Assembly: GCA_023898465.1 (NCBI GenBank)
Contig: CP060223.1
Coordinates: 864,001 to 928,000 of the forward strand
Origin: Candidatus Nomurabacteria bacterium
Lineage (GTDB): Bacteria > Patescibacteriota > Patescibacteriia > HK-STAS-PATE-3
Length of the DNA stretch: 64,000 nucleotides
Direction of reading: 5' to 3'
In this document: piece by piece, positions 1 to 64,000 of the stretch
How positions within the stretch are numbered: the first letter of the stretch is position 1
Layout: the number at the start of each line of letters is the position of its first letter
Notes under the pieces: generated by a model
Seen by the model: only the letters and a program-made list of their open reading frames with translations
The model's database searches: none
What the model was told of the DNA's origin: nothing
Position numbers and translations under genes: made by a program

Positions 1-1704
1 CGGCTGCACTACTCCTGACTCATCTCCCTTTTCAGGCGCCGACGAAGCTTCCTGGGGCGCCTCTCCTTGTTGCTCGAAGAAGCGTTCACCTTTCTCCGTC
101 AGCTCAAAGTGCGGACCGCATGAGATGGTATCGTTCTCATCCACTGCGACCCAAGCGTGCTCAACTAGGCAGTCGAACACATGAGCTCCGGCCGGATCAC
201 CGAGATGGTCATTCAGCGCTCCGCGACCATCGTAAGGCTCAGTCTCCCGAACCTTCGCTAGATGCAGGAAGCACTCCAGATACTCGCCAGTCAACTCAGT
301 CGCACTGATCTGACCTTCGATCTCAGGAGCAACTTCTCCACCAGGCGCGCCTTGATCTGGCTGAACGTCTCCTTGGTGATCTCGCAACCACCTGAGAGCT
401 GCTTCAGCCTTCTCGGTGAGAAAAAAGCGAGGAGCCGATGAGTTTGGACTCCTGTCCTCGCGATCGTACCTGACGTAATGATGCAGCTGCGTCAACCACT
501 GTTGCGGCCCAGTCCCTCCTCCTTGCTGTGCCGACTTAACTATCCCAATAGCACCATAGCGTTCTGACTCAGGAACAAGCGCCATAGCAACGAGACCGCG
601 CAGTCGGTCGCCTACTAAGCCAGGATGACCAGGCACTTCCCTGTCGTAGTCGACCCTGCGTGGATCAAGTCCAGGCTCAGTTGCCGCTCCAGAAGCCTCC
701 TTCTCTAAGTCCTTCAACCCAGCGCACTGCAGGCTGAGTAGAAGGTCGTTGATCTGTGCACACAGCTCGTCTTCCTTCACGCCAGACTCGATATCCAGCT
801 CGATAGACCAAACCAGTGCATCACGGTACACCCGCAACACCCAAGTGTCACCTTGCCGGCGAGCCAACTGCGAAGCAATCTCCGGCGTGAACTTTTCATC
901 ACGCAGCGTATTGCCTGTACTCGCCTCCCGCACTTGAAACAGATTCCCTACACGAGTGCAGAGATCTGCCAGAGTCAGTGCAGGGACTCCATCATGCTCT
1001 TCTCTTTTTCCACCTGGCACCATCTCCTCCTCTCCGGGTGTGTAGACGAATTCCCTGACGCTCTTTTGCAACTGCCGTTGCAGATCAACAGGACGCGAGG
1101 GCCGAGCTGCCTTCACCTGCATCGTCATGACAAAGCCGACGCCTTCTCGGACTACCCGAACGCCATGCTTTGTTTGCTGGAAGGTAGCCGGACTAGCTAC
1201 GGCTTTCAGACTAATCTCAGCAATTGGGTCGGCAGTAACCTTCTCTACCCCGGCCTGACGCTCCAACCACGCAGCGAAGGCGCGTGATTCGGCCTCCATC
1301 TGTTTGAGCGACGGCACCTCAGGCACCTCGACTGAAACGATGCCCTTCTTTGAGCGAGGCGGCCCTCCACGTGCGTGCTTCATCTTCGGACTCCTTTCCT
1401 CTTTGAGCGTTTGTGCAAAAGCTCTGATGGATTCGGAGCCCTGAAGCTCCTCGTAGTAACTCTGCCACATGAAACCATAGTCTCGTGCATACACCTCAAA
1501 ATCGATCGCCCAACCAGCCACATGCAAAGTGACGCACATCCTTGGGTATTTGGTTTCTAGATACAAACCATTCACCCTATCGCTTTTGAATGCATGCCAA
1601 TCCGTCGGTTGCACCCAGCCAACCCAAGGAAAAAGCCAGAGTAATTGATGCAATAACTCTGCATTTTCAATCATTTGAAGCGGGCATGACTCCGGAAATC
1701 GCAT
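1..1704 (-). CDS. Hypothetical protein, partial (3' end beyond window start); markedly GC-rich relative to the rest of the window
   Basis: By manual reverse-complement translation the frame is open from the ATG at 1704..1702 (MRFPESCPLQMIEN...) through position 1. AGGAGG lies 6 nt upstream of the ATG. The ORF is absent from the ORF track only because its stop lies outside the window. I recognise no family. Confidence 0.55.
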   Translation of the reverse strand, partial: MRFPESCPLQMIENAELLHQLLWLFPWVGWVQPTDWHAFKSDRVNGLYLETKYPRMCVTLHVAGWAIDFEVYARDYGFMWQSYYEELQGSESIRAFAQTLKEERSPKMKHARGGPPRSKKGIVSVEVPEVPSLKQMEAESRAFAAWLERQAGVEKVTADPIAEISLKAVASPATFQQTKHGVRVVREGVGFVMTMQVKAARPSRPVDLQRQLQKSVREFVYTPGEEEMVPGGKREEHDGVPALTLADLCTRVGNLFQVREASTGNTLRDEKFTPEIASQLARRQGDTWVLRVYRDALVWSIELDIESGVKEDELCAQINDLLLSLQCAGLKDLEKEASGAATEPGLDPRRVDYDREVPGHPGLVGDRLRGLVAMALVPESERYGAIGIVKSAQQGGGTGPQQWLTQLHHYVRYDREDRSPNSSAPRFFLTEKAEAALRWLRDHQGDVQPDQGAPGGEVAPEIEGQISATELTGEYLECFLHLAKVRETEPYDGRGALNDHLGDPAGAHVFDCLVEHAWVAVDENDTISCGPHFELTEKGERFFEQQGEAPQEASSAPEKGDESGVVQP

Positions 1705-1779
1705 ACCAGCCTCCTTGAATTGTAAAGGTGCCTAAAACCTGAGCTTACCCTAATAAGGAAAGTTCACTTCGTCAATATA

Positions 1780-2745
1780 TTATACAGCAAGCGTCGTAAT
1801 CGGGCGGCTTTGCGTCACATAAAATTTCTTCTTTTCCTTGGCCCACTCGACATCCACCGGGAAACCATAATGCCGCTCTATCAATACAATCAATTTCGCC
1901 AGGGAGATAATTTCTGCTTTTGTTAAGCACTGCTTCCCGCCCTTTGCTGCGCTGAGAGATTTCCAAGAATTTCCACCCTTACTTGAACGGGCCAGCATCT
2001 TTTCCTGCTCCACAACATTCACGTCCAACAGTTTGAAACCGCGCTTATCAACCACATAACTGTCCGGCGTAATCTGACCCGAAACAACTGCCTCGCCCAG
2101 TCCAAAGCCAGCTTCAATGATAAGCTGGTTCTTATCTTGCGTCACCGGATGTACGGAAAAAGCAGTGCCCGATACTTCGCTCTGTACCATCTTCTGCACG
2201 ACAACTGCAACGGAAATCTTTTTCTTATGCAACTTTTGCTCGAATCGATAAAAAATTGCCCTTGGGGTAAAAAGAGAAGCCCAGCAACGCTGTACGTTTT
2301 TGAGAAGCTGCGCTTTCGTCGTATTTAAATAAGTATCAAGCTGCCCTGCCCAGGCAGCCGACGCGCTGTCCTCAGCCGTCGCACTTGAACGCACGGCCAC
2401 ATAGGACGCCTGAAGACGTGCATGTGCCGCGCTAATTTCCCTAGCAATATCTTTTGGCATCTTTGCCTTGAGGATCAAGCCTTGAATAATTTCACTCGCC
2501 AAATCAATAGTGTGCATTTCCCTCTTATCAACCTTAGCGAGTTGTGCTTGAATCTCCACCCCTAAATCTGTCTCAGCTAAAAAGCGCTCAAAAGCCTCAG
2601 CTGCAATAACAAAACCTGGCGGGACTGGAATTCCTGCCTGTGTCATCTCACCTAAACTAGCCCCTTTACCACCTGCTAAGCCCGCATCTTTTTTACCAAT
2701 CTGCTTGAAAAAATGTATGCATTCCATAGAGAAAGTATAGCACAA
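1780..2745 (-). CDS. PEP-utilizing enzyme N-terminal (PPDK_N-like, ATP-grasp nucleotide-binding) domain protein, stand-alone
   Basis: GGKGASLGEM...GIPVPPGFVI... matches the N-terminal domain of PEP synthase / pyruvate phosphate dikinase. The phospho-His and PEP-binding domains are absent. The true start is probably the internal Met (MECIHFF..., about 2727). Confidence 0.7.
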   Translation of the reverse strand: MCYTFSMECIHFFKQIGKKDAGLAGGKGASLGEMTQAGIPVPPGFVIAAEAFERFLAETDLGVEIQAQLAKVDKREMHTIDLASEIIQGLILKAKMPKDIAREISAAHARLQASYVAVRSSATAEDSASAAWAGQLDTYLNTTKAQLLKNVQRCWASLFTPRAIFYRFEQKLHKKKISVAVVVQKMVQSEVSGTAFSVHPVTQDKNQLIIEAGFGLGEAVVSGQITPDSYVVDKRGFKLLDVNVVEQEKMLARSSKGGNSWKSLSAAKGGKQCLTKAEIISLAKLIVLIERHYGFPVDVEWAKEKKKFYVTQSRPITTLAV

Positions 2746-2782
2746 TGGAGTATGGGCGCTCTTTTTGGTAAACTACTAGCAT

Positions 2783-4885
2783 ATGATTATACGACGTGAA
2801 ACCTTAGTCACCCTGGCAGTCTCTTTTGGTATTATTATCCTCCTAAGTATTGGTGTGTACTACATTGGCACCTCGATCACACCTCAGAGCAGCAACACGA
2901 ATACGACAACGAATAGCAATCAGAATGTGGCTCCCGGACTGAAGCGTTTTGTGTCAGCTGAGGATTTCTCCCAATATCTGACAAGCGCAAGTCGACTCAA
3001 TACCCAGTATGGACTCCGTGATTCAGTTCTCAATGTAGTTACTCCTACTGCTTTTGAGCTAGAGTCAAGCGGTACTAAGAGCACAGCTGATCGCGTCTCA
3101 CAAACCAACGTGCAGGTAATGGGTATTGATGAGCCGGATATTGCCAAAACAGATGGGCAGCGTATCTACTACAGCCAAGATACCTACTACGGAGCATTGG
3201 AGTATCGAGGTATCAGCGATGAGTTATTAAAAACCTCACCTGCCTATACGCAGACTTCAAGCATTCTCAATGCCATACCAGCAAACGCACTCGCTGTCGC
3301 TGGCACATTACCCACTAGCGGACAGCTGCTCCTGACGGACAACGAAGTGCTTGTCCTGGGCTATGACGGCGTACATGCTTATCCGGCAAATACGAGCACG
3401 GTAAGTGAGGCGACTTGGGAGATGTCCTACGGAGATGCCACTTCATTAGTCACTGCGCGTTTACGAGAAGACACACTCTATCTTGTCACCAGCACCTCAC
3501 TGAATACCACCCAGCCATGCCCGATCACGCCACTACGAATTGCTGAAGGAGATGTGAGCATTGCCTGTACTGATATCTTCCACCCAGTGAATCCAACGCC
3601 AATCGATGTTGTCTACACTGTCTTTGCCATCGACCCAAGCAGTGGTGAAATAAAACAGGAATTAACCCTCAGTGGCCTCTCAGGACAATCTGTTGTCTAT
3701 GTTTCGCCCGAGACCCTCTACCTCACCTATACCTACACGAGTGATTGGGTCAATTCATTCCTAGATATTCTCATCACTGATACTGCTGATATTTTACCTA
3801 GTGAATTAATTGCAAAATTACAAAGACTCCGCACCTATGACTTGAGCGCTGAGGCACGCTTAACCGAGCTCGCCACCTTGCTTGGTGAATATGACGCAAG
3901 CATTTCAAATGAGGAGAAAGAAAACTTCCAAGAACAACTCACCACTGCAGTTGAACAAGGTGTGAAAGAGCGGCTGCGACAATGGGAACGAACTGGGATT
4001 ATTGCGGTTGATCTTGATCGACTGCAAGTGGCAGCGACCGGTGAAGTGCCTGGTCATCCCCTGAATCAATTTTCACTTGATGCTTATGCCGAGACCCTCC
4101 GTATTGCTACCTCCAGCGATGCTCGTTTTGTTGCCTCTTTCTCCGCCACCAGTCAAACAAATAATGACCTCTATATTCTCGACAAAGACTTGAAGCCCTT
4201 AGGCTCTATTCTCAATCTCGGGGAAGCAGGGGAAACTATCTATGGAGTACGCTTTGTCGAAGATACGGGCTACCTTGTTACCTTCCGTCAAACCGATCCC
4301 TTCTACGTCTTAGACCTGAGTGATCCGAAGAAGCCTATAGCTAGCGGCGAGTTAAAAATTCCTGGGTACTCTTCTTACCTGCATCCTATTGCGACGGATC
4401 GCATCCTCGGAGTAGGGCAGGATAATTTTCGTGTGAAGGTTTCTCTCTTTGATGTGAGCGATAAAAATGCGCCAAAGGAACTATCCACGCTTACATTAGA
4501 AAATGAGTACTGGTCTGACGTGCTTAATACTCATCACGCTTTTCTCCAAGATGCTGATCACTCCATCGTCTTTATCCCAGGATCGCAGGGAGGACATGTT
4601 ATCTCCTATACGAATGGAACTTTAAGCGAGGTGAAAAAGATTGAAGGCTTCGCTGTGCAGCGGGCACTCTACATTGATAATACGCTCTATGTCCTGGGCA
4701 GTAGTGAGGTGAGTGCAGTCGATGAAACGAGCTGGGAAACCATAAGCAGCGTAAGTCTCAACCAAAATAGGACAGGGGTTGAAGAGCCACAAAGCACGGA
4801 ACCAAGCGTTCCGATAGAGGACCTGCCAACTACTGAAGCAAATACTGGCGAAGGCACTAGTGCTACAGGCGATTCGACGGAATAG
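2783..4885 (+). CDS. Secreted/membrane-anchored beta-propeller domain protein (Beta_propel-like)
   Basis: N-terminal TM/signal anchor. The C-terminal region FYVLDLSDPKKPIASGELKIPGYSSYLHPI...VSLFDVSD resembles the archaeal/CPR 'beta propeller domain' family. C-terminal E/T/S-rich tail. Confidence 0.55.
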   Translation: MIIRRETLVTLAVSFGIIILLSIGVYYIGTSITPQSSNTNTTTNSNQNVAPGLKRFVSAEDFSQYLTSASRLNTQYGLRDSVLNVVTPTAFELESSGTKSTADRVSQTNVQVMGIDEPDIAKTDGQRIYYSQDTYYGALEYRGISDELLKTSPAYTQTSSILNAIPANALAVAGTLPTSGQLLLTDNEVLVLGYDGVHAYPANTSTVSEATWEMSYGDATSLVTARLREDTLYLVTSTSLNTTQPCPITPLRIAEGDVSIACTDIFHPVNPTPIDVVYTVFAIDPSSGEIKQELTLSGLSGQSVVYVSPETLYLTYTYTSDWVNSFLDILITDTADILPSELIAKLQRLRTYDLSAEARLTELATLLGEYDASISNEEKENFQEQLTTAVEQGVKERLRQWERTGIIAVDLDRLQVAATGEVPGHPLNQFSLDAYAETLRIATSSDARFVASFSATSQTNNDLYILDKDLKPLGSILNLGEAGETIYGVRFVEDTGYLVTFRQTDPFYVLDLSDPKKPIASGELKIPGYSSYLHPIATDRILGVGQDNFRVKVSLFDVSDKNAPKELSTLTLENEYWSDVLNTHHAFLQDADHSIVFIPGSQGGHVISYTNGTLSEVKKIEGFAVQRALYIDNTLYVLGSSEVSAVDETSWETISSVSLNQNRTGVEEPQSTEPSVPIEDLPTTEANTGEGTSATGDSTE

Positions 4886-6188
4886 TCTTTGCGCTCACTG
4901 AAGCCTTGTCCTCAGTGCAGCATTTTTTGCTGCAACCGTTTTGACAACAGCAGCAATCACACTTCCGCCGCCAAAACATAAGCAGAAGTATAAGCAGTAG
5001 CACCAGCAGGCCAAGCACTAGGATGCCAATGGCAATCCAGGAATAAAGCCAGAAGATTCCCGCAAACCAGAAACCACTCTCGGGTGCATATTTCACAACC
5101 TCAACACTGACGGAACTGCTCCGAATATTACCCGCATTGTCGATCGCTAATATGGTTATGGTGTGTGTTCCGTAGCTTAATTCCGGTAAGAGAAAAGGCT
5201 CCGTTGCTCCAGGTAGAGCAATAATGCGCTGCACATCATCAATCAATACTTCGTAGCGATCTATGCCTGACAGGGCGTCCTCAGTGCTGAAATCGATATT
5301 GGGTCGTAGATTGGTTGTTGGTTGATCACCCTCAACTCGGACTGAAAAAGGAAGTGGTGGGGTAGTATCAATCCGAACACGGAAATGGGTAGCCTCACTC
5401 CAGCCCGCTTCGTTTTTCGCTTTAATGTGGAAGTACCAAATACCATCTTCCTTGTCCTGATATTGGACGCTTAGCTCAGTGCCCTGCCCATCATCATTAG
5501 GAATCGTACCGGCACTTTGATCTAGGAGGTAACTAAAATCCTGCGCCTCACCATCAACACTCCAGGAAAGTAGTGGGTCAGCGTTGGCGTACCAAGAGTC
5601 CTGATTCGTGTGCGTATCAGACCAGACTGTTGGAGCAGGTAGTGGCTGCGGCTGAGGTGGTTCTTCTTCCGGTTGTTCTGGCTCAGTGCTTGGCCGTGAT
5701 GGTGGAGGAGCACTAATAACAAGAATGGCCGTGCCAGTTGATCCGAGTGCATCTGTGCCATAACCGTCGTTAAGCAAAACCCGAGCTCCCTCCATACTAA
5801 TAACTGCGGTTCCAGGCTGCTTGGCTTTAAACACTGCACGGAGAATAGTACCAGCCGGACCTGCATAGCCAGGCGTAGGTAAGCCCCCGGTGAAATCAAT
5901 CGTTCCACTGCCATTGTCATACACCGGGCCAATTGGCCAAAGTGTAAATAAGGAACCTCGATCAACTGATTCGAGTGTAACGAGGTCTTTAGGGAAATCA
6001 ATTCTGGCCTCCGCTGAGTTAACCGCCTCACCGCCCGAATTTACAACCAAAGTAACAGTCACTCGTTGTCCAACTGTTACATTTGAGCGAGCCGGGGAAA
6101 AGAATAAGGTTGCTTTAGCAAAAACAAAACTCGGCACCAAAAGTGCAAGTAATGTGAGTCCACTAATGCGAGCTAATCTCTTTTGCAT
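4863..6188 (-). CDS. Cell-surface protein with N-terminal signal peptide, cohesin-like domain, C-terminal TM anchor and Cys-rich cytoplasmic tail
   Basis: The start is chosen at MQKRLARISGLTLLALLVPSFVFA (signal peptide); the track ORF extends to 6236. TVGQRVTVTLVVNSGGEAVNSAEARIDFPKDLVTLESV is cohesin-like. The C-terminal hydrophobic segment is followed by WRRKCDCCCCQNGCSKKCC. It is paralogous to 6163..7308 (shared DQDTWY, QEDGI(W/Y)YF, RV(R/Q)ID(T/A)TPP motifs). Confidence 0.5.
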   Translation of the reverse strand: MQKRLARISGLTLLALLVPSFVFAKATLFFSPARSNVTVGQRVTVTLVVNSGGEAVNSAEARIDFPKDLVTLESVDRGSLFTLWPIGPVYDNGSGTIDFTGGLPTPGYAGPAGTILRAVFKAKQPGTAVISMEGARVLLNDGYGTDALGSTGTAILVISAPPPSRPSTEPEQPEEEPPQPQPLPAPTVWSDTHTNQDSWYANADPLLSWSVDGEAQDFSYLLDQSAGTIPNDDGQGTELSVQYQDKEDGIWYFHIKAKNEAGWSEATHFRVRIDTTPPLPFSVRVEGDQPTTNLRPNIDFSTEDALSGIDRYEVLIDDVQRIIALPGATEPFLLPELSYGTHTITILAIDNAGNIRSSSVSVEVVKYAPESGFWFAGIFWLYSWIAIGILVLGLLVLLLILLLMFWRRKCDCCCCQNGCSKKCCTEDKASVSAKTIPSNRL

Positions 6189-7308
6189 GTTTTTGCTTTC
6201 TGCGTAAACGATAGTGCCATAACAACAGTATAGCAACCAAGAGCAAAAGTACCCAGAAGTACCATGGCAGGACTTGATACCAGGCCTGCGGTAATGCGGC
6301 GAGCTCAGCGGTCTGAATATTACCAGCTAAATCATAGGCCTCGACCCGCACGACATCACTACGCTCCTGATCAACCAGCAAATATGGACTCCGCACATTG
6401 ATAGAACGCTGCCCGCCCTCTATCACGTCATAGCGATCTATACCTGAGGTCCGATCAATACTCTGGAATGAAATAACTGCTTTGCCAGAAAACTCATCTG
6501 CTTCCTTTGTGGAAATTATTTCAAAAGGTTCAGGTGGGGTAGCATCAATCTGCACCCGGTAACGAGCCACCTGACGCCAATCATCACCAGAAGTTCTTTC
6601 AAGGAGTGTAAAATAATAAATACCATCCTCTTGATTATCATACTCAACAAAACCACTCGCATCATCTGGTAATTCATCAGGCTGCTTTTCCGCATTTTGG
6701 GAAAAACTATAACTATATAACGCATTTGCTCGCGGCTCCCAAGTAAGCACCACATCACGTTCAGTGTACCAGGTATCTTGATCTGGATGCGTTGGCGAAT
6801 AAACAGTCACTTGATAGGCTGGCGACTGAATAACATTGATATCGAGTGCCTGCGTTGTTAAAGGAAGACGACTTCCCTCACCATTATGCATATACACTGC
6901 TGCTAGCTCCTTCGGTACAGTAAATCTAGCCTCACCGACTTTTATTGCTCGCAAAGTCATCTGCAATACTGTGGCATGAAAAGCATAGGTGCCGCCTGGA
7001 ATACCGCCAACAAAATGCACAGTGTGGGTTGCTGGCTGGTGAAGAGGAGGCTCAGGCCAAAGCTGTAAAAATGATTGCCCAATGCTAATATCCTCTAAGA
7101 CAAAAAGATCCCCGGGATAATGCACATCCGCTTCGATCGCGTTCATGGGTAAATGGTCACTATCAACCACTACGCTTACCAAAACGGTATCGCCTAAGCT
7201 AATGTTCTCCTGTGGTGCTTGAAGAGAAACTTGAGCAGCCTGAACTGCCTGGGCAAAGAAAATGCCGATACCAAAAAGGCTAAAAAATAGAAGTGAACGC
7301 TTCATCAT
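6163..7308 (-). CDS. Cell-surface protein, paralog of the downstream gene: signal peptide, cohesin-like domain, C-terminal TM anchor
   Basis: MMKRSLLFFSLFGIGIFFAQAVQA signal. GDTVLVSVVVDSDHLPMNAIEADVHYPGDLFVLEDISIGQSF is cohesin-like. The C-terminal TM is WYFWVLLLLVAILLLW followed by a basic tail. Confidence 0.5.
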   Translation of the reverse strand: MMKRSLLFFSLFGIGIFFAQAVQAAQVSLQAPQENISLGDTVLVSVVVDSDHLPMNAIEADVHYPGDLFVLEDISIGQSFLQLWPEPPLHQPATHTVHFVGGIPGGTYAFHATVLQMTLRAIKVGEARFTVPKELAAVYMHNGEGSRLPLTTQALDINVIQSPAYQVTVYSPTHPDQDTWYTERDVVLTWEPRANALYSYSFSQNAEKQPDELPDDASGFVEYDNQEDGIYYFTLLERTSGDDWRQVARYRVQIDATPPEPFEIISTKEADEFSGKAVISFQSIDRTSGIDRYDVIEGGQRSINVRSPYLLVDQERSDVVRVEAYDLAGNIQTAELAALPQAWYQVLPWYFWVLLLLVAILLLWHYRLRRKQKHAKEISSH

Positions 7309-7309
7309 A

Positions 7310-8185
7310 TTAGCCAGTCCAATGGAACATCATAATGCTAAAATCAACCACATCAACTAAGCCACTCTTATCAATATCAGCCCTAGTGTTGGCCGGGTGT
7401 GTATCAAGCCAGTAATAAAGCAAAATACTGAAGTCGACTAAATCAACTGAGCCGTCACAGTTTAAATCAGCAATGTTTGCGTAGCTGCAAGGATCTGGTT
7501 CAGTTGCCTCACTTACTACAAAGGTGAGTGTAGAGCTGTATTCAGAAATGCTGCTATCTGTTGCAACTGCACGAGCTCGAATACTATAGGTTCCAATACT
7601 GCTCAGCTCTTGCCCGCCCTGTAACGTATAAGACCATCGTCCGTCGGTATGAGCCGTTGCAGAAAAACTTTGATCACCATCTGGACCCGAGAGATAAAGT
7701 GTAAGCTGACTATTTGGCGCGGTATAACCTTGAATTTGGACACCTTCATCTAATCGAATACTGCTTGCACTGCCTTGTATGGTGGGGCCGAGAAAAATAC
7801 CACTCGCGCTTACCGTGGTGCCCTCTGCTATAGTAACCGACAAGGATAAACTAGGACCAAGCACGCCGTCTATATCAGTTCCCTGAATAGTGAAAGTGTA
7901 GGTGCCGGCTAAAATTTCGCTCTGAGTAGCAAAAGCAGCTGTACTAGTTGCAGTCGTACTCAACCAGGTACTTCCATTTTTCAATATTTGAATACTTGCT
8001 GAGGGGTAGGCGAGGCCCTGAAACTGTACAATGGTTTTTGGTTCTTCAGGCGGAGGCGGCGCTTCAACCACCGCACTCACCGAGAGTGTGTGCTGATCTG
8101 TCACTGTAGCGGCAAAGGCGCTAAGCAAAAAAAGCGGCAGAATGCTTAGCATGCTGACGACGGCAACGATGCTCCGTGTCTTCAC
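7310..8185 (-). CDS. Secreted dockerin-containing protein (Ig-like T/S-rich body + C-terminal type-I dockerin)
   Basis: Signal peptide. The C-terminus holds two 12-residue Ca-binding loop repeats with exact dockerin spacing, DLNCDGSVDLVDF and DIDKSGLVDVVDF, each followed by a hydrophobic helix. Confidence 0.7.
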   Translation of the reverse strand: MKTRSIVAVVSMLSILPLFLLSAFAATVTDQHTLSVSAVVEAPPPPEEPKTIVQFQGLAYPSASIQILKNGSTWLSTTATSTAAFATQSEILAGTYTFTIQGTDIDGVLGPSLSLSVTIAEGTTVSASGIFLGPTIQGSASSIRLDEGVQIQGYTAPNSQLTLYLSGPDGDQSFSATAHTDGRWSYTLQGGQELSSIGTYSIRARAVATDSSISEYSSTLTFVVSEATEPDPCSYANIADLNCDGSVDLVDFSILLYYWLDTHPANTRADIDKSGLVDVVDFSIMMFHWTG

Positions 8186-8202
8186 AGGTACTCCTATCTT
8201 AC

Positions 8203-9237
8203 TTATTGCTGGTTGGCGCGAGTAAGGATCCAGTGGTTATAGCGCTTGATGCCAAAGATGACTGCAAGCACTACTACAACCAAGATGAGGAACATGAGCG
8301 TTAAGACGCGCCATGGCCACACCCAGAAGGTTAAGGTTGCGCTATCTTTTACCAAATCACCAGTACCAGCTGTCAGACTCACGCTGGCTTGATAGCGACC
8401 AAGCGCAAAGTTGTTCCATTCGTTACGGAATTCGGCCCAAAAGTTACCCCAGATATTACCTGGCGTTTCTTCTACTGTTGATTTTTCCCAGGTCGTTTCA
8501 TAGCGACGGATCGAGTCTGGTAAGGTTGCTCCGCCATTCTGATTCATGACAAGCTCAGCGCTAGTGCTGCCAAATAGATTTTTCACTACAACGCTTCCGG
8601 TTGGACGAAGGTGAATATTTCCCTCGTTTTGGAAACGAGTTGCAAAAGTCGCTGGTAAACGATTTAGACTCGAACCTTCATCTACAGTAAATTCAACGAT
8701 GCTGCCCTTTTCCTCTACGTCACCAAAAACACGGAGTAAGAAAAGCGAGCCAAGTTTGGTGCCAAGTGACACGCTGCCGGGCTCGGAATTTTCTGGTGGC
8801 TCAGTTGAGAAGAAGACAGTAGCATAATGACCACCTGGCTCGGCATCATTTGGTGGGGTGATGGTAATCGGTACCACGCGACGTTCGCCAGCTTCTAGGT
8901 GGACTGAACCATTTGGCAAAGAAAACCAAGAGGCAATATCAGGTACCTCACCGCTGAAATCATAGGTTGGAGTACCATCTTCACCAGAAGCAGTAAAGGT
9001 AGTTACCTCAGGGTAGAGGTCTACTGCGCTCTGTGTTTCATTAAATAGCTTAATTTGCGTATCAAACGGCACACCTGGATCAACCGAGGCCTCAAAAGAA
9101 GGAGGAATAAGGGTTAAGGCTTGCGCATTTGGAGTTTGCACAAAGGCAAAGCTAAAAGCAGCAACGAGCACAAATAGGCCCAGGATCGCTGTTTTTTGCA
9201 AAATGTTACTTTGTTTTCCCCCTTGATTCATCTTCAA
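8203..9237 (-). CDS. Secreted protein with N-terminal signal peptide and C-terminal TM anchor, unknown family
   Basis: N-terminal ILGLFVLVAAFSFAFV and C-terminal VLTLMFLILVVVVLAVIFGI hydrophobic segments. The architecture is reminiscent of membrane-anchored components of Gram-positive surface-complex loci. No motif is recognised with confidence. Confidence 0.4.
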   Translation of the reverse strand: MKMNQGGKQSNILQKTAILGLFVLVAAFSFAFVQTPNAQALTLIPPSFEASVDPGVPFDTQIKLFNETQSAVDLYPEVTTFTASGEDGTPTYDFSGEVPDIASWFSLPNGSVHLEAGERRVVPITITPPNDAEPGGHYATVFFSTEPPENSEPGSVSLGTKLGSLFLLRVFGDVEEKGSIVEFTVDEGSSLNRLPATFATRFQNEGNIHLRPTGSVVVKNLFGSTSAELVMNQNGGATLPDSIRRYETTWEKSTVEETPGNIWGNFWAEFRNEWNNFALGRYQASVSLTAGTGDLVKDSATLTFWVWPWRVLTLMFLILVVVVLAVIFGIKRYNHWILTRANQQ

Positions 9238-9272
9238 TAAAAATTCAACAATACCTGTGGATTACTTTACCA

Positions 9273-10343
9273 CTAAAATGTTGCAGTGGCAATATAGGTA
9301 ATGTCAGTGGTATAAAGTCCAGCTTCTGTATTGGCCGCAATGTTTGCAATATAGAAAGCGCTAATGTTTTCTGTTGCCGTTGGGCCAGTCTCCGAGGCAA
9401 AAGTTGTGGTCGTACTTGCCACAAAGGCCCAGTCTCGGTTACCCGGAGTTGCATTATGATCATATCCTGATGCGATGGTGGCATCACCGTCAGTTGAGTA
9501 ACTTACTCCAAACTCTTCAGTTCCAGGGGTGCCGTCAGCATCATTTGTTATTGAAGCTACATTGATGGTATCACCGCCGCTTGTTAGGGTTGCGCCGTTA
9601 TAGGTAACGATGTAGCCATCAGTAGCATTTGTACCAACGCTAATGGTATGAGCAGCAGCTGAATCGCTTGCTGAACCGTTTGTATCACCTGTTGCCCAGC
9701 GTGCATTTGAGGCACTCAAGGTACCGAAGCCAATAGTCGTGTCGGAGAGAGAAAAAGTAATAGATGCATCAACTGTGGCAGTAACATTCACACTGTCATC
9801 AGTAACGAAATCAAGTGCAAATTTACCAGAATCACCAAAGTTACCAGCTAATTCAATCACATGTGTGCTCGTATCATTTGGGCTAGTAAGCTGAGCATTT
9901 CCGCTCGCAGCGTTATTACCGATCTGCACCTGCACACAGCGATCTGCGGTAATTTCTCCGCTCGTAGCATCTGTCGGAGGAGTCAAGGTAAGCACGCTCG
10001 AGGCAAATGCAGCACCCCAAGTGCCCGCAGATGCAGTAGCCGCTAGGGTTTTATCTGAGAAAGTGCCATCACAAGCGTTATCATCATCAACCGCCAAGTC
10101 GATATCCGTGAAATCAACCGAACCTACCGTGAAATCAGTAAAGTCGATAGTAATGGTATCGGTTGAAGCGTCAACTCCGGTAGGAGTCACAAAAAGAATG
10201 GTGTGATCAGCTCCAACATTTTGCGTTAACGTATCTAAAGTATCAGAAACACTGGTTAAACCAGCAGCTTTCACCTCATACACTGGCAGTGAAAAGGCGG
10301 AGATAATGACGAGGATGAGAGCGAAAATTCCGTACTTTTGCAT
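9273..10343 (-). CDS. Secreted Thr/Ser/Asp/Gly-rich protein, paralog 1 of three, with C-terminal domain shared with the giant protein
   Basis: Signal peptide. The sequence aligns along its whole length with the next two ORFs. The C-terminal ~170 aa (ITFSLSDTTIGFGTL...AGLYTTDITYIATATF) aligns with the C-terminus of 12669..22625. Confidence 0.6.
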   Translation of the reverse strand: MQKYGIFALILVIISAFSLPVYEVKAAGLTSVSDTLDTLTQNVGADHTILFVTPTGVDASTDTITIDFTDFTVGSVDFTDIDLAVDDDNACDGTFSDKTLAATASAGTWGAAFASSVLTLTPPTDATSGEITADRCVQVQIGNNAASGNAQLTSPNDTSTHVIELAGNFGDSGKFALDFVTDDSVNVTATVDASITFSLSDTTIGFGTLSASNARWATGDTNGSASDSAAAHTISVGTNATDGYIVTYNGATLTSGGDTINVASITNDADGTPGTEEFGVSYSTDGDATIASGYDHNATPGNRDWAFVASTTTTFASETGPTATENISAFYIANIAANTEAGLYTTDITYIATATF

Positions 10344-10353
10344 AGTCTATTGA

Positions 10354-11424
10354 TTAAAAAGTCGCGGTGGCAATATATGTTATGTCGGTCGTGTACAAAC
10401 CCGCTTCAGTAATCGCGGCAATATTTGCGAGATATCGTACACCAATAGTTTCGGTGTTGGTCGGCACAGTTTCAGAAATAATTGTTGTCGTGGTGCTAGC
10501 TACAAAGGTCCAATCAGGATCACCGTGAGCATAGCCCGTGGCAATGGTTGCATCTCCGTCGGTAGTAATGCTCAATCCAAACTCTTCTGAGCCTGGTGTA
10601 CCATTCGCGTCATTATTAATTGAAGCCACGCTTATGGTATCAGAACCACTCGTTAACGTCGCACCATTATAGGTAATTGCCCAGCCATCAGTCGCGTTGG
10701 TGCTAACTGCTAGCGTATGAGCATCGGCTGAATCAGATGAAGAACCATTAGTATCGCCGGTCGCATACGTTGCTGCGCTTGAACTCAAAGTACCAAATCC
10801 TACCGTGGTGTCAGAAATAGCAAAGGTAATGGAAGGATCAACAGTCGCGGTTACGTTAACACTGTCATCGCCAACAAAATCAAGTGCAAACTTACCAGAA
10901 TCACCAAAGTTACCAGCGATTTCTACTACATGAGTACTGGTATCGTTTGGGTTATTGATCTGGTTAGAGCCACCTGAGGCGTTGCTACCAATCTGAATCT
11001 GCACACAACGTCCAGCAGTAATTTCTCCTGAGCTTGCATCAGTAGGAGGGGTCAGCGTTAACACATCAGAGGCAATCGCTGCGCCCCAAGTACCAGCCGC
11101 CGCTGAAGCCGCTAATGTCTTATCACTCCAAGATCCATCACAAGCAGCATCATCATCAACAGCAAGGTCAATATCACCAAAGGCAACGCTCGTGGTAGTA
11201 AAGTCTGTGAAGTCGATGGTAATGGTATCAGTTGAAGCGTCGACACCAGTAGGAGTTACAAAGTAAATCTCATGGTTTGCGTCAACAGCTTGAGTTAAAG
11301 TATTCAGCGTGTCAGAAATACTCGTCAAATTGGCAGCAAAAACCGGTCGAGCTGGGAAGCTCAACACCGTTACAAAAACTGCTATGAGAATGGCTATTTG
11401 TATTTTTTGTAGCTTTCCGTACAT
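10354..11424 (-). CDS. Secreted Thr/Ser/Asp/Gly-rich protein, paralog 2
   Basis: Starts MYGKLQKIQIAILIAVFVTVLSFPARPVFA. The N-terminal ~40 codons and upstream DNA are near-identical to paralog 3. Same C-terminal ...AGLYTTDITYIATATF. Confidence 0.6.
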   Translation of the reverse strand: MYGKLQKIQIAILIAVFVTVLSFPARPVFAANLTSISDTLNTLTQAVDANHEIYFVTPTGVDASTDTITIDFTDFTTTSVAFGDIDLAVDDDAACDGSWSDKTLAASAAAGTWGAAIASDVLTLTPPTDASSGEITAGRCVQIQIGSNASGGSNQINNPNDTSTHVVEIAGNFGDSGKFALDFVGDDSVNVTATVDPSITFAISDTTVGFGTLSSSAATYATGDTNGSSSDSADAHTLAVSTNATDGWAITYNGATLTSGSDTISVASINNDANGTPGSEEFGLSITTDGDATIATGYAHGDPDWTFVASTTTTIISETVPTNTETIGVRYLANIAAITEAGLYTTDITYIATATF

Positions 11425-11427
11425 TCT
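11312..11427. repeat. 116-bp segment identical (1 mismatch) to 12497..12612: 5' coding end + upstream region of paralogs 2 and 3
   Basis: tcagaaatactcgtcaaattggcagcaaaaaccggtcgagctgggaa[g/a]ctcaacaccgttac...ccgtacattct is present at both sites. Confidence 0.7.
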
Positions 11428-11505
11428 GAAAGTAATATAGAGGCTAAAACTCTACAAAACAAGCTTTCTAGGTATTAGAATAGCATAAAATTGAGTTCTC
11501 GTCAA

Positions 11506-12609
11506 TTAGAAAACCGCAGTGGCAATATAAGTAATGTCGGTTTGATAAAGACCCGCTTCAGTTATAGATGCGATATTCGCAATATAATGCACAAAAATCG
11601 ATTCTGCATTAGTTGGCCCAGTTTCGCTTACAAATTCAGTTACCGTGCTCGCAACAAAATTCCAATCTGATAAACTCGGCAAAGTGCTGTTCCATTGATA
11701 GCCGGATGTGATAACTGCGTCGTCCGACTTATCTGCCGACAAAGCGAACTGCTCTGTTCCTGGTGTACCATTGCCATCATTACTAATAGTTGCAGGACTA
11801 ATGGTATCTGATCCACTTGTTAAAGTTGCTCCATAATATGTGATGGCATATCCGCTGGTAGCATTTGTGCTTACTGTTAAATTATGTGCCGGTGAACTAT
11901 TCGTCCCTGTACCGTTGCCATCACTAGTAGCATAACGAGCCGCGCTTGAACTCAAGGTGCCAAATCCTACCGTGGTGTCAGAAATAGCAAAGGTAATGGA
12001 AGGATCAACCGTTGCAGTTACGTTGACGCTATCGTCAGCAACAAAATCAAGTGCAAATTTGCCGAAGTCATCAATTGCTCCCAAATTTCCAAAAATATCA
12101 ACTACATGGGTATTGGTATCATTCGGGTTAACTAATTGAGCATTCCCTCCTGATGCATTTGTACCAATCTGAATTTGCACACATCGTCCTGCTGGAATTT
12201 CTCCACTTGTGGCATCTGTTGGCGCATCAAATATTATATATTCAGAGGAAAGCTGGTTCACCGAAACTCCCCATACACCTGCAGCATCTGAACTCGCTAG
12301 TGTTTTTTCTGTCCAAGACCCATCACATCCCCCATCATCATCAACGGCTAAATCAATGTCGGTATAATCAAGAGTTGAAAAACCAAAATTAGCGAAATCA
12401 AACCGATAATAGTCTGCGTCAGCATCTACACCAACTGAAGTAATAAAATAAATCTCATGATTTGCAGCAGTATTTTGAGTAAGCGAGCTTAACGTATCAG
12501 AAATACTCGTCAAATTGGCAGCAAAAACCGGTCGAGCTGGGAAACTCAACACCGTTACAAAAACTGCTATGAGAATGGCTATTTGTATTTTTTGTAGCTT
12601 TCCGTACAT
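11506..12609 (-). CDS. Secreted Thr/Ser/Asp/Gly-rich protein, paralog 3
   Basis: The start is set at MYGKLQK by analogy with paralog 2; the track ORF begins 6 codons upstream at 12627. The C-terminus is ...AGLYQTDITYIATAVF. Confidence 0.55.
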   Translation of the reverse strand: MYGKLQKIQIAILIAVFVTVLSFPARPVFAANLTSISDTLSSLTQNTAANHEIYFITSVGVDADADYYRFDFANFGFSTLDYTDIDLAVDDDGGCDGSWTEKTLASSDAAGVWGVSVNQLSSEYIIFDAPTDATSGEIPAGRCVQIQIGTNASGGNAQLVNPNDTNTHVVDIFGNLGAIDDFGKFALDFVADDSVNVTATVDPSITFAISDTTVGFGTLSSSAARYATSDGNGTGTNSSPAHNLTVSTNATSGYAITYYGATLTSGSDTISPATISNDGNGTPGTEQFALSADKSDDAVITSGYQWNSTLPSLSDWNFVASTVTEFVSETGPTNAESIFVHYIANIASITEAGLYQTDITYIATAVF

Positions 12610-12612
12610 TCT
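12497..12612. repeat. Second copy of the 116-bp repeat (see 11312..11427)
   Basis: See the first copy. Confidence 0.7.
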
Positions 12613-12668
12613 AGAAATCGAAAACATCCTAATGAATAAAACACTATAGAACTTAAGACGTCAACTGA

Positions 12669-15600
12669 CTAGAATTTGCCAGTTACCACGTAAGTGATAT
12701 CGGTTGAGTAACTTCCAGCTGGGGTCGTACCAGCCGCATTAGCAATGTAATATATGCTGAAATTCTCAGTGGCCGTGCTACCAGCTTCTGAGGCAATGGT
12801 TGTGGTGGTATTTGCTACAAAGGAATAATCAGCTGGCGAAGTAGCATCATAACCAGAGGCGATGGTTGCGTCACCGTCTGTGGTACACGCAATGCCAAAC
12901 TGCTCACTCCCAGGTGCGCCATCATCATCATTGGAAATAGTGGCCGCATTAATATCATCAGACCCACTGGTAAGTAATGGTCCATAATAGGTAAGCGCAT
13001 ATCCATCATCCGCTGAGGTACGGACTGAAATAGTATGCGCCGAGGTTTTTGTACCCGTGCCTGATGCATCGCCGGTCGCGTATCTGGCGCCAGAGGTACT
13101 TAGAGGACCAAAGCCAACGCTGGTGTCAGAAATACTGAATTGCACTGCGTCAAAATCCCAGTTAGTTGTGTTTTGGCAATCAATATTTGAAACATGACTT
13201 GAATCAATCAAGTCACCGCCAGAAGCATCAGACCGACCCACATTTACAAACTTCACTGTTTGCGCGCCACTCACGTCAAGCAACCAGGTACCTGAACCCA
13301 AGCTAGAATTACGGAAAATTATTTCACTGCCATATGTCTGCCCATCCCAGTTAATATCATTCATGGTATAGGTTGAGCCAGAGTTATACTCTACTTTTAC
13401 ATCACTCGTAGTAATAGTGTATTCACCTGCTGTAGTTGCTGCCGCCGCAAAATCAACTCCAGGGGTAAAGGAAGCTGAACAACCAGAATACGACCCACTA
13501 CTGTTTTCAATTGCTAAGTCATAAAATGACGAAGCGCTTGTCATTGTTCCGGATAACGTTTGTAGCGAGGAACCATCTAAAACAACTCGGCTATTACCAT
13601 GAGTAAAGGTGTCACTATTTGCCCAATCACCGGCCAAAGTCAGCTCAGGTGAAAAGGCTGTAGAATTTACTTTTTGCTTTGTGCCACCTTCGTTTACACG
13701 TAAGGCAACCTGAGTTGGACTTGATCCTCCGCAAGAAGGAATAGCCAACCATATGGCAAACTCTACATAAAGCACTTGATTAGTAAGCGTTTCTTCTGGG
13801 ATGCCAGTAATAAAAATGGCATAGTCATTCGTTCCTGTGCTTATATTCACATTTTTCCATCCTGAGATTGCAACCGGATTTGCTAAGTCAGCATCAGCCT
13901 TCCATAATCTTGCGTTCACTTGACGTCGTCCGTATGAGCACGATCCGGCAGTATAGACCGTTGTGATATCTACCGACCAGGTACCAGCAGCGAAGGTTCC
14001 AGTAATTGGCTGACCATTGTTAAGCATCCATCCGGTATTAGTGATAGCACTCGGAATGCTTCCATCCCATGTGGTACTTGTATTCCCTGGCACAAAAGTA
14101 CAATATCCACTTTGACCTGTGCCGGTATCGTCGCATTTCGTCGTATCATTCGATGAGCCACTCGGGTCAACCGGCTTCATGCGCCAGCTCGAACCATAAC
14201 CACTCGTGTCACTGGTCAAATACCACGCTGTAGGACCACTCAGATCAAAGGTTCCGCCAGTAATGTTTACATCTCCGTTTATATCAAGAGGATAAATGGT
14301 TTTATAGGTAGCGCTCCCCCCAGCATCGTTAAGCTCAAGGTTATTTAAATTAGTTGCCGCTAGAGATGACGCTTCACTAGTGTCGATATATTGCGTGCCG
14401 CTTGTAGCATTCAATACTAAGTTACCAGTCGACTCAATAATAGTATCATTGTTGGTAAAGTTGCCAGCAACATACAAAGTATTTGCTCCATTAAAATCAA
14501 AGGTGCCGCCATAAATAGTGAGGTATCCATTGACATCCATGTCAGTCAGGAGATTCCACTCAGCCCCACCGCCGCTATCATTAAACTCAACATTATTAAA
14601 GAAGTCACTCCCTGTTCCATCTGCATCTATATCATAGGTACCGCTGCCCGCCTGGAAAAGCACATAGCCCGATGTATGAGAGAATGTACCATCGTTGTTC
14701 CAACCTCCACCTAATATCACAAATGATGACCCCACACTCAGGGTACTATTATCAATATGTACATCAGCTGCCTGAGTGGTAATGTTGCCGGCTGGCGCAT
14801 AGGTATCACCATTCCAAATATGCAGCTCAAAACCCGAATCAAAGGTTGCCGCTGATCCTGAAACACTATATTTAATATCATCGTCACCACTATCGCCGGT
14901 ATTTAGATTGGCGTTACTGATTGATCCAGTATCAGCTCGAACAATGACTGTATTCTGATACAGATCTATATCTGTCTTTGCCACACCATCAGACACAAGC
15001 ACAGTTGTTGCCTCCTCTGTTTCGTCATCGAGATATACAGTGACAATGTCGGTTGAGTTTGCTGGCACGCTTGTAATAGACCAAGCGCCGCTGCTGTCGG
15101 TAATTTCATCAGTGTAACTACCACTACCATTCACTTTCAGTGTGACCGTTTTGTTTACACCGCTCCCATCAAGTGGTGTAGTCCCTTCATTAGTATAGGC
15201 AATACCCGAAAGGTTAATGCCAGCCGCAAAAAGCCAGTTGGTGTTGTTTAGACAGTCAGTGTTTGTACCATCAGAAGCATCAATCTGATCACCACTAGAA
15301 GCGTCAGATCGGCCAACATTCACATAGGAAACTGCAGTTTGAGTACCCGAAACATCCAGCAGCCAAGTACCTGAACTTAAATTAGAGTTTCGGAAGATAA
15401 TATCATTACCAGTAGAAGCGCTCCAGTTAATATTTGTAATTGTATAAGTGGATCCGGAATTATATTCCACCTTCACGTTATTAGTCGTGATGGTGTAGTT
15501 ATTGCTTACTGTTGCGCTGTCAGCAAAATCAATACCGGGAGTGAAAGAGGTTGAACAACCTGAGTAGCTACCTGAACTGTTGGTAATGCTAAGATTATAG

Positions 15601-18600
15601 AAAGATTCTCCATCAGAGGTTATTGTTTGCGTCGAGGACCCATCAAGAATAACAGTTGACTGATCCGCGGTGAAAGTAGCGCTCCCACCAAAAATCATGC
15701 TCCCAGCTACATTAATTGTTGTTTCATCAGTCTCAACATCATCAGTGGCATCAAGTGTCCCATTAATAGTGAAAGTACTGTTAATATCCATTTCATATCC
15801 ATTAGTGTATAGGGTATCACCGGCGGCGATCGTTAAACTCAAGTAAGTCATATCAGTACCTAAGTTCAAACTGTCAGGAGAGGTACCAACCTGGACATTA
15901 CCTTGATTCTGCTTTGTCGCATTATTATCGTAAGCAAAAACATCTGCATCAAAAATCATTGTTCCACTACCAGTCGGACCGGTAAAAAGACCTCCGCTCG
16001 CCAAAGTGAAATCGCCAGCGATATTCATATTGACATTAGCATCGGCAGTGAAGCTCCCTGCGCTAACATCAAAAGTGCCATTCACATCCATGGCATCGGT
16101 ATTACTAATACTGCCACCAGTCACATCAAAATTTTGCAGGGCGGTAGTCGCCGATGTGAGCGTCTTTGACGTGCCATCCATCTCAAGGATGTTACCTGTA
16201 GAAATAGTAGTGGTCCCATCACTTAAATCAATATTTCCCGAGACGGACCAAGTGCCTGCTCCAGTAACTATCTGACCGTTACTCGAACCAAGCTTCACAT
16301 AAGAGACATCACCTGTAATTGAAACATCAGGGTCATTGTTATCACCGGTTAATGCAACAACTTGATTGTCTTCAACGGTTACTATTAAGGATCCGCTAAT
16401 AGTATGCGTACCAGCGCCCATATCGACCAACACACTAGTGAAGGAGGTGCCATTTGTATACACTTCTACATCATTACCGTAGGTACGAGCCGGCATGGTC
16501 ATATTACCTCCAGCACCAGCATCAAAACGAACAACTGAGGAGAGGGTGCCGCCTGTTGGAATTGTTGTCGTTGTTGCTACGGTTAAGCGTCCCGCTCCAG
16601 TAATTGAACCTGATAAAGTAAAACTTGACCCGGACCAGGTAACGGTACGACCTGATGAAATGCTTAAGGTGTCACTACTAGAAACAACTAAACTATTCGT
16701 AATCTCCACATCGCTTGTCTGCACGGTGATCGTGCCTGTTGAGCTAGGATCAACTGTAAAATTATACAGACTGTTTCCACCACCGCTGAACGTTTCTGCT
16801 GTTCCAGTCATTTTTAAATCCGCTGTAGAAACGACACTATAGGTGCCGTCCTGAAAATCAATACTACCCGCCACACTCCATGCGCCAGTGCCTGGCTCAA
16901 GGTCCTCGGTGCCTGTACCAACACCTGTGAAATCAATATCTCCTCCAATAGTAACAGTTGGGTTATTTGTTGAACCGTAAAAGTGAATATCACTACCATT
17001 TGCCGCGTTTAGAGTGAAATTATCTGATACAATAATACTGCCGGATCCACCAGTCACACTCGTCGTGCCGCCAAAAGGAGCGTTATTGTAAAGTTCCACA
17101 TAGCCTCCGTAGGTCCTCGCTGACATTGTCTGGTTATTACTCGTGGCATCAAAGCGTAGATTTGCTGAAAAGGTTCCAGTCGTGGGGAAGGCGGTAGTAG
17201 ATGTATAGATAAGTAAGCCAGCTCCTGAAATAATGCCTGATAAGGTTAAGGTGGATCCGCTATGTGTTAAGGTACGGCCGGTATCAATAACGAGTTGATC
17301 ATTTGATCCGACATCTAAAGTGCCACTCACTGTCAGGTCCGAAGTTTGCAAAGTGGTGGCTCCGCCAAATAGTGCATCAATGGTGAGATTATAAAGAGTG
17401 TTTCCGCCTCCAACTATAGTCACAGCGGTGCCGCTCATAACAACGGTTGAAGTTCCAGCTGTTACTGTTCCACCAGCCATATTAAGGTTGCCAGTTATGT
17501 TGTGACTTTCACTAGAAAGAGTAACAGTGCCTGAGAGCGTGAGATTTTTATATATGTTTCCTGCAATTGTTAGCGTCCCACTCCCATCCATCACTAGTGT
17601 ATTTGTACCTTCAATGGTATAGGTGCCGTTCGTAAAGTCAGCGCTACCTGAAACAGTCCAGGTCCCGGCCCCTGAGGTAATTGTTTCAGTTCCAGCCCCT
17701 GCTCCAGTGATAAAGTCTAGATCGCCTCCGATATTTACATCAGGATCATTGGTAGCCGCATCAACCGTAACAGAACAGTTACTGTATCCTTCGATTTCAA
17801 GATTTCCATCAATCGTAATGGTCTGACTACCCGCAGATCCAAAATTAACTTCTCGAGAACTCAGACCGCAGTCAGCCTGAATATAGATACTACCCCCAAA
17901 GGTTCTGCCTGGAATAGTATGGTCAGCGGTTGTTGGGTAAAAGAAAACATTCGCGTCCATGGTCCCGGTGGACGGAAAAGTTGCTGGGGTATAGTAATAG
18001 ACATACGCATTACCGCTGATGGTTCCGTTCAACACGAGTGAGGTGCCGGTATCATTATATAAATCAAAGTAAGACCCTGACTGAAGTGCTGCTTCATCAT
18101 TCGCGGCAACGGTTAAGGTATTATCAACAGCCACGCCATCATTAATAGTGATCGTCCCTGCCGAGCTGGGATCAATCTCTAAATCATAGAATGTGGCGCC
18201 ATTTGCCCAAATATTTCCACTAGTGCCAGTCATGACAAAGGTATGCCCAGTGGCAATATTTGTTGCCCCAGGGTCACGGAGATCAAGATTACCGCCGATC
18301 GACCAGGTACCACTACCGGTCGTAATATGTTCAAAAGAGCCTGGTCCATCTTCACGATCTAAATCGCCACCAATAACCAGATCGGGATTCCAAACCGAAC
18401 CATCTATAGTTGCCGATGAACTCTGCGCATAAATTAAAAAGCTTCCGTTAATAGTAATGGTTTGTGAGGCAGCACTCCCTAATATCAACTTATAAGAAGA
18501 AAGACCTCCTTGATAGTATTCCACATCACCCTGGTAGGTACGTGCAGTCATGGTTCGATCAGCAGATCCAGAATAGTACTGCAGTAACGCGCTAATAACT

Positions 18601-21600
18601 CCCGTTGTAGGGAAGAGTTCGCTTGTCTTATAAATAACTTTTCCAGATCCTGAAATTGTACCGTCGAGAGAGATCGCCGTTCCTGTTGTCCTAATTAAAT
18701 TAACAGTCCGGCCACTATCAATTACTAATTCACCATTACTCGAGACAGTTAATACCTCTGAGATTGAAAAATCAGAAGTCTGCATAGTAATTGTTCCTGC
18801 AGAGCTTGGACTAATACTAAGATTACGTAGGGTGCGATTATCTGCCACAATGGTATTACTCGTACCCGTCATAACAAAGAGATTTCCAGATGATGAGCTT
18901 AAATTACCATTGGAGAAATCAATATCCCCTCCAACAGTCCAAGTGCCACTGCCTGTTAAAATATATTCCTGCCCGGACCCAACCCCAATATACAAAAGAT
19001 CACCGCCTATGTTTACGGTAGGATTATAGGTGGTGCCATAAATATATTGGTAATTGGTACCTGCAGCATTTATCCATAAATCACCGTCGATGGTTACTGT
19101 TTGACCTGACGAACTGCCCATATACATCACACGAGCAGTGCTTCCACTGTTGTACGCTTCCACACTACCTCCATAGGTACGACCACTTAAACGAGGATTT
19201 CCGTTAGTTGTATCCATGCGAAGATTCACGCTGATAGTGCCTGTAGTAGGAAAGTTAGTTGTCGACGCATAGCTCACCCATCCACTACCACTTAAAATCC
19301 CGTTGAGCGTAAGCACGGTGCCTGTTGTCTTTGAGAGCGTTATAAATACAGCGCTATCTAAACTAAATGTGTCGCTGGTTTGGACGGTCAAAGCGTTGCT
19401 AATGGTGAAGTCATTAGTGTTCGCAGTGATAGTTCCAGTTGAGCTTGGATTAATAACCACATTATAGTGTTGCTGATCGGTATTGAAGGTATTGCTGGTG
19501 CCGGTCATTGTGAGCGTACTAGTATTACTCGTCAGCCCTCCACTGCTTGTCATGGTGTAATTTCCTCCTACGGAAATACTGGCCGAACCAGCATATACAA
19601 CCGCGCCGCTTGAAGTATGAGAGAAATTTCCACTGATTGTTACAGGTGTTTTAGTAATCGTGAGACTGCCGGACATGCTCGTCACTGAAATGCTTGCCAC
19701 GGTTGCAACCGCACTAGTATCCCAGTCCGAGTTATCATTACTGGTACCGTCAAAAATTATATCGTCACTGGTGCCTGGACATGTATCGTTATTCCAGTTT
19801 GCACATTCAGACCAGCTGGCAGTTGTTCCATCACCATCCCATGTCTTGGTTGCGTCAGCCGCGATCTGCCAGAGTCGAGCTTCAGTAAACGCAATGCTCT
19901 CATCTCTACGAGTAAACTGCAGCGGTCCCAACTGATAGAAGAATGGTGAAACATTTGGTGCATCAAAAGTGTAAGCAAGGGTATATTCCTCTCCTGCTAG
20001 CCAATCCACTTCCCATTGAATAATGCGATGTCCATCTTGCGGATCACTTACCGTGCCATCGCCACTGATAGCACTTATCGCAAAGGTATCCGGAACCTCT
20101 TCGGTAACTATTCCCTGAAAACCCTCGCTAGTTTGAACGGTAAACTGTACCGGGTATTGAGCGGGAGGATAAATGCGTGTAGGAAACTCTGTGCGCTGTA
20201 CTGAAAAAGGCACTACATCCGCCAGAGAAAAATGATCTTGAATTTGTCGCGTGCCATCCTTGGTAGTGGCTTGTACATCAACTTGATATTCACCTTCTTG
20301 AGTCCCAGTGTAGAAGAATGAATAATCCGGCTCGTTTGTCACGCTTTTATCTACACAATCAGGGTTCTTTTCAATCGTCGCGTCGCTGGTATGAAATACT
20401 GAGGCACTGCCTGATGGATCAGTTACGGTGACATCAATATTTGCATCGCAAACTGTTCGCCCTAAATCATCCACTACTGCTAAGTGCACTTTTTGTGCCG
20501 TGTTTGTCGGGGCTAAAGACTGTCGTACATTTACTGCTACTACGCCCCAATAAAAAGTTTGTGTAAGCACTTTATCTTCCCCTAAGGCAGTCGTCGCAAT
20601 CTCAACTTCATACTTACCTGGTCGCCCAAAATCAGCTTCACTGAAACGAAGCTCTAGCTCCCCCTCAGCAGTGAGTACTTCACTCGGATCAGATTGAATT
20701 TCTTCACCAACAGGCGTACGCAACTTCACCTCTTTAACTAAAACAGTTGAGACGGGTGATTGCTTTGTTGTCTCAACCGGGTGCATCGCTTTCAGTTTCA
20801 TCACCGGCTCTTCATCAGCTTGAATAACCTGTGTTTCAGTTTCCAAACTTAGATCATCGCTAGAAGGAAGTGGGATAAAGATGGGTGTTTCATTTGTCCT
20901 TTCATCTACGTGTAGCTGCCACGCGTGCTGCTCAGACCAGCTACTTCCATAGGTCTGATTATTTCGAAACTCGGCAAAGCCATCGGCACGAAGCGGACCA
21001 AGAACAAAAGATTGAGGTGTCTGCTCCGGGGCTTTCACGACATAGGAGAGGCTAGCTGATTCACCTTTTTTCCAAACTACAGACCACTGCAACTCATCGC
21101 CAATTTGCTTTCCCCCTTGCCCAACACTACTTATTTTTAAATTGGCAGGTATGGGCTCTACAACGGTGCCAATATAGTCGTCTCCAACCACAAATTCTAA
21201 AAAGACATCGTAACTCTGTTTAGGCACCAAGCGGGTTGGAGCGATTCGCGTCAGCTGCAAATTTGTCTGCTCAACAACCTCTAAAGTGCTTTGCGCTCGA
21301 TATGTGCCAGCGTATGAGGATGCATCTAAGCGTATTCGATACTCGCCAACTTCATCGAGAGGAAAGGAGGCCAAATAATCGGCCACGCTACTCACTACAT
21401 CAGGACTGCAGTCCTCTGAGCGCTGGATACCTTCAGTCAATGCATAGTCATTGTGCACACCTGATGGTGAAATCGTCTCAATATGCACATCCGCATTGCA
21501 AATTGTCCTACCATTATTATCAAGAAATCCTAGGGAAAGTTGCGCAGTATCATTTAATTGATAGACTGATCGAGCGTCGTTCATAATAACCACTCCCCAG

Positions 21601-22625
21601 TCAAAAGCCTTACGAATGGTTTGCACTACGTCATCTTGCTGCAATGTAAAGACGGCAATATAGCGACCGGGTGTATGAAAATTTTCCCTATCAAATGACA
21701 CTAGGGTTTGCTGACCCCCGCTCACTTTTTCTGCAGTAGTATGTACTGCGGGGTGATATTCCTTATCATCAGGATCGATGAGAGAAACGGATTGAATGTT
21801 GCGTTGGAGTGGCTTCACACCCAAGAAGCCAAACGATGAATTTTCTTCAGTTTGGATTTTTACTTGCGGAGTATCGAGTGAGAAAAAGGTTGTCGCGTCC
21901 ATTTGCACATATTCACCTAAGCGCAAGCTTGTCTTTGCTTCTCGTCGATAGGTGAGTTGGAGGCGAGCGCCATCAAAATAGGCTGTAGCTGAGTCAAGCG
22001 GCGGCTCTGGAATATATCGTACGCGCACCATAAAATCCTTCGCTTGGGTAAGTGCATCAATGCCATCGATGTGATAAGTCCAGTATCCACTGTGTCGTGC
22101 ATTACTTTGCTCTTCCAGAAGCGCAAAAGAGTCTAGGGAAATCCAATTAATTCCACCGTCAATTGAATACGCAAAAACTACAATATCCTCGTTATTTGCA
22201 TAAGTATTTGCCGCGAAAGAAAGATCAAGCATGGCATCAATATCAACTGCATCAGCTGGAATAGCATCAGAAAAAGCAAAATCCCCGCAGGTCAACCAAG
22301 CCTCGCCATTCTGTAAGGGCTGCGCATCTATGTTATCAGGACTGTTTTGAAACCAAGCCGCATTCTCACGCGTAAAATCGCCTGCATCAGCAGATCCAGG
22401 CAAATCAAGCTCCTGGGCTCCTTCGGTAAAATTCCATCCTTCGCAAGACCCGGGATTAAGTTGGACTGCACTTTCGCCAGCTACCAACATTTTTTGTCGG
22501 ACGTAGTAGGCGCTCTGAAAATCAACCGGCTGCAATGCGGGCAAAAGAAATAGTCCAGCCACAAGCAGGGTAAAAATACCAAGCAATCCTAGCGCTTGGC
22601 CGGTATGAACTACCTGCGTATGCAT
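12669..22625 (-). CDS. Giant (~3,318 aa) secreted surface protein: signal anchor, duplicated N-terminal domains, ~5 tandem ~180-aa beta-helix-like T/S/G-rich modules, and a C-terminal domain homologous to the three small paralogs
   Basis: A single uninterrupted minus-strand ORF. The ATG start is chosen at MHTQVVHTGQALGLLGIFTLLVAGLFLLPA; the track start at 22697 is a TTG. Recurring module ...L(T/S)L(N/D/S)G(T/I)ISG(S/A)G...Y...T..FPTTGT(I/F)S(A/V)NLRFD.... A ~110-aa segment (CS(T/A)SFTPG(I/V)DFA...NVGRSDAS) is duplicated. The last ~170 aa align to the paralogs at 9273-12609. Confidence 0.7.
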   Translation of the reverse strand: MHTQVVHTGQALGLLGIFTLLVAGLFLLPALQPVDFQSAYYVRQKMLVAGESAVQLNPGSCEGWNFTEGAQELDLPGSADAGDFTRENAAWFQNSPDNIDAQPLQNGEAWLTCGDFAFSDAIPADAVDIDAMLDLSFAANTYANNEDIVVFAYSIDGGINWISLDSFALLEEQSNARHSGYWTYHIDGIDALTQAKDFMVRVRYIPEPPLDSATAYFDGARLQLTYRREAKTSLRLGEYVQMDATTFFSLDTPQVKIQTEENSSFGFLGVKPLQRNIQSVSLIDPDDKEYHPAVHTTAEKVSGGQQTLVSFDRENFHTPGRYIAVFTLQQDDVVQTIRKAFDWGVVIMNDARSVYQLNDTAQLSLGFLDNNGRTICNADVHIETISPSGVHNDYALTEGIQRSEDCSPDVVSSVADYLASFPLDEVGEYRIRLDASSYAGTYRAQSTLEVVEQTNLQLTRIAPTRLVPKQSYDVFLEFVVGDDYIGTVVEPIPANLKISSVGQGGKQIGDELQWSVVWKKGESASLSYVVKAPEQTPQSFVLGPLRADGFAEFRNNQTYGSSWSEQHAWQLHVDERTNETPIFIPLPSSDDLSLETETQVIQADEEPVMKLKAMHPVETTKQSPVSTVLVKEVKLRTPVGEEIQSDPSEVLTAEGELELRFSEADFGRPGKYEVEIATTALGEDKVLTQTFYWGVVAVNVRQSLAPTNTAQKVHLAVVDDLGRTVCDANIDVTVTDPSGSASVFHTSDATIEKNPDCVDKSVTNEPDYSFFYTGTQEGEYQVDVQATTKDGTRQIQDHFSLADVVPFSVQRTEFPTRIYPPAQYPVQFTVQTSEGFQGIVTEEVPDTFAISAISGDGTVSDPQDGHRIIQWEVDWLAGEEYTLAYTFDAPNVSPFFYQLGPLQFTRRDESIAFTEARLWQIAADATKTWDGDGTTASWSECANWNNDTCPGTSDDIIFDGTSNDNSDWDTSAVATVASISVTSMSGSLTITKTPVTISGNFSHTSSGAVVYAGSASISVGGNYTMTSSGGLTSNTSTLTMTGTSNTFNTDQQHYNVVINPSSTGTITANTNDFTISNALTVQTSDTFSLDSAVFITLSKTTGTVLTLNGILSGSGWVSYASTTNFPTTGTISVNLRMDTTNGNPRLSGRTYGGSVEAYNSGSTARVMYMGSSSGQTVTIDGDLWINAAGTNYQYIYGTTYNPTVNIGGDLLYIGVGSGQEYILTGSGTWTVGGDIDFSNGNLSSSSGNLFVMTGTSNTIVADNRTLRNLSISPSSAGTITMQTSDFSISEVLTVSSNGELVIDSGRTVNLIRTTGTAISLDGTISGSGKVIYKTSELFPTTGVISALLQYYSGSADRTMTARTYQGDVEYYQGGLSSYKLILGSAASQTITINGSFLIYAQSSSATIDGSVWNPDLVIGGDLDREDGPGSFEHITTGSGTWSIGGNLDLRDPGATNIATGHTFVMTGTSGNIWANGATFYDLEIDPSSAGTITINDGVAVDNTLTVAANDEAALQSGSYFDLYNDTGTSLVLNGTISGNAYVYYYTPATFPSTGTMDANVFFYPTTADHTIPGRTFGGSIYIQADCGLSSREVNFGSAGSQTITIDGNLEIEGYSNCSVTVDAATNDPDVNIGGDLDFITGAGAGTETITSGAGTWTVSGSADFTNGTYTIEGTNTLVMDGSGTLTIAGNIYKNLTLSGTVTLSSESHNITGNLNMAGGTVTAGTSTVVMSGTAVTIVGGGNTLYNLTIDALFGGATTLQTSDLTVSGTLDVGSNDQLVIDTGRTLTHSGSTLTLSGIISGAGLLIYTSTTAFPTTGTFSANLRFDATSNNQTMSARTYGGYVELYNNAPFGGTTSVTGGSGSIIVSDNFTLNAANGSDIHFYGSTNNPTVTIGGDIDFTGVGTGTEDLEPGTGAWSVAGSIDFQDGTYSVVSTADLKMTGTAETFSGGGNSLYNFTVDPSSTGTITVQTSDVEITNSLVVSSSDTLSISSGRTVTWSGSSFTLSGSITGAGRLTVATTTTIPTGGTLSSVVRFDAGAGGNMTMPARTYGNDVEVYTNGTSFTSVLVDMGAGTHTISGSLIVTVEDNQVVALTGDNNDPDVSITGDVSYVKLGSSNGQIVTGAGTWSVSGNIDLSDGTTTISTGNILEMDGTSKTLTSATTALQNFDVTGGSISNTDAMDVNGTFDVSAGSFTADANVNMNIAGDFTLASGGLFTGPTGSGTMIFDADVFAYDNNATKQNQGNVQVGTSPDSLNLGTDMTYLSLTIAAGDTLYTNGYEMDINSTFTINGTLDATDDVETDETTINVAGSMIFGGSATFTADQSTVILDGSSTQTITSDGESFYNLSITNSSGSYSGCSTSFTPGIDFADSATVSNNYTITTNNVKVEYNSGSTYTITNINWSASTGNDIIFRNSNLSSGTWLLDVSGTQTAVSYVNVGRSDASSGDQIDASDGTNTDCLNNTNWLFAAGINLSGIAYTNEGTTPLDGSGVNKTVTLKVNGSGSYTDEITDSSGAWSITSVPANSTDIVTVYLDDETEEATTVLVSDGVAKTDIDLYQNTVIVRADTGSISNANLNTGDSGDDDIKYSVSGSAATFDSGFELHIWNGDTYAPAGNITTQAADVHIDNSTLSVGSSFVILGGGWNNDGTFSHTSGYVLFQAGSGTYDIDADGTGSDFFNNVEFNDSGGGAEWNLLTDMDVNGYLTIYGGTFDFNGANTLYVAGNFTNNDTIIESTGNLVLNATSGTQYIDTSEASSLAATNLNNLELNDAGGSATYKTIYPLDINGDVNITGGTFDLSGPTAWYLTSDTSGYGSSWRMKPVDPSGSSNDTTKCDDTGTGQSGYCTFVPGNTSTTWDGSIPSAITNTGWMLNNGQPITGTFAAGTWSVDITTVYTAGSCSYGRRQVNARLWKADADLANPVAISGWKNVNISTGTNDYAIFITGIPEETLTNQVLYVEFAIWLAIPSCGGSSPTQVALRVNEGGTKQKVNSTAFSPELTLAGDWANSDTFTHGNSRVVLDGSSLQTLSGTMTSASSFYDLAIENSSGSYSGCSASFTPGVDFAAAATTAGEYTITTSDVKVEYNSGSTYTMNDINWDGQTYGSEIIFRNSSLGSGTWLLDVSGAQTVKFVNVGRSDASGGDLIDSSHVSNIDCQNTTNWDFDAVQFSISDTSVGFGPLSTSGARYATGDASGTGTKTSAHTISVRTSADDGYALTYYGPLLTSGSDDINAATISNDDDGAPGSEQFGIACTTDGDATIASGYDATSPADYSFVANTTTTIASEAGSTATENFSIYYIANAAGTTPAGSYSTDITYVVTGKF

Positions 22626-22710
22626 CTGCAATTGTGCCTTCGGATTTTTCTTTGTTCTTTGACGTGGTGTCGGCACCGAAGCCCCCTCGAAAAGCAAAAA
22701 AAGTTGTTAC

Positions 22711-22719
22711 ATTATACCA
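22711..22719 (-). promoter_or_regulatory. Extended -10 element (TGgTATAAT) upstream of the giant surface-protein gene
   Basis: The minus strand reads aaaaaaTGGTATAATgtaacaac, about 85 nt upstream of the proposed ATG at 22625. Confidence 0.4.
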
Positions 22720-22825
22720 TTTTTTGCCTGTAACGTCGATTAAAGAAAAAGGGAATATAGCACCGTACTATCACAAGACAGCCATGCGGTCATGGAAGAG
22801 ATAATTTAAACAAAGTTCCTTTGTG

Positions 22826-23218
22826 CTATTTTTTCTCCTGGAAGTCTAGGGCCAGAGAATTAATGCAATAGCGTAAACCGGTTTTATCGCTCGGCCCATC
22901 GTTAAAGACGTGACCAAGGTGTGCACCGCATTGTGCACAAAGCACCTCAGTGCGACGCATACCCATACTCATATCCTCTTCTTCTTTTATCGCACCGGGT
23001 TTAGCCATTTCCCAAAAGCTTGGCCAGCCAGTGCCTGAATCAAACTTGGTGTCCGAGGCAAAAAGCTCATTACCGCATACTGCGCAATGATACATACCGG
23101 CAGACTTATTATGTAAATACTTCCCACTACCAGGTGCTTCTGTTCCTTTTAGGAAGCAAACATTGTACTGCTCGGGTGTAAGTTTTTCCTTTGCTTTTTC
23201 AATCTCTGGCTGATCCAT
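22826..23218 (-). CDS. msrB: Peptide-methionine (R)-S-oxide reductase MsrB
   Basis: Two CxxC pairs ([21 protein letters not shown]) and the GWPSF motif. Confidence 0.9.
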
Positions 23219-23222
23219 AGCT

Positions 23223-23675
23223 TTACTTTACTACAGCGCACCATCTCTGAAAAGTACTGTCTCCACTATGCCAGCGAAGTGAAAAATCACCTAATTTCAT
23301 TACAAATGGTTTACGATAAAGCGGATCAAGAAGAATAATCTCCTGCTGAGTAATTTTTTTTACAATAGCGTAATGACCAACATTATCAACGGGCTCAGTA
23401 AAATTAACAATGACCACGACGTCTTGTCGTAACGCTTTTTGAAGCTGAGGAAGGCTCATGCGTTGCCGCACCCTTGCCTTTGGAAAGTATTTTTTTAGAA
23501 AAGTGCGCATGTCACTCTGTGCGGTTCCGTCTTTCTTGGTGGTATGTACTTGCCTGGCAATTTCGACCTGAGTCATGCCAATACGAAATGCGGCCAAAGT
23601 CATTTGCAAAACAGCTGGTCCACAATAATAGTCATTTGGCTGCAAAAAATGAGGGATTTGTCTGGGCATAGACAC
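23223..23675 (-). CDS. Stand-alone peptidase C39-like domain protein
   Basis: [15 protein letters not shown] and a later conserved His region (VGHYAIV) are typical of C39 / C39-like cysteine peptidase domains. Confidence 0.5.
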
Positions 23676-23708
23676 ACCCTACGGCTTCTCTTGTTTTTTT
23701 GCAACTGG

Positions 23709-24512
23709 CTAAGAAATATCCCGACGACGGAAGCGCCAAACTCCGAGCAAAGCACTGCTGATACTTATTGCACCAAAAAACCAGTACGCCTCTGCAAGGA
23801 TTTGACCCTTCACTAAGGCTAAGTTAGCGTCGAAGTAGTAGAAGAATGAAAAATATTTTACCCAATCAAATGTGTCAGGATTTATCTGCGCAACAATATT
23901 CAACACATACATCCCAACCAGACTCACTCCTAAGAGCATGTACACCCGACTTCGTTCAGAAAACCAAGCAGAAAGGGCAAAGCCGACGCCAAGTGTTGCT
24001 AGCCCAAATAAAAATCCTAGCACGGAAATAAGGATAAGCTTATCCAGTTGATAAGCCACTCCGTGCAACAGCGCAAAAGGAATCACGGTGAAGTTTGAAA
24101 AAATGACAAAGAGAAAGAGAGTAGAAACCGCGGTTAGATAACGCGACCAATAAATTTTTATCCGCGACAAACGACGAGCAAGGAGAATATCGGCCGTGCC
24201 ACGTTCTATTTCCCCAGCTAAGGCAGGGCCAGCCATGGTGGCCATAAGAAACAATACCAGCATCGGCCAGGTGAAAGAGTACTGCTCTGCTGCGAGATAA
24301 TTCTCTAGCTTGCTAAGATTGAGCTCATCAATACCAAAGGCCTGTAAAAACTCTTTTGGATAGCTAGAGAAGGCCTCATTGAGTTGATCGGCTTGCGCCT
24401 CAATCGAGGGATAGAGCGCGACAAACATCCACACAAGCAACGCGGCGGAGACAGAGAACCAGAATATTGTCCGACGTCGATCTTTTAAGGTTTGTAAAAA
24501 GAGAGTCCACAT
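23709..24512 (-). CDS. ABC-2 type transporter permease
   Basis: About 6 TM helices. Its stop overlaps the start of the upstream ATPase gene (24512/24514). Confidence 0.6.
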   Translation of the reverse strand: MWTLFLQTLKDRRRTIFWFSVSAALLVWMFVALYPSIEAQADQLNEAFSSYPKEFLQAFGIDELNLSKLENYLAAEQYSFTWPMLVLFLMATMAGPALAGEIERGTADILLARRLSRIKIYWSRYLTAVSTLFLFVIFSNFTVIPFALLHGVAYQLDKLILISVLGFLFGLATLGVGFALSAWFSERSRVYMLLGVSLVGMYVLNIVAQINPDTFDWVKYFSFFYYFDANLALVKGQILAEAYWFFGAISISSALLGVWRFRRRDIS

Positions 24513-24513
24513 A

Positions 24514-25389
24514 TTACGCCTCGTAATACTTCATAAAAATTTCTTCCAGCGTGGCATGAGAGATAACAATGTCACGTAAAGGCAGCTGCTGCATACGCGC
24601 CAAGAAAGGACGAATATCGCCACTGATATCGACCACATAGCCATGACTCGACTCACTATGCAAAGTTACCCCATCACCAAGCACTGCTGACTTATCCGGC
24701 TTCTCGCTAAACTGCAGTTCAACCTTATAGAGCTGTTTGGCCTTTAAGGCATCAATACGCTCGACGGCCACCATCTTGCCTTTACGGATGATCCCCACAC
24801 GATCGCAAACTCGCTCCACCTCAGCTAAATTATGCGAGGACATAAATATCGTTGCGCCCCGAGCAGAGGCTTCGCGAAGGAGTTCATATACTTCATGTTG
24901 CAGCAGAGGATCAAGCGCATTCGTTGGCTCATCTAGTATGAACAGGTCTGGCTTGCGCATAAAGGCCATAATAATCGCCAGCTTTTGACGATTGCCGGAA
25001 GAAAGCTGCTTTGCTTTGCGTTTCGGATCAAATTGCAAACGTTCACATAGGTCCTTCGCAATATCATGATCTCCATCCATGCGACGAACAAAAGAAAAAT
25101 GCTCTTCGCCTGTCCATCGATCATAGAGCCTGACTGATCCAGAAAGGTAACCAATGCGCTCCTTTAAGGCAACGCTATCCTTAACACTGTGTTTACCTAA
25201 AATGTGAATACTCCCCTCGGTTGGACGCAAAAAGTCCATCATAGTGCGGATAGTGGTAGTTTTTCCGGCGCCATTTGGCCCGAGAAACCCAAATAACTCG
25301 CCCTCCTGAACACTAAAGCTAATACCATCCACTGCTTTTACTGGACCATAGTGCTTTTTGAAATCTGAAAACACGAGTGCTTCTGCCAT
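24514..25389 (-). CDS. ABC transporter ATP-binding protein
   Basis: Walker A GPNGAGKTTT, signature LSSGNRQKLAI, Walker B ILDEPTNALD. Confidence 0.9.
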   Translation of the reverse strand: MAEALVFSDFKKHYGPVKAVDGISFSVQEGELFGFLGPNGAGKTTTIRTMMDFLRPTEGSIHILGKHSVKDSVALKERIGYLSGSVRLYDRWTGEEHFSFVRRMDGDHDIAKDLCERLQFDPKRKAKQLSSGNRQKLAIIMAFMRKPDLFILDEPTNALDPLLQHEVYELLREASARGATIFMSSHNLAEVERVCDRVGIIRKGKMVAVERIDALKAKQLYKVELQFSEKPDKSAVLGDGVTLHSESSHGYVVDISGDIRPFLARMQQLPLRDIVISHATLEEIFMKYYEA

Positions 25390-25580
25390 GACTTATACAG
25401 TAGCACTGCGGTAGGCAAAGCTCAATGCTTTGCCTACATAATATACAAAACGTAGCCCAGGAATTCATCCTGGGCGAAATGTGCAAAAAGAAAAGCCGCC
25501 TAGCACAAAAATATCAGGTATTACCCTTAGATCATGATAGCTCCAGTGCCGTCTTTGCATATTGCGAACACGTTGCTTGT

Positions 25581-26120
25581 CTAGTCCTTCAAATACTCCG
25601 CAAATTTCTGTCGTAACTTGGCAATCTTCGGATCAATCACTATTTGGCAATAAGGCTTATTCGGATTGCGGTCGTAAAAATCCTGGTGCTCGGCCTCGGC
25701 CGGATAAAACTTCTGAGCTGGCTCAATCGAAGTAACGATGGGATTCGCAAAAACTTTTTCCTGCTCCAACTTTTGTATCATTCCTTCGGCTGCGGCTTTC
25801 TGTTCTTCACTATGATAAAAAATAACTGAACGATACTCCTCGCCAATATCATTCCCTTGTCGATTCAGTGTAGTGGGGTCATGCGTTGCAAAAAAAACAT
25901 CGAGGAGACGCTCGTAAGGAATAACACTTGGATCAAATTCTACTTGTACTGCTTCAGCATGACCAGTACGCGATTGATGGAGAGCTGCATAATTTGGATG
26001 CTCCGTCGTGCCGCCAGTATAGCCTGATCCCACCTTTAGAACACCGCGCAAACGCTTAAAGACCGCTTCGGTACACCAGAAGCAACCAGAGGCAAATGTA
26101 GCTAATGCAGATGATTTCAT
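25581..26120 (-). CDS. msrA: Peptide-methionine (S)-S-oxide reductase MsrA
   Basis: GCFWC active site, GHAEAVQVEFDP, HDPTTLNRQGNDIGEEYRS. Confidence 0.9.
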   Translation of the reverse strand: MKSSALATFASGCFWCTEAVFKRLRGVLKVGSGYTGGTTEHPNYAALHQSRTGHAEAVQVEFDPSVIPYERLLDVFFATHDPTTLNRQGNDIGEEYRSVIFYHSEEQKAAAEGMIQKLEQEKVFANPIVTSIEPAQKFYPAEAEHQDFYDRNPNKPYCQIVIDPKIAKLRQKFAEYLKD

Positions 26121-26148
26121 ATGTATAGTCTACGACAGCTCGGTTATT

Positions 26149-26185
26149 CAAACAAGGAAAAGCCGGATTGACTATGCAATCCGGC
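26149..26185 (-). terminator. Rho-independent terminator (minus strand)
   Basis: 9-bp stem gccggattg/caatccggc with a 6-nt loop, followed on the minus strand by TTTTCCTTGTT. Confidence 0.45.
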
Positions 26186-26411
26186 CTGTAGGTCCGTTTC
26201 CTCCTCCAAAGAAACGTCTGATTTCATCCCACAACTCATAGAGCTGCATCTGGATACGTTCCCAGAGCGTCTCCTGCCTTGGCTCCGATTCAGGAAGATT
26301 ATGCCATCGCATGATTACCCCTCCACAATCCTCGAGGACTCGAAACGCATCTGCACACTGGCATCTTAATTTCTTTTGTGCAAGTCCGGATAAAAAGAAA
26401 GAGCGCCCCAA
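26172..26411 (-). CDS. Hypothetical small protein (79 aa)
   Basis: The ORF ends at the terminator hairpin. No family is recognised. Confidence 0.3.
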   Translation of the reverse strand: MGRSFFLSGLAQKKLRCQCADAFRVLEDCGGVIMRWHNLPESEPRQETLWERIQMQLYELWDEIRRFFGGGNGPTGRIA

Positions 26412-26480
26412 CCTGAGTTAGGGCGCTTCGATGCCGAAGCTACGAGGTGCTGTCCCTGATCCGGGTCATGTTGACCTCCG

Positions 26481-26600
26481 TCACCGCGTCTGGGCCGTCT
26501 TCACCTTGGCCTTCGTCGACTGGGCCGTCGTCATCCGGGTCGTCGTCCGCGACTTCTTGTTCGACTGCTCGCCGTGCTGGATCTGGGTGGACACACGCAT
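26481..26600 (-). CDS. Possible 39-aa highly basic small ORF inside a ~200-bp GC-rich island
   Basis: MRVSTQIQHGEQSNKKSRTTTRMTTAQSTKAKVKTAQTR. GGAGG lies 9 nt upstream of the ATG. Local GC is far above its surroundings. Below the ORF-track size cut-off. Confidence 0.25.
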   Translation of the reverse strand: MRVSTQIQHGEQSNKKSRTTTRMTTAQSTKAKVKTAQTR

Positions 26601-26706
26601 TTTGCGGTACCTCCTTGGACTCCGTCCATATCCCCCTAAACGCCGAGTGCGTCAGTGGGACATAAAAAGCCTAGCACAAGTCTCTTTTACCTGTCTATAT
26701 GGAAGA

Positions 26707-28008
26707 TTAGTAAGAAAACTCTTCGGAATGAATGCGGGAATTCTCAATCCCGAGCGCACGCAACTGTTTTCGTAACGCACGAATCATGGGCGGTGGCGCA
26801 CAAATGAAAATGTCTCTACCCTCTAGAGAACTGAGAAGCTGTTGTATCTGTGCACCAGTGACCAGGCCCTTTTCCTCCGAGCACCACATCTGTACACGCA
26901 ATTGCTCGTGAGTGGATTTGCTTAAACTTTCTAAGTCTTGTGCTAACACCGCATCGGCACTACTGCGCGTGCAATATAATAAATCAATCGAGTAGCCTTG
27001 TTCGTGGACTAAGGCTTGCGCCATGCTCAAGAAAGGGGTAATACCAATCCCACCAGCAATCCATACCTGTTCTTTTGCTTGGGCAAGTTGATGAGAAAAA
27101 GTGCCATAAGGTCCTTCAATCTCTGCAGTCGCTCCTAGGGCCAGTCGATGCAGCCCGTTAGTAAAATCACCCGAACGCTTGATATGCAAACTCAGTTCAC
27201 TTGCTTGTGGATCTGCAGTGATGCTAAAAGGATGCACTTCGCCACTCACCTGTGCGTCTCGAAAACTAATGAAGATAAACTGTCCGGGTAAAAAGTGCAT
27301 TTCTTTTTCCTGAGGACGCAGGACAAGGTGCGTCACCATATCACGCAAATTTTCTACATGCGTTACCACATACGTATAGCGATGAATAAGCCAGCGACCC
27401 AGCAACGTGTGGTAAAGATAAGCGAGTAATCCTAGGCCAGACAGGATCAACATATACCAACGCAAGGGCGCATAGGCAGCTACATCACTTGGAATGAAAT
27501 AGACATGCAAACTTGCTAAGAAAAATGCCAGACCCATAAACCGATGCGTCCATCGCCAAATATGATACTTGGGTCGAAAGTATATAGTGAGAGCAATAAG
27601 AACGACAAAAGTGAGCAAAGCCAACTTGCCCCACAGACGAGAAATAGGCTCAATGGAAAAAATAAAATGCACAATGCTGGAAAAATCCCAGCCAGCATAT
27701 TGTGGTATGAGTAGGATCGGGTGTAAGAGAAGAAGATAAAATCCATAGCGCCCGAGCTTACCGTGTTTTTCATAAAGCACGTGTAGTCCTCGTAGACCAC
27801 GAATGAGGAAAGGAATACGCGCACTCAAGATTAAGTTAATGGCAAACATGCTTGTGCCAATCAAGGCGAGTAGCCGCGAAAGGTCAGTGCTTACTCCCTC
27901 CACCCCGCCACTAAAACGGGGTAGAAAGGTGGGCGCCATAAACCAAAGCACAACAGGTACTAATGTGAGAACAATGATTCCATACCAAACTCTTTGCGCT
28001 TTTCCCAT
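26707..28008 (-). CDS. Membrane flavocytochrome: ferric-reductase-like (YedZ/NOX-type) transmembrane domain fused to FAD/NAD(P)-binding oxidoreductase domain
   Basis: N-terminal ~6 TM helices with conserved His. HPFSITADP is an FAD-binding HPFT-type motif. GGIGITPF is NAD(P)-binding. Confidence 0.7.
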   Translation of the reverse strand: MGKAQRVWYGIIVLTLVPVVLWFMAPTFLPRFSGGVEGVSTDLSRLLALIGTSMFAINLILSARIPFLIRGLRGLHVLYEKHGKLGRYGFYLLLLHPILLIPQYAGWDFSSIVHFIFSIEPISRLWGKLALLTFVVLIALTIYFRPKYHIWRWTHRFMGLAFFLASLHVYFIPSDVAAYAPLRWYMLILSGLGLLAYLYHTLLGRWLIHRYTYVVTHVENLRDMVTHLVLRPQEKEMHFLPGQFIFISFRDAQVSGEVHPFSITADPQASELSLHIKRSGDFTNGLHRLALGATAEIEGPYGTFSHQLAQAKEQVWIAGGIGITPFLSMAQALVHEQGYSIDLLYCTRSSADAVLAQDLESLSKSTHEQLRVQMWCSEEKGLVTGAQIQQLLSSLEGRDIFICAPPPMIRALRKQLRALGIENSRIHSEEFSY

Positions 28009-28238
28009 ATCTGTAATACTCCTTTGAAATACTATTACTTCCCTACTAGTATATCACGTAAAGGTAGGCGGGACTCGATTGAATCCCGCCTCACAATCCC
28101 TTGTGTCGATTGAGCGAACTAAGCGACTGCCCTCATCACCCTCCGATCGTTCCGGGTCTGCCATCAATGTATACAATGACTACGACTATCGTAGCCAAAA
28201 ACAGTATAGCAATACTTTATTGATAATAAAAATGAAGC

Positions 28239-28709
28239 TTACTTTTTAAATTTTTTCTTTTTAGCGCGAGACTTTTCGTGCATGTCAATCATCTGCTGCA
28301 CGCTCACTCGGCTAACTGCTTGTCCAATCACCTCAAGTGGCAAATCCTCTAAATGCTTAAAGCGGATACAACTCCCACCCATGTCGAGCTTCTTACCGGC
28401 TTTTCGAAACTCCGCTTCAATCCACTTCTTGCCCTTAGGGTCACCATAGAGTCCCATATGATAGAGTGCCATGTGATTTTTCTGCGAGGCAAGAGAGATA
28501 TATGGCAGTGGAGTTTTTTCATCGTACAGATAACCAGCCGGATAGAGCTTCAGGGGAACGCCGTACGTGATCATCCCGTATTGCATTCCTTCTTGATAGC
28601 CCTTAGGTAAATACTTACGGATGATATTTCGAACAGAGGCAATCGCTGCCCTTCGTTCAGCTGGTAGCTCTTTCAGATATGCATCAACTGTTTTTGCTTG
28701 AGATTGCAT
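28239..28709 (-). CDS. DUF1801 (YdhG-like) domain protein
   Basis: The N-terminus TVDAYLKELPAERRAAIASVRNII is typical of the family. Confidence 0.55.
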   Translation of the reverse strand: MQSQAKTVDAYLKELPAERRAAIASVRNIIRKYLPKGYQEGMQYGMITYGVPLKLYPAGYLYDEKTPLPYISLASQKNHMALYHMGLYGDPKGKKWIEAEFRKAGKKLDMGGSCIRFKHLEDLPLEVIGQAVSRVSVQQMIDMHEKSRAKKKKFKK

Positions 28710-28710
28710 G

Positions 28711-29367
28711 TTAGCAACCGAGGGCCGCTAAACATGAAGTCTTTGCTTCACCTTCTAGGGAATCACAGCTTGAGCACTGTGCTTGCATGGTCTCTTCCAT
28801 AGCATCATGCATTGCTTCCATCTGTGCGGTCAGATCAGTAAATTCTACATTTGAGGGAAGCTCAAATTTTGCGGCATCAACTGTCCACGGATGGCAATCA
28901 AAATCATATTGGTTATCGTAGTTGACCGAAGGAGCGGCATTTGTGTCTGTGGTATCTGTCTCGTTGGTGTCAGCTTCAGTGTCGAAATCTTCTAATTTAA
29001 TTTTTGTGCCTATCTCCTGACCGTCGTACATCCCCCAATTGTAATGATAGGTATCATCTCGGATGATGTGCGATTCAGTTTCTGCGCCATCATTTGCCAC
29101 CATCATAAAATCACCACGAACCATGTTGTTATGCATATACACTACACCTTCTTGTGATCCATACTCGTCGCTGTACGTGTAGTCACAAGTGAGATCATCA
29201 TTCTGCCCAAAGAGACTAGTGAGGGAACTAGACTCCATCATGGTGTGGGAATCGGAATTGCTTGTGGTGTCACTTGTTTCGTCTGAACCACTTTGGGATT
29301 GCCATACAAAATATCCACCGCCCAGGACCAGGACACCTATAATAATAGCTATCAGTGCTTTTGACAT
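28711..29367 (-). CDS. Secreted acidic protein, unknown function
   Basis: N-terminal signal/TM (ALIAIIIGVLVLGGG). D/E/T-rich. C-terminal Cys pairs. Confidence 0.4.
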   Translation of the reverse strand: MSKALIAIIIGVLVLGGGYFVWQSQSGSDETSDTTSNSDSHTMMESSSLTSLFGQNDDLTCDYTYSDEYGSQEGVVYMHNNMVRGDFMMVANDGAETESHIIRDDTYHYNWGMYDGQEIGTKIKLEDFDTEADTNETDTTDTNAAPSVNYDNQYDFDCHPWTVDAAKFELPSNVEFTDLTAQMEAMHDAMEETMQAQCSSCDSLEGEAKTSCLAALGC

Positions 29368-29408
29368 AAAGAATAGGTTAAGAAAAAGTATCTATAGTAT
29401 ACCACAGA

Positions 29409-29963
29409 CTAGGCTCGTTTCCGCAGTATCCTTGCCTGATATATTGTGGCGATTGTCTGGATACTCCCCATGACAATGAAGAGTGTTTGGAAAGAATATT
29501 GAGTTACAACAACGCCTCCCAAAATAATTGCTGCGCCGGTGACAATCAAGGCTGTACCCTCGGAAATACCCCACTCATAAGTATCGTGTTTACGATCTTC
29601 ATATTTGGCGTACAGCGCATCCCAAGTTGGTGTCGCAAGTGCCGCGGCAACTCCTAAGCCTGCTTGCACAATGAGGAGATGGAGAGGTGAACTCACAAAG
29701 AGATACCCGAAGGTGAATAGCGCATTCAGCGCGTAGCCAAGCATCATCATTTTTTCCTTTGAGTAGCCTTGGTCAATTATTTTACCAAAGAGGATATGAA
29801 GCACGCCGCCGACAATAAGATAGGTTGCCCAGGCCCAAGTGATCTCTAAAACGTCGCCGCCTACTTGCTCAGCAAAAACAGCGAAGAGTGGCCCAAGCAT
29901 GCCTTCGCCTAAATACCAGATGTTTGAACCGTAGAGTAAAATAGCTCGTTGTTCTTTCCCCAT
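29409..29963 (-). CDS. Small polytopic membrane protein (half-size MFS-like)
   Basis: Hydrophobicity only: about 6 TM helices in 184 aa. Confidence 0.35.
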   Translation of the reverse strand: MGKEQRAILLYGSNIWYLGEGMLGPLFAVFAEQVGGDVLEITWAWATYLIVGGVLHILFGKIIDQGYSKEKMMMLGYALNALFTFGYLFVSSPLHLLIVQAGLGVAAALATPTWDALYAKYEDRKHDTYEWGISEGTALIVTGAAIILGGVVVTQYSFQTLFIVMGSIQTIATIYQARILRKRA

Positions 29964-30055
29964 GCCGATAGTATACGGGTTTCTTAGCTATGCGACTAGC
30001 GAATAAGCCCTTTGAAGGACTCAAGTAATCTTGGCGGATATTATAAAACTAAAAC

Positions 30056-30146
30056 TGGCGGTGGGAGAGGGATTTGAACCCCCGATACCCTTTCGGGTAT
30101 ACCGCATTTCGAGTGCGGCCCATTCGACCACTCTGGCATCCCACCG
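30056..30146 (-). tRNA. tRNA-Ser (anticodon CGA), CCA encoded
   Basis: Cloverleaf with acceptor ggtggga/tcccacc, anticodon loop cuCGAaa, long variable arm, T-loop ttcaaat. Confidence 0.8.
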
Positions 30147-30153
30147 TGAATAG

Positions 30154-30429
30154 TTAGCGAATTGTATTTTGGAGTAAAAATTTCAGACGCTCACGTCCCT
30201 TTCCCGTCTTCAAAAATCTTTCCTCAAGTACTGCATCATTTTTGTTTGAGAACACCTCATAGTAAACGAGTGACCAATCTTGCGACCGGGATGTATAGCG
30301 CGATCTGCCGGACTTATGTTCGCTTACCCTCTTTTTTAAATCACTTGTACTGCCGATATACTTCTTTTTTAGATGAATACTATACAATATGTATACATAA
30401 TACATATTTCTCCTTGTATCGATCACCAC
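30154..30429 (-). CDS. GIY-YIG nuclease family protein (91 aa)
   Basis: YVYILYS...KYIGSTSDLKKRVSEH...N. Lies immediately 5' of tRNA-Ser on the same strand. Confidence 0.7.
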   Translation of the reverse strand: MVIDTRRNMYYVYILYSIHLKKKYIGSTSDLKKRVSEHKSGRSRYTSRSQDWSLVYYEVFSNKNDAVLEERFLKTGKGRERLKFLLQNTIR

Positions 30430-30490
30430 CTATCCCGCCCGAGGCGGGTCCGCCTTGGGCGGACGACCACTCTGGCACCTCTCCAAAACG
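30430..30490 (-). repeat. Partial duplicate of the tRNA-Ser 5' end (acceptor + D-arm, ~21 nt) plus two GC-rich hairpins, upstream of the GIY-YIG ORF
   Basis: On the minus strand ggagaggtgccagagtggtcg aligns with the tRNA 5' end ggtgggatgccagagtggtcg. It is followed by hairpins tccgcc-caa-ggcgga and cccgcc-tcg-ggcggg. Confidence 0.5.
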
Positions 30491-30523
30491 CCGCCTGGAG
30501 TGTAGCGAGATACGCCGACTTAA

Positions 30524-31063
30524 TCAAGCACGATACACCCACAAACTACTATGACCTCGCGGGCGAGGATTTCGTATTTCTTCCGAAGCCTGCCAATCTG
30601 GGAAACGAAATCCATAAGAATAGACTGACGCTCCCTTCTTCAACTGTTTCCGAAGTAGGGTTTCGGTATCTGCCATAACCGCATCAAGTAGGAAACAAAA
30701 AATCAAATCAGCATCATGCAGGTCAGCAGTAAAATAACTTACGTGACGGATTTCTACACCAGTACCGCGCGACCTCCAACGAGCCAAGAGGTAGGGCCAC
30801 CAGGCAATCTCATACCCAATCGCTCGAATGCTTGGATGCGCTTTCTTCAAAGCACGGAGCACTCGGGCATCACCGCAACCAAGATCATACACCACTGCAT
30901 CTTCGATTAAATCTACATGCTTTGCCATCCACTCCACTGCCCAGCGTGAGGTGGGTACATAGGGCACCTTATTTCGAAGAACGCTCCATAGCGCATTCAA
31001 AGCAAAGGCTAAAGCCACCAAGGCTGCTACCAGGATGAGAAGGAGTATACTAATAAGAAGCAT
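30524..31063 (-). CDS. Class I SAM-dependent methyltransferase with N-terminal TM helix
   Basis: Motif I VYDLGCGDARVL. N-terminal hydrophobic segment. Confidence 0.55.
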   Translation of the reverse strand: MLLISILLLILVAALVALAFALNALWSVLRNKVPYVPTSRWAVEWMAKHVDLIEDAVVYDLGCGDARVLRALKKAHPSIRAIGYEIAWWPYLLARWRSRGTGVEIRHVSYFTADLHDADLIFCFLLDAVMADTETLLRKQLKKGASVYSYGFRFPDWQASEEIRNPRPRGHSSLWVYRA

Positions 31064-31069
31064 GGTCGC

Positions 31070-32443
31070 TTAAAAAAGTGATGACTGACTTAAACGCTTC
31101 CGATCACTGTCAGACAAGAGAGTGATATGACCGTACTCGCCGTCGTAGCCTGGCTCTACTTCTACTTTACCTTCGCGTAATCGCTGAATAGCCTCAACTA
31201 TTGGCGCCTCGGTCATTTTTTTCAGCTGCTCAATCGGCACTTCGCTCAACACTTTTAACTCACCGCCACCCTGAGAAACGAGAGGCCAATAAAGCGCTTC
31301 AACTTTTTTTGTGGCGCGCCCGCGCACACCAAGCGCCTGGGCAATTACCTTATCCAGCTCCACGAGCGAGAGGAAGTCAGGCGCGCCTTCTGGTCGTCGT
31401 CCTTCAGCTTCAGTTGTTAACTCTTCTACTCGATTTAATACGCCGATGGTCAGTGGTCGTCCGCACTTTGGACACATGCCTTTTAACTTCCGAGATTCAG
31501 CAGGAGAGAGGCAGACTTTGTGATCCCGATGTCCATCATAATGATAGCGACCCTCGTCTGGAAAAAATTCTAAAGTCTTACGTAGAGTGAGTTTTTCTTT
31601 TATAGGTTTCTTACGCGCCTCGGGCGATGCATTACGAATAGCCGTAAAGATATTGTCATAGCTCAACTCTTCACCTTCAAAAACTGTGGCTTCACGTCCG
31701 AGGTTAGGAAGCGAATGCGCATCAGAGCTAGAAACAAGCGCAACTTTATCCAATCCTTTGACTCGCCAGTTCATTGCCGGATCGGAAGATAAGCCTGTCT
31801 CGATTGCAAAAATTTCCGGCGCCAGCTCCTCGAAACACTCCTCGATTGAATCATAACCTGACTTAGAACCAAAAATAGCAAACCAGGGTGTCCATGCGTG
31901 CGCAGGGATAATATGACAACGAGGATCTACTTTGCGGATAAGCAAGAGTAAATCTTTAGAGGAGATGCCGAGTATTGGTCGACCGTCTCCGCCTAACTTA
32001 CCTCCTCGCTTCATTAATGCCGCGTTGATACCGGCGACTGCTTCAATCGAGGGAGCAAAAACCGTGTGATGTACACGGCGCACCTTACCGCCGTGCGAGT
32101 AAATACACGACAACTCTGTGGCGCAAATAAAGTGTACTTCCTCATCGCTCTTTTCGGTGAAGCGCGCATCTTTGACTCGATACTCTGGCTTCAAACGGTA
32201 GAGACCATCCAGGCTGGGTTCTAGCTTCTCTTGTAACTCTGGAAACCACTTGGGATGCGTAAAATCGCCGGTCGCCATTAAATGCAAACCTTTAATGCGT
32301 GCCCATAAATCGATATTCTCTAAAGTAAGCTGAGGGGAACAAGCTCGAGCGTATTTGGAATGAATATGGAGGTCAGCAATGATTTGCATACTTGGGTATG
32401 GTAGCGCATACCAAGGCGTCTGGAAAGAAAACAGCGCACTCAT
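31070..32443 (-). CDS. Endonuclease Q (EndoQ) homolog: PHP-domain endonuclease with C-terminal Zn finger
   Basis: IADLHIHSKYARACS...KGLHLMATGDFTHPKW, RVHHTVFAP, IPAHAWTPW, SSSDAHSLPNLGRE, CPKCG. All are collinear with archaeal EndoQ (Pyrococcus PF1551-type). Confidence 0.8.
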   Translation of the reverse strand: MSALFSFQTPWYALPYPSMQIIADLHIHSKYARACSPQLTLENIDLWARIKGLHLMATGDFTHPKWFPELQEKLEPSLDGLYRLKPEYRVKDARFTEKSDEEVHFICATELSCIYSHGGKVRRVHHTVFAPSIEAVAGINAALMKRGGKLGGDGRPILGISSKDLLLLIRKVDPRCHIIPAHAWTPWFAIFGSKSGYDSIEECFEELAPEIFAIETGLSSDPAMNWRVKGLDKVALVSSSDAHSLPNLGREATVFEGEELSYDNIFTAIRNASPEARKKPIKEKLTLRKTLEFFPDEGRYHYDGHRDHKVCLSPAESRKLKGMCPKCGRPLTIGVLNRVEELTTEAEGRRPEGAPDFLSLVELDKVIAQALGVRGRATKKVEALYWPLVSQGGGELKVLSEVPIEQLKKMTEAPIVEAIQRLREGKVEVEPGYDGEYGHITLLSDSDRKRLSQSSLF

Positions 32444-32466
32444 GGAAAAGTACGCTGTAGAACAAG

Positions 32467-32796
32467 CTAGTGAATGTCATCAACCAGACTCCAAGGACTC
32501 GCTCGATCAAGGCAAGTCTGTGGCGCGCCACCAACATTCCTTATGCGAATCCAGACCATTCGCTGCCACAGTCCCTTGGCACCAGTCCGCTGACTGCGCT
32601 TTCGACGAACAGCCACACAGGCATCTCCATCTTCCAGCACTATGAGTATATGGTCATCGTCTGGAGTTGCCTCCTGGCCGGCTCGTAAAATCTGATAGGA
32701 GACCTTGCCTTGCAGCACACCGATGCAGCCCTCTGACACCAGGATTCGTGAGTCATCCGGGACAAGCACCACTTTCGTTACATCCCCTTTACTCAT
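32467..32796 (-). CDS. Cupin-fold small protein
   Basis: The start is chosen at MSKGD. The beta-rich VVLVPDDSRILVSEGCIGVLQGKVSYQ...DDHILIVLEDGDACV resembles a cupin barrel. GC-rich. Confidence 0.35.
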   Translation of the reverse strand: MSKGDVTKVVLVPDDSRILVSEGCIGVLQGKVSYQILRAGQEATPDDDHILIVLEDGDACVAVRRKRSQRTGAKGLWQRMVWIRIRNVGGAPQTCLDRASPWSLVDDIH

Positions 32797-32858
32797 GCTC
32801 CCACCTCTAAAGTAAGAGAGAGCAGCGTACCCTCGAAAGAATACGCTGCCTATCAATG

Positions 32859-33869
32859 TCAGGCGTCAACAGCTGCCTCGATAGCAGCCAACAAACGACC
32901 TGAACTGTGAGTGAGCAAATGCGTCCACTTGGCAAAGTTGCCAGCTCGATCGCCATTCCCTGAGAACTGCGAAGGAACCAAGTCAAGCTCCACGAAGCGA
33001 ACTTGCGGGAAATGCTGACGGGCACCGTTGAAGATCACTGGCCGAGAGCCGAGTGCTCCATAGTGCTGCAACACTTCCTCGGGAATAGAACCCGAATTGA
33101 CAATGACCACATCCGGCTCGCGTCCGCAATACGGATGAAGCTGTCGAACGTGCTGCTCCGCATCCCAGTCATCGGTCAATCCCGGCTGTGTCATCAAGTT
33201 AATGACCTGAATCACTTGCGCTTGTGAAGCATGAAATGCTTCGCGCATCCCAGCTGGCAGCAAGGCGCTCACCAAACCGGTATGAAATGATCCAGGGGCA
33301 ATAATGATGACATCAGCTTGTCGAATCGCTTCCAGACTACCAGAGTAGGCCGGCGCATCAACAGACAAGCTCATCTGCTTGATTGGAATGCGAGGATCAC
33401 GCTTGATGATCTCCCACTCTCCAGTCACGATGCTTCCGTCCTCCAGGCTTGCCCGGATGTGCACATTCGATTCGGTCGCAGGCAACACCTGACCCTGACA
33501 ACCCAGATCAACCCTGAAGATGTCAAAGGCTCGGGCGATCCCGTGCTGATTAGTGAGTCGTGCCAAACGTGTGTTGGCTGGCGATGTGCCATCAGAATTG
33601 CGCGTTGCGAGACGATCTCGCTCAGCACTCTCTGGAGCCAAGGCCAACAAACACTGCTTCCCGTCACCTACCTGTGGGATATGGAACTCAGTACGAAGCA
33701 CTCCACTATGCCCACCATTGTCAGTGACTGATACGATGCCAATGAGGCCCTCCAGCTGCTTTCCGCCGCTGGCGAGCGCTCTCAAGATGTTCGCCTGTCC
33801 GGTTCCTGCACCGATGCAGACGACGCGCTTGCCGCTCAAGGCGGAAACTTGCTGAATCATGAACCTCAC
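32859..33869 (-). CDS. YvcK/CofD family (UPF0052; gluconeogenesis factor / 2-phospho-L-lactate transferase-like) protein
   Basis: VVCIGAGTGQANILRALA...IVSVTDNGGHSG and overall fold-family architecture. GC-rich relative to neighbours. Confidence 0.6.
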   Translation of the reverse strand: MRFMIQQVSALSGKRVVCIGAGTGQANILRALASGGKQLEGLIGIVSVTDNGGHSGVLRTEFHIPQVGDGKQCLLALAPESAERDRLATRNSDGTSPANTRLARLTNQHGIARAFDIFRVDLGCQGQVLPATESNVHIRASLEDGSIVTGEWEIIKRDPRIPIKQMSLSVDAPAYSGSLEAIRQADVIIIAPGSFHTGLVSALLPAGMREAFHASQAQVIQVINLMTQPGLTDDWDAEQHVRQLHPYCGREPDVVIVNSGSIPEEVLQHYGALGSRPVIFNGARQHFPQVRFVELDLVPSQFSGNGDRAGNFAKWTHLLTHSSGRLLAAIEAAVDA

Positions 33870-33948
33870 TCCTTCTTGGTGATCTCGTCCCTAAAAAGAA
33901 CATCTGCACTGTACCAATGGTCACAGTCCAGATGACTGCTTACGGATG

Positions 33949-34692
33949 CTACTGCAATGTTTTCCATAATGCAGAAAAGATATTCTGCTGAGTTGAAGTA
34001 ATGGCCTGATCTTCAATAATTATCCCGCGTGGCTCTTTATTCTCCCCCACGGTAATCATGGCAATCTTTGCACCATAGAGTATGGTATAGGTTGGCGCTC
34101 CTTCCTCTTTGCGTAACCAACGACGCTGATCAAGTCCGTGCAGCTCGCCACCTTCACCAATAGCAATGACCTTCACTCGAATACCAGCGGCGATACGCTG
34201 TTTGGTAAAATCAGGCCATGCTCGGTGAAGATAAGGACGGATGGTGGAAGAGGAATACACCGCGTACTCTTTCACATCCTGCTGAGCAACCACAGCAATA
34301 AGATCTTCGAGCACCGTTTTCACCCCTCGATAAGCTTCATAGTAGCGAACTACCGGCTTCTCATCACCCCGAGCATACATTGAACGCAGCTCCGGCAACG
34401 CTTCAGCTAGTTCTTCACTTGTGGTAATGAGCGACTGACGTTGTTCAGCGAGCACTTTTTCTAATACTATCGGATCCTCGCAGACAAAATGCTTATGCTG
34501 ATCCTGATGGAAGTAGCTCACCACACCCAACTGAAGCAAGCCCTTCAGGATGTCATAGGTTGTACCACGATTAATTTTTGCGTCAAGAGCAATCTTTCGG
34601 ACAGGTGCTGGCCCTGACTTCAATAAGGCAAGGTAGATGGCAATTTCCTTTTCATCCAGGCCGATTTTTTCTAATAATGTTCCGATTTGCAT
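33949..34692 (-). CDS. TrmB family transcriptional regulator
   Basis: Winged HTH (LLEKIGLDEKEIAIYLALLKSGPAPVRKIALDAKINRGTTYDILKGLLQLGVVSY) plus a C-terminal sugar-binding-type domain. The start is chosen at the internal Met; the track ORF reaches 34800. Confidence 0.6.
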   Translation of the reverse strand: MQIGTLLEKIGLDEKEIAIYLALLKSGPAPVRKIALDAKINRGTTYDILKGLLQLGVVSYFHQDQHKHFVCEDPIVLEKVLAEQRQSLITTSEELAEALPELRSMYARGDEKPVVRYYEAYRGVKTVLEDLIAVVAQQDVKEYAVYSSSTIRPYLHRAWPDFTKQRIAAGIRVKVIAIGEGGELHGLDQRRWLRKEEGAPTYTILYGAKIAMITVGENKEPRGIIIEDQAITSTQQNIFSALWKTLQ

Positions 34693-34870
34693 AATACAGA
34701 GATTGATTGAGTAGCGGGGACATTGTGGCTGAATCAATATATTTGTCAAGCAAAAAAATACTGACAAGTGTTTTGCTAAATATTTAGCCCTGTTTTTCAA
34801 TATTATCCTGTGTTTCTTTTGTCAATTTTTTGCCAACAGCTACTTTATTACGATTGACGACCAGGATAAA

Positions 34871-36052
34871 TTGCGCGATACTTCGCATATTATGACGCAT
34901 AAAAAAACAATTCTCGTTCTTACTGGTGGAGGCATTACTCCAGCCCTCAACGCCACCTTGTACGGAGTTATCACTAGTGCCCAAAAAAGTGGGCATACTA
35001 TACTCGGAGGTATCTCAGGATGGAAATCTGTGCTTCAAGGTGGAAAACACATTGATCTCAGCACAGTAGACGTATCATCAATCCAAAAAATCGGTGGTAC
35101 TATTCTACGCTCAAGTCGCACAAATCTTTTTGCTATTGAGAATGGTGTTGCGCAAGTGAAGCAAACGATTGCCAACAATAACATTGATGTCATCATTGCG
35201 ATCGGTGGAGATGATACGCTTGGCGCCTGCGAACGTTTAGTGCGCGAGCATAATATTCAAGCTATCGGCATCCCAAAAACAATTGATAACGATCTCTACG
35301 GCACTTATTGGTCGCCGGGTTATCCTAGCGCCGCTTCGCATGTTGCCCATATTGCTGAACACATTCGCCGTGACGCTGCCTATGCGCTTCGTCGTGCCTT
35401 TGTTATCGAAACCTATGGCATGAAATCCGGCTGGCTCACTGCCGCGGCTGGACTAGGAAAGGCTGATGTAATTCTTACACCTGAAAGGGAAGTTAACACT
35501 GAGCATGTGTTAAATACTATTTACGAGCGCTACGAAGCAAACGGTAGCTACGCCGTAATCGCGGTTGCTGAAAACACCCAATTCTCTGACTCAGTGGAAG
35601 GCGAGGAATATGATGCGGCTGACACCTTTGGACATAAACGACAAAACCATATTTCTATTGCGCTGCGCCGTATTATTAAGAAGCAGCTTAACATCGACTC
35701 TCGCGTCATTATGCCAGGCAACATCGTACAGTCTGGTGAACCTACTCCGATTGATGGAGAAACTGCTACCGCACTTGGACGACAGGCGATCGCTATGATT
35801 GAAAATGAAGACTACGGGCATATCCCGAGCATTGAAGTTGATCAGAAAAACCTTGCGGTCACCATTGGGAAACGACCACTTTCCGAAGTAGTCAGTCATG
35901 AGGGCCCGAGAAAAATAGACGATGAAATGTTTGACTTTGCAAACTATCAAGTGAAGCCTGCCTTCCTCGAATACCTTAAGCCAATGCAAATTCATCCTCA
36001 TACACCAGAGGAATACATTGCCTTGCAAGAAAAGATTCGGGCGATTGAATAA
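34871..36052 (+). CDS. pfk: 6-phosphofructokinase (PfkA family; ATP- or PPi-dependent)
   Basis: GGGITPALNA, IAIGGDDTLG, GIPKTIDNDL. Confidence 0.8.
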   Translation: MRDTSHIMTHKKTILVLTGGGITPALNATLYGVITSAQKSGHTILGGISGWKSVLQGGKHIDLSTVDVSSIQKIGGTILRSSRTNLFAIENGVAQVKQTIANNNIDVIIAIGGDDTLGACERLVREHNIQAIGIPKTIDNDLYGTYWSPGYPSAASHVAHIAEHIRRDAAYALRRAFVIETYGMKSGWLTAAAGLGKADVILTPEREVNTEHVLNTIYERYEANGSYAVIAVAENTQFSDSVEGEEYDAADTFGHKRQNHISIALRRIIKKQLNIDSRVIMPGNIVQSGEPTPIDGETATALGRQAIAMIENEDYGHIPSIEVDQKNLAVTIGKRPLSEVVSHEGPRKIDDEMFDFANYQVKPAFLEYLKPMQIHPHTPEEYIALQEKIRAIE

Positions 36053-36083
36053 AAAAACGGTGGCCAGAGAGTTCTGACCACCG
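36051..36083. terminator. Bidirectional rho-independent terminator between convergent pfk and PfkB-kinase genes
   Basis: Stem ggtggccaga/tctgaccacc (1 mismatch). It is preceded by AAAAAAA on the plus strand, which is a TTTTTTT tail on the minus strand. Confidence 0.55.
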
Positions 36084-36100
36084 GTGAAGGTGCGAATTGA

Positions 36101-37138
36101 CTAGGCAACGGTTTCCCGCTGCGCAAGGAACTGCGTGATTTCGTCACGCGAAGGGACCGAGGATCCCCCGAGACGACTGATCGTAATAGCTGCTCCAGCC
36201 GCGGCCCAACGCAGGGCTTCTGACTTGGACTTGCCATCGAGCAGTGCCCCGATGTAACAGGACAGGAAGGTGTCACCGGCGCCGGTCAAATCCTTGATCG
36301 GCGTATCAGCAAACACTTCGCCGTTGATGCTCTGTTCTCCACCGTTGTACAGAGTGGCACCTTTGGGGCCTCGAGTAACCAAGACCTCCATATGCCGGCC
36401 CTGCCCAATGGCTTGGAGCTCGCTCACCGTACTGAAGCCGAAGCCTCGGAGCAAATGCGCTTCTTCTTCCTCGTTCACGGCCAAGAGGTCGGTGCAAGAG
36501 AGAAGCTGACGCAGGGCTGTGTGGCGACGACGTTCTTCGAGCTCATTACTGAGCTCATACACCAGACTGATCCCGGGATTCAGAATGTTCATCGACGGAG
36601 CAGCTTGACGACCACCCGCTTCAAACATCGCCAGCACCAGAGGCGCATCTGCGATCTGGACACCCGTACCCACAGTCATGTGAGGACGAACTTGATCCAC
36701 CTGTCGGCGAATCAACTCCGCACCACGCTCCATCGCGTCCGGAAGATAGTTGCCCTTTCCAGCGATGATGCGTTGTGCACCGTCCTTGGCTGAGAGACTG
36801 ACCGTGATGTTCGTCCTTTCCCGCAAAGGGAGAGGAAAAGCATCCAACTCCAGCCTACGCAGCTCGGCTTCGAGGTAGCCGGCGTAGCGATCATCACCGA
36901 CCGTACACAGCAGCTTGACCAACTGCCCGCTACGAAGCAGTGCGCGCGCGACGTTGAACGAAGAACCTGCTGCAATCAAGTCAAAGTCACTTGCTGCAAC
37001 CTGTTGCTTCACCACGTCGCTTGTCCCATCAAAACCAGAGACCGCCATTTCCATGTTGGCACTAAAGCCAACCAAAACAGTTCGAGACATGCTGTTCCCC
37101 CAGCGTTTCGTAAGCGCTCCCTGTGCTCCCGTGAACAC
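36101..37138 (-). CDS. PfkB-family carbohydrate/ribokinase-like kinase
   Basis: C-terminal signature DLTGAGDTFLSCYIGALL. N-terminal GG-type motif region. High GC. Confidence 0.75.
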   Translation of the reverse strand: MFTGAQGALTKRWGNSMSRTVLVGFSANMEMAVSGFDGTSDVVKQQVAASDFDLIAAGSSFNVARALLRSGQLVKLLCTVGDDRYAGYLEAELRRLELDAFPLPLRERTNITVSLSAKDGAQRIIAGKGNYLPDAMERGAELIRRQVDQVRPHMTVGTGVQIADAPLVLAMFEAGGRQAAPSMNILNPGISLVYELSNELEERRRHTALRQLLSCTDLLAVNEEEEAHLLRGFGFSTVSELQAIGQGRHMEVLVTRGPKGATLYNGGEQSINGEVFADTPIKDLTGAGDTFLSCYIGALLDGKSKSEALRWAAAGAAITISRLGGSSVPSRDEITQFLAQRETVA

Positions 37139-37219
37139 GTTGTAAAGATCATTCAGCGTATGAGCTGATCAGGCATCGCTCGCCTTAACCTGTTGCGATG
37201 ACTGATGACTCAGTCTGAA

Positions 37220-38095
37220 TTACTTTTTCACTGGCCACTCTTTTAGGGCTTGCTCGTACACCTCTGGGGTTCCAATATCGAACCACTGTCCTTCAAATAA
37301 ATATCCGACGAGTTTCTTTTCCTTGGCGAGCTGCGGAAACACGTCCGCCTCTAGCATACTTGACCCGCTGGCCGGTACATAGTCAAGCACTTTTGGCTGC
37401 ATGACTGACACACCGGTAAAAATGAGGTGTGACAAGCGACTTGATCGTTCTGGCTTCTGCAGGAATTCGACAATCTTGCTTCCGTGCATCTTTACCACAC
37501 CATACTCTGATGGCTGACTCACGCTAGTAATTGCCAATGTGGCTAATGCCTTACTCTCCAGGTGGTAATCAACAAACTCGTTAAAGTCGACATCAATGAG
37601 CACGTCACCATAGAGCATAAGGAAGGGACTATCTTTCAGAAGGTGTGCGGCTGCACGCAATGGTGTCGCAGTACCCTCGGACTTACCTTCTTCCACATAC
37701 TGAATGGAAACGCCAAAGCCAGATCCGTCACCAAAATGTTCTTTGATGCGTTCGCCTAAGTGTCCAATGTAAATGATCAGGTTGCGGATGCCACTATCAC
37801 GCAGCGACGTCACGGTGTGTTCCAAGATCGGCTTGCCATGCACTGGAATCATCGCCTTTGGCATCTCATACGTGAATGGACGCATATTCACGCCTCGTCC
37901 ACCAGCCAAGATCAATGCCTTCTGAATACGTGAGCCGAGGACCTTGCCCAGGTGATATTCAATCGCATGGGAACGGTTTCGGATACGCGCACCATCAATG
38001 GTGGCATCGAGCTTATCGAGAATGTCTTGTTTTAAGGTGATAGTGAGGCGTTGTCGTTCCATAAGACTGGGCTTCCGCCTTTCATATACCATCAT
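37220..38095 (-). CDS. Sugar-phosphate nucleotidyltransferase with N-terminal CopG-like ribbon-helix-helix domain
   Basis: The N-terminal RQRLTITLKQDILDKLDATIDGARIRNRSHAIEYHL parallels CopG KKRLTITLSESVLENLEKMA.... It is followed by KALILAGGRGVNMRPFTYEMPKAMIPVHGKPIL (NTP-transferase G-loop) and a left-handed beta-helix-free C-terminus. Confidence 0.65.
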   Translation of the reverse strand: MMVYERRKPSLMERQRLTITLKQDILDKLDATIDGARIRNRSHAIEYHLGKVLGSRIQKALILAGGRGVNMRPFTYEMPKAMIPVHGKPILEHTVTSLRDSGIRNLIIYIGHLGERIKEHFGDGSGFGVSIQYVEEGKSEGTATPLRAAAHLLKDSPFLMLYGDVLIDVDFNEFVDYHLESKALATLAITSVSQPSEYGVVKMHGSKIVEFLQKPERSSRLSHLIFTGVSVMQPKVLDYVPASGSSMLEADVFPQLAKEKKLVGYLFEGQWFDIGTPEVYEQALKEWPVKK

Positions 38096-38151
38096 ACTCT
38101 AGTGGTATTTGAAAGAAATGTCAATAATATAGGGACTAAATTATGCTAATA

Positions 38152-38910
38152 TTAGCCTTTTTTCTCTTTTTTCTGAGCAAAAAATACTAGCCTTTCTAGA
38201 TCTTCTGGGGTGTTATACCCCATAGCTGATAAGGCGTCTTGTGTTTTGAGGACTTTATAAGGCAACTTATCTTCTGCAGCTATTTTCAGCACATCAGGCA
38301 GGAAATACTCTCCATTTGGATGTTTCGGGATTCGAGCTAACGCGTTCCACACCCATGGGGCATTCATTAAGTAGAGCGCGGGATTCACTTCCCGTATTCG
38401 GAGCTGGGCTGGGCTACACTCATGCGCCTCTCGTATCTCAAGAACACGATTCCGCTTATCTCGAATGATGCGGCCGAATGACTTACACCCTTCATATATT
38501 CCTCGATAGCTTGGCACTTCAACTGTCATCATGGTAAGCACTTCGCCATGATTACGATGAAAGCGAATAAGCTGTTTCAAAGTATTTGCCTGAATAAAAG
38601 GATGATCGCCGTACAAGGGAAGAATATGTTTTGCCTTGGCAGCAGTTTTTTGAGCTGCGCGTACTGCGTATCCCGTGCCCTTGGCTGAAGCGGTAATAAT
38701 CTTTGCCCGCTTGCTAAATTTTTCTTGATATATTTTTTTTGTATCAGGACGGACGACAAGTATAGGCGTAAGAATATCTGACCCGAGCTTATCCAGAGTA
38801 TCTAAAATCCGCTCAAGGGTTGTTTTCCCATTAATCTCATAGAGAGGTTTCAAAGATTTTGTCCCCATTCGCCTATTGCGTCCGGCAGCCAGAACTACGG
38901 GTTGGATCAT
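38152..38910 (-). CDS. Nucleotidyltransferase family protein (MobA/IspD/GlmU-N-like)
   Basis: MIQPVVLAAGRNRRMG... G-loop. About 250 aa single domain. Confidence 0.55.
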   Translation of the reverse strand: MIQPVVLAAGRNRRMGTKSLKPLYEINGKTTLERILDTLDKLGSDILTPILVVRPDTKKIYQEKFSKRAKIITASAKGTGYAVRAAQKTAAKAKHILPLYGDHPFIQANTLKQLIRFHRNHGEVLTMMTVEVPSYRGIYEGCKSFGRIIRDKRNRVLEIREAHECSPAQLRIREVNPALYLMNAPWVWNALARIPKHPNGEYFLPDVLKIAAEDKLPYKVLKTQDALSAMGYNTPEDLERLVFFAQKKEKKG

Positions 38911-38996
38911 AAAAAACCGCTAAGCGAAGTTAAGGGAAAACCTGATAAGGTGTACACATATGCTACTGAAAAATACCCTCTCTGGCAAGGCTAGTT

Positions 38997-40157
38997 TTAC
39001 CCAGCCCACTGCCAGTGGGTAAAAGCAAATGTGGTCAGCCCACCGAAGAAAAGCAGAAGAAATAAAAGTAGTGAGCGGATCCAAGCGCTCTGAATCTTCA
39101 ACGCAGCGAAGTAAGCAAGGGGGAATGCTAGCAGGATGTATCGAGTGAATGAATAAAGATGTCCTCCAAGCATTGGTAAGAGCACAACAAAAAAACTATA
39201 AAGTGTAAGTGCAAAGGGTATGCGCTTTTCTCTCAACCCCCACAGGGCAAAAAGAAGTGTAGGTATACTCAGGAGAGTAGCGATAAGCAATTCTCCGCGG
39301 CCGAAAATATCTGCTTGGGTAATGAGTGCATATGCACTTCTCAGCATGCTAGTAATCGGATCGCTTAGTCGATGTCCCCACCACCCCTGACTATGAAGAA
39401 AAGCAAATCCATCACCGCTCACTATATAGTAAAACAGAATTAATAAAGTGCTAGCGATAAAAACACTAGCAATCCAAAGCACATCGCCTAAAGTGATTCG
39501 TCTGCGCTTCACCCACGCTACAATTTCAATAATACAAAGAGTGGCAACTAAGCCTACCCCTACCGGCCGAGCAAAAAGCGCGAGCACAGCAAAAAAAATA
39601 GCTAGCCATCGGTGATGACGCAAGTGAGCAAGGAGGGCGGCGGCGGATACGCAAAAGAAGAGCGACTCGGTGTACCAAGCTGAATAGAAAAAAGCAGCTG
39701 GAAAAAAACTAATCAGTACAAGTGCAAATAGCGCATCTCTTTTTTGTAAGAAGTTACGGGCAATCAAATAACTCAATACTCCTCCAATGAAAAATGAGAG
39801 GTAGGAGACGAGTAAGCCGGCCACCCAAACATTTTGCCATGCATTTCCTATTACGCGAGATAAGACAGGATAGAGGGGAAAGAAGGCTGTCCGATAAAGC
39901 GCATCGCTCTGATACCCACGCACTGCAACATCATAGAGATGATAGCTATCCCATCGAATAAAACTGCTCCACACCTGGCTCTGTGAAAACGCGTCCGGGT
40001 GCGGTTTCACCGATTGCTCAGTATTCACTTGCAAACCAAGCCATGCAACACCAAAGAAAAAAACCCGCGATAAAAAAAGAACCAGCAAAACTATGCCGAT
40101 CTCTCTCTGAAAAAGAAAATGTGTACTTGGGGCTATAGCCCTCGGAGCAATTGCCAC
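38997..40157 (-). CDS. Polytopic membrane protein, possible GT-C-type glycosyltransferase
   Basis: At least 10 predicted TM helices. The assignment is weak. Confidence 0.3.
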   Translation of the reverse strand: MAIAPRAIAPSTHFLFQREIGIVLLVLFLSRVFFFGVAWLGLQVNTEQSVKPHPDAFSQSQVWSSFIRWDSYHLYDVAVRGYQSDALYRTAFFPLYPVLSRVIGNAWQNVWVAGLLVSYLSFFIGGVLSYLIARNFLQKRDALFALVLISFFPAAFFYSAWYTESLFFCVSAAALLAHLRHHRWLAIFFAVLALFARPVGVGLVATLCIIEIVAWVKRRRITLGDVLWIASVFIASTLLILFYYIVSGDGFAFLHSQGWWGHRLSDPITSMLRSAYALITQADIFGRGELLIATLLSIPTLLFALWGLREKRIPFALTLYSFFVVLLPMLGGHLYSFTRYILLAFPLAYFAALKIQSAWIRSLLLFLLLFFGGLTTFAFTHWQWAG

Positions 40158-40639
40158 AAAAACAATCCAATCATGGCCACACCAACGGCAAACTTAATAA
40201 TCATGCCGCCCATGTAGCCGATAATAATGTAATGCTTCGTTTCCACGGCAAAGACTCGATCACGACCAACTACCAACTGACTAACCACTGCTCCAAAAAA
40301 AGGCCCAACTACAAAAGCAAAAAGTAAACCAAAGAAGGAACCAATTATTCCTCCAATAACCGCGCCCAAAACGCCCCACAAACTTGCGCGAAATTGTTTA
40401 CCGCCCCAAAGGTAGGCTACGAAGTCTAGCAGCACTACTACTAATCCTAGTACGGAAATAATAAGCAGGAAGGACGGAGTAACTAGTGAAAAGTCTGTAG
40501 CGATCCCATACAATAAAATACCAAACCAAATAAGTGGAATGCTCGGCACTATAGGGAAAGCGATACCAACGAAACCAACGAGTACGATAATGAAGCAGAG
40601 TGTCAGAATGATGAGATGTCCAGCCCCCGTGCTAAACAT
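40133..40639 (-). CDS. DUF456-like small membrane protein
   Basis: Four TM helices. The start is set at the internal Met (MFSTGAGH) so that it abuts rather than overlaps rnc. Confidence 0.45.
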   Translation of the reverse strand: MFSTGAGHLIILTLCFIIVLVGFVGIAFPIVPSIPLIWFGILLYGIATDFSLVTPSFLLIISVLGLVVVLLDFVAYLWGGKQFRASLWGVLGAVIGGIIGSFFGLLFAFVVGPFFGAVVSQLVVGRDRVFAVETKHYIIIGYMGGMIIKFAVGVAMIGLFLWQLLRGL

Positions 40640-40640
40640 A

Positions 40641-41330
40641 TTACCATCCCCGGGCGAGTATCCCGGCCTCCGCTGCGCTGACCTGCGCCTCTTGTTTAGA
40701 TGCACCCTCGCCGGTAGCCACCTCTTCATCACCAAAGTAGACTGCTACGCGGAAGTGTTTATTGTGATCTGGACCCCACTCCTCAAGTACTTTGTAGGCA
40801 GGGGTAACGCCTAGCTTTTCCTGACTCGCTTCTTGCAAACGACTCTTTGGGTCGAGATAAAGTTTGTGCTCGATAATGTAGGGGAGTTTAGGAAGCACGG
40901 TTCGCCCAATAAAATCCTTTGCTACTTCAAAACCCTGGTCGAGATAAATTGCTCCGACAATTGCTTCAAAGGCATTTGCTAAAATTGAATGACGTGCTTT
41001 GGCATTTGCGTCTTTTGCTTCACCCCGGCTTAAGAAGATAAACTGATGCACTTCTAATTCTTCCGCGATACTGCCCAGACTTTTTGCGTTCACAAGAGCC
41101 GCTCGCCAGTTTGTCAGATCTCCTTCTGGATTTTCATATTTAGTATAGAGATGTTCAGTGACAGCTAATTCCAAAACAGCGTCGCCGAGAAACTCCAGAC
41201 GTTCGTTATGACCTAAGCGAAAACTAGGGTGTTCGTTCACATATGAACGATGCACTAGTGCTTGATGAAGGTATTCAGTTTTAGTGAAGTGAACGCCGAG
41301 ACGTTCTTCGAGTGCGGTGAATTCAGACAT
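40641..41330 (-). CDS. rnc: Ribonuclease III
   Basis: ERLEFLGDAVLELAV signature plus a C-terminal dsRBD. Confidence 0.9.
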   Translation of the reverse strand: MSEFTALEERLGVHFTKTEYLHQALVHRSYVNEHPSFRLGHNERLEFLGDAVLELAVTEHLYTKYENPEGDLTNWRAALVNAKSLGSIAEELEVHQFIFLSRGEAKDANAKARHSILANAFEAIVGAIYLDQGFEVAKDFIGRTVLPKLPYIIEHKLYLDPKSRLQEASQEKLGVTPAYKVLEEWGPDHNKHFRVAVYFGDEEVATGEGASKQEAQVSAAEAGILARGW

Positions 41331-41392
41331 ATGATGAGAGCAACTCGCTTCTCATGGCGACATCGCACCACGACAAGCCAATCGCAAATTAA

Positions 41393-41860
41393 TTATGAAC
41401 TTGCTTGAGGAGGAGTTTCTGTTTTTGTGCTCGGGGCGGTTTCTTGTACATCCATATCTTTAAAGATCGCTCCAAGCACCCCGTTTACGAAGCGGCCAGA
41501 TGATTCTCCACCAAAGCTCTTGGCTAATTCAATTGCTTCATTAATCGCCACCTTTGGAGGAATGTCAGGAGCAAACTTCAGCTCATAGATGCCAATGCGA
41601 AGAATGTTGCGATCAACAATAGTGATTTGATCGAGCGGCCACTCAGGTGCATATTTCACGATCAAGGCATCAATATCTTTTTGATTCTTCTCAATGCCAT
41701 GCACGATGCTGCGTGAAAAATCAGCGTCGCTAAAGTCAGGAGCAAACTCCTTCAGATTCGTTTCGACCATCTCAGAGAGTTCCGTGTTTGATTTGCCGGT
41801 AAAATCCCACTCGTAGAGTGTTTGCATTGCAATCGTTCTGGCAAGGTGGCGATTCGACAT
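41393..41860 (-). CDS. nusB: Transcription antitermination factor NusB
   Basis: [14 protein letters not shown]...[12 protein letters not shown]. Confidence 0.8.
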
Positions 41861-41900
41861 AGTGGGAAATCAGTGAAACCTTGAGATGGACAAATGAACT

Positions 41901-42140
41901 TTATTCTTTACTTGCTTCGGCCGGCTCTTGTTTCTGTCGCTTTTTCGCTCGCTTATCGAGCTTTGTTTCCATCTTGAGCACGTCCCGACCGCGGTAATAT
42001 CCGCAATTCGTACAGGCCCGATGGGGCATAATAGCCGACTGACAGCGCGGGCAGGTCGTTAATGACCGACCCTGCAGCGCAAAGTGTGACGCGCGGCGCA
42101 AGCGTGACCCCTTTGATCTTCGTTGTGCGGGAAGTCCCAT
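41901..42140 (-). CDS. rpmF: 50S ribosomal protein L32
   Basis: Basic N-terminus, CPRC...CTNCGYYRGRDV zinc ribbon, Lys-rich C-terminal extension. Confidence 0.7.
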   Translation of the reverse strand: MGLPAQRRSKGSRLRRASHFALQGRSLTTCPRCQSAIMPHRACTNCGYYRGRDVLKMETKLDKRAKKRQKQEPAEASKE

Positions 42141-42225
42141 ATCCGTTTCAGATAACAGTAAAACAGTTGCACGATACCAAAAGAAGCCGGAATAAGCAAG
42201 CGCGGCTTAGAAAGGAAATAGTAGA

Positions 42226-44700
42226 CTAGACAAAGGCTACTGTAGCGACCTTATCTCCGCCGTCGGCTAATCGCATAATACGGACACCCTGCGTGTCACG
42301 ACCTAAGACCGATACTGACTTCAAAGGTAGGCGAATAACCTGACCTTTTTGAGACATACAGATGAGGTCGTTTTGCTCTAGTTTCGCATTTACGATAAAG
42401 GCTGACACGATTTGACCGGTCTTTGGGGTGATCTTGGCAGTACGAATGCCGCTACCGCCGCGACCCTGCACCTTGTAATTCCCTAGCTGGGTGCGTTTGC
42501 CATAACCGTTATCCATGACCACTAAGACCTGCTCATTACTCGACGCCTTGCCATCGTGAATGACATCCATGCCAGCTACTTCATCACCTGACTTCAATCG
42601 CATACCGCGAACACCAGCGGCAGTGCGTCCCATTGGCCGAACTCCAGCTTCTTTGAAGCGAATCGCCTGGCCCTTCGCCGTCACGATAAGAATATCATCA
42701 CTACCGGTTGAAGGTTTGGTCCATTGCAAGCGATCGTCATCTTTCACCGTGATGGCAATTAAACCGGATCGACGTACTTTCAGGAATTGCTCAATCGCCA
42801 CTTTCTTAATCAGGCCCTTCTTAGTAACCATGATAAGGTATTTGCAACCTTCGAAATTCGGCGTTGCCAGCACATCAGAAATTCGCTCTTCGCCACGCAG
42901 CTGCAGGAAGTTTACAATCGCCTGGCCCTTGGCAGTACGAGAGGCAACCGGGATATCATAGGCCTTTAATTGGAAAACGCGACCAGTCGTAGTGAAGAAG
43001 AGAATGTCGGCATGCGTCATGGTAGAGAAGAATTCCTGCACCAGGTCTTCTTCTTTGGTGGTTAATCCAATCACGCCTTTGCCGCCGCGGCTCTGTGTCT
43101 TGAAGGTGTCAGGAGCAAGTCGCTTAATATAACCATCGCGCGTCATCATCACAATGGTCGCTTCGTTCGGGATGAGATCCTCTTGACTGAAGCTACCAAC
43201 AGCCTGCGGCACAATTTGTGTGCGTCGCTCGTCGCCAAACTTTTCTCGCAGGGCAAGTAATTCATCCTTAATAATGCCAAGCATTTTCTGCTTTGATTTC
43301 AGGATAGATTCAAACTCTTTAATAAGCTTCTGCTTTTCCTTATACTCGTCTTCAATCTTTTGTCGCTCCAGGTTGGCTAACTGCTGCAACTTCATTTCCA
43401 AAATTGCGACAGCTTGAATTTCTGTCAGCTTGAATTTCTTAATTAAATTAATCTTCGCCTCATCCTTATCTTTTGATTTCTTGATCGTCGCAATAACTGG
43501 ATCAAGTTTGGCGAGAGCGATGCGTAAACCTTCTAAAATGTGAGCGCGCTTCTTTGCCACATCGAGATCAAATGCAGTACGACGTCGCACAACTTCCTGA
43601 CGATGCTTCAGATACTCTTCCAGGATCATCTTTAAGGTCAGCACGCGTGGCTGAATACCATCGACCAAAGCAAGCATATTGAAGTGGAAGGAGCTCTGCA
43701 GGCCGCTAAGCTGGAAAAGGCGATTCAACACCTTCTTTGGATACGCGTCGCGCTTCAACTCAATCACAACGCGAATGCCATCCTTATCTGACTCATCACG
43801 CAAATCGCGAATACCCTCAATACGCTTGTTTGTAACTAACTCGGCAATATCTTTGAGAAGTTGCGCTTTGTTCAGCTGATAAGGAAGCTCAGTCACAATG
43901 ATCTTAAACTGACCGCCATTATCTTCTACAATCTCCGTCTTGGCGCGCACCACAATCGAACCTTTACCTGTAGCGTAGGCTTGCTTCAGCGATTCAATGT
44001 CATACAGGATACCGCCGGTTGGGAAGTCAGGGCCTTTCACAAATTCCATGAGGTCTTCGATCGTGGCGTCTGGATTGGCAATCAGGTGAATAACCGCATC
44101 GATCAATTCGGTCAAATTATGCGGGGGCACGCTGGTTGCCATACCCACCGCAATTCCAACTGCACCATTTAAAAGCAAGTTAGGCAGTTTTGCTGGGAGC
44201 ACCCTTGGCTCTTGCTGTGATCCATCGTAGTTTGGCAGGAAATCAACCGTCTTCTTTTCAATGTCCAGCATCATTTCTTCAGCAATGCGGTCGAGCTTGG
44301 CCTCGGTATAACGCATAGCAGCCGGAGCATCACCATCAACAGATCCAAAGTTACCTTGGCCATCGACCAAGGTATATCGCATAGAGAAATCCTGAGCCAA
44401 GCGTACCATTGCTTCATATACTGGCGCATCACCATGCGGGTGATATTTACCAAGCACCTCACCAACCACCGTAGCTGATTTGCGATACTTCGCCCCAGGG
44501 CGCAAGCCAATATCCCACATAGCGTAGAGAATACGGCGGTGCACTGGCTTCATGCCATCACGTACATCAGGCAAGGCACGCGAAACAATAACCGACATAG
44601 CATAGTCGAGGTAGGAGGTTTCCATTTCCTCGACAATTGGTCGCGGTTGAATTGATCCGATAGAAAAGGTTGGAGTAATTTTTTGCTTCTTGCTTGCCAT
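42226..44700 (-). CDS. gyrA: DNA gyrase subunit A
   Basis: [32 protein letters not shown]-terminal beta-pinwheel repeats. Confidence 0.95.
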
Positions 44701-44702
44701 AC

Positions 44703-45107
44703 TTATTCAGGAAGGGTACGGAAACTGCCGGAGTCTTGAGCATCACTCGGGAATACCCGCTGCTCTAAATCTTGCAGCTCTTCATCACTTAAATTTGCAT
44801 TATTCGTATTAGCCGCTTGTGAGTTTGTGCCAAAGACGCGACTTACTTCGGACTTAATCCGATCATAGAGAGATTCATCACCGCCGCCGGTTCGACTTAA
44901 GTTCAATCCAATCAAAGCGACCCAGAGTACGGCGATAACGAGCGTGGCACCTGCTACAGAGACCCAAAGCTTTTTACTTGCATTCACTGTTGGAGCACTA
45001 GCCTGTAATGGCGCCTTTACTTCTGCTACTGAGCTAGGTGAGGTCTTCGCCTTGCTTGTTCGGGCACTTACTCGCTTACGGGTTGGAACAGTGCGTCGCG
45101 TTGGCAT
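44703..45107 (-). CDS. Hypothetical membrane-anchored protein
   Basis: Basic N-terminus, a single TM, low-complexity C-terminus. The reading frame is tightly packed with its neighbours. Confidence 0.4.
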
Positions 45108-45733
45108 TATGATTGCACGATTACGACGCGAGTAGCATCTTGAGGAAGTTCCTTTGGCGTGATTTTCAATTTATCTACCTTCTCCGCATCTTGCGCACCG
45201 TATTCTTTCAAGAATGCATCAACCGGGTCCAGCTTCATTTTCACGCCTGGGGTTTTATACATCATTGGAATAATGATGCGTGGCTCGATTTCGCTGACCA
45301 AAGCGCTTGCCTTCTTTGCATCCAAGACATCATTTCCACCAACCGGCAAACAGAGGATGTCGACACCCTCTAAACGGTCAAGTTGATTTTCAGTCAAAAC
45401 TGTTGAGAGATCACCGAGGTGAGCAATAGTTAACCCCTCTGCCTCAATAACATAAAGCGTGGTGCGTCGTTTCTTGTCACCGTTGTGTTGCACGCCATGG
45501 CCCCACACAAAAACATTCTTCACCTCGTACTCACCTGGACCAGTAATGCGGAAAGGATCGCCACCGCCAGCAGTAATATTCCCGTGCTCTGGTCGATCGC
45601 TCGTAGCTAATACTAAATCCGATGCAAAGCGGGGCGGTTTCAAACCGACCGAGGCATCATAGGGATCAATTAATATGCTCAGATCGCGGAGCACCAAGCG
45701 GAAGCAGGCGAGACCGTGCCAATAAATATGCAT
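45107..45733 (-). CDS. MBL-fold metallo-hydrolase (UPF0173-like)
   Basis: HIYWHGLACFRL...IDPY... and later Asp/His metal ligands. Confidence 0.7.
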   Translation of the reverse strand: MHIYWHGLACFRLVLRDLSILIDPYDASVGLKPPRFASDLVLATSDRPEHGNITAGGGDPFRITGPGEYEVKNVFVWGHGVQHNGDKKRRTTLYVIEAEGLTIAHLGDLSTVLTENQLDRLEGVDILCLPVGGNDVLDAKKASALVSEIEPRIIIPMMYKTPGVKMKLDPVDAFLKEYGAQDAEKVDKLKITPKELPQDATRVVIVQS

Positions 45734-45811
45734 AGCAAAAGTTTCAGCTGAAAGACAAAATTACCCTACCACATTTAGTGCTAAAGGTAAAGCAATACTT
45801 TGCCTAAAAAT

Positions 45812-46591
45812 TTAGTCGATCGGCAAGTCTGGTAAGGACTCCTCATCCCCTGAGGAGACCGGACTTACCAAGCTATCCCGGTGTAAGGGATCTGGAGCAT
45901 CTTCCTCACCATCTTCAGGGTCCGTACTTGGCGCCTCGGTAGTACCTAGTCTCCCTGAGTCACCGAAATGCATGCGAGTATCTTGCTGAGGTACTGAGGG
46001 GGCGACGGTTTTTGGGGTCTCAGTTTTTGATGTGTCTTTATCAAAATCAACCAATATCTTGCGACGGCCAAGCATAGCCTCCTCTCGCTTCTCATCAAGC
46101 TGATCAAGAGTACTTTTGCCAATTTTTTCATCAATGCGTTGGGTTGGGCCGAGATTATTTTTCACACGGGTAATATATTTTTTCCGACGTGCCAGTCGAT
46201 CTAGCCACGACTCTTCAGCCTTCTTTTCAGTCGGAGCTGTAGTAGAGCTAGCTTTTTCAATAAAAGCCTTTGGATATTCTCGAGCAGCCGAAGCGCTTAA
46301 TCGCAGACTTTGGCCGGTTTTGTCTAATTTTAGCGTACGTCGAGGGCCAAAAGTTTGCTTCAGTGCTTTTACAAATTTTTCCCCTCGTTCAGCACTTATG
46401 GCGCCTTTACCACTGGCAACCGCCCGAAGTATTGCTCTAGGTCGGGCAATACCCTGCTTACGCAAAGCACTCTCCAACTCTGGATGCTGGAGGGCTTTTT
46501 GCAGGGTTTCCTTTGGTAAGCGTCCGCCACCTTGGCTCAATATCGAGCGTCCAAGGGCTTTTTGCAGATCTGCTCCTTGTATTTTTGCCAT
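45812..46591 (-). CDS. Hypothetical charged/low-complexity protein
   Basis: No recognisable domain. Confidence 0.4.
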   Translation of the reverse strand: MAKIQGADLQKALGRSILSQGGGRLPKETLQKALQHPELESALRKQGIARPRAILRAVASGKGAISAERGEKFVKALKQTFGPRRTLKLDKTGQSLRLSASAAREYPKAFIEKASSTTAPTEKKAEESWLDRLARRKKYITRVKNNLGPTQRIDEKIGKSTLDQLDEKREEAMLGRRKILVDFDKDTSKTETPKTVAPSVPQQDTRMHFGDSGRLGTTEAPSTDPEDGEEDAPDPLHRDSLVSPVSSGDEESLPDLPID

Positions 46592-46668
46592 ATTTTTTAC
46601 CTACAATTACTATTATACACTTTTTTAATGTTTTTGTCAATATATATCCCTTTTTATACCTTTGAGAC

Positions 46669-46697
46669 TTGCCAAAACAGAGGAGTCAGCGTACAAT
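46669..46697 (+). promoter_or_regulatory. Sigma70-type promoter for rpsA (TTGCCA-17-TACAAT) followed by ~100-nt structured leader
   Basis: -35 ttgcca, 17-nt spacer, -10 tacaat. The leader has GC stems (gggcactgccg...cggcagccggg). Confidence 0.45.
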
Positions 46698-46802
46698 TGC
46701 GGGCACTGCCGAATTACTCTCCCCCGGTTTCGTAGAGGGCTACGATACGGCAGCCGGGACTTTCCGCCCTAGGCGTAAGGTTAAACAATATATGTAGTAA
46801 AG

Positions 46803-48035
46803 ATGAACACGGTTACCAAATCTCCCGTGGATCTTCAATCGTCAGCAATGGCAAAATTGCTAGCTGAAGAAGACCAACAACCTCGATTACCAAAGGTTGG
46901 TGATTTAGTTGAAGGGAAAGTATTAAGCGTTTCCAAGAGCGAAGTACACTTGGATATTGATGGCATTACCACGGGCGTTGTCCGAGGTCGCGAATTATTC
47001 GACGAATCAGGTGATTCAGCGGATTTGAAAATTAGCGATCTTGCCCAAGCTACTATTCTCGAGCTTGAAAATGAAAACGGTGAAATGGAATTATCCTTCC
47101 GACACGCCGGACACCAAAAAGCCTGGAATGAATTAGAGGATCTCCAATCAAATGCGAAACCAATTGACGTACCAATCATTGAAGCCAATCGTGGTGGACT
47201 CATGGTCCGCGTCGGTCGCGTAGAAGGATTCTTGCCTGTCTCTCAACTTACTACCGAGCACTATCCTCGCGTAGAAGGTGGCGACAAAAATAAGATTCTT
47301 GAAAAACTACAAAGCTATGTCGGTAGCAGCTTCAAGGTAAAAGTAATTGACGTTGATGAAACTGACAGCAAGCTGATTGTTTCAGAAAAAGCAGCTTGGG
47401 AAGAGCAACATCAAGAAAAGCTTTCTCAGTACGAAGTTGGTCAAAGCGTCAAAGGTAAAGTTACCGGCGTAGTTGACTTCGGTGCTTTTGTAGAATTTGA
47501 TTCTGGGCTCGAGGGTCTAGTCCACATTTCTGAAATGGCATGGCAGCGAGTTGACGACCCACACGACCTCGTCAAGGTTGGCGATGAAATTGAAGTGAAG
47601 ATTATCGGCATTGAGGGAAATAAAATTTCTCTCTCCATGAAGCAACTCACTGAAGATCCTTGGATGCAGGCGGTTGAGAAATATAAGGTTGGCGATGTCG
47701 TGAAAGGAAAAGTAACAAAGCTCAATCCATTTGGCGCCTTTGTAGAACTGGATGAAGAGATTCATGGCTTAGCCCACATCTCTGAACTCTCTGAGAAAAA
47801 TATCAGCCATCCGGGTGAAGTGTTGAAAGTTGACGAAAGCTACGACTTCAAAATTCTCTCCATCGAACCAAAGAGTCACCGCCTCGGTCTCTCCATTAAG
47901 GCTATTAATCAGCCGGATGAGCCAGCAGCAGAAGAGACAAAAGATGAAGAGGAAAAGAGCGTACCAAGTGACGAAAGCTCAGAAGAAAATACAGAGGAAG
48001 AAGTAGATAACGATTCATCAAAGGAACAATCCTAA
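46803..48035 (+). CDS. rpsA: 30S ribosomal protein S1 (four S1 domains)
   Basis: Repeated S1 motifs (GDLVEGKVLSV, GQSVKGKVTGVVDFGAFVEF, GDVVKGKVTKLNPFGAFVEL). Acidic C-terminus. Confidence 0.85.
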   Translation: MNTVTKSPVDLQSSAMAKLLAEEDQQPRLPKVGDLVEGKVLSVSKSEVHLDIDGITTGVVRGRELFDESGDSADLKISDLAQATILELENENGEMELSFRHAGHQKAWNELEDLQSNAKPIDVPIIEANRGGLMVRVGRVEGFLPVSQLTTEHYPRVEGGDKNKILEKLQSYVGSSFKVKVIDVDETDSKLIVSEKAAWEEQHQEKLSQYEVGQSVKGKVTGVVDFGAFVEFDSGLEGLVHISEMAWQRVDDPHDLVKVGDEIEVKIIGIEGNKISLSMKQLTEDPWMQAVEKYKVGDVVKGKVTKLNPFGAFVELDEEIHGLAHISELSEKNISHPGEVLKVDESYDFKILSIEPKSHRLGLSIKAINQPDEPAAEETKDEEEKSVPSDESSEENTEEEVDNDSSKEQS

Positions 48036-48039
48036 GCCT

Positions 48040-49908
48040 ATGCGTTCACTCTTCAAAAACTTCATCATCTTCGCGTTTATTTTCCTGGTTATTGCCGGGG
48101 TATTAAGCGTACTTAATAGTCCTCTTGGCTCTAGTCAAGAAGTGCCACTCAGTGATGCGCTGGCAAAAGTAAAAGCAGGTGAAGTAAAGGAAGTGGTGGT
48201 TGATGGAGCAAAACTGTCTCTGACACTGCAGGACGATCAGACCATTACCACGAAGAAAGAGGAAAGTGAATCATTCACCGAGCTCGCCCAGAACTATGGC
48301 ATCACCACTGAGCAATTAGATGCAGTGAAACTCAGCGTGAAGGTTGATTCAACTTCCGTTTGGCTCACCCCACTTCTCACTTTCCTGGTTCCATTCCTAC
48401 TCATTGGTGGATTCATTTGGTTCACCTTCCGACAAGTGCAAGGACAAAATAGTCGAGCGCTTTCTTTCGGACGGAGCAACCCTCGCCAGCAAGAACCACA
48501 AAAGCAAAGAAAGCGTGTGCTATTCAAGGACGTGGCTGGTGCCCAAGAATCCAAAGAAGAACTGAAAGAGGTGGTTGAATTCCTTAAGAGTCCGAAGAAG
48601 TTCCTGAGCCTAGGCGCGCGCATACCGCGTGGCGTCCTCCTCGTTGGCTCACCAGGAACAGGTAAGACACTACTCGCTAAAGCTATTGCTGGCGAGGCAG
48701 ACGTACCCTTCTTCAACATCTCTGGATCGGAATTCGTTGAAATGTTTGTTGGTGTGGGAGCTTCTCGCGTACGTGATCTTTTCCGCCGAGCGAAGAAAAG
48801 CGCTCCTTGCATTATCTTCATTGATGAAATTGACGCAGTCGGACGCCAACGCGGTGCCGGCATTGGCGGCAGCCATGATGAGCGTGAACAGACCCTGAAC
48901 CAAATCCTGGTGGAGATGGACGGCTTTGACACTGACACAAACGTGATTGTTATTGCCGCAACCAACCGACCTGACATTCTCGATCCAGCCTTGCTGCGCC
49001 CTGGTCGTTTTGACCGACGTGTTGTCATTGACCTGCCGGATCTGAACGATCGTGAGGCTATCTTAAAGGTACACGCGGATAAAAAGCCATTAGCTCCATC
49101 AGTAAACCTTCGCACCGTTGCTGAGCGCACCCCTGGTTTCTCTGGTGCTGATCTCGCAAACCTGTTGAATGAAGCGGCTATCCTGGCTGCGCGCGCCAAT
49201 CGCAAAAGCGTAGAAATGGATGACTGTCTGCAGGCAATCGAAAAAGTTATCCTGGGACCCGAGCGACGAAGCCGTGTTATCTCAGACAAGGAAAAGAAGA
49301 TTACCGCCTATCACGAAGGCGGACACGCTTTAGTCGGTCACGTGCTTCCAAATGTAGACCCAGTGCGCAAAATCTCAATCATTTCCCGAGGCATGGCTGG
49401 AGGCTACACATTAAAACTACCTTCTGAAGATAAACATTATCGCAGCAAGTCGGAATTCCTCGACGAGCTAGCTATGATGCTCGGTGGCTGGACAGCAGAA
49501 CGACTGATCTTCCATGACATTACGACCGGCGCTTCTAATGACTTAAAGGAAGCGACCGCCCTAGCTCGTCGGATTGTGACGCAATACGGTATGAGTGACG
49601 CATTAGGACCACGCACCTTTGGTCAAAAAGAAGAAATGGTCTTCTTGGGCCGTGAAATCCACGAACGTCGTGATTACTCAGAAAAAATTGCCCAGCAAAT
49701 CGACGAGGAAGTAAGCACAATCATCAAAGACGCGCAGCATCGAGCTGAAAAGATTCTCAATGAGCAGCGCGATATGCTCGAAAACATTGCTGCGTATCTC
49801 ATCGCTCACGAGACTATTGAACAAGAAGAGTTTGAAAAGCTCGTTGGCGCAAAAGAAGCAGCTACCCCAACTGAACACAAGACTGCTGAAGAAACAGTAC
49901 AGACATAG
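48040..49908 (+). CDS. ftsH: ATP-dependent zinc metalloprotease FtsH
   Basis: N-terminal TM pair, AAA Walker [17 protein letters not shown] zinc site. Confidence 0.95.
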
Positions 49909-49961
49909 TTGCGACGCTTGGGGTAAAAGTGGTATACTCTCGATAGGGGAAAACAGAATTC

Positions 49962-50888
49962 ATGCATTTCTATCGAGATATTCTCAAGCGCGCCTGGCAA
50001 GTAACCTACCGAAATCCATTCTTATGGTTCTTCGGGGTTTTTGCCGCACTCGCGGGTAACGGAGAGCAATACGACAGCTTCTTTGACAACGTGAGCTTTG
50101 TAGGAAACCTGCAGTTCAACATGGATCAACTGCGCGAAGCTCACATGGATGGTAAGCTAAATGAATTCTGGTCCAACTTTACCGTTTCCTTCGGTGATAA
50201 TGTTGGCTCCATGCTTCTACTGCTTTTTGTAGCTCTGGTGATCCTCTTCCTTTTCTTCTGGCTCGTCACTATTAGCCAGGCTGCGCTTATTCGCAGTGCC
50301 CAAAACTCATCTGAGAATAAACCGATTGCCTTTCTCGATATTTTTGGAGCTGCTATTCACCGATTCTGGCCACTCTTCCGCCTCAACCTCATTGTCGTAC
50401 TCTTTATCTACGGTCCGCTTGTGCTGCTTGGCTTACCAGCCCTGATTATTTATCTTGATTCTGGTAGCTTAGTTTGGTCAGTGGGACTTAGCCTGCTTGC
50501 CTTCCTTTTCCTTATTCCGATCGGCATCGTCCTCGCCTTCTTAACTAAGTTTGCCAGCGCCTACATAGTGCTTGAAGGACAATCCGCCCTCCAGGGTATT
50601 CGAAGTGCTCTTCAGCTCTTCCGAAAGAACTGGTTAGTGGCTGTTGAAACTGGTCTCCTCCTCCTCATCATCAACTTCATCTACGCTTTTGTTGCGGTGA
50701 GCATTATGACTATGCTGGGCTTCCCTCTCACCCAGGCTGGCGTGGTTGCCTTCACCGTAGTAATGATAATTCTGGGCTCAATCTACGCGGTATTCCGTTA
50801 TACGACCTGGACTATGCTTTGGCGAGAACTAGTGAATGACAAAGGCACTGCTAAGCTTGTTCGCCTCTTTCAAAACAAGGAACAATAA
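49962..50888 (+). CDS. Polytopic membrane protein, unknown function
   Basis: About 6 TM helices. No motif recognised. Confidence 0.45.
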   Translation: MHFYRDILKRAWQVTYRNPFLWFFGVFAALAGNGEQYDSFFDNVSFVGNLQFNMDQLREAHMDGKLNEFWSNFTVSFGDNVGSMLLLLFVALVILFLFFWLVTISQAALIRSAQNSSENKPIAFLDIFGAAIHRFWPLFRLNLIVVLFIYGPLVLLGLPALIIYLDSGSLVWSVGLSLLAFLFLIPIGIVLAFLTKFASAYIVLEGQSALQGIRSALQLFRKNWLVAVETGLLLLIINFIYAFVAVSIMTMLGFPLTQAGVVAFTVVMIILGSIYAVFRYTTWTMLWRELVNDKGTAKLVRLFQNKEQ

Positions 50889-50912
50889 GAAGGACTACGG
50901 AGCATACAGGCA

Positions 50913-50936
50913 CAACGGGCTTCTTGCCCGTTTTTT
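50913..50936 (+). terminator. Rho-independent terminator
   Basis: aacgggc-ttctt-gcccgtt followed by TTTTTT. Confidence 0.7.
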
Positions 50937-50955
50937 AGACTTGGCGAAAGAGGTA

Positions 50956-50984
50956 TTGCCTGCTAGAATCGAAACCGCTTTACT
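50956..50984 (+). promoter_or_regulatory. Putative promoter of tRNA-Ile(TAT) (TTGCCT-17-TTTACT)
   Basis: The spacing is 17 nt. The -10 ends 8 nt before the mature tRNA 5' end. Confidence 0.35.
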
Positions 50985-50992
50985 ACATACAT

Positions 50993-51068
50993 GCGCGCCT
51001 AGCTCAATGGTTAGAGCAGTCGGCTTATATCCGACCGGTTCCAGGTTCGAGCCCTGGGGCGCGCACCA
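50993..51068 (+). tRNA. tRNA with anticodon TAT (Ile, AUA-reading), CCA encoded
   Basis: Acceptor gcgcgcc/ggcgcgc, anticodon stem gtcgg/ccgac, loop cuUAUau, T-loop ttcgagc. Confidence 0.7.
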
Positions 51069-51117
51069 GGCTTAAAATGAAAACGACCGTAGCGAATTGC
51101 TGCGGCCGTCTTAGTGT

Positions 51118-51531
51118 TCATTCCTCCTGCCTTGGTGGAGCAACGGGCTCATCTTCAAGGAAACGAGCTTCCGGAAAAGCCACCTCCAGGACACCTAAGA
51201 GATCCTTTGTAGACTGTCCTCTCTTAGGTCCAACATAGAACGCCTGCTCGGCAGTTTCACCATCAGACTCCACCCTCACTACCAAGCGAGGTTGAGTGCC
51301 CTTATGCACGCGCACACCAGCTGGATCCGACCCATTTACCCGATGTAAACCTCCCTCCCGACGTACAGCGAGATCAAGTCGACCAAGTTGAACACGAAAG
51401 TCATGGGCTTTCCTGCGGAGCTCCGGATGCGTACAAGTAGACGTAAGCGGCGCTTCATTTGGCCTGGGTAGATGCCCAAAGTCCACGTGCATGCTTCCTC
51501 TTCTACTTCCCATGGAATACCTCCATAACAA
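51118..51531 (-). CDS. Hypothetical protein, GC-rich (weak Hsp20-like resemblance only)
   Basis: ORF present. ...GVLEVAFPEARF faintly recalls an alpha-crystallin C-terminus. The assignment is not secure. Confidence 0.35.
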   Translation of the reverse strand: MLWRYSMGSRRGSMHVDFGHLPRPNEAPLTSTCTHPELRRKAHDFRVQLGRLDLAVRREGGLHRVNGSDPAGVRVHKGTQPRLVVRVESDGETAEQAFYVGPKRGQSTKDLLGVLEVAFPEARFLEDEPVAPPRQEE

Positions 51532-51636
51532 AAACTCAAAGAGCCGCCCTCAAAGTACCCTAGGAACATGTCATCGTCAAATGTGGCGTCCGCTTGACCA
51601 GAAGCCCTGTTCTCGCTACACTCTACGGCGTTATAT

Positions 51637-51713
51637 GGGCGGTTAGCTCAGTTGGTTAGAGCGCTACCTCGACACGGTAGAGGTCAGAGGTTCGACTCCT
51701 CTACCGCCCACCA
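51637..51713 (+). tRNA. tRNA-Val (anticodon GAC), CCA encoded; unusual C at position 33
   Basis: Identical to tRNA-Val(TAC) at 57204 except in the anticodon stem-loop. The loop reads tcGACac. Confidence 0.7.
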
Positions 51714-51734
51714 CCATTAATGAGACCTGTCAGT

Positions 51735-52478
51735 CTACATAAAAGTAAACTGGCGGCCTTTTGCTTTTTTCACTAAGCGCAATACCTCATCCATGTCATC
51801 AGTGATGGTATATAACTGTGCGTCTTTTTTGCTAATTGCACCATCTTGCAACATTCGCTTGCGAATAAATGCATCAAGATCACACCAATACTCGCACCCA
51901 AAAAGAATGAGTGGGCGTTTATCAATCTTCCCATTCTGAATAAGAGTAGCAATGGTAAAAAACTCATCGAGTGTTCCAAAACCTCCTGGAAAAAATACAT
52001 AGGCGCGCGATGAGGTAGACATCATAGTCTTACGCGAGAAGAAATAGTAAAACCCAATGCCCCGCTGCACCCACTTATTCATGCGTTGCTCGTACGGTAA
52101 TTGAATGTTAAGACCAATCGATTCAGCCTTTACCTCGACAGCGCCCCGATTTGCAGCCTCCATAATACCTGGCCCGCCGCCGGTCACAATAGTATACCCA
52201 GCCTTACCTAACTTCTTAGCAAGCAAGCGTGCCTGCTTATATTCTTTTTCATTTTCTCCAGTTCGAGCTGAGCCAAAAATAGTCACGGGATGCTTCAACT
52301 CCGAGATAAATTCAAAGCCATCAATAAACTCGGACAGAATGCGAAAAATCCGCCAAGAAATATTATTTTTAAAATCAAAAGGTTGCACATGTCGCTCTGG
52401 CTTCGCCTTTGGACTGAGCTGGGAGGGATGAGTAATGTGCTCCTCTACTGTATTCATGTCTGTTTTTTTGCTTGGCAT
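51735..52478 (-). CDS. LOG family protein (TIGR00730; cytokinin riboside 5'-monophosphate phosphoribohydrolase-like)
   Basis: VTGGGPGIMEAANRGA and PGGFGTLDE motifs. Confidence 0.85.
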   Translation of the reverse strand: MPSKKTDMNTVEEHITHPSQLSPKAKPERHVQPFDFKNNISWRIFRILSEFIDGFEFISELKHPVTIFGSARTGENEKEYKQARLLAKKLGKAGYTIVTGGGPGIMEAANRGAVEVKAESIGLNIQLPYEQRMNKWVQRGIGFYYFFSRKTMMSTSSRAYVFFPGGFGTLDEFFTIATLIQNGKIDKRPLILFGCEYWCDLDAFIRKRMLQDGAISKKDAQLYTITDDMDEVLRLVKKAKGRQFTFM

Positions 52479-52585
52479 GGGTACTCAATGAAAAGATAAA
52501 CTCCTTACAGCATAGCAGAGCCTGGCCTGAGCGTCACTGCCATAAGCATTGCTGTCTCGACGCTCATTTGCTAGGCTATAGCTAT

Positions 52586-53137
52586 ATGGCACCAATCGAA
52601 TCAACCCAAGCAAAACTAGGCAGCGAATTACCCGATTTCAATCTCATCGGTACAGGCGGAGGTATGAATGCGCCTCGTGATTTCGCAGATTATAAAGTGT
52701 TGGTGGTTGCCTTTATTTGTAATCACTGTCCATACGCCAAGGCAGCTATTCCGCGCCTTATTAAGCTGCAAGAGGAATATCTAGAGAAGAGCGTCATGTT
52801 TGTCGGTATCAATGCCAATGATCCAAAGGAATACCCTGAGGATGACATGGAACACATGACAAAGTACGCCCAAGAATGGGGCATGAACTTCCCTTACCTG
52901 GTAGACGATACCCAGGAAGTTGCCAAGGCTTTTGGCGCGGTTTGCACTCCGGATATCTTCGTCTATGACCGTGACCGTAAGCTTGCCTACCATGGACGAA
53001 TTGATGATAACTGGCAGGATGAGGAACAGGTAAGCACCTATGATCTCAAGGAAGCGTTGGAAGCACTGATTATTGGTGCGGATGTGAATCCAGAACAGCA
53101 TCCATCCATGGGCTGCTCGATTAAGTGGAAGCAGTAG
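52586..53137 (+). CDS. Thioredoxin-fold (redoxin/TlpA-like) protein
   Basis: CNHCPY active-site motif in a Trx-fold context. The start is set at the internal Met; the track ORF begins at 52472. Confidence 0.55.
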   Translation: MAPIESTQAKLGSELPDFNLIGTGGGMNAPRDFADYKVLVVAFICNHCPYAKAAIPRLIKLQEEYLEKSVMFVGINANDPKEYPEDDMEHMTKYAQEWGMNFPYLVDDTQEVAKAFGAVCTPDIFVYDRDRKLAYHGRIDDNWQDEEQVSTYDLKEALEALIIGADVNPEQHPSMGCSIKWKQ

Positions 53138-53229
53138 ATAGGATTTCGCTAAGCTTACCAAGATAGTAAAGATGCAATCGAATATGAGTTTATTCGATAT
53201 TTTGGAATTGGCATTCGTGCTACAATAGT

Positions 53230-54714
53230 GTGGCTATGACGCATTCAGTACTTAGCTCTCGACTTACTCAAGTTCCCATTCTTCCAGCACTTCGAAACCT
53301 GCAGAAGGCCTATGCATCTGCCGAGGTATATGTTGTTGGTGGAGCAATACGCGATGCCCTACTCAAACGAAAGGGTGGAGATATTGACTATCTTATTCGA
53401 AATGTTTCTTATGCAAATCTCGCGCGCCATTTGCAAAAGAGTGGCAGCGCTCAACTTGTTGGCAAACATTTTGGTGTTATCAAATATTCTCCACGTGGAA
53501 CAAAAGAGATATACGATATTGCCCTGCCTCGCTTAGAGCACTCTTTGCACATGAGTGGGGCCTATCATGACTTTGCGGTGCAGTCAGATCCTAAACTCCC
53601 AGTTGCTGAGGATCTCAAGCGACGCGACTTCACTATTAACGCCATGGCCTGGAATATTCATAGCGGCGAATTTGTAGATCCAAGCAATGGTCTGGCTGAC
53701 CTCGTCGCAAAAAAAATCCGGACTGTAGGTAACCCGAAGCAACGCTTCCAAGAAGACTACACTCGTCTACTTCGCGCTCTACGTTTTGCAGTTGAGCTAG
53801 ATTTTCAAATTGAGGATTCTAGCTGGCGCATTTTGAAACAACTGATTGGTAACCTTAGTAACCGCGTACTCCCACGTGAAGCAATTGCGGCTGAGCTAGT
53901 AAAAATGTTTGCTCGAGCGCCCCTGGCTACGGTTGACGCACTAGAAAATTCGGGTGCGCTACGCGTGCTCATGCCTGAAGCGCATGAAATGAAACGAGTT
54001 GTCCAGCCCGTGCTTCATCATCGCGAAGGATCAGTCTGGCAGCATGCCCACCTCAGCTTAGAAGCGTACACACACCCTGAATTCCGTCGGCGTTTCCCTA
54101 AATTCAAACCTGATGCTGAGCTCTACTTCGCAACCTGGATGCACGACATTGCCAAATCCGTCACTATGAAGCATGTCGGTTCGCACAGCACAAAGCCGCA
54201 CTACAAAAATCATGCTTCTGTAGGCGCGCATATGGCCGTCCGTATTGCTGAACGATTAAAGCTATCTTCAGCCGGTGGTCAAATTCTTCCACGCCGACTC
54301 GATTGGCTGTTGAGAAACCACCTTGTCCGCCTCAAAGTACATGAGCTAGATTTAGATGAAGTAGAACATCTTTTTTGCAACCCCAATCTACCAGGCGAAA
54401 AATTACTCGCTTTAAATTTTGCAGATGCCTGGGCATCAATTCCAGAAGAGGGCGGGCATGACCTCCGTGACCTTGATGCACTAATGAAAAAAATTGCTCT
54501 AGTAAAAAAACGTGGATTCAAAAAAGGTAAGCCGTATCACCTACTAAGCGGAAAAGACGTCATGAAAGGCATGCAAGTTTCTGCTGGACCTCAGGTCGGT
54601 AGTTTCCTCAGCCTGGTTCGCTATCAGCAACTAGAGGGCAAGTTGCTAAGTAAAGCGGCCGCGCTAAAATATCTTGCGCAATATTACCAATCAAAGCTAA
54701 AGAAATCCTCATGA
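53230..54714 (+). CDS. cca: CCA-adding enzyme / poly(A) polymerase family nucleotidyltransferase with HD domain
   Basis: GGAIRDALL...GDIDY head motif. RRDFTINAMAW. A later HD region. Confidence 0.75.
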   Translation: MAMTHSVLSSRLTQVPILPALRNLQKAYASAEVYVVGGAIRDALLKRKGGDIDYLIRNVSYANLARHLQKSGSAQLVGKHFGVIKYSPRGTKEIYDIALPRLEHSLHMSGAYHDFAVQSDPKLPVAEDLKRRDFTINAMAWNIHSGEFVDPSNGLADLVAKKIRTVGNPKQRFQEDYTRLLRALRFAVELDFQIEDSSWRILKQLIGNLSNRVLPREAIAAELVKMFARAPLATVDALENSGALRVLMPEAHEMKRVVQPVLHHREGSVWQHAHLSLEAYTHPEFRRRFPKFKPDAELYFATWMHDIAKSVTMKHVGSHSTKPHYKNHASVGAHMAVRIAERLKLSSAGGQILPRRLDWLLRNHLVRLKVHELDLDEVEHLFCNPNLPGEKLLALNFADAWASIPEEGGHDLRDLDALMKKIALVKKRGFKKGKPYHLLSGKDVMKGMQVSAGPQVGSFLSLVRYQQLEGKLLSKAAALKYLAQYYQSKLKKSS

Positions 54715-55649
54715 ACATTGCCGCTATAGAAAAAGATATCGAAGTAGACGCCGCACATGACGGGGCGCGTTTAGATCGCTTCCTGGTTGATCATATTGAG
54801 GGCATTTCACGCGCTGAGCTGCAACGTTGGATTAAGCAAGGTGAGGTTCGAGTGAATGGGAAAAATGCTATTCCTCATCAAGCGCTGAAAGTTTGCGATC
54901 GCATTCACATCGAGCACCAAGCATCCGAACAACACACGCCGGATGCTCTAGCTGCTATTCAAGTGCTAGCCGAAGAAAAAGATTTCCTCATCATCTCAAA
55001 ACCTTCTGGCGTCCTCATGCACGCCACACCAAATTCGCACGAACAAACTTTAGCTGACTGGCTACTCGCGCACTACCCCGAGTTGCATGGTGTCGGCGAA
55101 GATCCTACACGACCTGGCATTGTGCATCGCCTTGATCGTGACGTATCCGGCCTCCTGCTCGTTGCCCGCACTCCAGACGCATTCATCTATTATAAAAATC
55201 TTTTTCAGGAACGGGCAATGGAAAAAGTATATATTGCCTTAGCTCACGGGAGCGTTGAAGAAGATGGAATGATTGAACTGCCCATCTCCCGTTCTCAATC
55301 AAACCGCCGGAGGATGGCAGCCCGAGCTGATGGTATAGGACGTCCGGCAATTACCGCCTATCATATTTTGAAGCGCTATCCTCATCTGACCTTACTTGAG
55401 GTGAAGCCAAAGACTGGACGCATGCATCAAATCCGCGTCCATCTCAATGCCATTGGCCACCCGATTGTGGGCGACCGTCTCTATGTAAAAAAGGCCAGCA
55501 AGGCCACCCAACTGCGACGACCCTTCCTCCATGCCCATAAACTAGCCTTTGTCGACCAAGAGGGCAAAGAAAGGGCCTATACTCTAGCAATACCCCAGGA
55601 ATTACAGGAGTATCTGGATACGCTTGACGAGAAACACGAAAATAGCTAG
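54711..55649 (+). CDS. rluD: RluA-family pseudouridine synthase (RluD-like, with S4 domain)
   Basis: S4 RNA-binding N-terminus. Catalytic [15 protein letters not shown]. Confidence 0.8.
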
Positions 55650-55689
55650 ACTGAGGGCCGATTTACATTTTCATTACTTTAGAAAAAAC

Positions 55690-56025
55690 ATGTCAGAAAC
55701 ACTAGCTCCGCTGCATGACAGCCTTCCTGAAGTGAAGTCAGGTCAGCAGGTCCGAGTCCATCAAAAAATCAGCGAGGGGGACAAGGAACGCAATCAGGTT
55801 TTTGAAGGCGTTGTCTTAAAGCGCAGTGGCGGCAAAGGCCCATCAGCCAGTATTACTGTTCGCAAAATTGGTGCTGGTGGCATTGGTGTAGAACGCATCT
55901 TCCCTCTTCATTCACCTGTCATCACCAAGGTTGAAGTAGTGGGTGAAGCAAAGACACGACGAGCAAATCTCAGCTATCTCCGTAAGCCTCGCGCCAAGCA
56001 GCTGAAGATGAAGTCAGTCAAATAA
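55690..56025 (+). CDS. rplS: 50S ribosomal protein L19
   Basis: [33 protein letters not shown]...[21 protein letters not shown]. The start is set at MSETLAP. Confidence 0.85.
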
Positions 56026-56028
56026 GTT

Positions 56029-56112
56029 CCTGCGCGGGTGGCGGAACCCCGAACCACGCAGGGTTCGGGAGTCCTGCACCTCACAAGGTGCAGGGTGGGA
56101 GTAAACATTATG
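56029..56112 (+). repeat. Partial duplicate of the tRNA-Leu(GAG) 5' end (17 nt) plus two GC-rich hairpins preceding the GIY-YIG ORF
   Basis: ctgcgcgggtggcggaa is identical at 56030 and 56386. It is followed by cccgaacc-acgca-ggttcggg and cctgcacc-tcacaa-ggtgcagg. Confidence 0.55.
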
Positions 56113-56122
56113 TACTCTTACT

Positions 56123-56371
56123 ATGTCATTCGTTTATATCCTGCTACTTAATAATCAAGAGCTCTACGTCGGATTTACTGCCGACCTTAATCGACGACTT
56201 GAAGAGCATCAACTAGGTAGGAGTGGTTACACAAGTAAGTACCTACCAGTAAAACTACTTTTTTATGAAGCCTTTACCAGCGAAGTGGATGCGCGGCGAA
56301 GAGAGAAATATTTAAAAACGAGTAAAGGTAAATCAACGATACGGATGATGCTCCGTACTACACTGCAGTAA
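56123..56371 (+). CDS. GIY-YIG nuclease family protein (82 aa)
   Basis: FVYILL...LYVGFTADLNRRLEEH...Y. Paralog of 30154..30429. Lies immediately 5' of tRNA-Leu. Confidence 0.7.
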   Translation: MSFVYILLLNNQELYVGFTADLNRRLEEHQLGRSGYTSKYLPVKLLFYEAFTSEVDARRREKYLKTSKGKSTIRMMLRTTLQ

Positions 56372-56388
56372 TATATCTGCGCGGGTGG

Positions 56389-56474
56389 CGGAATGGTATA
56401 CGCGCTAGCTTGAGGTGCTAGTGGCCGCAAGGCCTTGGAGGTTCAAGTCCTCTCCCGCGCACCACGTGAAGCGT
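56389..56474 (+). tRNA. tRNA-Leu (anticodon GAG), CCA encoded
   Basis: Acceptor gcgcggg/cccgcgc, loop uuGAGgu, long variable arm. Confidence 0.75.
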
Positions 56475-56575
56475 GGTGCTAAATAGCTGAGCAAAATTAG
56501 ACATACCACCGTAGCAAAAGCTGCGTTGCTTTTAAATTGGATAGACTCTTCACTGCTTAAACTCAAATGGTCTTC

Positions 56576-56797
56576 TCAGATGAGTATTAGCAAAACACAC
56601 ACAAGAATTTGCCCTAGGAGAAGTCCTGCACCAACCTGACGACGACCATCAATAATCCGTGCAAATCCAAGTGCAAAGAAAACTATAAAACCGCCTGATA
56701 CAAAAACTAAACTAGCAGGCGCTTGCATGAGCGCTATGTTCCATGCAAAAAACTGATAGAGAAAACTGAGAACGCAAAAAATTATTACTTTTTTCAT
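56576..56797 (-). CDS. Small two-TM membrane protein (73 aa)
   Basis: Hydrophobicity only. Confidence 0.3.
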   Translation of the reverse strand: MKKVIIFCVLSFLYQFFAWNIALMQAPASLVFVSGGFIVFFALGFARIIDGRRQVGAGLLLGQILVCVLLILI

Positions 56798-56923
56798 AAA
56801 AGGAAATGGACATCGTATTTGTATATATTTAATCGCACGCCTAGCTCTTTTGTTTCATGAAAGCTCGCTGTATTAATTCCAAAATCATGCTACTATGCTA
56901 GCAAGTAATTTTACTCTACCTCT

Positions 56924-57163
56924 ATGAAAAAAATTCTCGCTACCTTTTCATTCATACTTTTAGCCAGTCCATCCATTGCCTCAGCCCACACTGGCGTAGA
57001 ACACACAGGGACTTTTTGGCATATTTTTCTCCACCTGCTTAGCGAACCAGATCACATCTTCATAATAGGATCTATCGTTATCCTGGGTTATGGCGTACTG
57101 CTTCATACGAAACCACAGAGGAGTTTATCTCGTGTTCCACGTGGAAGCATTGCTAAGTATTGA
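56924..57163 (+). CDS. Small secreted/membrane protein (79 aa) with His-rich motif
   Basis: Signal peptide MKKILATFSFILLASPSIASA, HTGVEHTGTFWH, then a TM segment. Confidence 0.3.
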   Translation: MKKILATFSFILLASPSIASAHTGVEHTGTFWHIFLHLLSEPDHIFIIGSIVILGYGVLLHTKPQRSLSRVPRGSIAKY

Positions 57164-57203
57164 CTTCCCTAGGCTAATCGCGTAATAATCAGGCCTGTCC
57201 CAT

Positions 57204-57280
57204 GGGCGGTTAGCTCAGTTGGTTAGAGCGCCTCGTTTACACCGAGGAGGTCGGGGGTTCGACTCCCTCACCGCCCACCA
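57204..57280 (+). tRNA. tRNA-Val (anticodon TAC), CCA encoded
   Basis: Anticodon stem cctcg/cgagg, loop uuUACac. Confidence 0.8.
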
Positions 57281-57355
57281 CACTTAGCGTGGCCGACCAT
57301 ACAAACCATGGCTAGTAATTGAGGACGCGCTCTATAGATGTAAGTAGTGACTTTT

Positions 57356-57364
57356 TGCTATACT
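57356..57364 (+). promoter_or_regulatory. Extended -10 (TGcTATACT) upstream of ugd
   Basis: Located 32 nt upstream of the ATG at 57396. Confidence 0.35.
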
Positions 57365-57395
57365 CATCAGGTACTAACTCCTAACTTTTTATTTC

Positions 57396-58682
57396 ATGAA
57401 AATATCTGTAATTGGCGCCACCGGCTACGTCGGTCTCGTCTCAGCAACCTGCCTTGCCGAAATTGGCCATACGGTAACTTGTTTTGGTAGAAACGCAGAA
57501 GCGATAAATAAATTACAGCGTGGCAATATTCCTATTTATGAACCCGGCTTGAACGAACTAGTCAAAAAGAATATAAAGGCAAAGCGTCTTCGCTTCACCA
57601 CGAATTTTGATCTAGCAGTAAAAGAAAGTCTCGCAATCTTTATTGCCGTAGGAACACCTCCGCTACCAAACGGTAAAGCAGACCTACGCGCCGTATTTGA
57701 AGTTGCACAACGTATCGGGCAAAGCATGACCGACTATAAGGTTATTGTTGATAAAAGCACTGTGCCAGTTGGAACGGGCCAAGAGGTGAAGCACATTATT
57801 GCAAAGGAATACTCAGGAAGATTTGATGTTGCTTCATGTCCAGAATTTTTGCGCGAGGGTTCAGCTATTGAAGACTTCATGCATCCAGATCGAGTGGTTA
57901 TTGGTACTGATTCTGAAAAAGCAAAAAGGGTTATGCTTGATATTTTCAAACCCCAGAAGACTACTAAGCTCACTACAAATATTGAAAGTGCCGAACTTAT
58001 TAAGTATGCTTCCAATGCTTTCTTGGCCACCAAAATTTCATTTATCAATGAGATATCCAACCTTTGCGATTTAGTCCGGGCTGATGTTGAGGAAGTCGCT
58101 CGAGGTATGGGCCTAGATAAGCGTATTGGACAAAGTTTCTTAAAGGCTGGAGTGGGATACGGCGGCAGCTGTTTCCCTAAGGATGTGAGTGCCTTAAAAG
58201 AACTTGCGGGATCTAGTGGCTATGACTTTCAGTTACTTAAGGCTGTCATTGAGGTAAACAATACACAACGATCAGTCGTCATTGCAAAAGCAAAACAACT
58301 ACTTGGTTCCTTGCGGAACAAACACATCGGCGTACTTGGACTGGCTTTTAAGCAAAATACTGATGATGTACGGGAGTCTGCTGCCATAGACATTATTAAA
58401 CTGCTGCAAAAGGCTGGTGCAAAAATTACTGCTTTTGACCCAGTGGCTACAGAAAAAGCAAAAAGTAAGCTTACTCGCGTAAAGTATGCCAAGTCAGCCA
58501 AGGAAGCATGTAAGCAGACTGATCTCCTTGTCATTGTGACTGAGTGGCCTGAATTCGCTCAGCTTGATTGGAAAAAAATCCGTCCAACTATGAGACAAGC
58601 AAAAATTGTTGATGGACGTAACCTGCTTGATCCAATAAAGATGCGAGAGTTGGGGTATCAATATCTCAGCGTAGGTCGATAG
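57396..58682 (+). CDS. ugd: Nucleotide-sugar dehydrogenase (UDP-glucose 6-dehydrogenase family)
   Basis: N-terminal Rossmann fold MKISVIGATGYVGLVSA. Catalytic GGSCFPKD. Confidence 0.85.
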   Translation: MKISVIGATGYVGLVSATCLAEIGHTVTCFGRNAEAINKLQRGNIPIYEPGLNELVKKNIKAKRLRFTTNFDLAVKESLAIFIAVGTPPLPNGKADLRAVFEVAQRIGQSMTDYKVIVDKSTVPVGTGQEVKHIIAKEYSGRFDVASCPEFLREGSAIEDFMHPDRVVIGTDSEKAKRVMLDIFKPQKTTKLTTNIESAELIKYASNAFLATKISFINEISNLCDLVRADVEEVARGMGLDKRIGQSFLKAGVGYGGSCFPKDVSALKELAGSSGYDFQLLKAVIEVNNTQRSVVIAKAKQLLGSLRNKHIGVLGLAFKQNTDDVRESAAIDIIKLLQKAGAKITAFDPVATEKAKSKLTRVKYAKSAKEACKQTDLLVIVTEWPEFAQLDWKKIRPTMRQAKIVDGRNLLDPIKMRELGYQYLSVGR

Positions 58683-58744
58683 TAAAAACCCTGCCACTTC
58701 ACTCAAAGAGATAAAGAGACAGGGTTTCAACAGATCACAACTGC

Positions 58745-58960
58745 CTACGCAGTTGATTTGTCGTCGGCGACTTCGTCGCCACTGCTCACGATCTTAGGCT
58801 CATCCATCTTCTGCACCAGCTTTGGCCTGGGCTTTGGCACATACGCCGGAAACTCCCTCTTGCCACGACGATTGGCTATCAGCATAGCGCCGAGCACAAT
58901 CGCTCCTGCCCCCAGGATCGCCAAGAAGAAAAGTACCGGGTTCTGAAGTAGAGACGACAT
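58745..58960 (-). CDS. Small single-TM protein (71 aa)
   Basis: Hydrophobic N-terminus. No family recognised. Confidence 0.3.
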   Translation of the reverse strand: MSSLLQNPVLFFLAILGAGAIVLGAMLIANRRGKREFPAYVPKPRPKLVQKMDEPKIVSSGDEVADDKSTA

Positions 58961-59073
58961 GATTCCTCCTCACCTCGATTGTTAACCCCCGCATTTACTC
59001 TAGCCTAAAACGACTTTGCTCCTACGTCAAATACCCGCTGCCGACGGGCTATGAAAAATGCAGCAAAGCAATT

Positions 59074-59241
59074 TTAGCGTTTATCTTTTAAGCGCCCTCG
59101 TTTCTTCAACGCTTCACGGAGCACCCACTCGATTTGACCATTCAGGCTGCGCAATTCATCACTAGCCCACCTTTCGAGTGCCTCTAGGGTTGTGCTATCA
59201 ACACGGAGCAAAAATGGCTTTGTCCTCCTTTGTACCGCCAT
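59074..59241 (-). CDS. Arc/MetJ-type ribbon-helix-helix DNA-binding protein (55 aa), not in ORF track
   Basis: Manual translation gives MAVQRRTKPFLLRVDSTTLEALERWASDELRSLNGQIEWVLREALKKRGRLKDKR. AAGGAGG lies 8 nt upstream. The ATG sits 2 nt after the SPFH stop codon. Confidence 0.5.
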   Translation of the reverse strand: MAVQRRTKPFLLRVDSTTLEALERWASDELRSLNGQIEWVLREALKKRGRLKDKR

Positions 59242-59243
59242 GC

Positions 59244-60113
59244 TTATTGGTACAAGCTTCCGGTATTCACCACCGGTTGCGCATGACGATCACTGCAAAG
59301 CACAACCAAGAGATTGCTCACCATGGCAGCCTTTCGCTCCTCATCTAATTTTACAACGTCTTTTTTTGAAAGCTCTTCAAGCGCCATCTCTACCATGCCC
59401 ACCGCACCTTCAACTATTCTCGTTCGGGCGGCTACCACCGCACTTGCCTGCTGGCGCTGGAGCATTGCACTGGCAATCTCTGGTGCATAAGCTAAGTGAC
59501 TAATTCGCGCTTCAATAACCTCAACACCTGCTTTTGCCAAACGGTCCTGCACTTCAGCTTTTAGTTTTTCAGCTACGTCATTTGTGTTCCCACGCAATGA
59601 GACCACACCTTCTTGATGAGCGTCATAGGGATATGAGGTAGCCATGTTACGGAGAGCAGCTTCGCTCTGTACATGGACAAAATTTTCATAGTCATCAACA
59701 TTGAACATTGCCTCAGCAGTATCGACAACCTTCCAAACTATGACTGCAGCAATCTCGATGGGGTTACCATCAGAATCATTTACTTTTAACTTTCCGCTTT
59801 CAAAGTTTCGTATGCGAAGAGAAATTCTTCGTCGACTTGTAAAAGGATTCATCCAACGAAAGCCTGACTGTTTTTCTGAACCTATATACTTACCAAACAA
59901 CTGCGCAACTGCAGCCTCATTTGGATTTACAATAAAAAAACCACTTGTACAAAAAAGAACAGCTATCCCTAGGAGTATGGAAACAATTACTAGCCAGATG
60001 GTATTCGCAGTTGCGGCATAAATAAAACCAAACGCCGCCAGACACAAGAGCACAAATAAGGAAGGAGCAGCAACAAAGCCATTAGTCGAACGAACAGCTT
60101 TTTCTTTAATCAT
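59244..60113 (-). CDS. SPFH/band-7 (stomatin/HflC-like) domain membrane protein
   Basis: N-terminal [18 protein letters not shown]...[11 protein letters not shown] core. Confidence 0.8.
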
Positions 60114-60174
60114 AGTAAAAAGGTAAATGATATCAAACTGATATCAGTGAACCTCTTATCTGTACATTTGTCAA

Positions 60175-60205
60175 GTTAAAAAAAACTACTACGCAGATGT
60201 AGTAT
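60175..60205 (-). terminator. Rho-independent terminator downstream of tRNA-Ala(TGC)
   Basis: Minus strand: tactac-atctgc-gtagta followed by gTTTTTTT. Confidence 0.5.
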
Positions 60206-60262
60206 GTTTTCTCTGGTGGACCCTACCCCGCTGGGCGGGGTCAGCTCTGTATGTTGAGATCT

Positions 60263-60338
60263 TGGTGGACCCTACCGGGCTCGAACCGGTCACCTCCGCG
60301 TTGCAAACGCGGCGCTCTACCAAATGAGCTAAGGGCCC
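60263..60338 (-). tRNA. tRNA-Ala (anticodon TGC), CCA encoded, G3:U70 present
   Basis: Loop uuUGCaa. Acceptor gggccct/agggtcc with a G3·U70 wobble. Confidence 0.8.
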
Positions 60339-60626
60339 TTAATTCAGACTATTCGAAACAGGTGAAAAAATATCCCGTAGAAGAGATGGAACAAATCCAG
60401 TCAGTGTAAGAAAAACAATGAAAATCATGAGGATACCGAGAAGCTTTAAAAAAATTCTCGTACCACCCTCGGTACCGAGATGCTGCTCAGCCCATTCGAT
60501 CCGACCAAACCAGTTCATGAAAAAATCAGTCTTGATCACAAGTAGCGCACCTATCAGTATAACGATTCCACCAATTAAATATCGCATAACTCTTCTCGTA
60601 TTATTAACGCCCCCCCCTAGCACCAT
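60339..60626 (-). CDS. Small membrane protein (95 aa)
   Basis: Two TM helices. Confidence 0.35.
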   Translation of the reverse strand: MVLGGGVNNTRRVMRYLIGGIVILIGALLVIKTDFFMNWFGRIEWAEQHLGTEGGTRIFLKLLGILMIFIVFLTLTGFVPSLLRDIFSPVSNSLN

Positions 60627-60730
60627 CGAGTACTTGAGCTTGAAAAGCTAAGTACGAGATGAAAAGCGGCACGTTTGCAAAGGGCGCAGTCCGGCTTGGC
60701 CGGGCAAAGCCTGGAGCAAACGATGACGTG

Positions 60731-60807
60731 TGGTGGGCGATCCAGGAATCGAACCTGGGACCTCGTCATTATCAGTGACGCGCTCTAACCAACTGAGCTA
60801 ATCGCCC
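60731..60807 (-). tRNA. tRNA-Ile (anticodon GAT), CCA encoded
   Basis: Loop cuGAUaa. Acceptor gggcgat/atcgccc. Confidence 0.8.
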
Positions 60808-60854
60808 ATGTTTGTTCCCCGTGGAACATGATGTAAAACTACATAACAACGCGG

Positions 60855-60940
60855 TGGTGCCGCCGGTCGGACTTGAACCGACATGAGGTTACCCTCAAGG
60901 GATTTTAAGTCCCTCGTGTCTACCATTCCACCACGGCGGC
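60855..60940 (-). tRNA. tRNA-Leu (anticodon TAA), CCA encoded
   Basis: Loop cuUAAaa. Long variable arm. Confidence 0.75.
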
Positions 60941-61043
60941 AAGCATTCAAAGCGAATACATGCCATATTTCAACACAAGAATGTCATTCATGCAAGACCA
61001 GCAGGAACCACATGCTAACACGAGTATTTCGGAAAAACAAGAC

Positions 61044-61721
61044 TTACTCGGGTTTATTAAACTCAATCTGCGAAGTAGACTCTTTGCTTCTGCGACTTTT
61101 AATAAACTCCCAGAGGGCGGGCAATAATGAAATAGCAATGATAGCAACTACGACAAAACTAAAATTCTCCTGGATAAAAGGAAGCCTGCCAAAAAAATAT
61201 CCTCCGAACAAGAAAATGCTGACCCAGAGGAATGCTCCAAGCACATTATAAGTGAAAAAGTGACGATATCGCATTAAGCCAACACCTGCAACAAAGGGAG
61301 CTATGGTACGAACAATTGGAACAAATCTCGCAATGACAATTGTCTTTGCTCCATACCTTTCATAAAAACGATGGGTACGGTCAAGATGCTCCTTCCTTAG
61401 CCAACGAGAATTTCTCAACTCATATACTCTTCGACCAAGGTGCTTCCCTATCCAATAGTTTAATCCATCGCCTAACACAGCCGCAGTAAACAGCAAGGCA
61501 AAGAGAAGTATAATATTTAGTGACCCTGCATCAGACAGCGCTCCAGCGGCAAAAAGAAGCGAATCCCCTGGCAAGAAGGGCATAATCACAATGCCCGTCT
61601 CAAGGAAGACAATACCAAAAAGAAGCGCATAGACCCAGGTGCCGTATGTGCTTATAGCTATTCCAAGGCTTTCATCTAAGTGGAGAAAGTATTGAGAAAT
61701 AGTGTGTAATAGCTCGTTCAA
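61044..61721 (-). CDS. DedA/SNARE-associated family membrane protein
   Basis: VYALLFGIVFLETGIVIMPFLPGDSLLFAAGAL core motif. Confidence 0.8.
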   Translation of the reverse strand: MNELLHTISQYFLHLDESLGIAISTYGTWVYALLFGIVFLETGIVIMPFLPGDSLLFAAGALSDAGSLNIILLFALLFTAAVLGDGLNYWIGKHLGRRVYELRNSRWLRKEHLDRTHRFYERYGAKTIVIARFVPIVRTIAPFVAGVGLMRYRHFFTYNVLGAFLWVSIFLFGGYFFGRLPFIQENFSFVVVAIIAISLLPALWEFIKSRRSKESTSQIEFNKPE

Positions 61722-61820
61722 CTTGAATTAGATAATTGTTTCAGTATTTAGTCAAAATGTTATTTTATTTTTTTTGGCTAACTTTAGTGAGGCGATGTTC
61801 CTCGAGGAACTTTTTAATTG

Positions 61821-61895
61821 TGGTGGACCAGAGGGGAGTTGAACCCCTGACCCCTGCAATGCGAATGCAGTGCTCTACCACTGAGCTACTGGCCC
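61821..61895 (-). tRNA. tRNA-Ala (anticodon CGC), CCA encoded, G3:U70
   Basis: Loop uuCGCau. Confidence 0.8.
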
Positions 61896-61945
61896 TAGTG
61901 TGTTCCTCGTGGAACAAACGGATGGGAGGCCTAAATTATCTAACG

Positions 61946-62021
61946 TGGTGGACCCTACCGGGCTCGAACCGGTCACCTCTTCCATGCCATGGAAGCGCTC
62001 TACCAAATGAGCTAAGGGCCC
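61946..62021 (-). tRNA. tRNA-Ala (anticodon GGC), CCA encoded
   Basis: Identical to Ala(TGC) outside the anticodon arm. Loop auGGCau. Confidence 0.75.
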
Positions 62022-62073
62022 ATGTGAACTACGGATATTTTAAGCTTCTTTTCTCCGTACCTGCCTCAGCCTT

Positions 62074-62145
62074 TGCCCCCACCATGAATCGAACATGGAT
62101 CCAGGGCTTAGGAGTCCCTTGTTCTATCCTTTGAACTATGGGGGC
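62074..62145 (-). tRNA. tRNA-Arg (anticodon CCT); CCA not encoded
   Basis: Acceptor gccccca/tgggggc. Loop cuCCUaa. There is an A31·G39 mismatch at the base of the anticodon stem. Confidence 0.65.
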
Positions 62146-62325
62146 AGGGGCGGCGGCAGGCAATTTTCTTTTACCCGAGATTTTGTAACTTTTGTAAAAA
62201 GTTATTTTTTTGCTAGCCTTTGCAAAAAATAAGCGTCGTAGAATATTATGTTAAAAATGCATCTAAGTTACGAGCCATTATTACACCAAGTGGCCATTTT
62301 CGCAATGCCTAAAGAGCCAGATCGA

Positions 62326-62354
62326 TTGACACAGTAGCATCAACAACTTATTGT
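62326..62354 (+). promoter_or_regulatory. Sigma70-type promoter (TTGACA-17-TATTGT) upstream of bactofilin gene
   Basis: Consensus -35, 17-nt spacer, 4/6 match at -10. About 25 nt to the ATG. Confidence 0.45.
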
Positions 62355-62379
62355 TACCACGTTTACCACTCATATACAT

Positions 62380-62784
62380 ATGGCACTACTTAATAGAGAA
62401 GAAAAACAATCACAACACATCGATACCGTTATTGGCCGAAACGTTCAGGTTGAGGGCAATTTTAATGGTGAAGGCAATGTAACCGTAGAGGGTACGGTTT
62501 CAGGTACCTTAAAGACAGCTAAAGATCTCATCGTTGGATCAGCCGCAAAGATTAAAGCTGATGTTGAAGCTGAAAACATAAGCGTTGCGGGTGAAATTCA
62601 AGGAAACGTTATCGCACGCGGTAAACTTGAGCTAAGTTCAAGCGCAAAAATAATTGGCAATGTAAAAACCTCAACTTTGTCGGTAGAGTCAGGCGCAGTT
62701 TTGCACGGCAAATGCACTATGAACGAAACGAAAGACAAGCTTGCAACTGATGAAGCGATTGAAATGCCCGCTAAGCTAAAATAA
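62380..62784 (+). CDS. Bactofilin (polymer-forming cytoskeletal protein)
   Basis: Beta-helical repeat pattern NVxVEGxxxGxV.... Confidence 0.75.
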   Translation: MALLNREEKQSQHIDTVIGRNVQVEGNFNGEGNVTVEGTVSGTLKTAKDLIVGSAAKIKADVEAENISVAGEIQGNVIARGKLELSSSAKIIGNVKTSTLSVESGAVLHGKCTMNETKDKLATDEAIEMPAKLK

Positions 62785-62796
62785 GCAGGGCATTGT

Positions 62797-63567
62797 ATGT
62801 ATTGTTACCTGTTTGACACCTTTCTCCGTGAAAGGCAGTACGAAAAAAGCGTACATCGCGTTGAAGCGCGAATCGCTGAGCTTGGCTTACAAGGAAAAAC
62901 TGAGCGGCTCAGCATTCTAAAAAACGCAGGTGAAATAGTTCGCGATGCAGTTAAAAAAGGTGTACAAACTTTTGTTATTGTTGGCGACGATAGCACGATT
63001 CAGAAAGTATTAACCTATGTAGCCGAAGAAAAGGTTACCTTGGGAATTATTCCTCTCGGTACAAAATTAGAAATAGCTGACATGCTTGGTATTCCGCACG
63101 GAGAGGCTGCTTGCGATACACTTTCGAAACGAGTTATTCAATCACTCGATCTCGGCCGAATAAACTCTCAATACTTTTTACGCTCACTCGATATTCAGAG
63201 CAATGCGGTGCAACTTGAAAGTGATCAAGGGTACACAATCTCTCTTCAAGACCCGGAAGCTAAAATTCAAATTGCTAACTTTCTTCCTATGCAAGATGAA
63301 AGGGGAAAAGCAGGCGACCCATCAGATGGAACGCTTGAGGCAATTGTTTCAGCCTCGCCGAAAAAAGGTTTCTTTACCTCGCTTCGTGGACAGTCTGATC
63401 ACCCTAGCATTTTCCCATTCCGCAAAGTAAAAGTGACGTGTCGCGATGCCAGCGTCCCTCTGGTAGTGGACGGGGAAGGGATAGTAAAAACTCCAGCCCA
63501 AATAGAAGTAGTACCACATTGTTTGCGGGTGATCGTCGGAAGAGCGCGGCATTTTGCTCAGGCATAA
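62797..63567 (+). CDS. Diacylglycerol-kinase catalytic-domain (YegS/BmrU-like) lipid kinase
   Basis: TFVIVGDDSTIQKVL...LGIIPLGT (DAGK_cat GGDGT/ PxGTxN variants). Confidence 0.6.
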   Translation: MYCYLFDTFLRERQYEKSVHRVEARIAELGLQGKTERLSILKNAGEIVRDAVKKGVQTFVIVGDDSTIQKVLTYVAEEKVTLGIIPLGTKLEIADMLGIPHGEAACDTLSKRVIQSLDLGRINSQYFLRSLDIQSNAVQLESDQGYTISLQDPEAKIQIANFLPMQDERGKAGDPSDGTLEAIVSASPKKGFFTSLRGQSDHPSIFPFRKVKVTCRDASVPLVVDGEGIVKTPAQIEVVPHCLRVIVGRARHFAQA

Positions 63568-63656
63568 GCTCTAGGAAAAAAAACTTTCGCCTAGCCCGTG
63601 TGAACATGGCATTCACATTGTCTTTTCTTAAAATATCTTGTATAATATTCGCGTAA

Positions 63657-64000
63657 TGAAAGCAAACGGAACAAAAAAACTTGTACGAAAAGCAGTGATT
63701 CTGGTGGCCGGGTATGGTACCCGATTTTTGCCTGCCACCAAAGCACAGCCAAAAGAAATGCTTCCAGTTATTGACACGCCAGCTGTTCAGCTAAGTGTTG
63801 AGGAAGCCATTAATGCCGGTATTGAAGATATTGTGCTCATTACGGGATCCAGCAAAAGAGCAATTGAGGATCACTTTGATGCAAATACTGACCTGGAAAA
63901 TCGATTACGCCAGCAAAAGAAACATGCGCAACTAGAGAGCATTACACGGATTCAACGTCTGGCAAATTTTATTTACGTTCGACAACCTCAGCCGCTCGGA
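63657..64000 (+). CDS. galU: UTP--glucose-1-phosphate uridylyltransferase (GalU), partial at window end
   Basis: KAVILVAGYGTRFLPATKAQPKEMLPVID.... Confidence 0.85.

Follow-up and report, generated by a model that had tools for sequence, protein, structure and literature searches.

An 18-kb gene cluster of an ultra-small Patescibacteria bacterium most likely builds a thin Pam-type surface fibre

Two described systems are among the closest to the gene cluster analyzed here. The Pam pilus of Candidatus Mycosynbacter amalyticus comprises the pilins PamA, PamB and PamE, the tip PamT, the chaperones PamC and PamD and the anchor PamR, and both the Pam family and its mechanism have been defined by cryo-EM at 2.8 and 3.6 Å (10.64898/2026.03.03.709456). 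[quoted passage not shown]

The window, the whole stretch of 64,000 nucleotides of contig CP060223.1 from a Candidatus Nomurabacteria bacterium, carries eight tightly packed genes on the minus strand at 4863-22697, with intergenic gaps of -26 to 81 nt. The ORFs extend over 4863-6236, 6163-7308, 7310-8185, 8203-9237, 9273-10343, 10354-11424, 11506-12627 and 12669-22697. An N-terminal hydrophobic signal-like segment was found in each of the eight proteins; in addition, a hydrophobic helix lies at the C-terminus of the 344-, 381- and 457-aa proteins. This is in agreement with an earlier sequence-only reading of the locus, which described co-directional, packed or overlapping genes with only secreted or membrane-anchored products, among them a protein with a signal peptide and a C-terminal TM segment (the 344-aa protein). 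The features are as follows.

4797..4813, minus strand: terminator-like hairpin just past the last gene of the run (consensus match only)
4863..6236, minus strand: Cohesin + Big_13 + OmpL47-type + TM protein, 457 aa (Cohesin 25.6 bits, cut-off 24.1)
6163..7308, minus strand: cohesin-like TM-anchored protein, 381 aa, paralog of the 457-aa protein and proposed dockerin socket (TM 342-369)
7310..8185, minus strand: dockerin protein, 291 aa, proposed chain terminator/base adaptor (Pfam Big_13, Dockerin_1)
7331..7471, minus strand: dockerin module with two Ca-binding-type repeats (PF00404 25.4 bits, cut-off 22.9)
8066..8086, minus strand: donor-like strand LSVSAVV, residues 34-40 of the dockerin protein (ortholog alignment)
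8203..9237, minus strand: membrane-anchored chaperone-like protein, 344 aa (model pLDDT 92.9, helix 309-343)
9273..10343, minus strand: pilin paralog 1, 356 aa (NF058581 72.1 bits)
9765..9797, minus strand: linker/donor strand DDSVNVTATVD, residues 183-193 of paralog 1 (conservation, AF2 model)
10354..11424, minus strand: pilin paralog 2, 356 aa (NF058581 67.4 bits)
11506..12627, minus strand: pilin paralog 3, 373 aa (NF058581 71.9 bits)
12669..22625, minus strand: giant, proposed tip adhesin, 3,318 aa (C-terminus NF058581 77 bits, cut-off 55)
12672..13157, minus strand: Pam pilin C-terminal (acceptor) domain of the giant, last 162 aa (NF058581 E 1.6e-21)
22711..22739, minus strand: promoter-like site just upstream of the giant gene (TCGACG, 17 nt, TG-TATAAT)

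The promoter-like site is the best of the region, as a consensus match only, and the total count of such sites in the region is not above that in shuffled sequence. There is a good probability that the cluster forms one operon for a Pam-type pilus, a fibre without an usher that would extend by donor-strand exchange at the outside of the cytoplasmic membrane. The most likely role of these 18 kb in the CPR/Patescibacteria host is to build a thin surface fibre of the Pam type.

The last 162 aa of the giant are 59% identical to residues 195-356 of paralog 1 (E 1e-55), and the giant and the three paralogs all terminate in DITY(I/V)(A/V)T(A/G)(T/V/K)F, which confirms the homology noted earlier. The sequence-only reading held that the shared domain matched no known family and might be a new assembly module for a surface appendage of CPR cells. 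However, all four C-termini pass NCBIfam NF058581 (67-77 bits, cut-off 55). This model is CPR_Pam_pilin_C, "Pam pilus system pilin subunit", and its source is a cryo-EM preprint of 2026 which describes the assembly of CPR pili through donor-strand exchange (10.64898/2026.03.03.709456). The reading as a dedicated appendage system thus stands, but its domain was already curated. The HMM search proposed as a check gave this match in NCBIfam and none in Pfam, whose 2025 copy still has no entry for the domain, which explains why it could not be placed. A motif check of the paralogs found no LPXTG, class-III signal or W-x-L, as had been stated. Although the domain belongs to a characterised family, the known partner of that family, a membrane-anchored chaperone, is present; the reading as a system therefore holds and only the claim of novelty falls.

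The three paralogs share 61-75% identity over their full length. From its N-terminus on, paralog 3 has a signal peptide, a beta-sandwich domain, a linker strand and the Pam C-terminal domain; its public match, P0145, has 367 aa, consistent with a start at the internal MYGKLQ. The AF2 model of paralog 1 (pLDDT 92.7) shows the same architecture of N-domain (30-178), linker strand and C-domain (195-353), and the linker (180-194) has no secondary structure and lies free in this monomer model. The linker stretch also occurs in paralogs 2 and 3 and is near-invariant in homologs (V185 in 69/71, V191 in 71/71). The donated linker is likewise the most conserved part of Pam pilins according to the preprint (10.64898/2026.03.03.709456). 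Against the assignment, no Pam entry came up in fold searches with the model of the entire pilin, the matches being generic Ig-like proteins and Gram-positive pilins only.

The 344-aa protein starts with a signal peptide and ends with a TM helix, and two Ig-like beta-sandwich domains lie in between. In its model it folds like a two-Ig-domain chaperone and is anchored in the membrane. The best Foldseek match of the model is the WxLIP of E. faecium (PDB 9i1y/9i25, E 4e-11), followed by CfaA, CsuC, Caf1M, SafB and other chaperones of this kind (E 6e-9 to 1e-6). Since Pfam WxLIP (DUF916) matches were found in 26 of 60 members of the chaperone family, and hhalign gave a probability of 93% for the chaperone against WxLIP, the protein is a WxLIP homolog. 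The logic of WxL/csc complexes, or of pilus subunits plus a tip adhesin, that had been seen in the cluster was essentially right, and because of this homology the WxL comparison is more than an analogy. By its architecture the protein would be a counterpart of PamC/PamD, and it probably works as the pilus assembly chaperone, although WxLIP is a stable partner in the literature and not a transient chaperone.

It could also be proposed that the TM protein permanently holds the C-domains by strand complementation, so that monomers are displayed on the envelope and no fibre is formed. Such a display would suit a WxLIP homolog, as WxLIP is modelled to bind WxL stably and to complete its beta-sandwich, and a WxLIP-long WxL complex is available (PDB 9i25), and the logic of one domain common to small and large proteins is the same. 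However, the C-domain passes a Pam pilin model whose founding members are polymers resolved by cryo-EM, the near-invariant interdomain linker with its alternating hydrophobic pattern would be pointless in a monomer, and a groove-less dockerin protein with the same strand is hard to explain without strand exchange. We consider this display unlikely.

Counted from a TTG, the giant ORF has 3,342 codons; counted from the ATG at 22625 (MHTQ...), it encodes 3,318 aa, the length given by the sequence-only reading. Its product begins with an N-terminal signal/anchor, two modules of ~340 aa and about six tandem G/T/S/N-rich repeats of ~210 aa, and ends with a duplicated ~190-aa module and the Pam pilin domain. 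No Pfam match was found for it even when it was searched in pieces. The PamT model NF058579 gave 47.6 bits against a cut-off of 240, and this low score counts against a Pam-type reading. The linker strand is absent from the giant, whose homology to the paralogs begins exactly past the linker position. Related loci contain 12 ORFs with the C-terminal domain only and a length of 650 aa or more, several of them incomplete at a contig or fetch edge, and the linker motif is absent from all 12. Among the best 150 of 1,136 family representatives, the Pam domain is at the extreme C-terminus in all, and 37 have at least 1,000 aa. With an acceptor domain and no linker in its sequence, the giant is probably the tip adhesin of the fibre.

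In the 291-aa protein, the signal peptide is followed by a donor-like strand, the spacer PPPPEEP, two Ig-like domains and finally a dockerin, the repeats of which read DLNCDGSVDLVDF and DIDKSGLVDVVDF. Its strand LSVSAVV, right past the signal peptide, resembles the pilin linker VNVTATV. The strand alignment comprised 39 sequences (38 orthologs and the window protein), and the donor-like motif was found in 33 of the 38 orthologs, compared with 0/102 chaperones, 2/84 cohesin proteins and 28/5,307 other ORFs (0.038 per 1000 aa), an enrichment of ~70-fold over background. A dockerin protein that starts, as judged from its sequence, with a pilin-linker-like strand is new here. Within loci, no covariation of this strand with the pilin linker was found, so its specificity for the pilin groove is putative. 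We suggest that this protein terminates the chain and attaches the base of the pilus to cohesins in the membrane. The 381- and 457-aa proteins are paralogs (domain E 3e-15 and 4e-26); the latter, counted from a TTG with the likelier start at the ATG at 6188, has a Cys-rich cytoplasmic tail. The dockerin protein and the two cohesin-like TM-anchored proteins named by the sequence-only reading are thus present, but the Pfam Cohesin and Dockerin scores barely exceed their cut-offs, which counts against the proposed pilus; rather than being partners nearby, they appear as the pilus anchor itself.

Cohesin and Dockerin_1 matches, together with the repeat-rich, low-complexity composition of the giant, might instead indicate a cellulosome- or S-layer-like scaffold, in which the pairs organise enzymes or an envelope lattice and the giant is a structural wall protein. 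This is very improbable, as Pfam and NCBIfam searches found no catalytic, carbohydrate-binding or SLH domain in the eight proteins, there is a single dockerin protein, and four proteins are in the Pam pilin family.

A survey of relatives for a conserved neighbour, as had been advised, showed that the gene set and its order are conserved across species. The dockerin gene directly follows the chaperone gene in 36/36 dockerin-type species-level loci, and two cohesin-TM genes then follow in 35, the contig of the 36th ending first; this order is new here. Another explanation is that cohesin and dockerin form an independent module, for example for tethering other dockerin proteins, the pilus being anchored by the TM segment of the chaperone or released. 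Cohesin-dockerin pairs are generic surface connectors, Pam pili detach easily according to the preprint (10.64898/2026.03.03.709456), and the missing covariation would fit. However, beside the constant gene order just given, every locus of this Pam family that has cohesin genes also has the dockerin gene, the triplet following the chaperone gene lies between pilin/chaperone gene sets in L001, L003, L004 and L006, and the enrichment of the linker-like strand also argues against independence. The other locus type has at the same gene position a protein of ~1,100-1,300 aa with a pilin N-domain, C-terminal TM segments and no C-domain, and the linker motif was found in 7/18 of those examined (strict regex). 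It looks like a direct membrane-anchored base subunit, which also speaks against an independent module; we give that alternative only about a one-in-eight chance.

For a Pam-type pilus, the following assembly can be proposed. All parts would be exported by Sec, and the membrane-anchored chaperone would cap the C-domain groove of each newly secreted subunit. The giant, having a groove and no donor strand, could only be at the distal tip, with its repeat region of 3,100 residues as the adhesin. The linker strand of each pilin would enter the groove of the preceding subunit, so that the fibre would grow from the base, until insertion of the dockerin protein, with a donor strand and no groove, ended growth. 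Its C-terminal dockerin would bind the cohesins of the two TM-anchored proteins and fix the pilus base to the membrane; together they would stand in for the single TM-anchored terminator of the type system, PamR. We infer strand insertion, subunit order and cohesin-dockerin pairing, no filament having been seen for this organism.

Compared with the Pam pilus, the cluster has the same C-terminal pilin domain above the curated cut-off, several pilin paralogs per operon with a beta-sandwich N-domain, a linker donor strand and an open C-domain, a PapD-like chaperone that retains a C-terminal TM helix, no usher and a CPR host; in both, as proposed for this cluster, the tip is a C-domain without linker and the base a strand donor without C-domain. 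However, the C-domain of the proposed tip is here part of an adhesin of 3,318 aa, whereas PamT has a single domain of 241 positions, and the proposed base is a secreted dockerin protein with two cohesin-TM proteins instead of the TM-anchored, RbmA-like PamR, no counterpart of which is present in the cluster (a point against). There is one chaperone gene instead of two. Of the conserved neighbours in the preprint, no ATP synthase was found among the ORFs scanned, and MFS only as a 184-aa fragment (29409-29963). The preprint emphasises Saccharimonadia and Microgenomatia, unlike the titles of the loci related to this one, which are Kerfeldbacteria, Uhrbacteria, Parcubacteria and similar, with one Microgenomatus auricola and several 'uncultured Saccharibacteria'. 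The preprint contains no mention of adhesins, cohesin, dockerin, WxL or DUF916 (10.64898/2026.03.03.709456).

Chaperone-usher pili of Gram-negative bacteria (Pap, Fim, Caf1, Csu, CFA/I) share the two-Ig-domain chaperone fold. In the assembly proposed here, further likenesses would be the completion of an incomplete Ig-like subunit by the strand of a neighbour, a fibre that begins with its tip adhesin and grows at the base, and a terminator without acceptor function, as in PapH or FimI. They differ from the system here, which lacks both an usher and an outer membrane; its chaperone is membrane-anchored, and its subunits have an extra N-domain with the interdomain linker as donor. Pfam PapD or usher families were not detected in the cluster proteins. 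As in the cellulosome, with the anchoring scaffoldins of Clostridia, a secreted protein bears a two-repeat Ca-binding-type dockerin and cell-bound proteins encoded alongside bear cohesin modules. However, what anchors the cohesin carriers here is a TM helix instead of SLH domains or sortase, and the proposed cargo of the putative cohesin-dockerin pairing is a pilus base, not enzymes.

The differences from WxL systems lie in the domain, the donor and the anchor. The pilin C-domain has Y-x-I and Y-I-A at the places corresponding to W-x-L; none of 75 pilin C-domain representatives matched Pfam WxL, WxL proteins did not match NF058581, and profile-profile comparison gave P of only 0.008-0.023. The proposed donor strand lies between two domains as a linker instead of extending the N-terminus, the proposed anchor uses cohesin-dockerin in place of LPXTG/sortase, and WxL systems have been described as platforms bound to peptidoglycan and not as fibres. 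The likenesses are a chaperone-like protein homologous to WxLIP, which completes the WxL sandwich by a strand; a C-terminal domain of 160-190 aa common to small and large secreted proteins; adhesive domains on the large protein, the E. raffinosus locus having a 'pectate lyase-like adhesive domain' protein; and a short anchored protein with the N-terminal strand and the Pro-rich spacer of the small subunits, as in the dockerin protein. The probable assembly chaperone of this bacterium thus has a relative in the WxL surface systems of gut Gram-positives.

The eight minus-strand open reading frames between 4863 and 22697 form a tight co-directional run, in which neighboring genes are separated by at most 81 nt or overlap slightly, as the sequence-only reading had described:

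12669..22625, minus strand, giant protein
11506..12627, minus strand, paralog 3
10354..11424, minus strand, paralog 2
9273..10343, minus strand, paralog 1
8203..9237, minus strand, chaperone-like protein of 344 aa
7310..8185, minus strand, dockerin protein of 291 aa
6163..7308, minus strand, cohesin-like protein of 381 aa
4863..6236, minus strand, cohesin protein of 457 aa

The largest frame has 3,342 codons when counted from a TTG and encodes 3,318 aa, the length reported earlier, when counted from the ATG at 22625. It is followed by three paralogs of 373, 356, and 356 aa with mutual identities of 61-75%. The C-terminus said to be common to the giant and the paralogs was recovered by BLASTP, with residues 195-356 of paralog 1 aligning to the last 162 residues of the giant (59% identity, E 1e-55), and all four proteins end in DITY..T..F. 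An N-terminal hydrophobic signal-like segment is present in all eight proteins, which agrees with the earlier view that the run encodes secreted or anchored proteins only, and the 344-, 381-, and 457-aa proteins have an additional C-terminal hydrophobic helix. The proposed dockerin and cohesin partners were also found in Pfam, each barely above the gathering score: the 291-aa protein matches Dockerin_1 (PF00404, 25.4 vs 22.9) and Big_13, and the 457-aa protein matches Cohesin (PF00963, 25.6 vs 24.1) and Big_13. The 381-aa protein is counted as a cohesin solely through its paralogy to the 457-aa protein. A motif check likewise found no LPXTG or class-III signal, and no W-x-L in the paralogs. 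H6760_04325, H6760_04330, and H6760_04335 are hypothetical proteins in the public annotation. A promoter and terminator scan gave counts not above those in shuffled sequence, and the two best sites are suggestive by their positions alone.

The run is flanked by genes of other kinds. Directly upstream (22826-26120, minus strand) lie genes for MsrB, a 150-aa C39-like cysteine peptidase domain protein, an ABC-2 type permease with its ATPase, and MsrA; no link between this block and the pilus was established. On the other side, a plus-strand frame at 2783-4885 is convergent with the operon, shares 23 nt with the end of the last cohesin gene, and encodes a 700-aa secreted or anchored Beta_propel protein (PF09826, E 5e-98), which may be another surface protein. 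The 321-aa frame at 1780-2745 (minus strand) matches only the N-terminal ~338 of 798 positions of PEP synthase/pyruvate, water dikinase and represents a split gene or else a stand-alone fragment of the ATP-grasp type.

The shared domain had been thought to match no recognized family. This holds for Pfam, in which no family was found for it with the eight locus proteins or with 75 pilin representatives, but not for NCBIfam release 20, in which NF058581 (CPR_Pam_pilin_C, "Pam pilus system pilin subunit"; cut-off 55 bits) matches the three paralogs (72.1, 67.4, and 71.9 bits) and the last 209 aa of the giant searched alone (77.0 bits). The family has been known only since 2026. Searches of PDB sequences with a pilin and with a profile of this C-domain returned no relatives. 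Pam pili have been described from cryo-EM of filaments of Ca. Mycosynbacter amalyticus, in whose pilins, PamA and PamB, a single linker strand joins a beta-sandwich N-domain to a truncated Ig-like C-domain that takes up the linker of the adjacent pilin (bioRxiv 10.64898/2026.03.03.709456). The operon also encodes a third pilin, PamE; PamT, a C-domain protein without a linker that is the proposed tip; two PapD-like chaperones with a retained C-terminal TM helix, PamC and PamD; and PamR, the proposed terminator and anchor, which has an N-terminal strand, two FnIII-like domains, and a TM helix. The system has no usher (10.64898/2026.03.03.709456).

The paralogs have the features of such pilins. 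In the AF2 model of paralog 1, built on a 71-sequence alignment (pLDDT 92.7), strands are predicted in residues 30-178 and 195-353, and residues 180-194 between them are without secondary structure in the monomer. No stretch of the protein is more conserved among the 71 homologs than this linker, DDSVNVTATVD, with the pattern D-D-x-V-x-V-T-A-T-V-D-P (V185 in 69, A189 in 62, T190 in 64, and V191 in all 71). In a search of 1.84 billion proteins, the C-domain profile matched 1,136 cluster representatives, 520 of them at E ≤ 1e-10; among the best 150 of the 1,136, the domain lay at the extreme C-terminus in every case, and 37 of these proteins were at least 1,000 aa long. We consider it very likely that the locus is a Pam-type pilus locus. 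Within it, the first ~40 residues of paralogs 2 and 3 are identical (MYGKLQKIQIAILIAVFVTVLSFPARPVFAANLTSISDTL; 11300-11424 and 12490-12609), and near-identical hairpin-forming DNA occurs at both 5' ends (11346-11365 and 12531-12550), which points to a recent duplication or gene conversion of these ends.

In a high-confidence model of the 344-aa protein (pLDDT 92.9), a signal helix is followed by two beta-sandwich domains, and residues 309-343 form a helix at the C-terminus. Foldseek against the PDB ranked the WxLIP of E. faecium first (9i1y, 9i25, E 4e-11) and next the chaperone-usher chaperones CfaA, CsuC, Caf1M, YadV, SafB, and DraB. In Pfam, 26 of 60 members of the chaperone family match PF06030 (WxLIP_PGBD, formerly DUF916), and the protein in the window itself falls below the Pfam thresholds. 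The family profile had EfmWxLIP1 as its sole match among PDB sequences (E 0.013), and hhalign aligned the family with eight plasmid-borne WxLIP proteins over the DUF916 domain with 93% probability (E 2.5e-7). We regard the homology of the chaperone to WxLIP as real.

The similarity between the giant and the paralogs starts exactly at ITFS(L/I)SDT, right after the position of the linker, and the sequence of the giant ahead of this point is unrelated to the linker. In the related loci, none of the 12 CTD-only (C-domain only) frames of at least 650 aa carries the linker motif, which is replaced by a conserved ..DASDGTN.D..N..CW.. junction. A subunit that can accept a strand and has none to donate can be placed only at the distal end, and the giant is therefore probably the tip adhesin. 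Outside its C-domain, the giant is made up of about six ~210-aa repeats in tandem, which are 35-46% identical, together with two modules of ~340 aa and a duplicated module of ~190 aa; no Pfam family was found in it, whether it was searched whole or as five pieces. CTD proteins of the giant type recur in many species. CPR bacteria live attached to other cells, and the manner of first contact is largely unknown; how Pam pili recognize a host is likewise stated as not known (10.64898/2026.03.03.709456). This type of locus offers a candidate host-recognition protein, namely, a giant, fast-evolving tip adhesin attached to the fiber by a pilin domain.

We searched one genome of each GTDB species with the alignment of the chaperone; this gave 397 encoding stretches, and 78 loci were retrieved. 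The titles of the records mostly name Patescibacteria lineages; the rest are uninformative or other ("uncultured Gammaproteobacteria," Pirellulales, Methylomirabilis), and the non-Patescibacteria titles are taken to be mislabels. Many public MAG contigs that carry this CPR-specific locus have "uncultured Gammaproteobacteria," "Pirellulales," "Bdellovibrionales," or "Methylomirabilis" in the title (L008, L010, L016, L018, L023, L050, L062, and others of the fetched loci); they are probably mislabeled or mis-binned, and the "Nomurabacteria" label of the window is also uncertain. A close relative (L001, 13364-15100; L002, 9108-10829) has three small genes for T4SS_pilin proteins (PF18895) ~2.3 kb downstream of its Pam-like locus, so that two different surface-filament gene sets are adjacent there.

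A dockerin-protein gene immediately follows the chaperone gene in 36 of the 78 loci, and two cohesin-TM genes come next in 35 of these, the contig of the 36th ending first. In the fetched loci, cohesin genes are always accompanied by the dockerin gene, and the triplet is flanked by pilin and chaperone gene sets in several of these loci. The dockerin protein of the window consists of an N-terminal strand, two Ig-like domains, and the dockerin, and it has no TM segment. In the dockerin proteins as a group, a conserved strand, x-V-[ST]-[VI]-[ST]-A-[TV]-V, stands right after the signal peptide and is followed by a Pro-rich spacer (TLSVSAVVEAPPPPEEP in the window); it has the pattern of the pilin linker, V-x-V-T-A-T-V-D-P. 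A regular expression for it matches 33 of 38 dockerin orthologs and 39 of 97 C-domain proteins, in the latter immediately ahead of the C-domain; among chaperones, cohesin proteins, and other frames, the counts are 0 of 102, 2 of 84, and 28 of 5,307. Within loci, no covariation was found between the dockerin-protein strand and the pilin linker (4.35 vs 4.48 of 7 positions). The cohesin and dockerin genes appear to encode the anchor of the pilus, and we lean toward the dockerin protein being its terminator and anchor. The function of the base would here be divided between one chain-ending dockerin carrier and two TM cohesin carriers; the genes of these proteins strictly co-occur. A dockerin that plugs the base of a fiber into membrane cohesins may extend the roles of cohesin-dockerin pairs beyond cellulosomes.

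The cytoplasmic tail of the 457-aa cohesin protein beyond the TM helix (4863-5000) is very Cys-rich (RRKCDCCCCQNGCSKKCC) and could be a metal-binding or lipidation patch. The ortholog of this protein is enlarged to roughly 740-990 aa in L009-L018, L020, L021, L023, and L071, while the 381-aa type is constant; the two carriers may put the socket at different heights above the membrane.

The loci titled Uhrbacteria belong to another type of locus (L034, L039, L045, L046, L050, L051, L055, L058-L063, L072-L075, L077, and L078). The gene after the chaperone there encodes a protein of ~1,100-1,300 aa in which a signal peptide and C-terminal TM segments accompany a pilin N-domain but no C-domain. 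These proteins end in a conserved FDKKFNKLLETQ..G.YGFF module, and 7 of the 18 examined have the linker motif under a strict regular expression. They are probably base subunits anchored directly in the membrane. CTD-only proteins of the size of PamT are almost confined to this type. The slot after the chaperone seems to be reserved for a donor-only, membrane-attached base subunit.

For assembly, we infer the following order. All parts would be exported by Sec, and the chaperone would cover the groove of each new C-domain. The giant would nucleate the tip, and pilins would then join at the base through insertion of the linker. Growth would stop when the dockerin protein competes successfully for the last groove, and its dockerin would then bind the cohesin-TM proteins. 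Such a stop is analogous to the stochastic termination of type 1 pili by FimI.

Compared with the published systems, the locus is closest to Pam, and the class of system is already known from the preprint and the NCBIfam models. The likeness lies in the pilin C-domain above the NF058581 cut-off, the two-domain pilin model whose linker is among the most conserved parts, and a PapD/FimC-like chaperone with a C-terminal TM helix as in PamC and PamD, the last judged from the model and its fold matches. However, the PamT model NF058579 (cut-off 240 bits) gives at best 47.6 bits, with the C-terminus of the giant, which has a linker-less C-domain instead; a phmmer scan, which was not exhaustive and also missed the CTD of the giant, found no CTD-only frame of PamT size in the window. 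There is also no RbmA-like PamR with a C-terminal TM helix, and the dockerin protein parallels PamR except that a dockerin takes the place of this helix. The published description of Pam does not include a giant tip fusion, a base of cohesin and dockerin, or homology to WxLIP, and WxL and DUF916 are not mentioned in the preprint (10.64898/2026.03.03.709456). Unlike chaperone-usher systems, the locus contains no usher or PapD Pfam families, and its chaperone is TM-anchored rather than soluble in the periplasm. A cellulosome or S-layer scaffold was rejected because there are no enzymatic, CBM, or SLH domains.

In WxL/csc systems, WxLIP (DUF916, DUF3324, and a TM helix) is encoded next to the proteins that share a domain, as is its homolog here. 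However, the paralogs lack W-x-L, the Pfam WxL family (PF13731, with two Trp-x-Leu motifs) matches none of 75 pilin representatives, LPXTG, as in the small LPXTG protein of those systems, is absent from all eight proteins, and the relatives are all CPR MAGs, not Bacillota. HMMER gave no cross-matches between the Pam C-domain and the WxL domain, and WxL proteins miss NF058581. The hhalign comparison of the two domains (P 0.023 and 0.008 vs 0.11 for a reversed control) is too weak for a claim of homology; three motifs are collinear under greedy settings only, which is not significant. Distant homology at the level of the fold is still conceivable. A strand of WxLIP has been predicted to complete the WxL sandwich (Hassan et al., PMC10599100), and a limited literature search turned up no proposal of strand exchange in WxL systems. 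In WxL loci on Firmicute plasmids, an N-terminal strand and a Pro/Glu-rich spacer right after the signal peptide are common to the small WxL proteins and the small LPXTG (CscD-type) protein of each locus and are specific to that locus (for example, AYDSNGVTSF..EEPVEEP vs SYTSNGAVDF..DPTNPVNP):

L081, 3179-5792, shared N-terminal strand
L084, 4131-6792, shared N-terminal strand
L085, 5602-6784, shared N-terminal strand
L086, 5554-6709, shared N-terminal strand
L083, 4829-5812, shared N-terminal strand

The NCBIfam LPXTG model NF053819 also matches the first ~60 residues of small WxL proteins. The LPXTG protein is thus related to the small WxL proteins as the dockerin protein is to the pilins. 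It looks like a donor-strand-only, wall-anchored base subunit, which suggests that WxL systems may polymerize. Based on the homology of the chaperones and on the strand and spacer common to WxL and LPXTG proteins, we tentatively raise the possibility that Pam pili and the WxL/csc systems of Bacillota belong to one ancient superfamily of usher-less, donor-strand-assembled fibers in single-membrane bacteria. Its common parts could conceivably be a membrane-anchored WxLIP-type chaperone, a large acceptor-only tip adhesin, small shaft subunits, and a donor-strand-only base, and the anchor of the base might, on the same speculative footing, be interchangeable among a TM helix (PamR and the ~1,200-aa proteins), LPXTG with sortase (CscD-type), and a dockerin-cohesin pair (this locus). 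If this is true, the WxL "platforms" of enterococci, listeriae, and lactobacilli are short pili. The homology between the chaperone and WxLIP ties a system of uncultured lineages to a medically relevant one, the surface proteins of enterococci and listeriae, which are poorly understood, and brings a concrete, testable assembly model for both.

Follow-up and report, generated by a model that had tools for sequence, protein, structure and literature searches.

The gene at 7310-8185 of the window, the window being the whole 64-kb stretch of DNA analysed, probably encodes the base subunit of a pilus, tethered to the membrane by cohesin-dockerin binding in the manner of a split PamR. It belongs to a minus-strand operon running from 22697 to 4863 in the ultrasmall bacterium Candidatus Nomurabacteria (CPR/Patescibacteria), which codes for a Pam-type donor-strand-exchange pilus and carries the dockerin gene and two cohesin genes at its 3′ end. 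A preliminary description of this DNA, which proposed that cohesin-like membrane anchors display a small Ig-like dockerin protein outside any cellulolytic context, was partly supported.

The Pam-type operon

The Pam system was described from CPR bacteria in a 2026 preprint as a pilus whose Ig-like subunits are linked by donor-strand exchange, with assembly at the outer face of the cytoplasmic membrane (bioRxiv 10.64898/2026.03.03.709456). The assembly order published there is an AlphaFold-based model, and the experimental part covers PamA and PamB filaments only. In the present operon a gene for a giant protein is followed by three pilin genes, a chaperone gene, the dockerin gene and the two cohesin genes, with the following features:

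22711-22739, minus strand: best sigma-70-like site (TCGACG-17-TATAAT with TG), a short distance upstream of the giant gene
12669-22697, minus strand: secreted giant protein of 3342 aa, proposed as tip of the pilus or adhesin fibre
12672-13142, minus strand: Pam-pilin C-terminal acceptor domain of the giant, last ~157 aa
11506-12627, minus strand: Pam-type pilin 3, with N-domain, donor strand SVNVTATVD (nt 12004-12030) and acceptor C-domain; NF058581 71.9 bits
10354-11424, minus strand: Pam-type pilin 2, donor strand nt 10837-10863; NF058581 67.4 bits
9273-10343, minus strand: Pam-type pilin 1, donor strand nt 9768-9794; NF058581 72.1 bits
8203-9237, minus strand: putative membrane-anchored pilus chaperone, PamC/D-like and WxLIP/DUF916-like, TM helix nt 8248-8313
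7310-8185, minus strand: dockerin protein, 291 aa, GTG start and AGGAG ribosome-binding site, proposed pilus base/terminator subunit
8111-8185, minus strand: its signal peptide, residues 1-25 (...SAFA/A), judged by eye from the sequence
8039-8086, minus strand: putative donor strand LSVSAVVE (nt 8063-8086) and Pro-rich linker APPPPEEP (nt 8039-8062)
7511-8038, minus strand: two tandem Ig/FnIII-like domains, residues 50-225 (Pfam Big_13, AF2, Foldseek)
7313-7489, minus strand: type-I dockerin module, residues 233-291, with Cys233 and Cys243 conserved
6163-7308, minus strand: cohesin anchor 1, 381 aa (AF2, Foldseek, paralogy to anchor 2); signal peptide nt 7237-7308, cohesin nt 6811-7236, two Ig-like domains nt 6289-6810, TM helix nt 6211-6282, then a basic cytoplasmic tail
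4863-6188, minus strand: cohesin anchor 2, 441 aa with the ATG at 6188 as start (Pfam Cohesin, Big_13, domain HMMs); cohesin nt ~5700-6116, Pro-rich linker nt 5631-5714, Ig-like domains nt ~5100-5633, TM helix nt 4971-5072, Cys-rich tail RRKCDCCCCQNGCSKKCC nt 4917-4970

All three pilins, each with the donor strand SVNVTATVD and an acceptor domain, and the C-terminal 140 aa of the giant (76.8 bits) exceeded the cutoff of 55 bits of the NCBIfam model NF058581 (CPR_Pam_pilin_C). A custom HMM of the C-domain matched the giant's C-terminus at E 4e-60, and among the four C-domains of the operon the giant had the top score with PamT, the tip pilin (47.8 bits). Pfam searches at E≤1 matched no family, WxL included, to the pilins of the window, and Pam models other than that of the pilin C-domain gave no sequence match. 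The protein of 8203-9237, having a signal peptide, a C-terminal TM helix and a weak match to Pfam WxLIP_PGBD (members of its family reach 28.1 bits, cutoff 27.3), is by analogy with PamC/D a putative pilus chaperone and is not a cohesin. The sigma-70-like site is a possible operon promoter, but such sites occur in the region at shuffle expectation and the evidence is weak.

The dockerin protein and its cohesin neighbours

The translation of 7310-8185 ends in ...CSYANIADLNCDGSVDLVDFSILLYYWLDTHPANTRADIDKSGLVDVVDFSIMMFHWTG, which is a genuine type-I dockerin, as previously described. It scored 25.4 bits with Pfam Dockerin_1 (cutoff 22.9), and the family profile matched the solved type-I dockerins 4fl4_A (7e-5), 2y3n_B (8e-5) and 1daq (1e-3). 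The two 12-residue Ca loops, residues 240-251 and 270-281 (nt 7433-7468 and 7343-7378), have D/N/S ligands in positions 1, 3, 5, 9 and 12 (D,N,D,D,D in the first; D,D,S,D,D in the second) and are accompanied by the helices FSILLYYW and FSIMMFHW, modelled by AF2 at 249-257 and 279-290 with a pLDDT of about 95-98. Because the loops and their ligand positions are invariant or nearly so across an alignment of 46 sequences, and PF00404 is found in almost all of 120 homologues among the matches listed, the match is far beyond chance; NCBI already labels homologues 'dockerin type I repeat-containing protein'. The dockerin spacing had been called exact, which it is not, since the 30 residues from loop to loop are 3-6 fewer than in the aligned solved dockerins. 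Leu-Val and Val-Val occupy the dockerin positions of the Ser-Thr recognition pair of C. thermocellum, so that binding to the neighbouring cohesins is a presumption drawn only from the protein families and the adjacency of the genes.

The Ig/FnIII-like region was recognised by Pfam Big_13 (29.4 bits) and modelled at a pLDDT of about 98. Its Foldseek matches included V. cholerae RbmA (4be6_A, 4.5e-7) at rank 4 among many tandem-Ig matches scoring alike, and Bap 7dm0 also resembles these domains.

Both genes downstream encode cohesin-domain type-I membrane proteins of a shared layout, with signal peptide, cohesin, two Ig-like domains and C-terminal TM helix. Pfam Cohesin, the check proposed earlier, matched 4863-6188 at 25.6 bits (cutoff 24.1) and gave no match for 6163-7308 alone; the model detects 18 of 33 members of the cohesin family. 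Big_13 also matched 4863-6188. The two proteins are full-length paralogues (31% identity, E 1e-41), and the AF2 model of 6163-7308 (pLDDT 90.6, helix 343-380) had cohesins as its best single-domain Foldseek matches, namely 2vo8 (TM 0.79), 6kgf_C (0.72) and 5m2o_A (0.69). The first of these, 2vo8, is the GH33 cohesin of C. perfringens. The extent of 6163-8185 originally given to the system takes in the first cohesin gene and leaves the second outside. Domain HMMs found exactly one dockerin and two cohesins in the whole window, and the context is non-cellulolytic as claimed, with no glycoside hydrolase among the scanned genes from 853 to 28008.

Putative donor strand, gene order and the proposed anchor

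The strand at the mature N-terminus of the dockerin protein has the sequence character of the pilin linker. The motif [VIL]x[VIL][ST]Ax[VI] was present in the linker of 49/68 pilins and in 50/85 dockerin-family ORFs, there at the mature N-terminus or, in long variants, just after a pilin-like N-domain, and the two groups share one consensus core, V-x-V-[ST]-A-T-V. Among control ORFs the motif occurred in 8/189 cohesin, 7/101 chaperone and 3/40 giant sequences, most of the inspected matches lying within signal-peptide or TM segments. The motif is only 7 residues long and its strict form is missing from 35/85 dockerin-family ORFs; variants lacking it still have an alternating beta-strand directly after the signal peptide. 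Of the columns in the dockerin-family alignment only 21 are invariant, those of A38 and V40 included, and in the AF2 monomer the segment LSVSAVVE is unpacked, with low pLDDT. Dockerin proteins of ~440 aa consist of a pilin N-domain homologue (E 4e-36, 2e-35 and 2e-21), the strand and Ig-Ig-dockerin. Among the best 150 dockerin-module representatives, 74 were Ig2-DOC and 22 pilinNTD-(Ig2)-DOC, and none had a pilin acceptor domain. Upstream of the giant's acceptor domain the motif is absent, and 17 giants of other loci likewise have an acceptor domain with no such strand before it.

Members of the dockerin family are present in at least 575 stretches from species-representative genomes, and the order giant, pilin(s), chaperone(s), dockerin, cohesin(s) is kept in nearly all of 83 related loci. 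In 66/76 loci the nearest gene upstream of the dockerin gene is a chaperone gene, and a cohesin gene adjoins the dockerin gene in all 75 loci with enough downstream DNA. Since in addition a single nucleotide separates the dockerin stop from the start of the cohesin gene 6163-7308, the dockerin gene and both cohesin genes very probably act together.

With a pilin-linker strand, no acceptor domain and relatives fused to a pilin N-domain, the dockerin protein looks like a membrane-proximal terminal subunit, and the operon holds no other terminator or anchor candidate. The giant would form the distal tip because it has an acceptor C-domain only, and the pilins, each with donor strand and acceptor domain, would form the shaft. 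With a donor strand alone, located at the N-terminus of the mature form, the dockerin protein would be proximal and end the chain by giving this strand to the last pilin. Its Ca2+-dependent dockerin may then dock onto the N-terminal cohesin of one or both downstream membrane proteins, whose two Ig-like domains and TM helix would keep the joint above the membrane. Strand-Ig-Ig-dockerin and cohesin-Ig-Ig-TM would in this way do the job of PamR as two polypeptides joined non-covalently.

Known systems and alternative readings

In the Pam pilus of Ca. Mycosynbacter amalyticus, PamR consists of an N-terminal strand, two FnIII domains and a TM helix, owes its name to the RbmA fold, and was proposed as elongation end and membrane tie (Troman et al., bioRxiv 10.64898/2026.03.03.709456). 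The dockerin protein is similarly encoded with Pam pilins and TM-anchored chaperones and has the extra N-terminal beta-strand and two tandem, RbmA-like FnIII/Ig domains, but PamR, a single polypeptide, includes a C-terminal TM helix, in place of which the dockerin protein has a dockerin, with cohesin-Ig-Ig-TM proteins as the presumed membrane anchor in trans. The preprint makes no mention of cohesin or dockerin (10.64898/2026.03.03.709456), and no description of a cohesin-dockerin pair as the joint between pilus and membrane was found in the literature searched.

Two known arrangements resemble parts of the proposal. PapH terminates chaperone-usher pili by donating a strand while being unable to accept one, so that polymerisation ends cell-proximally. 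Like PapH, the dockerin protein would be a donor-only subunit ending the chain at the cell-proximal side, but PapH is a pilin-fold protein whose groove is blocked and is kept in the outer-membrane usher, whereas the dockerin protein lacks a pilin acceptor domain altogether and would be held through a separate docking module on a monoderm-type envelope. In the cellulosomes of Clostridium/Acetivibrio the scaffoldin dockerin is bound by cohesins of anchoring scaffoldins, and cellulosome-type structures (3l8q, 5k39, 4u3s, 5g5d) were among the PDB matches. There, as proposed here, the C-terminal dockerin of a structural protein enters an envelope-anchored cohesin, and folds and Ca-loop architecture are the same. 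The anchors differ, being a TM helix with a single cohesin here and SLH repeats or sortase there, as do the cargo, here probably a pilus instead of enzymes, and the dockerin itself, here with a shorter inter-repeat linker and hydrophobic recognition positions (LV/VV).

Non-cellulosomal cohesin and dockerin modules as such are already known; they were reportedly surveyed by Peer et al. in 2009 (FEMS Microbiol Lett) and include the toxin/sialidase complexes of Clostridium perfringens (PDB 2vo8). They share with the present pair a setting outside plant cell-wall degradation, but serve to connect enzymes or toxins, or else lack an assigned role. To our knowledge none is tied to pilus biogenesis, and no such link was found in the literature searched. 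In the WxL/WxLIP (DUF916-DUF3324) clusters of Firmicutes, a small protein that is acceptor-only occurs together with a large one ending in the same domain and with a TM-anchored protein of two Ig domains, for which insertion of a strand into that domain is predicted (Hassan et al. 2023, PMC10599100). Their likeness to the operon, whose chaperone family matches Pfam WxLIP_PGBD, is one of component set without established homology, and no cohesin or dockerin was reported there (PMC10599100).

Other roles of the modules were weighed against the tether. It is conceivable, though unlikely, that the dockerin protein is a pilus subunit whose cohesin partners are usher-like or regulatory and form no lasting tether, recruiting or timing termination or releasing the finished pilus. 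The several cohesin paralogues of a locus (two in 32 loci and three to five in 22), for which a simple tether does not account, the nearly symmetric dockerin repeats, with which dual or switching binding is conceivable, and the remark that Pam pili 'appear easily untethered' (10.64898/2026.03.03.709456) speak for such a platform, but the cohesin proteins have a single TM helix and a beta-sandwich stalk and no catalytic or pore-forming domain, and simple tethering is more parsimonious.

The display originally envisaged, in which the anchors hold the Ig-like protein as a separate adhesin or spacer unconnected to the pilus, is decidedly unlikely. The architecture of cohesin, dockerin and TM helix would allow it, the Ig domains resemble those of the biofilm/adhesin proteins Bap and RbmA, and 14/51 loci lacked a recognised pilin in the 4.5 kb upstream. 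It leaves unaccounted for, however, the invariant N-terminal strand copying the pilin linker, the pilin-N-domain fusions elsewhere and the fixed place that the dockerin gene has in pilus operons, with chaperone genes on one side and cohesin genes on the other.

We consider it very improbable that the dockerin-like module is a Ca2+ module for peptidoglycan, S-layer or host glycans and that the cohesin-like proteins are independent of it. For many dockerin-like modules no cohesin partner is known, the recognition residues are unlike those of characterised dockerins, and mirror-tree correlations (dockerin vs cohesin r=0.55, dockerin vs chaperone r=0.61) gave no specific signal of co-evolution; against this stand the cohesin gene adjoining in all 75 loci, with translational coupling in the window, the presence there of exactly one dockerin and two cohesins, and the near confinement of this dockerin subtype to the Ig-dockerin protein family. 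A miniature cellulosome-like enzyme display, for which nothing speaks beyond the presence of both modules, is effectively refuted at this locus, as the genome of this CPR bacterium is reduced, dockerin-bearing enzymes, glycoside hydrolases among them, are absent from the window, and the only dockerin sits on a non-enzymatic Ig protein.

The minus-strand gene run and the Pam pilus system

The dockerin gene lies within a run of minus-strand genes in which the intergenic gaps are 1-81 nt. The ATG of 6163-7308 lies one base past the stop of 7310-8185, and 6163-7308 and 4863-6188 overlap by 26 nt. Promoter and terminator scans gave counts equal to the shuffle expectation, and only the site before the giant gene was noteworthy.

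Genes of the minus-strand run, from reading of the ORFs, followed by the convergent gene that closes it
12669-22697, minus strand: giant protein of 3342 aa
11506-12627, 10354-11424 and 9273-10343, minus strand: three paralogues of ~360 aa each
8203-9237, minus strand: 344-aa product
7310-8185, minus strand: 291-aa product, the ORF singled out in the preliminary description
6163-7308, minus strand: 381-aa product
4863-6188, minus strand: 441-aa product, counted from the ATG
2783-4885, plus strand: beta-propeller gene, convergent

The Pam system of donor-strand-exchange pili became known in 2026 through cryo-EM of filaments of Ca. Mycosynbacter amalyticus, and homologues of its pilins were reported mainly in Saccharimonadia and Microgenomatia (10.64898/2026.03.03.709456). 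A Pam pilin has an N-domain and a linker strand in front of a truncated Ig-like C-domain that is completed by the linker of the neighbouring subunit, and the proposed helpers are the TM-anchored PapD-like chaperones PamC/D and a C-domain-only tip, PamT (10.64898/2026.03.03.709456). The three ~360-aa proteins pass the NCBIfam model NF058581, 'Pam pilus system pilin subunit' (72.1, 67.4 and 71.9 bits; cutoff 55), and have the N-domain, donor linker strand and truncated-Ig C-domain of such pilins. The strand DDSVNVTATVD stands immediately before each C-domain, and the pilins are predicted to act as both donor and acceptor.

The last ~157 residues of the giant form a full pilin C-domain (NF058581, 76.8 bits). 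Among the four C-domains it scores best on the PamT model, with 47.8 bits (cutoff 240). The operon lacks a small PamT, and the giant would be a functional analogue of PamT, not its equivalog. A donor-type strand before the C-domain is absent in the giant, as in 17 giants of other loci, and the protein is predicted to be an acceptor only. No Pfam or NCBIfam domain was found in it besides the C-terminal Pam-pilin domain. The giant is a candidate for a host-binding tip fibre and possibly corresponds to the 'tail fibre-like protein' of the neighbourhood analysis in the Pam preprint. It has a hydrophobic segment at residues 33-55, and its homologues in other loci reach 4600-5700 aa.

The product of 8203-9237, a putative pilus chaperone, occupies the position expected of the membrane-anchored, PapD/FimC-like PamC/PamD, and the NCBIfam Pam chaperone models gave no match to it. 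Its family matches Pfam WxLIP_PGBD (DUF916) with up to 28.1 bits (cutoff 27.3); such matches also occur in related loci (e.g. L056:8940-9902 and L008:7598-8518), together with a single match to WxLIP_HBD. The WxL clusters of Firmicutes encode a small protein that is an acceptor only and a large one that has the domain of the small one C-terminally, along with a TM-anchored two-Ig protein for which strand insertion is predicted (PMC10599100). This logic is the same as that of the operon described here, and homology between Pam pili and WxL surface complexes is possible.

Dockerin and cohesin modules

The preliminary description, made from the sequence alone, had proposed a type-I dockerin in 7310-8185 outside any cellulolytic context. 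The dockerin was borne out by Pfam Dockerin_1 (PF00404), which scored 25.4 bits against a gathering threshold of 22.9; the match covers residues 239-285 and profile positions 2-52 of 57, and the domain is present in almost all of the 120 homologues listed. Both proposed 12-residue EF-hand-like Ca loops are there with their helices, DLNCDGSVDLVD followed by FSILLYYW and DIDKSGLVDVVD followed by FSIMMFHW-TG at the end of the ORF, each with D/N/S at loop positions 1, 3, 5 and 9, Asp at 12 and then the helix. A lack of Ca coordination, which would have spoken against the proposal, is not what the alignment of 46 family members indicates: the ligands D240, D251, D270 and D281 are invariant, N242 and D244 nearly so, and the helix residues S253, I254, W259, S283, I284 and W289 are also invariant. 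The AF2 model of the protein (pLDDT 89.6) places dockerin helices at 249-257 and 279-290. The 46-member profile matches solved type-I dockerins (4fl4_A, 7e-5; 2y3n_B, 8e-5; 5nrm_B, 6e-4; 1daq, 1e-3), and the alignments to 4fl4_A and 2y3n_B span both repeats.

The spacing of the repeats, originally called exact, had to be corrected, the inter-repeat linker being 3-6 residues shorter than in solved dockerins, as also in comparison with the cellulosomal ones. Type-I dockerins of C. thermocellum have a Ser/Thr-type cohesin-recognition pair at loop positions 10-11. This pair is absent here; in contrast to cellulosomal dockerins the two positions are hydrophobic, L-V and V-V (family consensus L-V and I-x), which points to a distinct specificity group and is no argument against the dockerin fold. 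Another difference from cellulosomal dockerins is the Cys pair C233/C243, conserved in the family (7451-7489, minus strand), with C243 at position 4 of the first Ca loop. None of three solved dockerins aligned has Cys at the matching positions, and the pair is a probable disulfide clasp.

Paired membrane anchors with cohesin-like segments had also been proposed among the neighbouring genes. This holds for 6163-7308 and 4863-6188; 8203-9237 was rejected as a third such anchor, since despite its signal peptide and C-terminal TM helix it matches no cohesin in Pfam or with a cohesin-domain HMM, and its family is of WxLIP type. The product of 4863-6188 passes Pfam Cohesin (PF00963) with 25.6 bits against a threshold of 24.1. 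That of 6163-7308 has no Pfam Cohesin match at E<=1; it is a full-length paralogue of 4863-6188 (31% identity, E 1e-41), and 18 of the 33 members of its family match Pfam Cohesin at E<=0.01 (best 6e-9). Against the PDB the cohesin-family profile gave weak cohesin matches only (E 0.04-0.5). An unrelated Ig or fibronectin fold for 6163-7308 is opposed by its AF2 model (pLDDT 90.6), for which the best single-domain Foldseek matches are cohesins: 2vo8 (TM 0.79, rmsd 2.8 A), 6kgf_C (0.72), 5m2o_A (0.69), 5aoz and 1qzn. The model predicts a nine-stranded jelly-roll beta-sandwich of cohesin topology. Both anchors have a signal peptide, the cohesin, two Ig-like domains (Big_13-like), one TM helix and a short basic tail. 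In 4863-6188 a Cys-rich cytoplasmic tail, RRKCDCCCCQNGCSKKCC, follows directly after the TM helix (4917-4970, minus strand), for which metal binding or acylation are possibilities; the tail of 6163-7308 is basic only.

The identity of the dockerin and cohesin modules is solid. When all six frames of the 64 kb were scanned with HMMs, exactly one dockerin and two cohesins were found in the window. The non-cellulolytic setting was confirmed, with no glycoside hydrolase among the neighbouring genes scanned; the sole dockerin of the 64 kb is on a non-enzyme, and the cohesins are on two single-cohesin proteins with no multi-cohesin scaffoldin, unlike in a cellulosome.

Putative donor strand of the dockerin protein and spread of the arrangement

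Past its signal peptide the dockerin protein begins with ...HTLSVSAVVE-APPPPEEP, and its consensus string has the core V-x-V-[ST]-A-T-V in common with that of the pilins. The strict motif [VIL]x[VIL][ST]Ax[VI] was found in 49/68 pilins and 50/85 dockerin-family ORFs of related loci, and as controls in 8/189 cohesin, 7/101 chaperone and 3/40 giant ORFs, where most of the matches inspected were within signal-peptide or TM segments. Only 21 columns are invariant in the family, and A38 and V40 of the strand are two of them; the strand is unpacked in the AF2 monomer (pLDDT ~50-60). Where the strict motif is missing, family members still have an alternating beta-strand directly behind the signal peptide and then a linker that is Cys-rich or poly-Gly. 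No pilin C-domain was found in the dockerin protein by HMM scan, and on its sequence the protein would be a donor only.

The linker and N-terminal region vary among relatives. In six Paceibacteria-type loci (L048, L049, L058, L061, L075 and L082) the strand is followed by a Cys-rich module (e.g. CGDGxCNGxETCxxCPxDCGxC) and up to ~15 residues of poly-Gly, which stand in place of the PPEEP linker, and a subgroup (loci L046 and L066 and protein P0293) has a different N-terminal domain and an FnIII domain.

In several loci the dockerin protein is ~440 aa long and opens with ~190 residues that show homology to the pilin N-domain (E 4e-36, 2e-35 and 2e-21); next come the strand motif and Ig-Ig-dockerin. 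With the 66-aa dockerin module as query, an exhaustive HMMER search gave 2440 representatives at E<=1e-3, and a separate homologue search with the same module alone returned only 12 fragments. The best 150 of the 2440 comprised 74 Ig2-dockerin proteins, 22 of the type pilin-N-domain-(Ig2)-dockerin and ~28 unrelated multi-repeat proteins, most of the remainder being fragments; a pilin C-domain was found in none of these 150. In the fusion variants the dockerin arm therefore occupies the position of the pilin acceptor domain, an arrangement that, judged from sequence, is what a chain-ending subunit should look like. Three large surface proteins, P0297 (1349 aa), P0314 (919 aa) and P0253 (1063 aa), end in the same dockerin subtype (60-66% identity). 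P0253 begins with a pilin-like N-domain; the other N-terminal regions, those of P0297 and P0314, are unrelated, and in some lineages the cohesin anchors may therefore receive other cargo as well.

Relatives of the dockerin protein form 534 clusters in the protein collection and occur in at least 575 stretches of species-representative genomes, labelled as Kerfeld-, Doudna-, Nealson-, Portnoy-, Morani- and Taylorbacteria, Minisyncoccales and other Patescibacteria. The gene order in nearly all of the 83 fetched loci is giant, pilin(s), chaperone-like gene(s), dockerin and then 1-5 cohesin genes. An adjacent cohesin-domain gene was present in all 75 loci with at least 1.2 kb downstream, and 54 of the 55 with at least 6 kb had two or more. 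The chaperone-like gene lies directly upstream of the dockerin gene in 66/76 loci, and a pilin lies within 4.5 kb in 37/51; many of the loci without a recognised pilin have longer dockerin proteins (~340-530 aa), which in some cases include their own N-terminal domain. Gene adjacency in 75/75 loci and the single dockerin and two cohesins of the window make dockerin and cohesin predicted binding partners. Mirror-tree analysis gave no specific signal of co-evolution between the dockerin module and the adjacent cohesin (r 0.55), the second cohesin (0.39) or the chaperone (0.61).

A putative terminator and anchor of Pam-type pili

The proposed terminator and anchor of the Pam filament is PamR, an RbmA-like protein in which an extra strand at the N-terminus is combined with two FnIII domains and a TM helix; the anchoring step has only been modelled, and cohesin and dockerin are never mentioned in the preprint (10.64898/2026.03.03.709456). 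The operon has no gene for a single protein of PamR type (strand, two FnIII and C-terminal TM helix) and no other candidate for a terminator or anchor. Where PamR unites the strand, two FnIII domains and its own TM helix, the strand and two Ig/FnIII domains are here on the dockerin protein and the TM helix is on the cohesin proteins.

After secretion the dockerin protein would insert its N-terminal strand into the C-domain of the pilin added last. Growth would end there because no groove is offered to a further subunit. The dockerin would then plug into the cohesin of a type-I membrane protein, whose two Ig-like domains would lift the joint off the membrane, so that the dockerin-bearing end of the pilus would be the proximal one. 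The assembly [strand-Ig-Ig-DOC]:[COH-Ig-Ig-TM] would be a longer PamR divided between two polypeptides. The Ig pair of the dockerin protein fits this in that it matches RbmA (4be6_A, 4.5e-7), as well as many other tandem-Ig proteins; in hhalign it has no significant relation to the Ig pair of the cohesin proteins, the cohesin domain or the pilin C-domain (probabilities <3%).

That the cohesin-dockerin pair is the terminator and anchor of a Pam-type pilus is well supported and rather probable. The chances are about even for the wider reading, drawn from hundreds of species-level genomes of Kerfeldbacteria, Nomurabacteria, Doudnabacteria, Nealsonbacteria, Moranbacteria and others, that in much of Patescibacteria cohesin-dockerin docking is the standard tether of giant-tipped donor-strand-exchange (Pam-type) pili to a membrane without outer-membrane usher or sortase. 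Such a tether would be non-covalent, Ca2+-dependent and maybe releasable, and pilus anchoring, not enzyme assembly, would then be among the commonest natural uses of the pair.

Non-cellulosomal cohesin and dockerin modules are already known, and homologues of the dockerin protein are already labelled by NCBI as dockerin-containing. New here is a Pam-type pilus with a terminator and anchor putatively built from a cohesin-dockerin pair. Pam pili themselves are known; in the literature searched, no cohesin-dockerin pair was found to be described as a conserved component of pilus operons or as anchoring a pilus. The essential 'dockerin' protein SEML1_0315 of Southlakia (Cell 2023), 927 aa and stand-alone between a hydrolase gene and a tRNA gene, gives no functional support because it lies outside any Pam-like operon. 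The dockerin-type giant proteins of Omnitrophota were rejected as relatives, having multi-repeat architectures unrelated to the dockerin-protein family.

CPR bacteria are believed to live attached to host cells, and little is known about how they build and hold surface filaments. If the proposal is true, a very widespread branch of Pam pili anchors via a module known almost only from cellulosomes, cohesin-dockerin has a second major biological role, and a family whose sole annotation in hundreds of genomes is 'dockerin type I repeat-containing protein' is explained. The three proposed contacts, of the strand with the pilin, the dockerin with the cohesin and the TM helix with the membrane, are testable with recombinant fragments and without culturing, and the predicted pair would be a natural, small and orthogonal one with unusual hydrophobic recognition positions.

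The stretch 22826-26120 (minus strand), immediately upstream of the pilus operon, encodes MsrB, a stand-alone C39-type peptidase (150 aa), an ABC-2 permease with its ATPase, and MsrA, for which a link to the processing or export of surface proteins is possible. ARAGORN found a tRNA-Ile with anticodon TAT (UAU) at 50993-51068 (plus strand), a tRNA that is uncommon in bacteria, where AUA is usually decoded by a lysidine-modified CAU tRNA.

Follow-up and report, generated by a model that had tools for sequence, protein, structure and literature searches.

The locus lies on the minus strand of a 64-kb stretch of DNA (the window, i.e., the whole stretch that was analysed). Reading from 30484 to 30056, a copy of the 5' end of a tRNA-Ser gene, twin GC hairpins, a GIY-YIG ORF and an intact tRNA-Ser(CGA) gene follow one another in this order (Table 1), so that every part of the four-part architecture originally predicted for 30056-30490 is present. 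The truncated copy (30484-30464, GGAGAGGTGCCAGAGTGGTCG) agrees with the first 21 nt of tRNA-Ser(CGA) at 18 of 21 positions and is unique in the window at up to three mismatches when both strands are scanned; by our own estimate under a uniform model, such a 21-mer match within 200 nt has a chance of about 1e-6. All three mismatches are located in the acceptor stem, where the copy has GGAGAGG and the intact tRNA has GGTGGGA. The fragment thus derives from another tRNA-Ser gene, and the original prediction was right about the 5' duplicate itself but not about its being a diverged copy of the adjacent gene. Both hairpins have perfect stems as predicted, namely, TCCGCC-CAA-GGCGGA (30463-30449) and CCCGCC-TCG-GGCGGG (30448-30434). 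The mechanical frame of the ORF runs from 30429 to 30154, but its likely start is the ATG at 30405 behind the AAGGAG motif, and this ATG-start form of 83 aa is identical to a protein on record from Ca. Nomurabacteria. As had been suggested, it is the sole protein of the element, there being no other ORF between the remnant and the tRNA. The tRNA gene begins 8 nt past its stop codon and has the acceptor stem GGTGGGA/TCCCACC, with the 3' strand of which the GGAGAGG of the remnant is unable to pair. The element measures about 340 nt, only 30-50 nt of which are available as non-coding sequence.

Table 1. Features of the two cassette loci and of the tRNA-Ala(TGC) unit in the window.
Feature	Position	Strand	Basis or remark
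Intact tRNA-Ser(CGA)	30056..30145	-	ARAGORN; Rfam tRNA 56 bits
GIY-YIG nuclease ORF, 83 aa, UPF0213/Slx1-like, catalytic domain only	30154..30405	-	Pfam PF01541, E = 3.5e-16
Leader, hairpins to start codon	30406..30433	-	Shine-Dalgarno AAGGAG at 30415-30410, read from sequence
Twin GC hairpins, family A, 30 nt in total	30434..30463	-	Perfect stems
Truncated tRNA-Ser 5' copy (nt 1-21), resident-tRNA remnant	30464..30484	-	18/21 match to tRNA-Ser 5' end
tRNA-Leu(GAG) remnant, nt 1-15	56032..56046	+	Exact 15-mer, unique in the window
Twin hairpins, family C	56048..56094	+	Hairpins 56048-56069 and 56073-56094; z = -4.7
Second GIY-YIG ORF, 82 aa	56123..56371	+	40% identical to the Ser-locus ORF
Intact tRNA-Leu(GAG)	56379..56464	+	ARAGORN, Rfam; 7 nt past the ORF stop codon
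Putative ORF-less remnant-hairpin unit by tRNA-Ala(TGC)	60214..60247	-	Interpretation by analogy with L024, L015 and L054

The layout of the Ser locus is repeated in the same order at tRNA-Leu(GAG) (56032-56464), as the original prediction had stated. There the remnant starts 6 nt past the stop codon of rplS, and the exact repeat amounts to 17 nt if the preceding CT is counted. The two hairpins, CCCGAACC-ACGCAG-GGTTCGGG and CCTGCACCT-CACA-AGGTGCAGG, are longer than those at the Ser locus. The Ser 21-mer and the Leu 15-mer are each unique in the 64-kb window, which argues for the significance of the fragment similarity, and the two loci hold the only GIY-YIG ORFs of this type in the window. Past the hairpins, tRNA homology is absent at the Ser locus and limited to TGG at the Leu locus, unlike at many related loci (see below). 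The hairpins of this type in the window are confined to tRNA-linked sites, which include one by tRNA-Ala(TGC), where GAGC, a hairpin ACCCCGC-CCA-GCGGGGT and AGGGTCCACCA are located 15 nt past the tRNA; by analogy, we interpret this unit as a putative second tRNA-Ala 3' end split by a GC hairpin, followed by a real terminator. The twin hairpins of the Ser and Leu loci were themselves considered as intrinsic terminators and rejected, since a terminator scan was silent at both loci, and a leader and a start codon follow without a T-run. The promoter tool reported none upstream of the Ser remnant, where inspection by eye finds TTGATT-17-TACACT, an 8/12 match; across the loci, the evidence for promoters is weak, with promoter-like sites in 26% of cases versus 5.9% of random windows (only about 4-fold).

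Both window ORFs belong to the GIY-YIG superfamily, scoring 59.7 and 53.3 bits with PF01541, for which the cut-off is 22.6. The residues Y5, Y16, G18, R26, H30 and E62, which we take to be catalytic from their roles in I-TevI and UvrC, do not vary among the 28 sequences compared, the two window ORFs included. An AlphaFold model (pLDDT 93.9) has the element order beta-beta-alpha-beta-alpha-alpha, which fits the GIY-YIG fold, and its Foldseek matches are UPF0213, Slx1 and the I-TevI catalytic domain, in the same ranking as by sequence, where profile searches against the PDB gave 1zg2 (2.7e-10), 1ywl (2.1e-07), SLX1 (1e-3 to 3e-2) and I-TevI (0.14). By sequence and predicted fold, the nuclease is nearer to UPF0213/Slx1 than to the intron/Seg endonucleases or UvrC. 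At 82-83 aa, the window ORFs comprise the catalytic domain only and are devoid of the C-terminal DNA-binding domain of classical homing enzymes. The family is large, with 5,904 clusters (50% identity) at E <= 1e-10, only part of which is linked to tRNAs and hairpins, one clade being linked to neither. Viral contigs (IMG/VR) yielded only two weak relatives and no phage vector.

In other Patescibacteria, 70 of the 81 homologous ORFs have a codirectional tRNA gene within 130 nt, at a median stop-to-tRNA gap of 1 nt, versus about 2.9% expected from the tRNA density. The ORFs are therefore by no means restricted to non-tRNA sites, which bears out the view that a small, recurring element is associated with tRNA genes. 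At least 53 of the 75 loci with both an ORF and a tRNA carry a partial copy of the downstream tRNA starting at tRNA nt 1-3, and in 33 of the 53 this remnant shows no difference from the 5' end of the neighbouring tRNA. A hairpin of any kind is located downstream at 18 of 74 loci, and a clear 3' remnant at only about five; mirror or 3'-remnant forms are seen at L024, L015, L043, L039, L092 and L108 (loci in other Patescibacteria are denoted by L numbers), as well as at the tRNA-Ala of the window. The partner tRNAs are those for Ser, Thr, Asp, Tyr, Cys, Leu, Gln, Glu and Arg, and a single nuclease clade serves several tRNA identities; the ORFs of L020 and L040, 79% identical, are located at tRNA-Ser(GGA) and tRNA-Ser(TGA), respectively, in flanks without similarity.

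When the hairpins are taken out, the remnant aligns with the tRNA across the insertion point without gap or duplication. We found 39 such clean insertions, exactly 30 nt long in 34 cases and located after tRNA nt 11-14 (26), 20-23 (5) or 34-36 (8); T-loop insertions are seen at L003 and in 3' remnants. The insertion points and breakpoints thus correspond to D-loop, anticodon-loop and T-loop positions, and in the related loci tRNA homology resumes past the hairpins for 4-26 nt further. Two claims of the original prediction have to be amended in this light. The placement of the hairpins after the tRNA copy holds in the window, but in the related loci they sit within the copy; and targeting of tRNA genes by their 5' portion is contradicted by the insertions in all three loops and by the mirror forms with 3' remnants.

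The family A unit of 15+15 nt recurs in 54 distinct related loci; of its 12 pairs, 11 show compensatory changes. These 54 sequences were chosen for at most two stem mismatches, so that their 99% pairing is partly so by construction, but the compensatory changes are not. The unit has a polarity, the first loop beginning with C in 48 of 54 cases and the second with T in 49 of 54. Pairing within each hairpin shows covariation; we rejected the 30 nt as a single long palindrome, as the covariation of cross-hairpin pairing is no higher than in shuffles. The rare non-Watson-Crick pairs are of both G-T and A-C types, which favour neither RNA nor DNA as the folded species. The distance from hairpin to start codon is always 5-40 nt. 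The hairpin family (A, B or C) tracks the nuclease clade, with a nearest-neighbour concordance of 81 of 90 versus a mean of 57.6 and a maximum of 70 in shuffled data, a coupling that could stem from physical linkage alone. Family C hairpins also occur in L092, L103 and L122, and those of L172 have the same stems as the Leu hairpins of the window with changed loops.

As the original prediction had proposed, tRNA loci of related genomes were compared for empty sites, and such sites do exist. L173 is empty at the Leu locus, where rplS is followed by an intact tRNA-Leu(GAG) 8 nt past the rplS stop codon; the window, L174 and L172 are occupied, with rplS, remnant, hairpins, ORF and tRNA-Leu. The syntenic Ser locus (CofD/PHP/methyltransferase/tRNA-Ser(CGA)) contains the ORF in the window and L086 and lacks it in L083 and L084, which have the same 20-nt remnant and a decayed hairpin, and in L087, which has two 3' remnants. 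The proposed homing element is thus supported by the empty/occupied polymorphism, but it is not a classical homing endonuclease, as the DNA-binding domain is missing. Among these syntenic Ser loci, the acceptor stem of the working tRNA varies (GGTGGGA, GGAGGCG and GGAGGGG), and between the window and L083 the remnant is conserved and the tRNA-Ser(CGA) is different. In L015, GGAAGCG of the 5' remnant finds its complement in the 3' remnant (CGCTTCC) and not in the tRNA between them; in L043 both halves of the resident tRNA are present, with duplicated hairpins. At both loci these halves flank the ORF and the tRNA. Where the remnant and the working tRNA differ (the Ser locus of the window, L015, L043, L150, L011, L055 and L065), the two strands of the acceptor stem in the working tRNA match each other but not the remnant. 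The mismatch at the Ser locus of the window, the contrast with L083 and the split halves in L015 and L043 together indicate that the cassette supplies a complete tRNA. Such replacement of the resident tRNA would be compatible with co-conversion. Regeneration of a 5' segment, as originally envisaged, is therefore not what these loci exhibit, given that GGAGAGG does not pair with TCCCACC and that L083, L015 and L043 reveal a whole replacement tRNA; the tRNA-Ser(CGA) at 30056..30145 is the working tRNA and would have arrived with the cassette.

Several loci are stacked. L150 consists of two units, and their nucleases, which belong to different clades, are each accompanied by a hairpin family of their own; stacking is also seen at L005 and L049, and L057 has two identical units where L044, with a 97% identical ORF, has one. 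Stacks may reflect cutting of the cassette's own intact tRNA, or merely unequal crossing-over. Among these loci we found no two near-identical cassettes whose genomes or contexts clearly differ, as would be needed to demonstrate recent transfer.

With slightly better than even confidence, we interpret the locus as a selfish, homing-like cassette that replaces tRNA genes in Patescibacteria. Such a cassette consists of the twin hairpins as a cis element, a stand-alone UPF0213/Slx1-type GIY-YIG gene and a complete tRNA gene. On this reading it has entered, at a position that encodes a loop, a resident tRNA gene whose identity is the same or a sister one, and that gene survives only as a truncated 5' piece, sometimes with a 3' piece too, with the hairpins a few nucleotides from the broken end. 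The remnant and the intact tRNA could then serve as two homology arms and, since both lie inside a universally conserved gene, recombination could copy the cassette to an equivalent or paralogous tRNA gene whatever its flanks. The nuclease, by its predicted activity, probably makes the break that initiates copying, and its probable target is not a long sequence but folded DNA (a hairpin, cruciform or cloverleaf), the hairpins being probably its cognate site. The ORF would be expressed as the leader of the new tRNA, using whatever transcription served the resident one (that of rplS in the case of the Leu locus), and RNase P would free the tRNA from the ORF-tRNA transcript. Because the resident tRNA is destroyed, the host would come to depend on that of the cassette; later loss of the ORF would leave ORF-less remnant-hairpin scars. 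It speaks against this reading that the nuclease should find in the intact tRNA of the cassette a target no worse than an empty allele, and no immunity mechanism is evident. We put forward as a tentative possibility, less likely than the cassette itself, that the twin hairpin is cognate to the 83-aa Slx1-like nuclease and that the two define a new class of structure-guided mobile element that overwrites tRNA genes by an addiction-type strategy. The nuclease would then act on loops, both those of its own hairpins and those of a cloverleaf extruded from a tRNA gene, and such structure-guided cutting would explain both the insertions in the D-, anticodon- and T-loops and the hairpins found inside the loops of other hairpins. 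If this is true, an addiction-type strategy would suit reduced genomes with single-copy tRNA genes, and the UPF0213 family would acquire its first biological role.

A domesticated host gene has to be weighed against this selfish cassette. Purifying selection on the ORF is strong (median dN/dS 0.115). In L022 and L025 (ORF dS 0.47), the remnant, hairpins and leader differ at 5 of about 85 nt, i.e., this block is better conserved than synonymous sites; the ORF-to-tRNA spacer and the flanks are unalignable, and a syntenic neighbour and the ORF are 89.6% and 94% identical in amino acids, respectively. Low dN/dS and co-divergence show long vertical residence and sustained function, which fits a domesticated gene too. 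The ORF would then encode a host factor in a tRNA operon, for example an enzyme of RNA processing or a nuclease that is structure-specific or acts in repair, with the remnant and hairpins as a regulatory or stabilising leader; the remnants would be scars left long ago by a single insertion or local duplication or by a few of them, passed on by vertical descent with occasional loss. The synteny of L022 and L025, the narrow spacing of the hairpins before the start codon, their fixed polarity relative to the transcript, the near contiguity of ORF and tRNA, and the very large family with an unlinked clade, as for a general protein like YhbQ/YazA, all agree with it. We nevertheless consider it unlikely, since a regulatory leader need not copy whichever tRNA follows (of nine identities), and since it leaves unexplained the 3' remnants, the split tRNAs (L015 and L043), the two-clade stack of L150, the empty site of L173 and the change of the working-tRNA sequence at one syntenic locus; moreover, two paralogues of 40% identity in 64 kb of a reduced genome of about 1 Mb are odd for a housekeeping gene. 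Quite unlikely, in our opinion, is the earlier model taken literally, according to which hairpins, ORF and the first 12-35 nt of a tRNA form a unit that cuts a tRNA gene in its 5' part, inserts at that point and restores the 5' segment, so that the working tRNA would be a chimera with the 5' end of the element and the 3' end of the resident gene. Remnants that match the start of the neighbouring tRNA exactly are predicted equally by the cassette, and the rarity of downstream hairpins and 3' remnants speaks for this model; however, it is already contradicted at the Ser locus, where, as at six other loci, the remnant and not the working tRNA is the unfit part, and it is at odds with the window and L083, which keep the remnant and differ in the tRNA, and with the mirror or 3' forms of L024, L092, L108 and the tRNA-Ala of the window.

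Alternatively, the hairpins might be an independent REP/MITE-like repeat moved by another enzyme (Y1/RAYT-like) or by replication or repair, piling up in dead tRNA copies, where insertion is tolerated, and the GIY-YIG gene would be unrelated to them. This is compatible with the ORF-less remnant-hairpin units (two sites in L054, L083 and the tRNA-Ala of the window), with hairpins nested in the loops of other hairpins (L032 and L051), with single hairpins (L050, L014 and L036) and with a weak Y1_Tnp match about 1 kb from the L086 cassette, and palindrome formation at the DNA level could yield perfect stems without selection. However, 151 of 209 hairpins (72%; 356 kb scanned) are located within 200 nt upstream of a GIY-YIG start, those in the 64-kb window occur only at tRNA-linked sites, and the hairpin family tracks the nuclease clade even within L150. 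No otherwise complete tRNA bearing hairpins was found in the loci, which couples insertion to truncation or duplication, and there is no Y1 transposase beside either window cassette; on these grounds we regard an independent repeat as very unlikely. A group I intron with a homing endonuclease inside a tRNA gene was considered too. Group I introns do occur in tRNA genes of Patescibacteria (PMC13011429), and the NCBIfam profile for group I intron endonucleases (grpIintron_endo) gives a sub-threshold match over the first 33 positions only (22.8 bits versus a cut-off of 56). Rfam detected only tRNAs, both at gathering thresholds in the whole window and at E <= 10 at each locus, with no ribozyme or other family. 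The little non-coding sequence and a downstream tRNA that is complete by itself leave nothing to splice. The hairpins as an intron of a working tRNA were rejected as well, since excision of all small GC hairpins from loci totalling about 600 kb followed by a re-run of ARAGORN revealed no new full-length tRNA. An att duplication by an integrase island is opposed by the lack of an integrase, the small size and the duplication of the 5' end at both window cassettes. With the Rfam result, the hairpin excision, the ORF content and the repeat end all against it, a conventional element of either kind is refuted for practical purposes.

The cassette family is widespread in the ultra-small Patescibacteria and appears to be undescribed: our literature search, of incomplete coverage, found nothing describing the arrangement of tRNA remnant, hairpins, GIY-YIG gene and tRNA, nor any tRNA linkage of UPF0213. 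To our knowledge, the bacterial members of this family have no established function and no reported linkage to tRNAs. The tRNA genes of Patescibacteria would host a second kind of selfish element besides group I introns, one in which the tRNA is kept by replacement instead of splicing, and the remnant-hairpin-ORF-tRNA grammar makes the function of the large uncharacterised UPF0213 family cheaply testable. For annotation, gene callers extend the ORFs into the tRNA or miss them (L174), and tRNA remnants may pass for pseudogenes or att sites; phylogeny and binning that rely on tRNAs have to reckon with xenologous sequences, which can occur at cassette loci. A nuclease that is guided by structure and travels with homology arms inside a universal gene could also become a tool for genetically intractable organisms.

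The best sequence and fold matches of the nuclease, UPF0213 (BH0048 and EF2693; YhbQ in E. coli and YazA in B. subtilis) and Slx1, share its catalytic domain (URI) and residues, but Slx1 has in addition a zinc-finger domain and needs Slx4, unlike the window nucleases. In the system reported by Paquin, Laforest and Lang in 1994, an endonuclease gene is said to insert in an essential gene and bring a substitute, the displaced part remaining as a pseudo-copy. Short GC-rich single or double hairpins of fungal mitochondria, as outlined in PMC2800124 and its references 12, 14 and 17, behave as mobile insertions, lie near tRNA genes and are retained in transcripts; such elements include the double-hairpin elements of Allomyces, GC clusters of yeast and palindromes flanking tRNA genes in Neurospora. 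These fungal systems are organellar and what is displaced in them belongs to a protein gene, whereas the cassette targets a tRNA gene and inserts at loop positions; neither a fixed hairpin-ORF-tRNA unit nor a family-specific pairing of hairpin and nuclease is known to have been described for them. REP/REPIN-RAYT systems resemble the cassette in their inverted doublets of GC-rich hairpins, their one small enzyme gene and an apparent co-variation of the two, but REPINs are dispersed between genes in tens to hundreds of copies and flank an HUH/Y1 enzyme, whereas the cassette has few copies, is confined to tRNA remnants and encodes a GIY-YIG enzyme. Integrase islands, the tRNA introns of Patescibacteria (PMC13011429) and the cassette all treat the tRNA gene as a conserved and safe place to land and preserve tRNA function; islands, however, are several kilobases in size and duplicate the 3' end by means of a tyrosine or serine recombinase, and group I introns are removed by ribozyme splicing, whereas the window cassettes have neither ribozyme nor recombinase. 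A precedent comes from phage T4, whose tRNA gene cluster contains the free-standing GIY-YIG homing endonuclease SegB; this enzyme recognises a T-stem-loop motif of tRNA and spreads itself and the neighbouring tRNA genes (PMC2330249). As with the cassette, a GIY-YIG gene resides among tRNA genes and the recipient's tRNA genes are replaced (PMC2330249); but SegB, a Seg protein of full length with a recognition sequence of 27 bp, acts in a phage during mixed infections, with neither a tRNA duplicate nor hairpins, whereas the cassette proteins are UPF0213/Slx1-like, 80-90 aa long, chromosomal in Patescibacteria and paired with twin hairpins.

The original prediction placed a 5' copy of tRNA-Ser, two perfect hairpins, a GIY-YIG ORF and the intact tRNA, in this order, on the tRNA strand. 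The window belongs to a Candidatus Nomurabacteria (Patescibacteria/CPR) genome, the name under which the 83-aa ORF product is on record. We confirmed this arrangement, on the minus strand of the window, as well as its recurrence in equal order at tRNA-Leu(GAG) on the plus strand. We refer to the unit of truncated tRNA copy (remnant), twin GC hairpins, small GIY-YIG ORF and intact tRNA as the cassette. The window holds only these two copies of the GIY-YIG protein, sharing 40% identity, and no ribozyme was detected at either cassette locus. At 18/21 stringency, the Ser-locus 21-mer is unique in 128 kb (both strands of the window); its three mismatches all lie within the acceptor stem, and its GGAGAGG is incompatible in pairing with TCCCACC, the 3' strand of the adjoining tRNA-Ser. 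tRNA genes are dense in the window: there are 11, and seven of these form a cluster on the minus strand at 60.2-62.1 kb (60263-62146); 50993-51713 was also noted. No partial tRNA duplicates were found within 700 nt of the window's tRNAs other than Ser, Leu(GAG) and Ala(TGC). The hairpin at the end of tRNA-Leu(GAG) is without a T-run, and in L172 and L174 (L numbers denote related loci on other contigs) its stems are kept with an altered loop.

Features of the cassette loci and the tRNA-Ala unit in the window
Feature	Position	Strand	Remark
tRNA-Ser 5' copy, 21 nt, GGAGAGGTGCCAGAGTGGTCG	30484-30464	minus	18/21 match to adjoining tRNA-Ser
Hairpin 1, TCCGCC-CAA-GGCGGA	30463-30449	minus	perfect stem
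Hairpin 2, CCCGCC-TCG-GGCGGG	30448-30434	minus	perfect stem
Leader, 28 nt	between hairpin 2 and ATG 30405	minus	with AAGGAG
GIY-YIG ORF, 83 aa	ATG 30405 to stop 30154	minus	Pfam E = 3.5e-16
tRNA-Ser(CGA)	30145-30056	minus	8 nt past ORF
rplS stop	56025	plus	first element of Leu locus order
Exact start of tRNA-Leu(GAG), 15 nt	56032-56046	plus	6 nt past rplS stop
Two hairpins, longer than at Ser locus	56048-56069, 56073-56094	plus	fold z = -4.7
GIY-YIG ORF, 82 aa	56123-56371	plus	
tRNA-Leu(GAG)	56379-56464	plus	7 nt past ORF
8-bp hairpin GCACCACG-TGAAG-CGTGGTGC	56459-56479		overlaps final 6 nt of tRNA-Leu(GAG)
Intact tRNA-Ala(TGC)	60263-60338		
ORF-less unit, GAGC + 7-bp GC hairpin ACCCCGC-CCA-GCGGGGT + AGGGTCCACCA	60247-60214	minus	15 nt after tRNA-Ala
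Terminator	about 60180-60206		past ORF-less unit

A protein-family profile retrieved 80 loci from one-genome-per-species contigs, all of them Patescibacteria-type MAGs as judged by record titles and protein names. Downstream sequence of 110 nt or more was available for 81 ORFs, and for 70 of these a codirectional tRNA begins within 130 nt (median distance from the stop codon, 1 nt), compared with the ~3% of ORFs predicted from tRNA density alone. The partners are tRNA-Ser with all four anticodons (61) and also Thr, Asp, Tyr and Cys, and at least 53 of the 75 loci with both ORF and tRNA have, 40-130 nt 5' of the ORF, an incomplete copy of the downstream tRNA that begins at nt 1-3. A further 80 metagenomic loci were obtained with the Leu-linked protein as the query. 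In these the layout also occurs at Leu, Gln, Glu, Arg and Ser, a variant order tRNA, hairpins, ORF is seen at Asn and Gln, and one clade has neither tRNA nor hairpins. Such a tRNA-unlinked clade (L109, L112, L140, L141; L142-L169) has a conserved MPGSEN-like N-terminal extension, and in some members the sequence ~100 nt ahead of the ORF forms a long, imperfect inverted repeat (GGGGTAGTAGAAATTGGAC ... GTCCAATTTTCACTACCCC) whose loop contains family-A-like hairpins (see below).

Three further observations concern annotation. In L174 (1570-1915), a 99% identical locus, the contig-index gene caller overlooked a plainly present 82-aa GIY-YIG ORF, so annotation-based counts of the family are underestimates. 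Numerous gene calls extend into the tRNA (C-termini such as ...GEVAEWSKAAGC), and in about a quarter of loci (e.g. P0057, P0025, P0022) the reading frame stays open up to the tRNA and for 15-40 nt within it; an RNase P cut at tRNA +1 would then yield a non-stop mRNA. These ORFs may link the expression of the nuclease to tRNA processing, or they may be simply an artefact of gene calling. Many cassette contigs (L002, L006, L009, L010, L017, L027 and others) are titled 'uncultured Gammaproteobacteria', 'Pseudomonadales' or 'Bdellovibrionales'; these titles come from binchicken and SRP co-assemblies, and are probably placeholders or errors and no sign of a wide host range.

The hairpins were predicted to follow the tRNA fragment. 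They are indeed present, but in related loci they lie inside the fragment, not beside it. With the hairpins deleted in silico, fragment and intact tRNA align across the insertion point with neither gap nor duplication. The 39 clean insertions, exactly 30 nt long in 34 cases, fall after tRNA nt 11-14 (26), 20-23 (5) or 34-36 (8), positions in the D-loop and inside the anticodon; the T-loop is hit in L003 and in 3' remnants. The tRNA homology extends 4-26 nt past the hairpins, with the start codon another 3-30 nt on. Single hairpins, and hairpins nested in the loops of others, also exist (L032, L051, L050). No otherwise complete tRNA bearing hairpins was found among the loci examined, which ties hairpin insertion to truncated copies; we therefore rejected the idea that the hairpins are an intron of a functional tRNA. 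Roughly five loci (L004, L007, L015, L039, L043) also carry, downstream of the intact tRNA, a 3' remnant, which again has hairpins a few nt from its inner end, and L024 shows the mirror form, with tRNA, ORF and a 3' remnant with T-loop hairpins. Units without an ORF occur in L054 (two sites), in the syntenic L083 and at the window's tRNA-Ala(TGC), where AGGGTCCACCA is a second copy of the tRNA 3' end ahead of the real terminator; this last resembles a mirror-type unit of the same system that has no ORF.

Of 209 hairpins of this form counted over 356 kb of loci, 151 sit in the 200 nt before a GIY-YIG start. Since the alignment of 54 distinct 30-nt units was pre-selected for near-perfect stems, only covariation counts as evidence: compensatory changes affect 11 of 12 base pairs, with 106 double-sided cells observed versus 28 in shuffles, and no covariation between hairpins 1 and 2 was found in these units. 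The inner cores GCC-CAA-GGC and GCC-TTG-GGC are conserved, and polarity relative to the tRNA strand is fixed (first loop starting with C in 48/54, second with T in 49/54), likewise in 3' remnants and ORF-less units. In L022 and L025, whose ORFs are 94% identical (dS 0.47) and whose syntenic neighbour gene is 89.6% identical, remnant, hairpin and leader differ at 5 positions in about 85 nt, while the flanks and the ORF-to-tRNA spacer are unalignable. This near-identity and the covariation indicate that remnant and hairpins are under constraint rather than decaying scars. Three hairpin families can be distinguished, namely, A (15+15 nt, the type of the window Ser locus), B (20+20 nt, GCCNNGTC-ATTC-GACNNGGC) and C (~22+22 nt, the type of the window Leu locus), and they track the nuclease clade (nearest-neighbour concordance 81/90; shuffled mean 57.6, maximum 70). 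In L150, two units stacked before one tRNA-Ser(CGA) each have their own nuclease clade and hairpin family. A distinct motif (CCCCGCAC ... GTGCGGGG) around tRNA-Ser(CGA) and its two 3' remnants in L087 (2690-3000) may be a fourth family without a resident ORF.

The nuclease family has 5,904 clusters when counted at E <= 1e-10. Y5, Y16, G18, R26, H30 and E62 are invariant in 28 sequences, both window ORFs among them, and the small protein has no DNA-binding domain. Its nearest solved structures by sequence are UPF0213 BH0048 (2.7e-10) and EF2693, then Slx1, with I-TevI at 0.14; fold matches of a confident structure model (pLDDT 93.9) rank in the same order. Slx1 is a structure-specific nuclease, to whose family YhbQ and YazA have been assigned (PMC7017083).

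Comparison of related tRNA loci, as the original prediction proposed, revealed an empty site. The cassette follows the L19 gene in the window, L174 (protein 99% identical) and L172 (88%), while in L173 (L19 65% identical) tRNA-Leu(GAG) begins 8 nt after the rplS stop, a position matching that of the window's 15-nt remnant; L173 is thus the unoccupied site. At the tRNA-Ser locus, the CofD/PHP/methyltransferase synteny is kept and the following sequence varies: in the window come remnant, hairpins and ORF, and the tRNA begins GGTGGGA; in L083/L084 the 20-nt remnant is the same, there is one decayed hairpin and no ORF, and the tRNA begins GGAGGCG; L086 combines hairpins with a divergent GIY-YIG ORF and a tRNA beginning GGAGGGG; and L087, without ORF, has a tRNA beginning GGAGGCG and two 3' remnants, one of which ends in TCTCTCC and complements a 5' strand of the GGAGAG type. 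At this locus the remnant is stable and resident, and it is the working tRNA that changes. The 5' remnant of L015, GGAAGCG, finds its pairing partner in the 3' remnant, CGCTTCC, rather than in the intervening tRNA, and in L043 a tRNA-Ser with anticodon-loop hairpins is split by ORF and tRNA, with ~53 nt, hairpins included, repeated on either side. Remnants often keep an encoded CCA absent from the working tRNA (L039, L043, L007). L057 has two identical units versus one in L044, and L020 and L040 have 79% identical ORFs with different tRNA-Ser isoacceptors and unrelated flanks.

These observations fit a selfish cassette that would occupy tRNA genes and bring its own tRNA. Remnant and intact tRNA would serve as homology arms, both within a universally conserved gene, which would explain why remnant conservation starts exactly at tRNA +1, why remnants are constrained and why the long type II tRNAs (Ser, Leu) predominate. 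The nuclease would recognise folded DNA, with the hairpins as its site, and start the copying, and the ORF would be expressed as a tRNA leader, driven by the promoter of the resident gene or carried on the rplS transcript. Hints at these steps are that insertions are confined to loops, that the fold resembles Slx1, that hairpin family goes with nuclease clade, that ORF and tRNA lie 1 nt apart, and that promoter-like sites are 4-fold enriched ahead of remnants. The main alternative, a domesticated nuclease with a structured leader, agrees with strong purifying selection on the ORFs (median dN/dS 0.115, 43 pairs) and with vertical co-divergence, but leaves unaccounted for the remnants matching whichever tRNA follows, the 3' remnants, split tRNAs and stacks, and the empty site. 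In L086 (4612-5136), ~1 kb downstream of the cassette, one gene has a weak Pfam match to Y1_Tnp (IS200/RAYT-type); this single sighting bears on another idea, that a different enzyme moves the hairpins.

A homing-type selfish cassette would be of a general kind already known. Mobile endonuclease ORFs of mitochondria carry a substitute for the displaced part of their target, and they parallel the cassette, as do REPIN/RAYT pairs. A further parallel is offered by GC-rich (double-)hairpin elements of mitochondria, which in some cases border tRNA genes (PMC2800124 and its references). In function the closest precedent is T4 SegB; this GIY-YIG enzyme recognises a T-stem-loop motif of tRNA and propagates itself along with tRNA genes (PMC2330249). 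Group I introns in Patescibacteria tRNAs (PMC13011429) are a different solution, the cassette being without ribozyme. No description of the remnant-hairpin-ORF-tRNA arrangement was found in the literature searched, and there is a fair chance that its mechanism is new. From SegB, the mitochondrial ORFs, the hairpin elements and REPIN/RAYT, the cassette differs in its enzyme class (UPF0213, catalytic domain only), in its target (tRNA-gene loop positions) and in combining remnant, hairpin, ORF and tRNA as a fixed unit.
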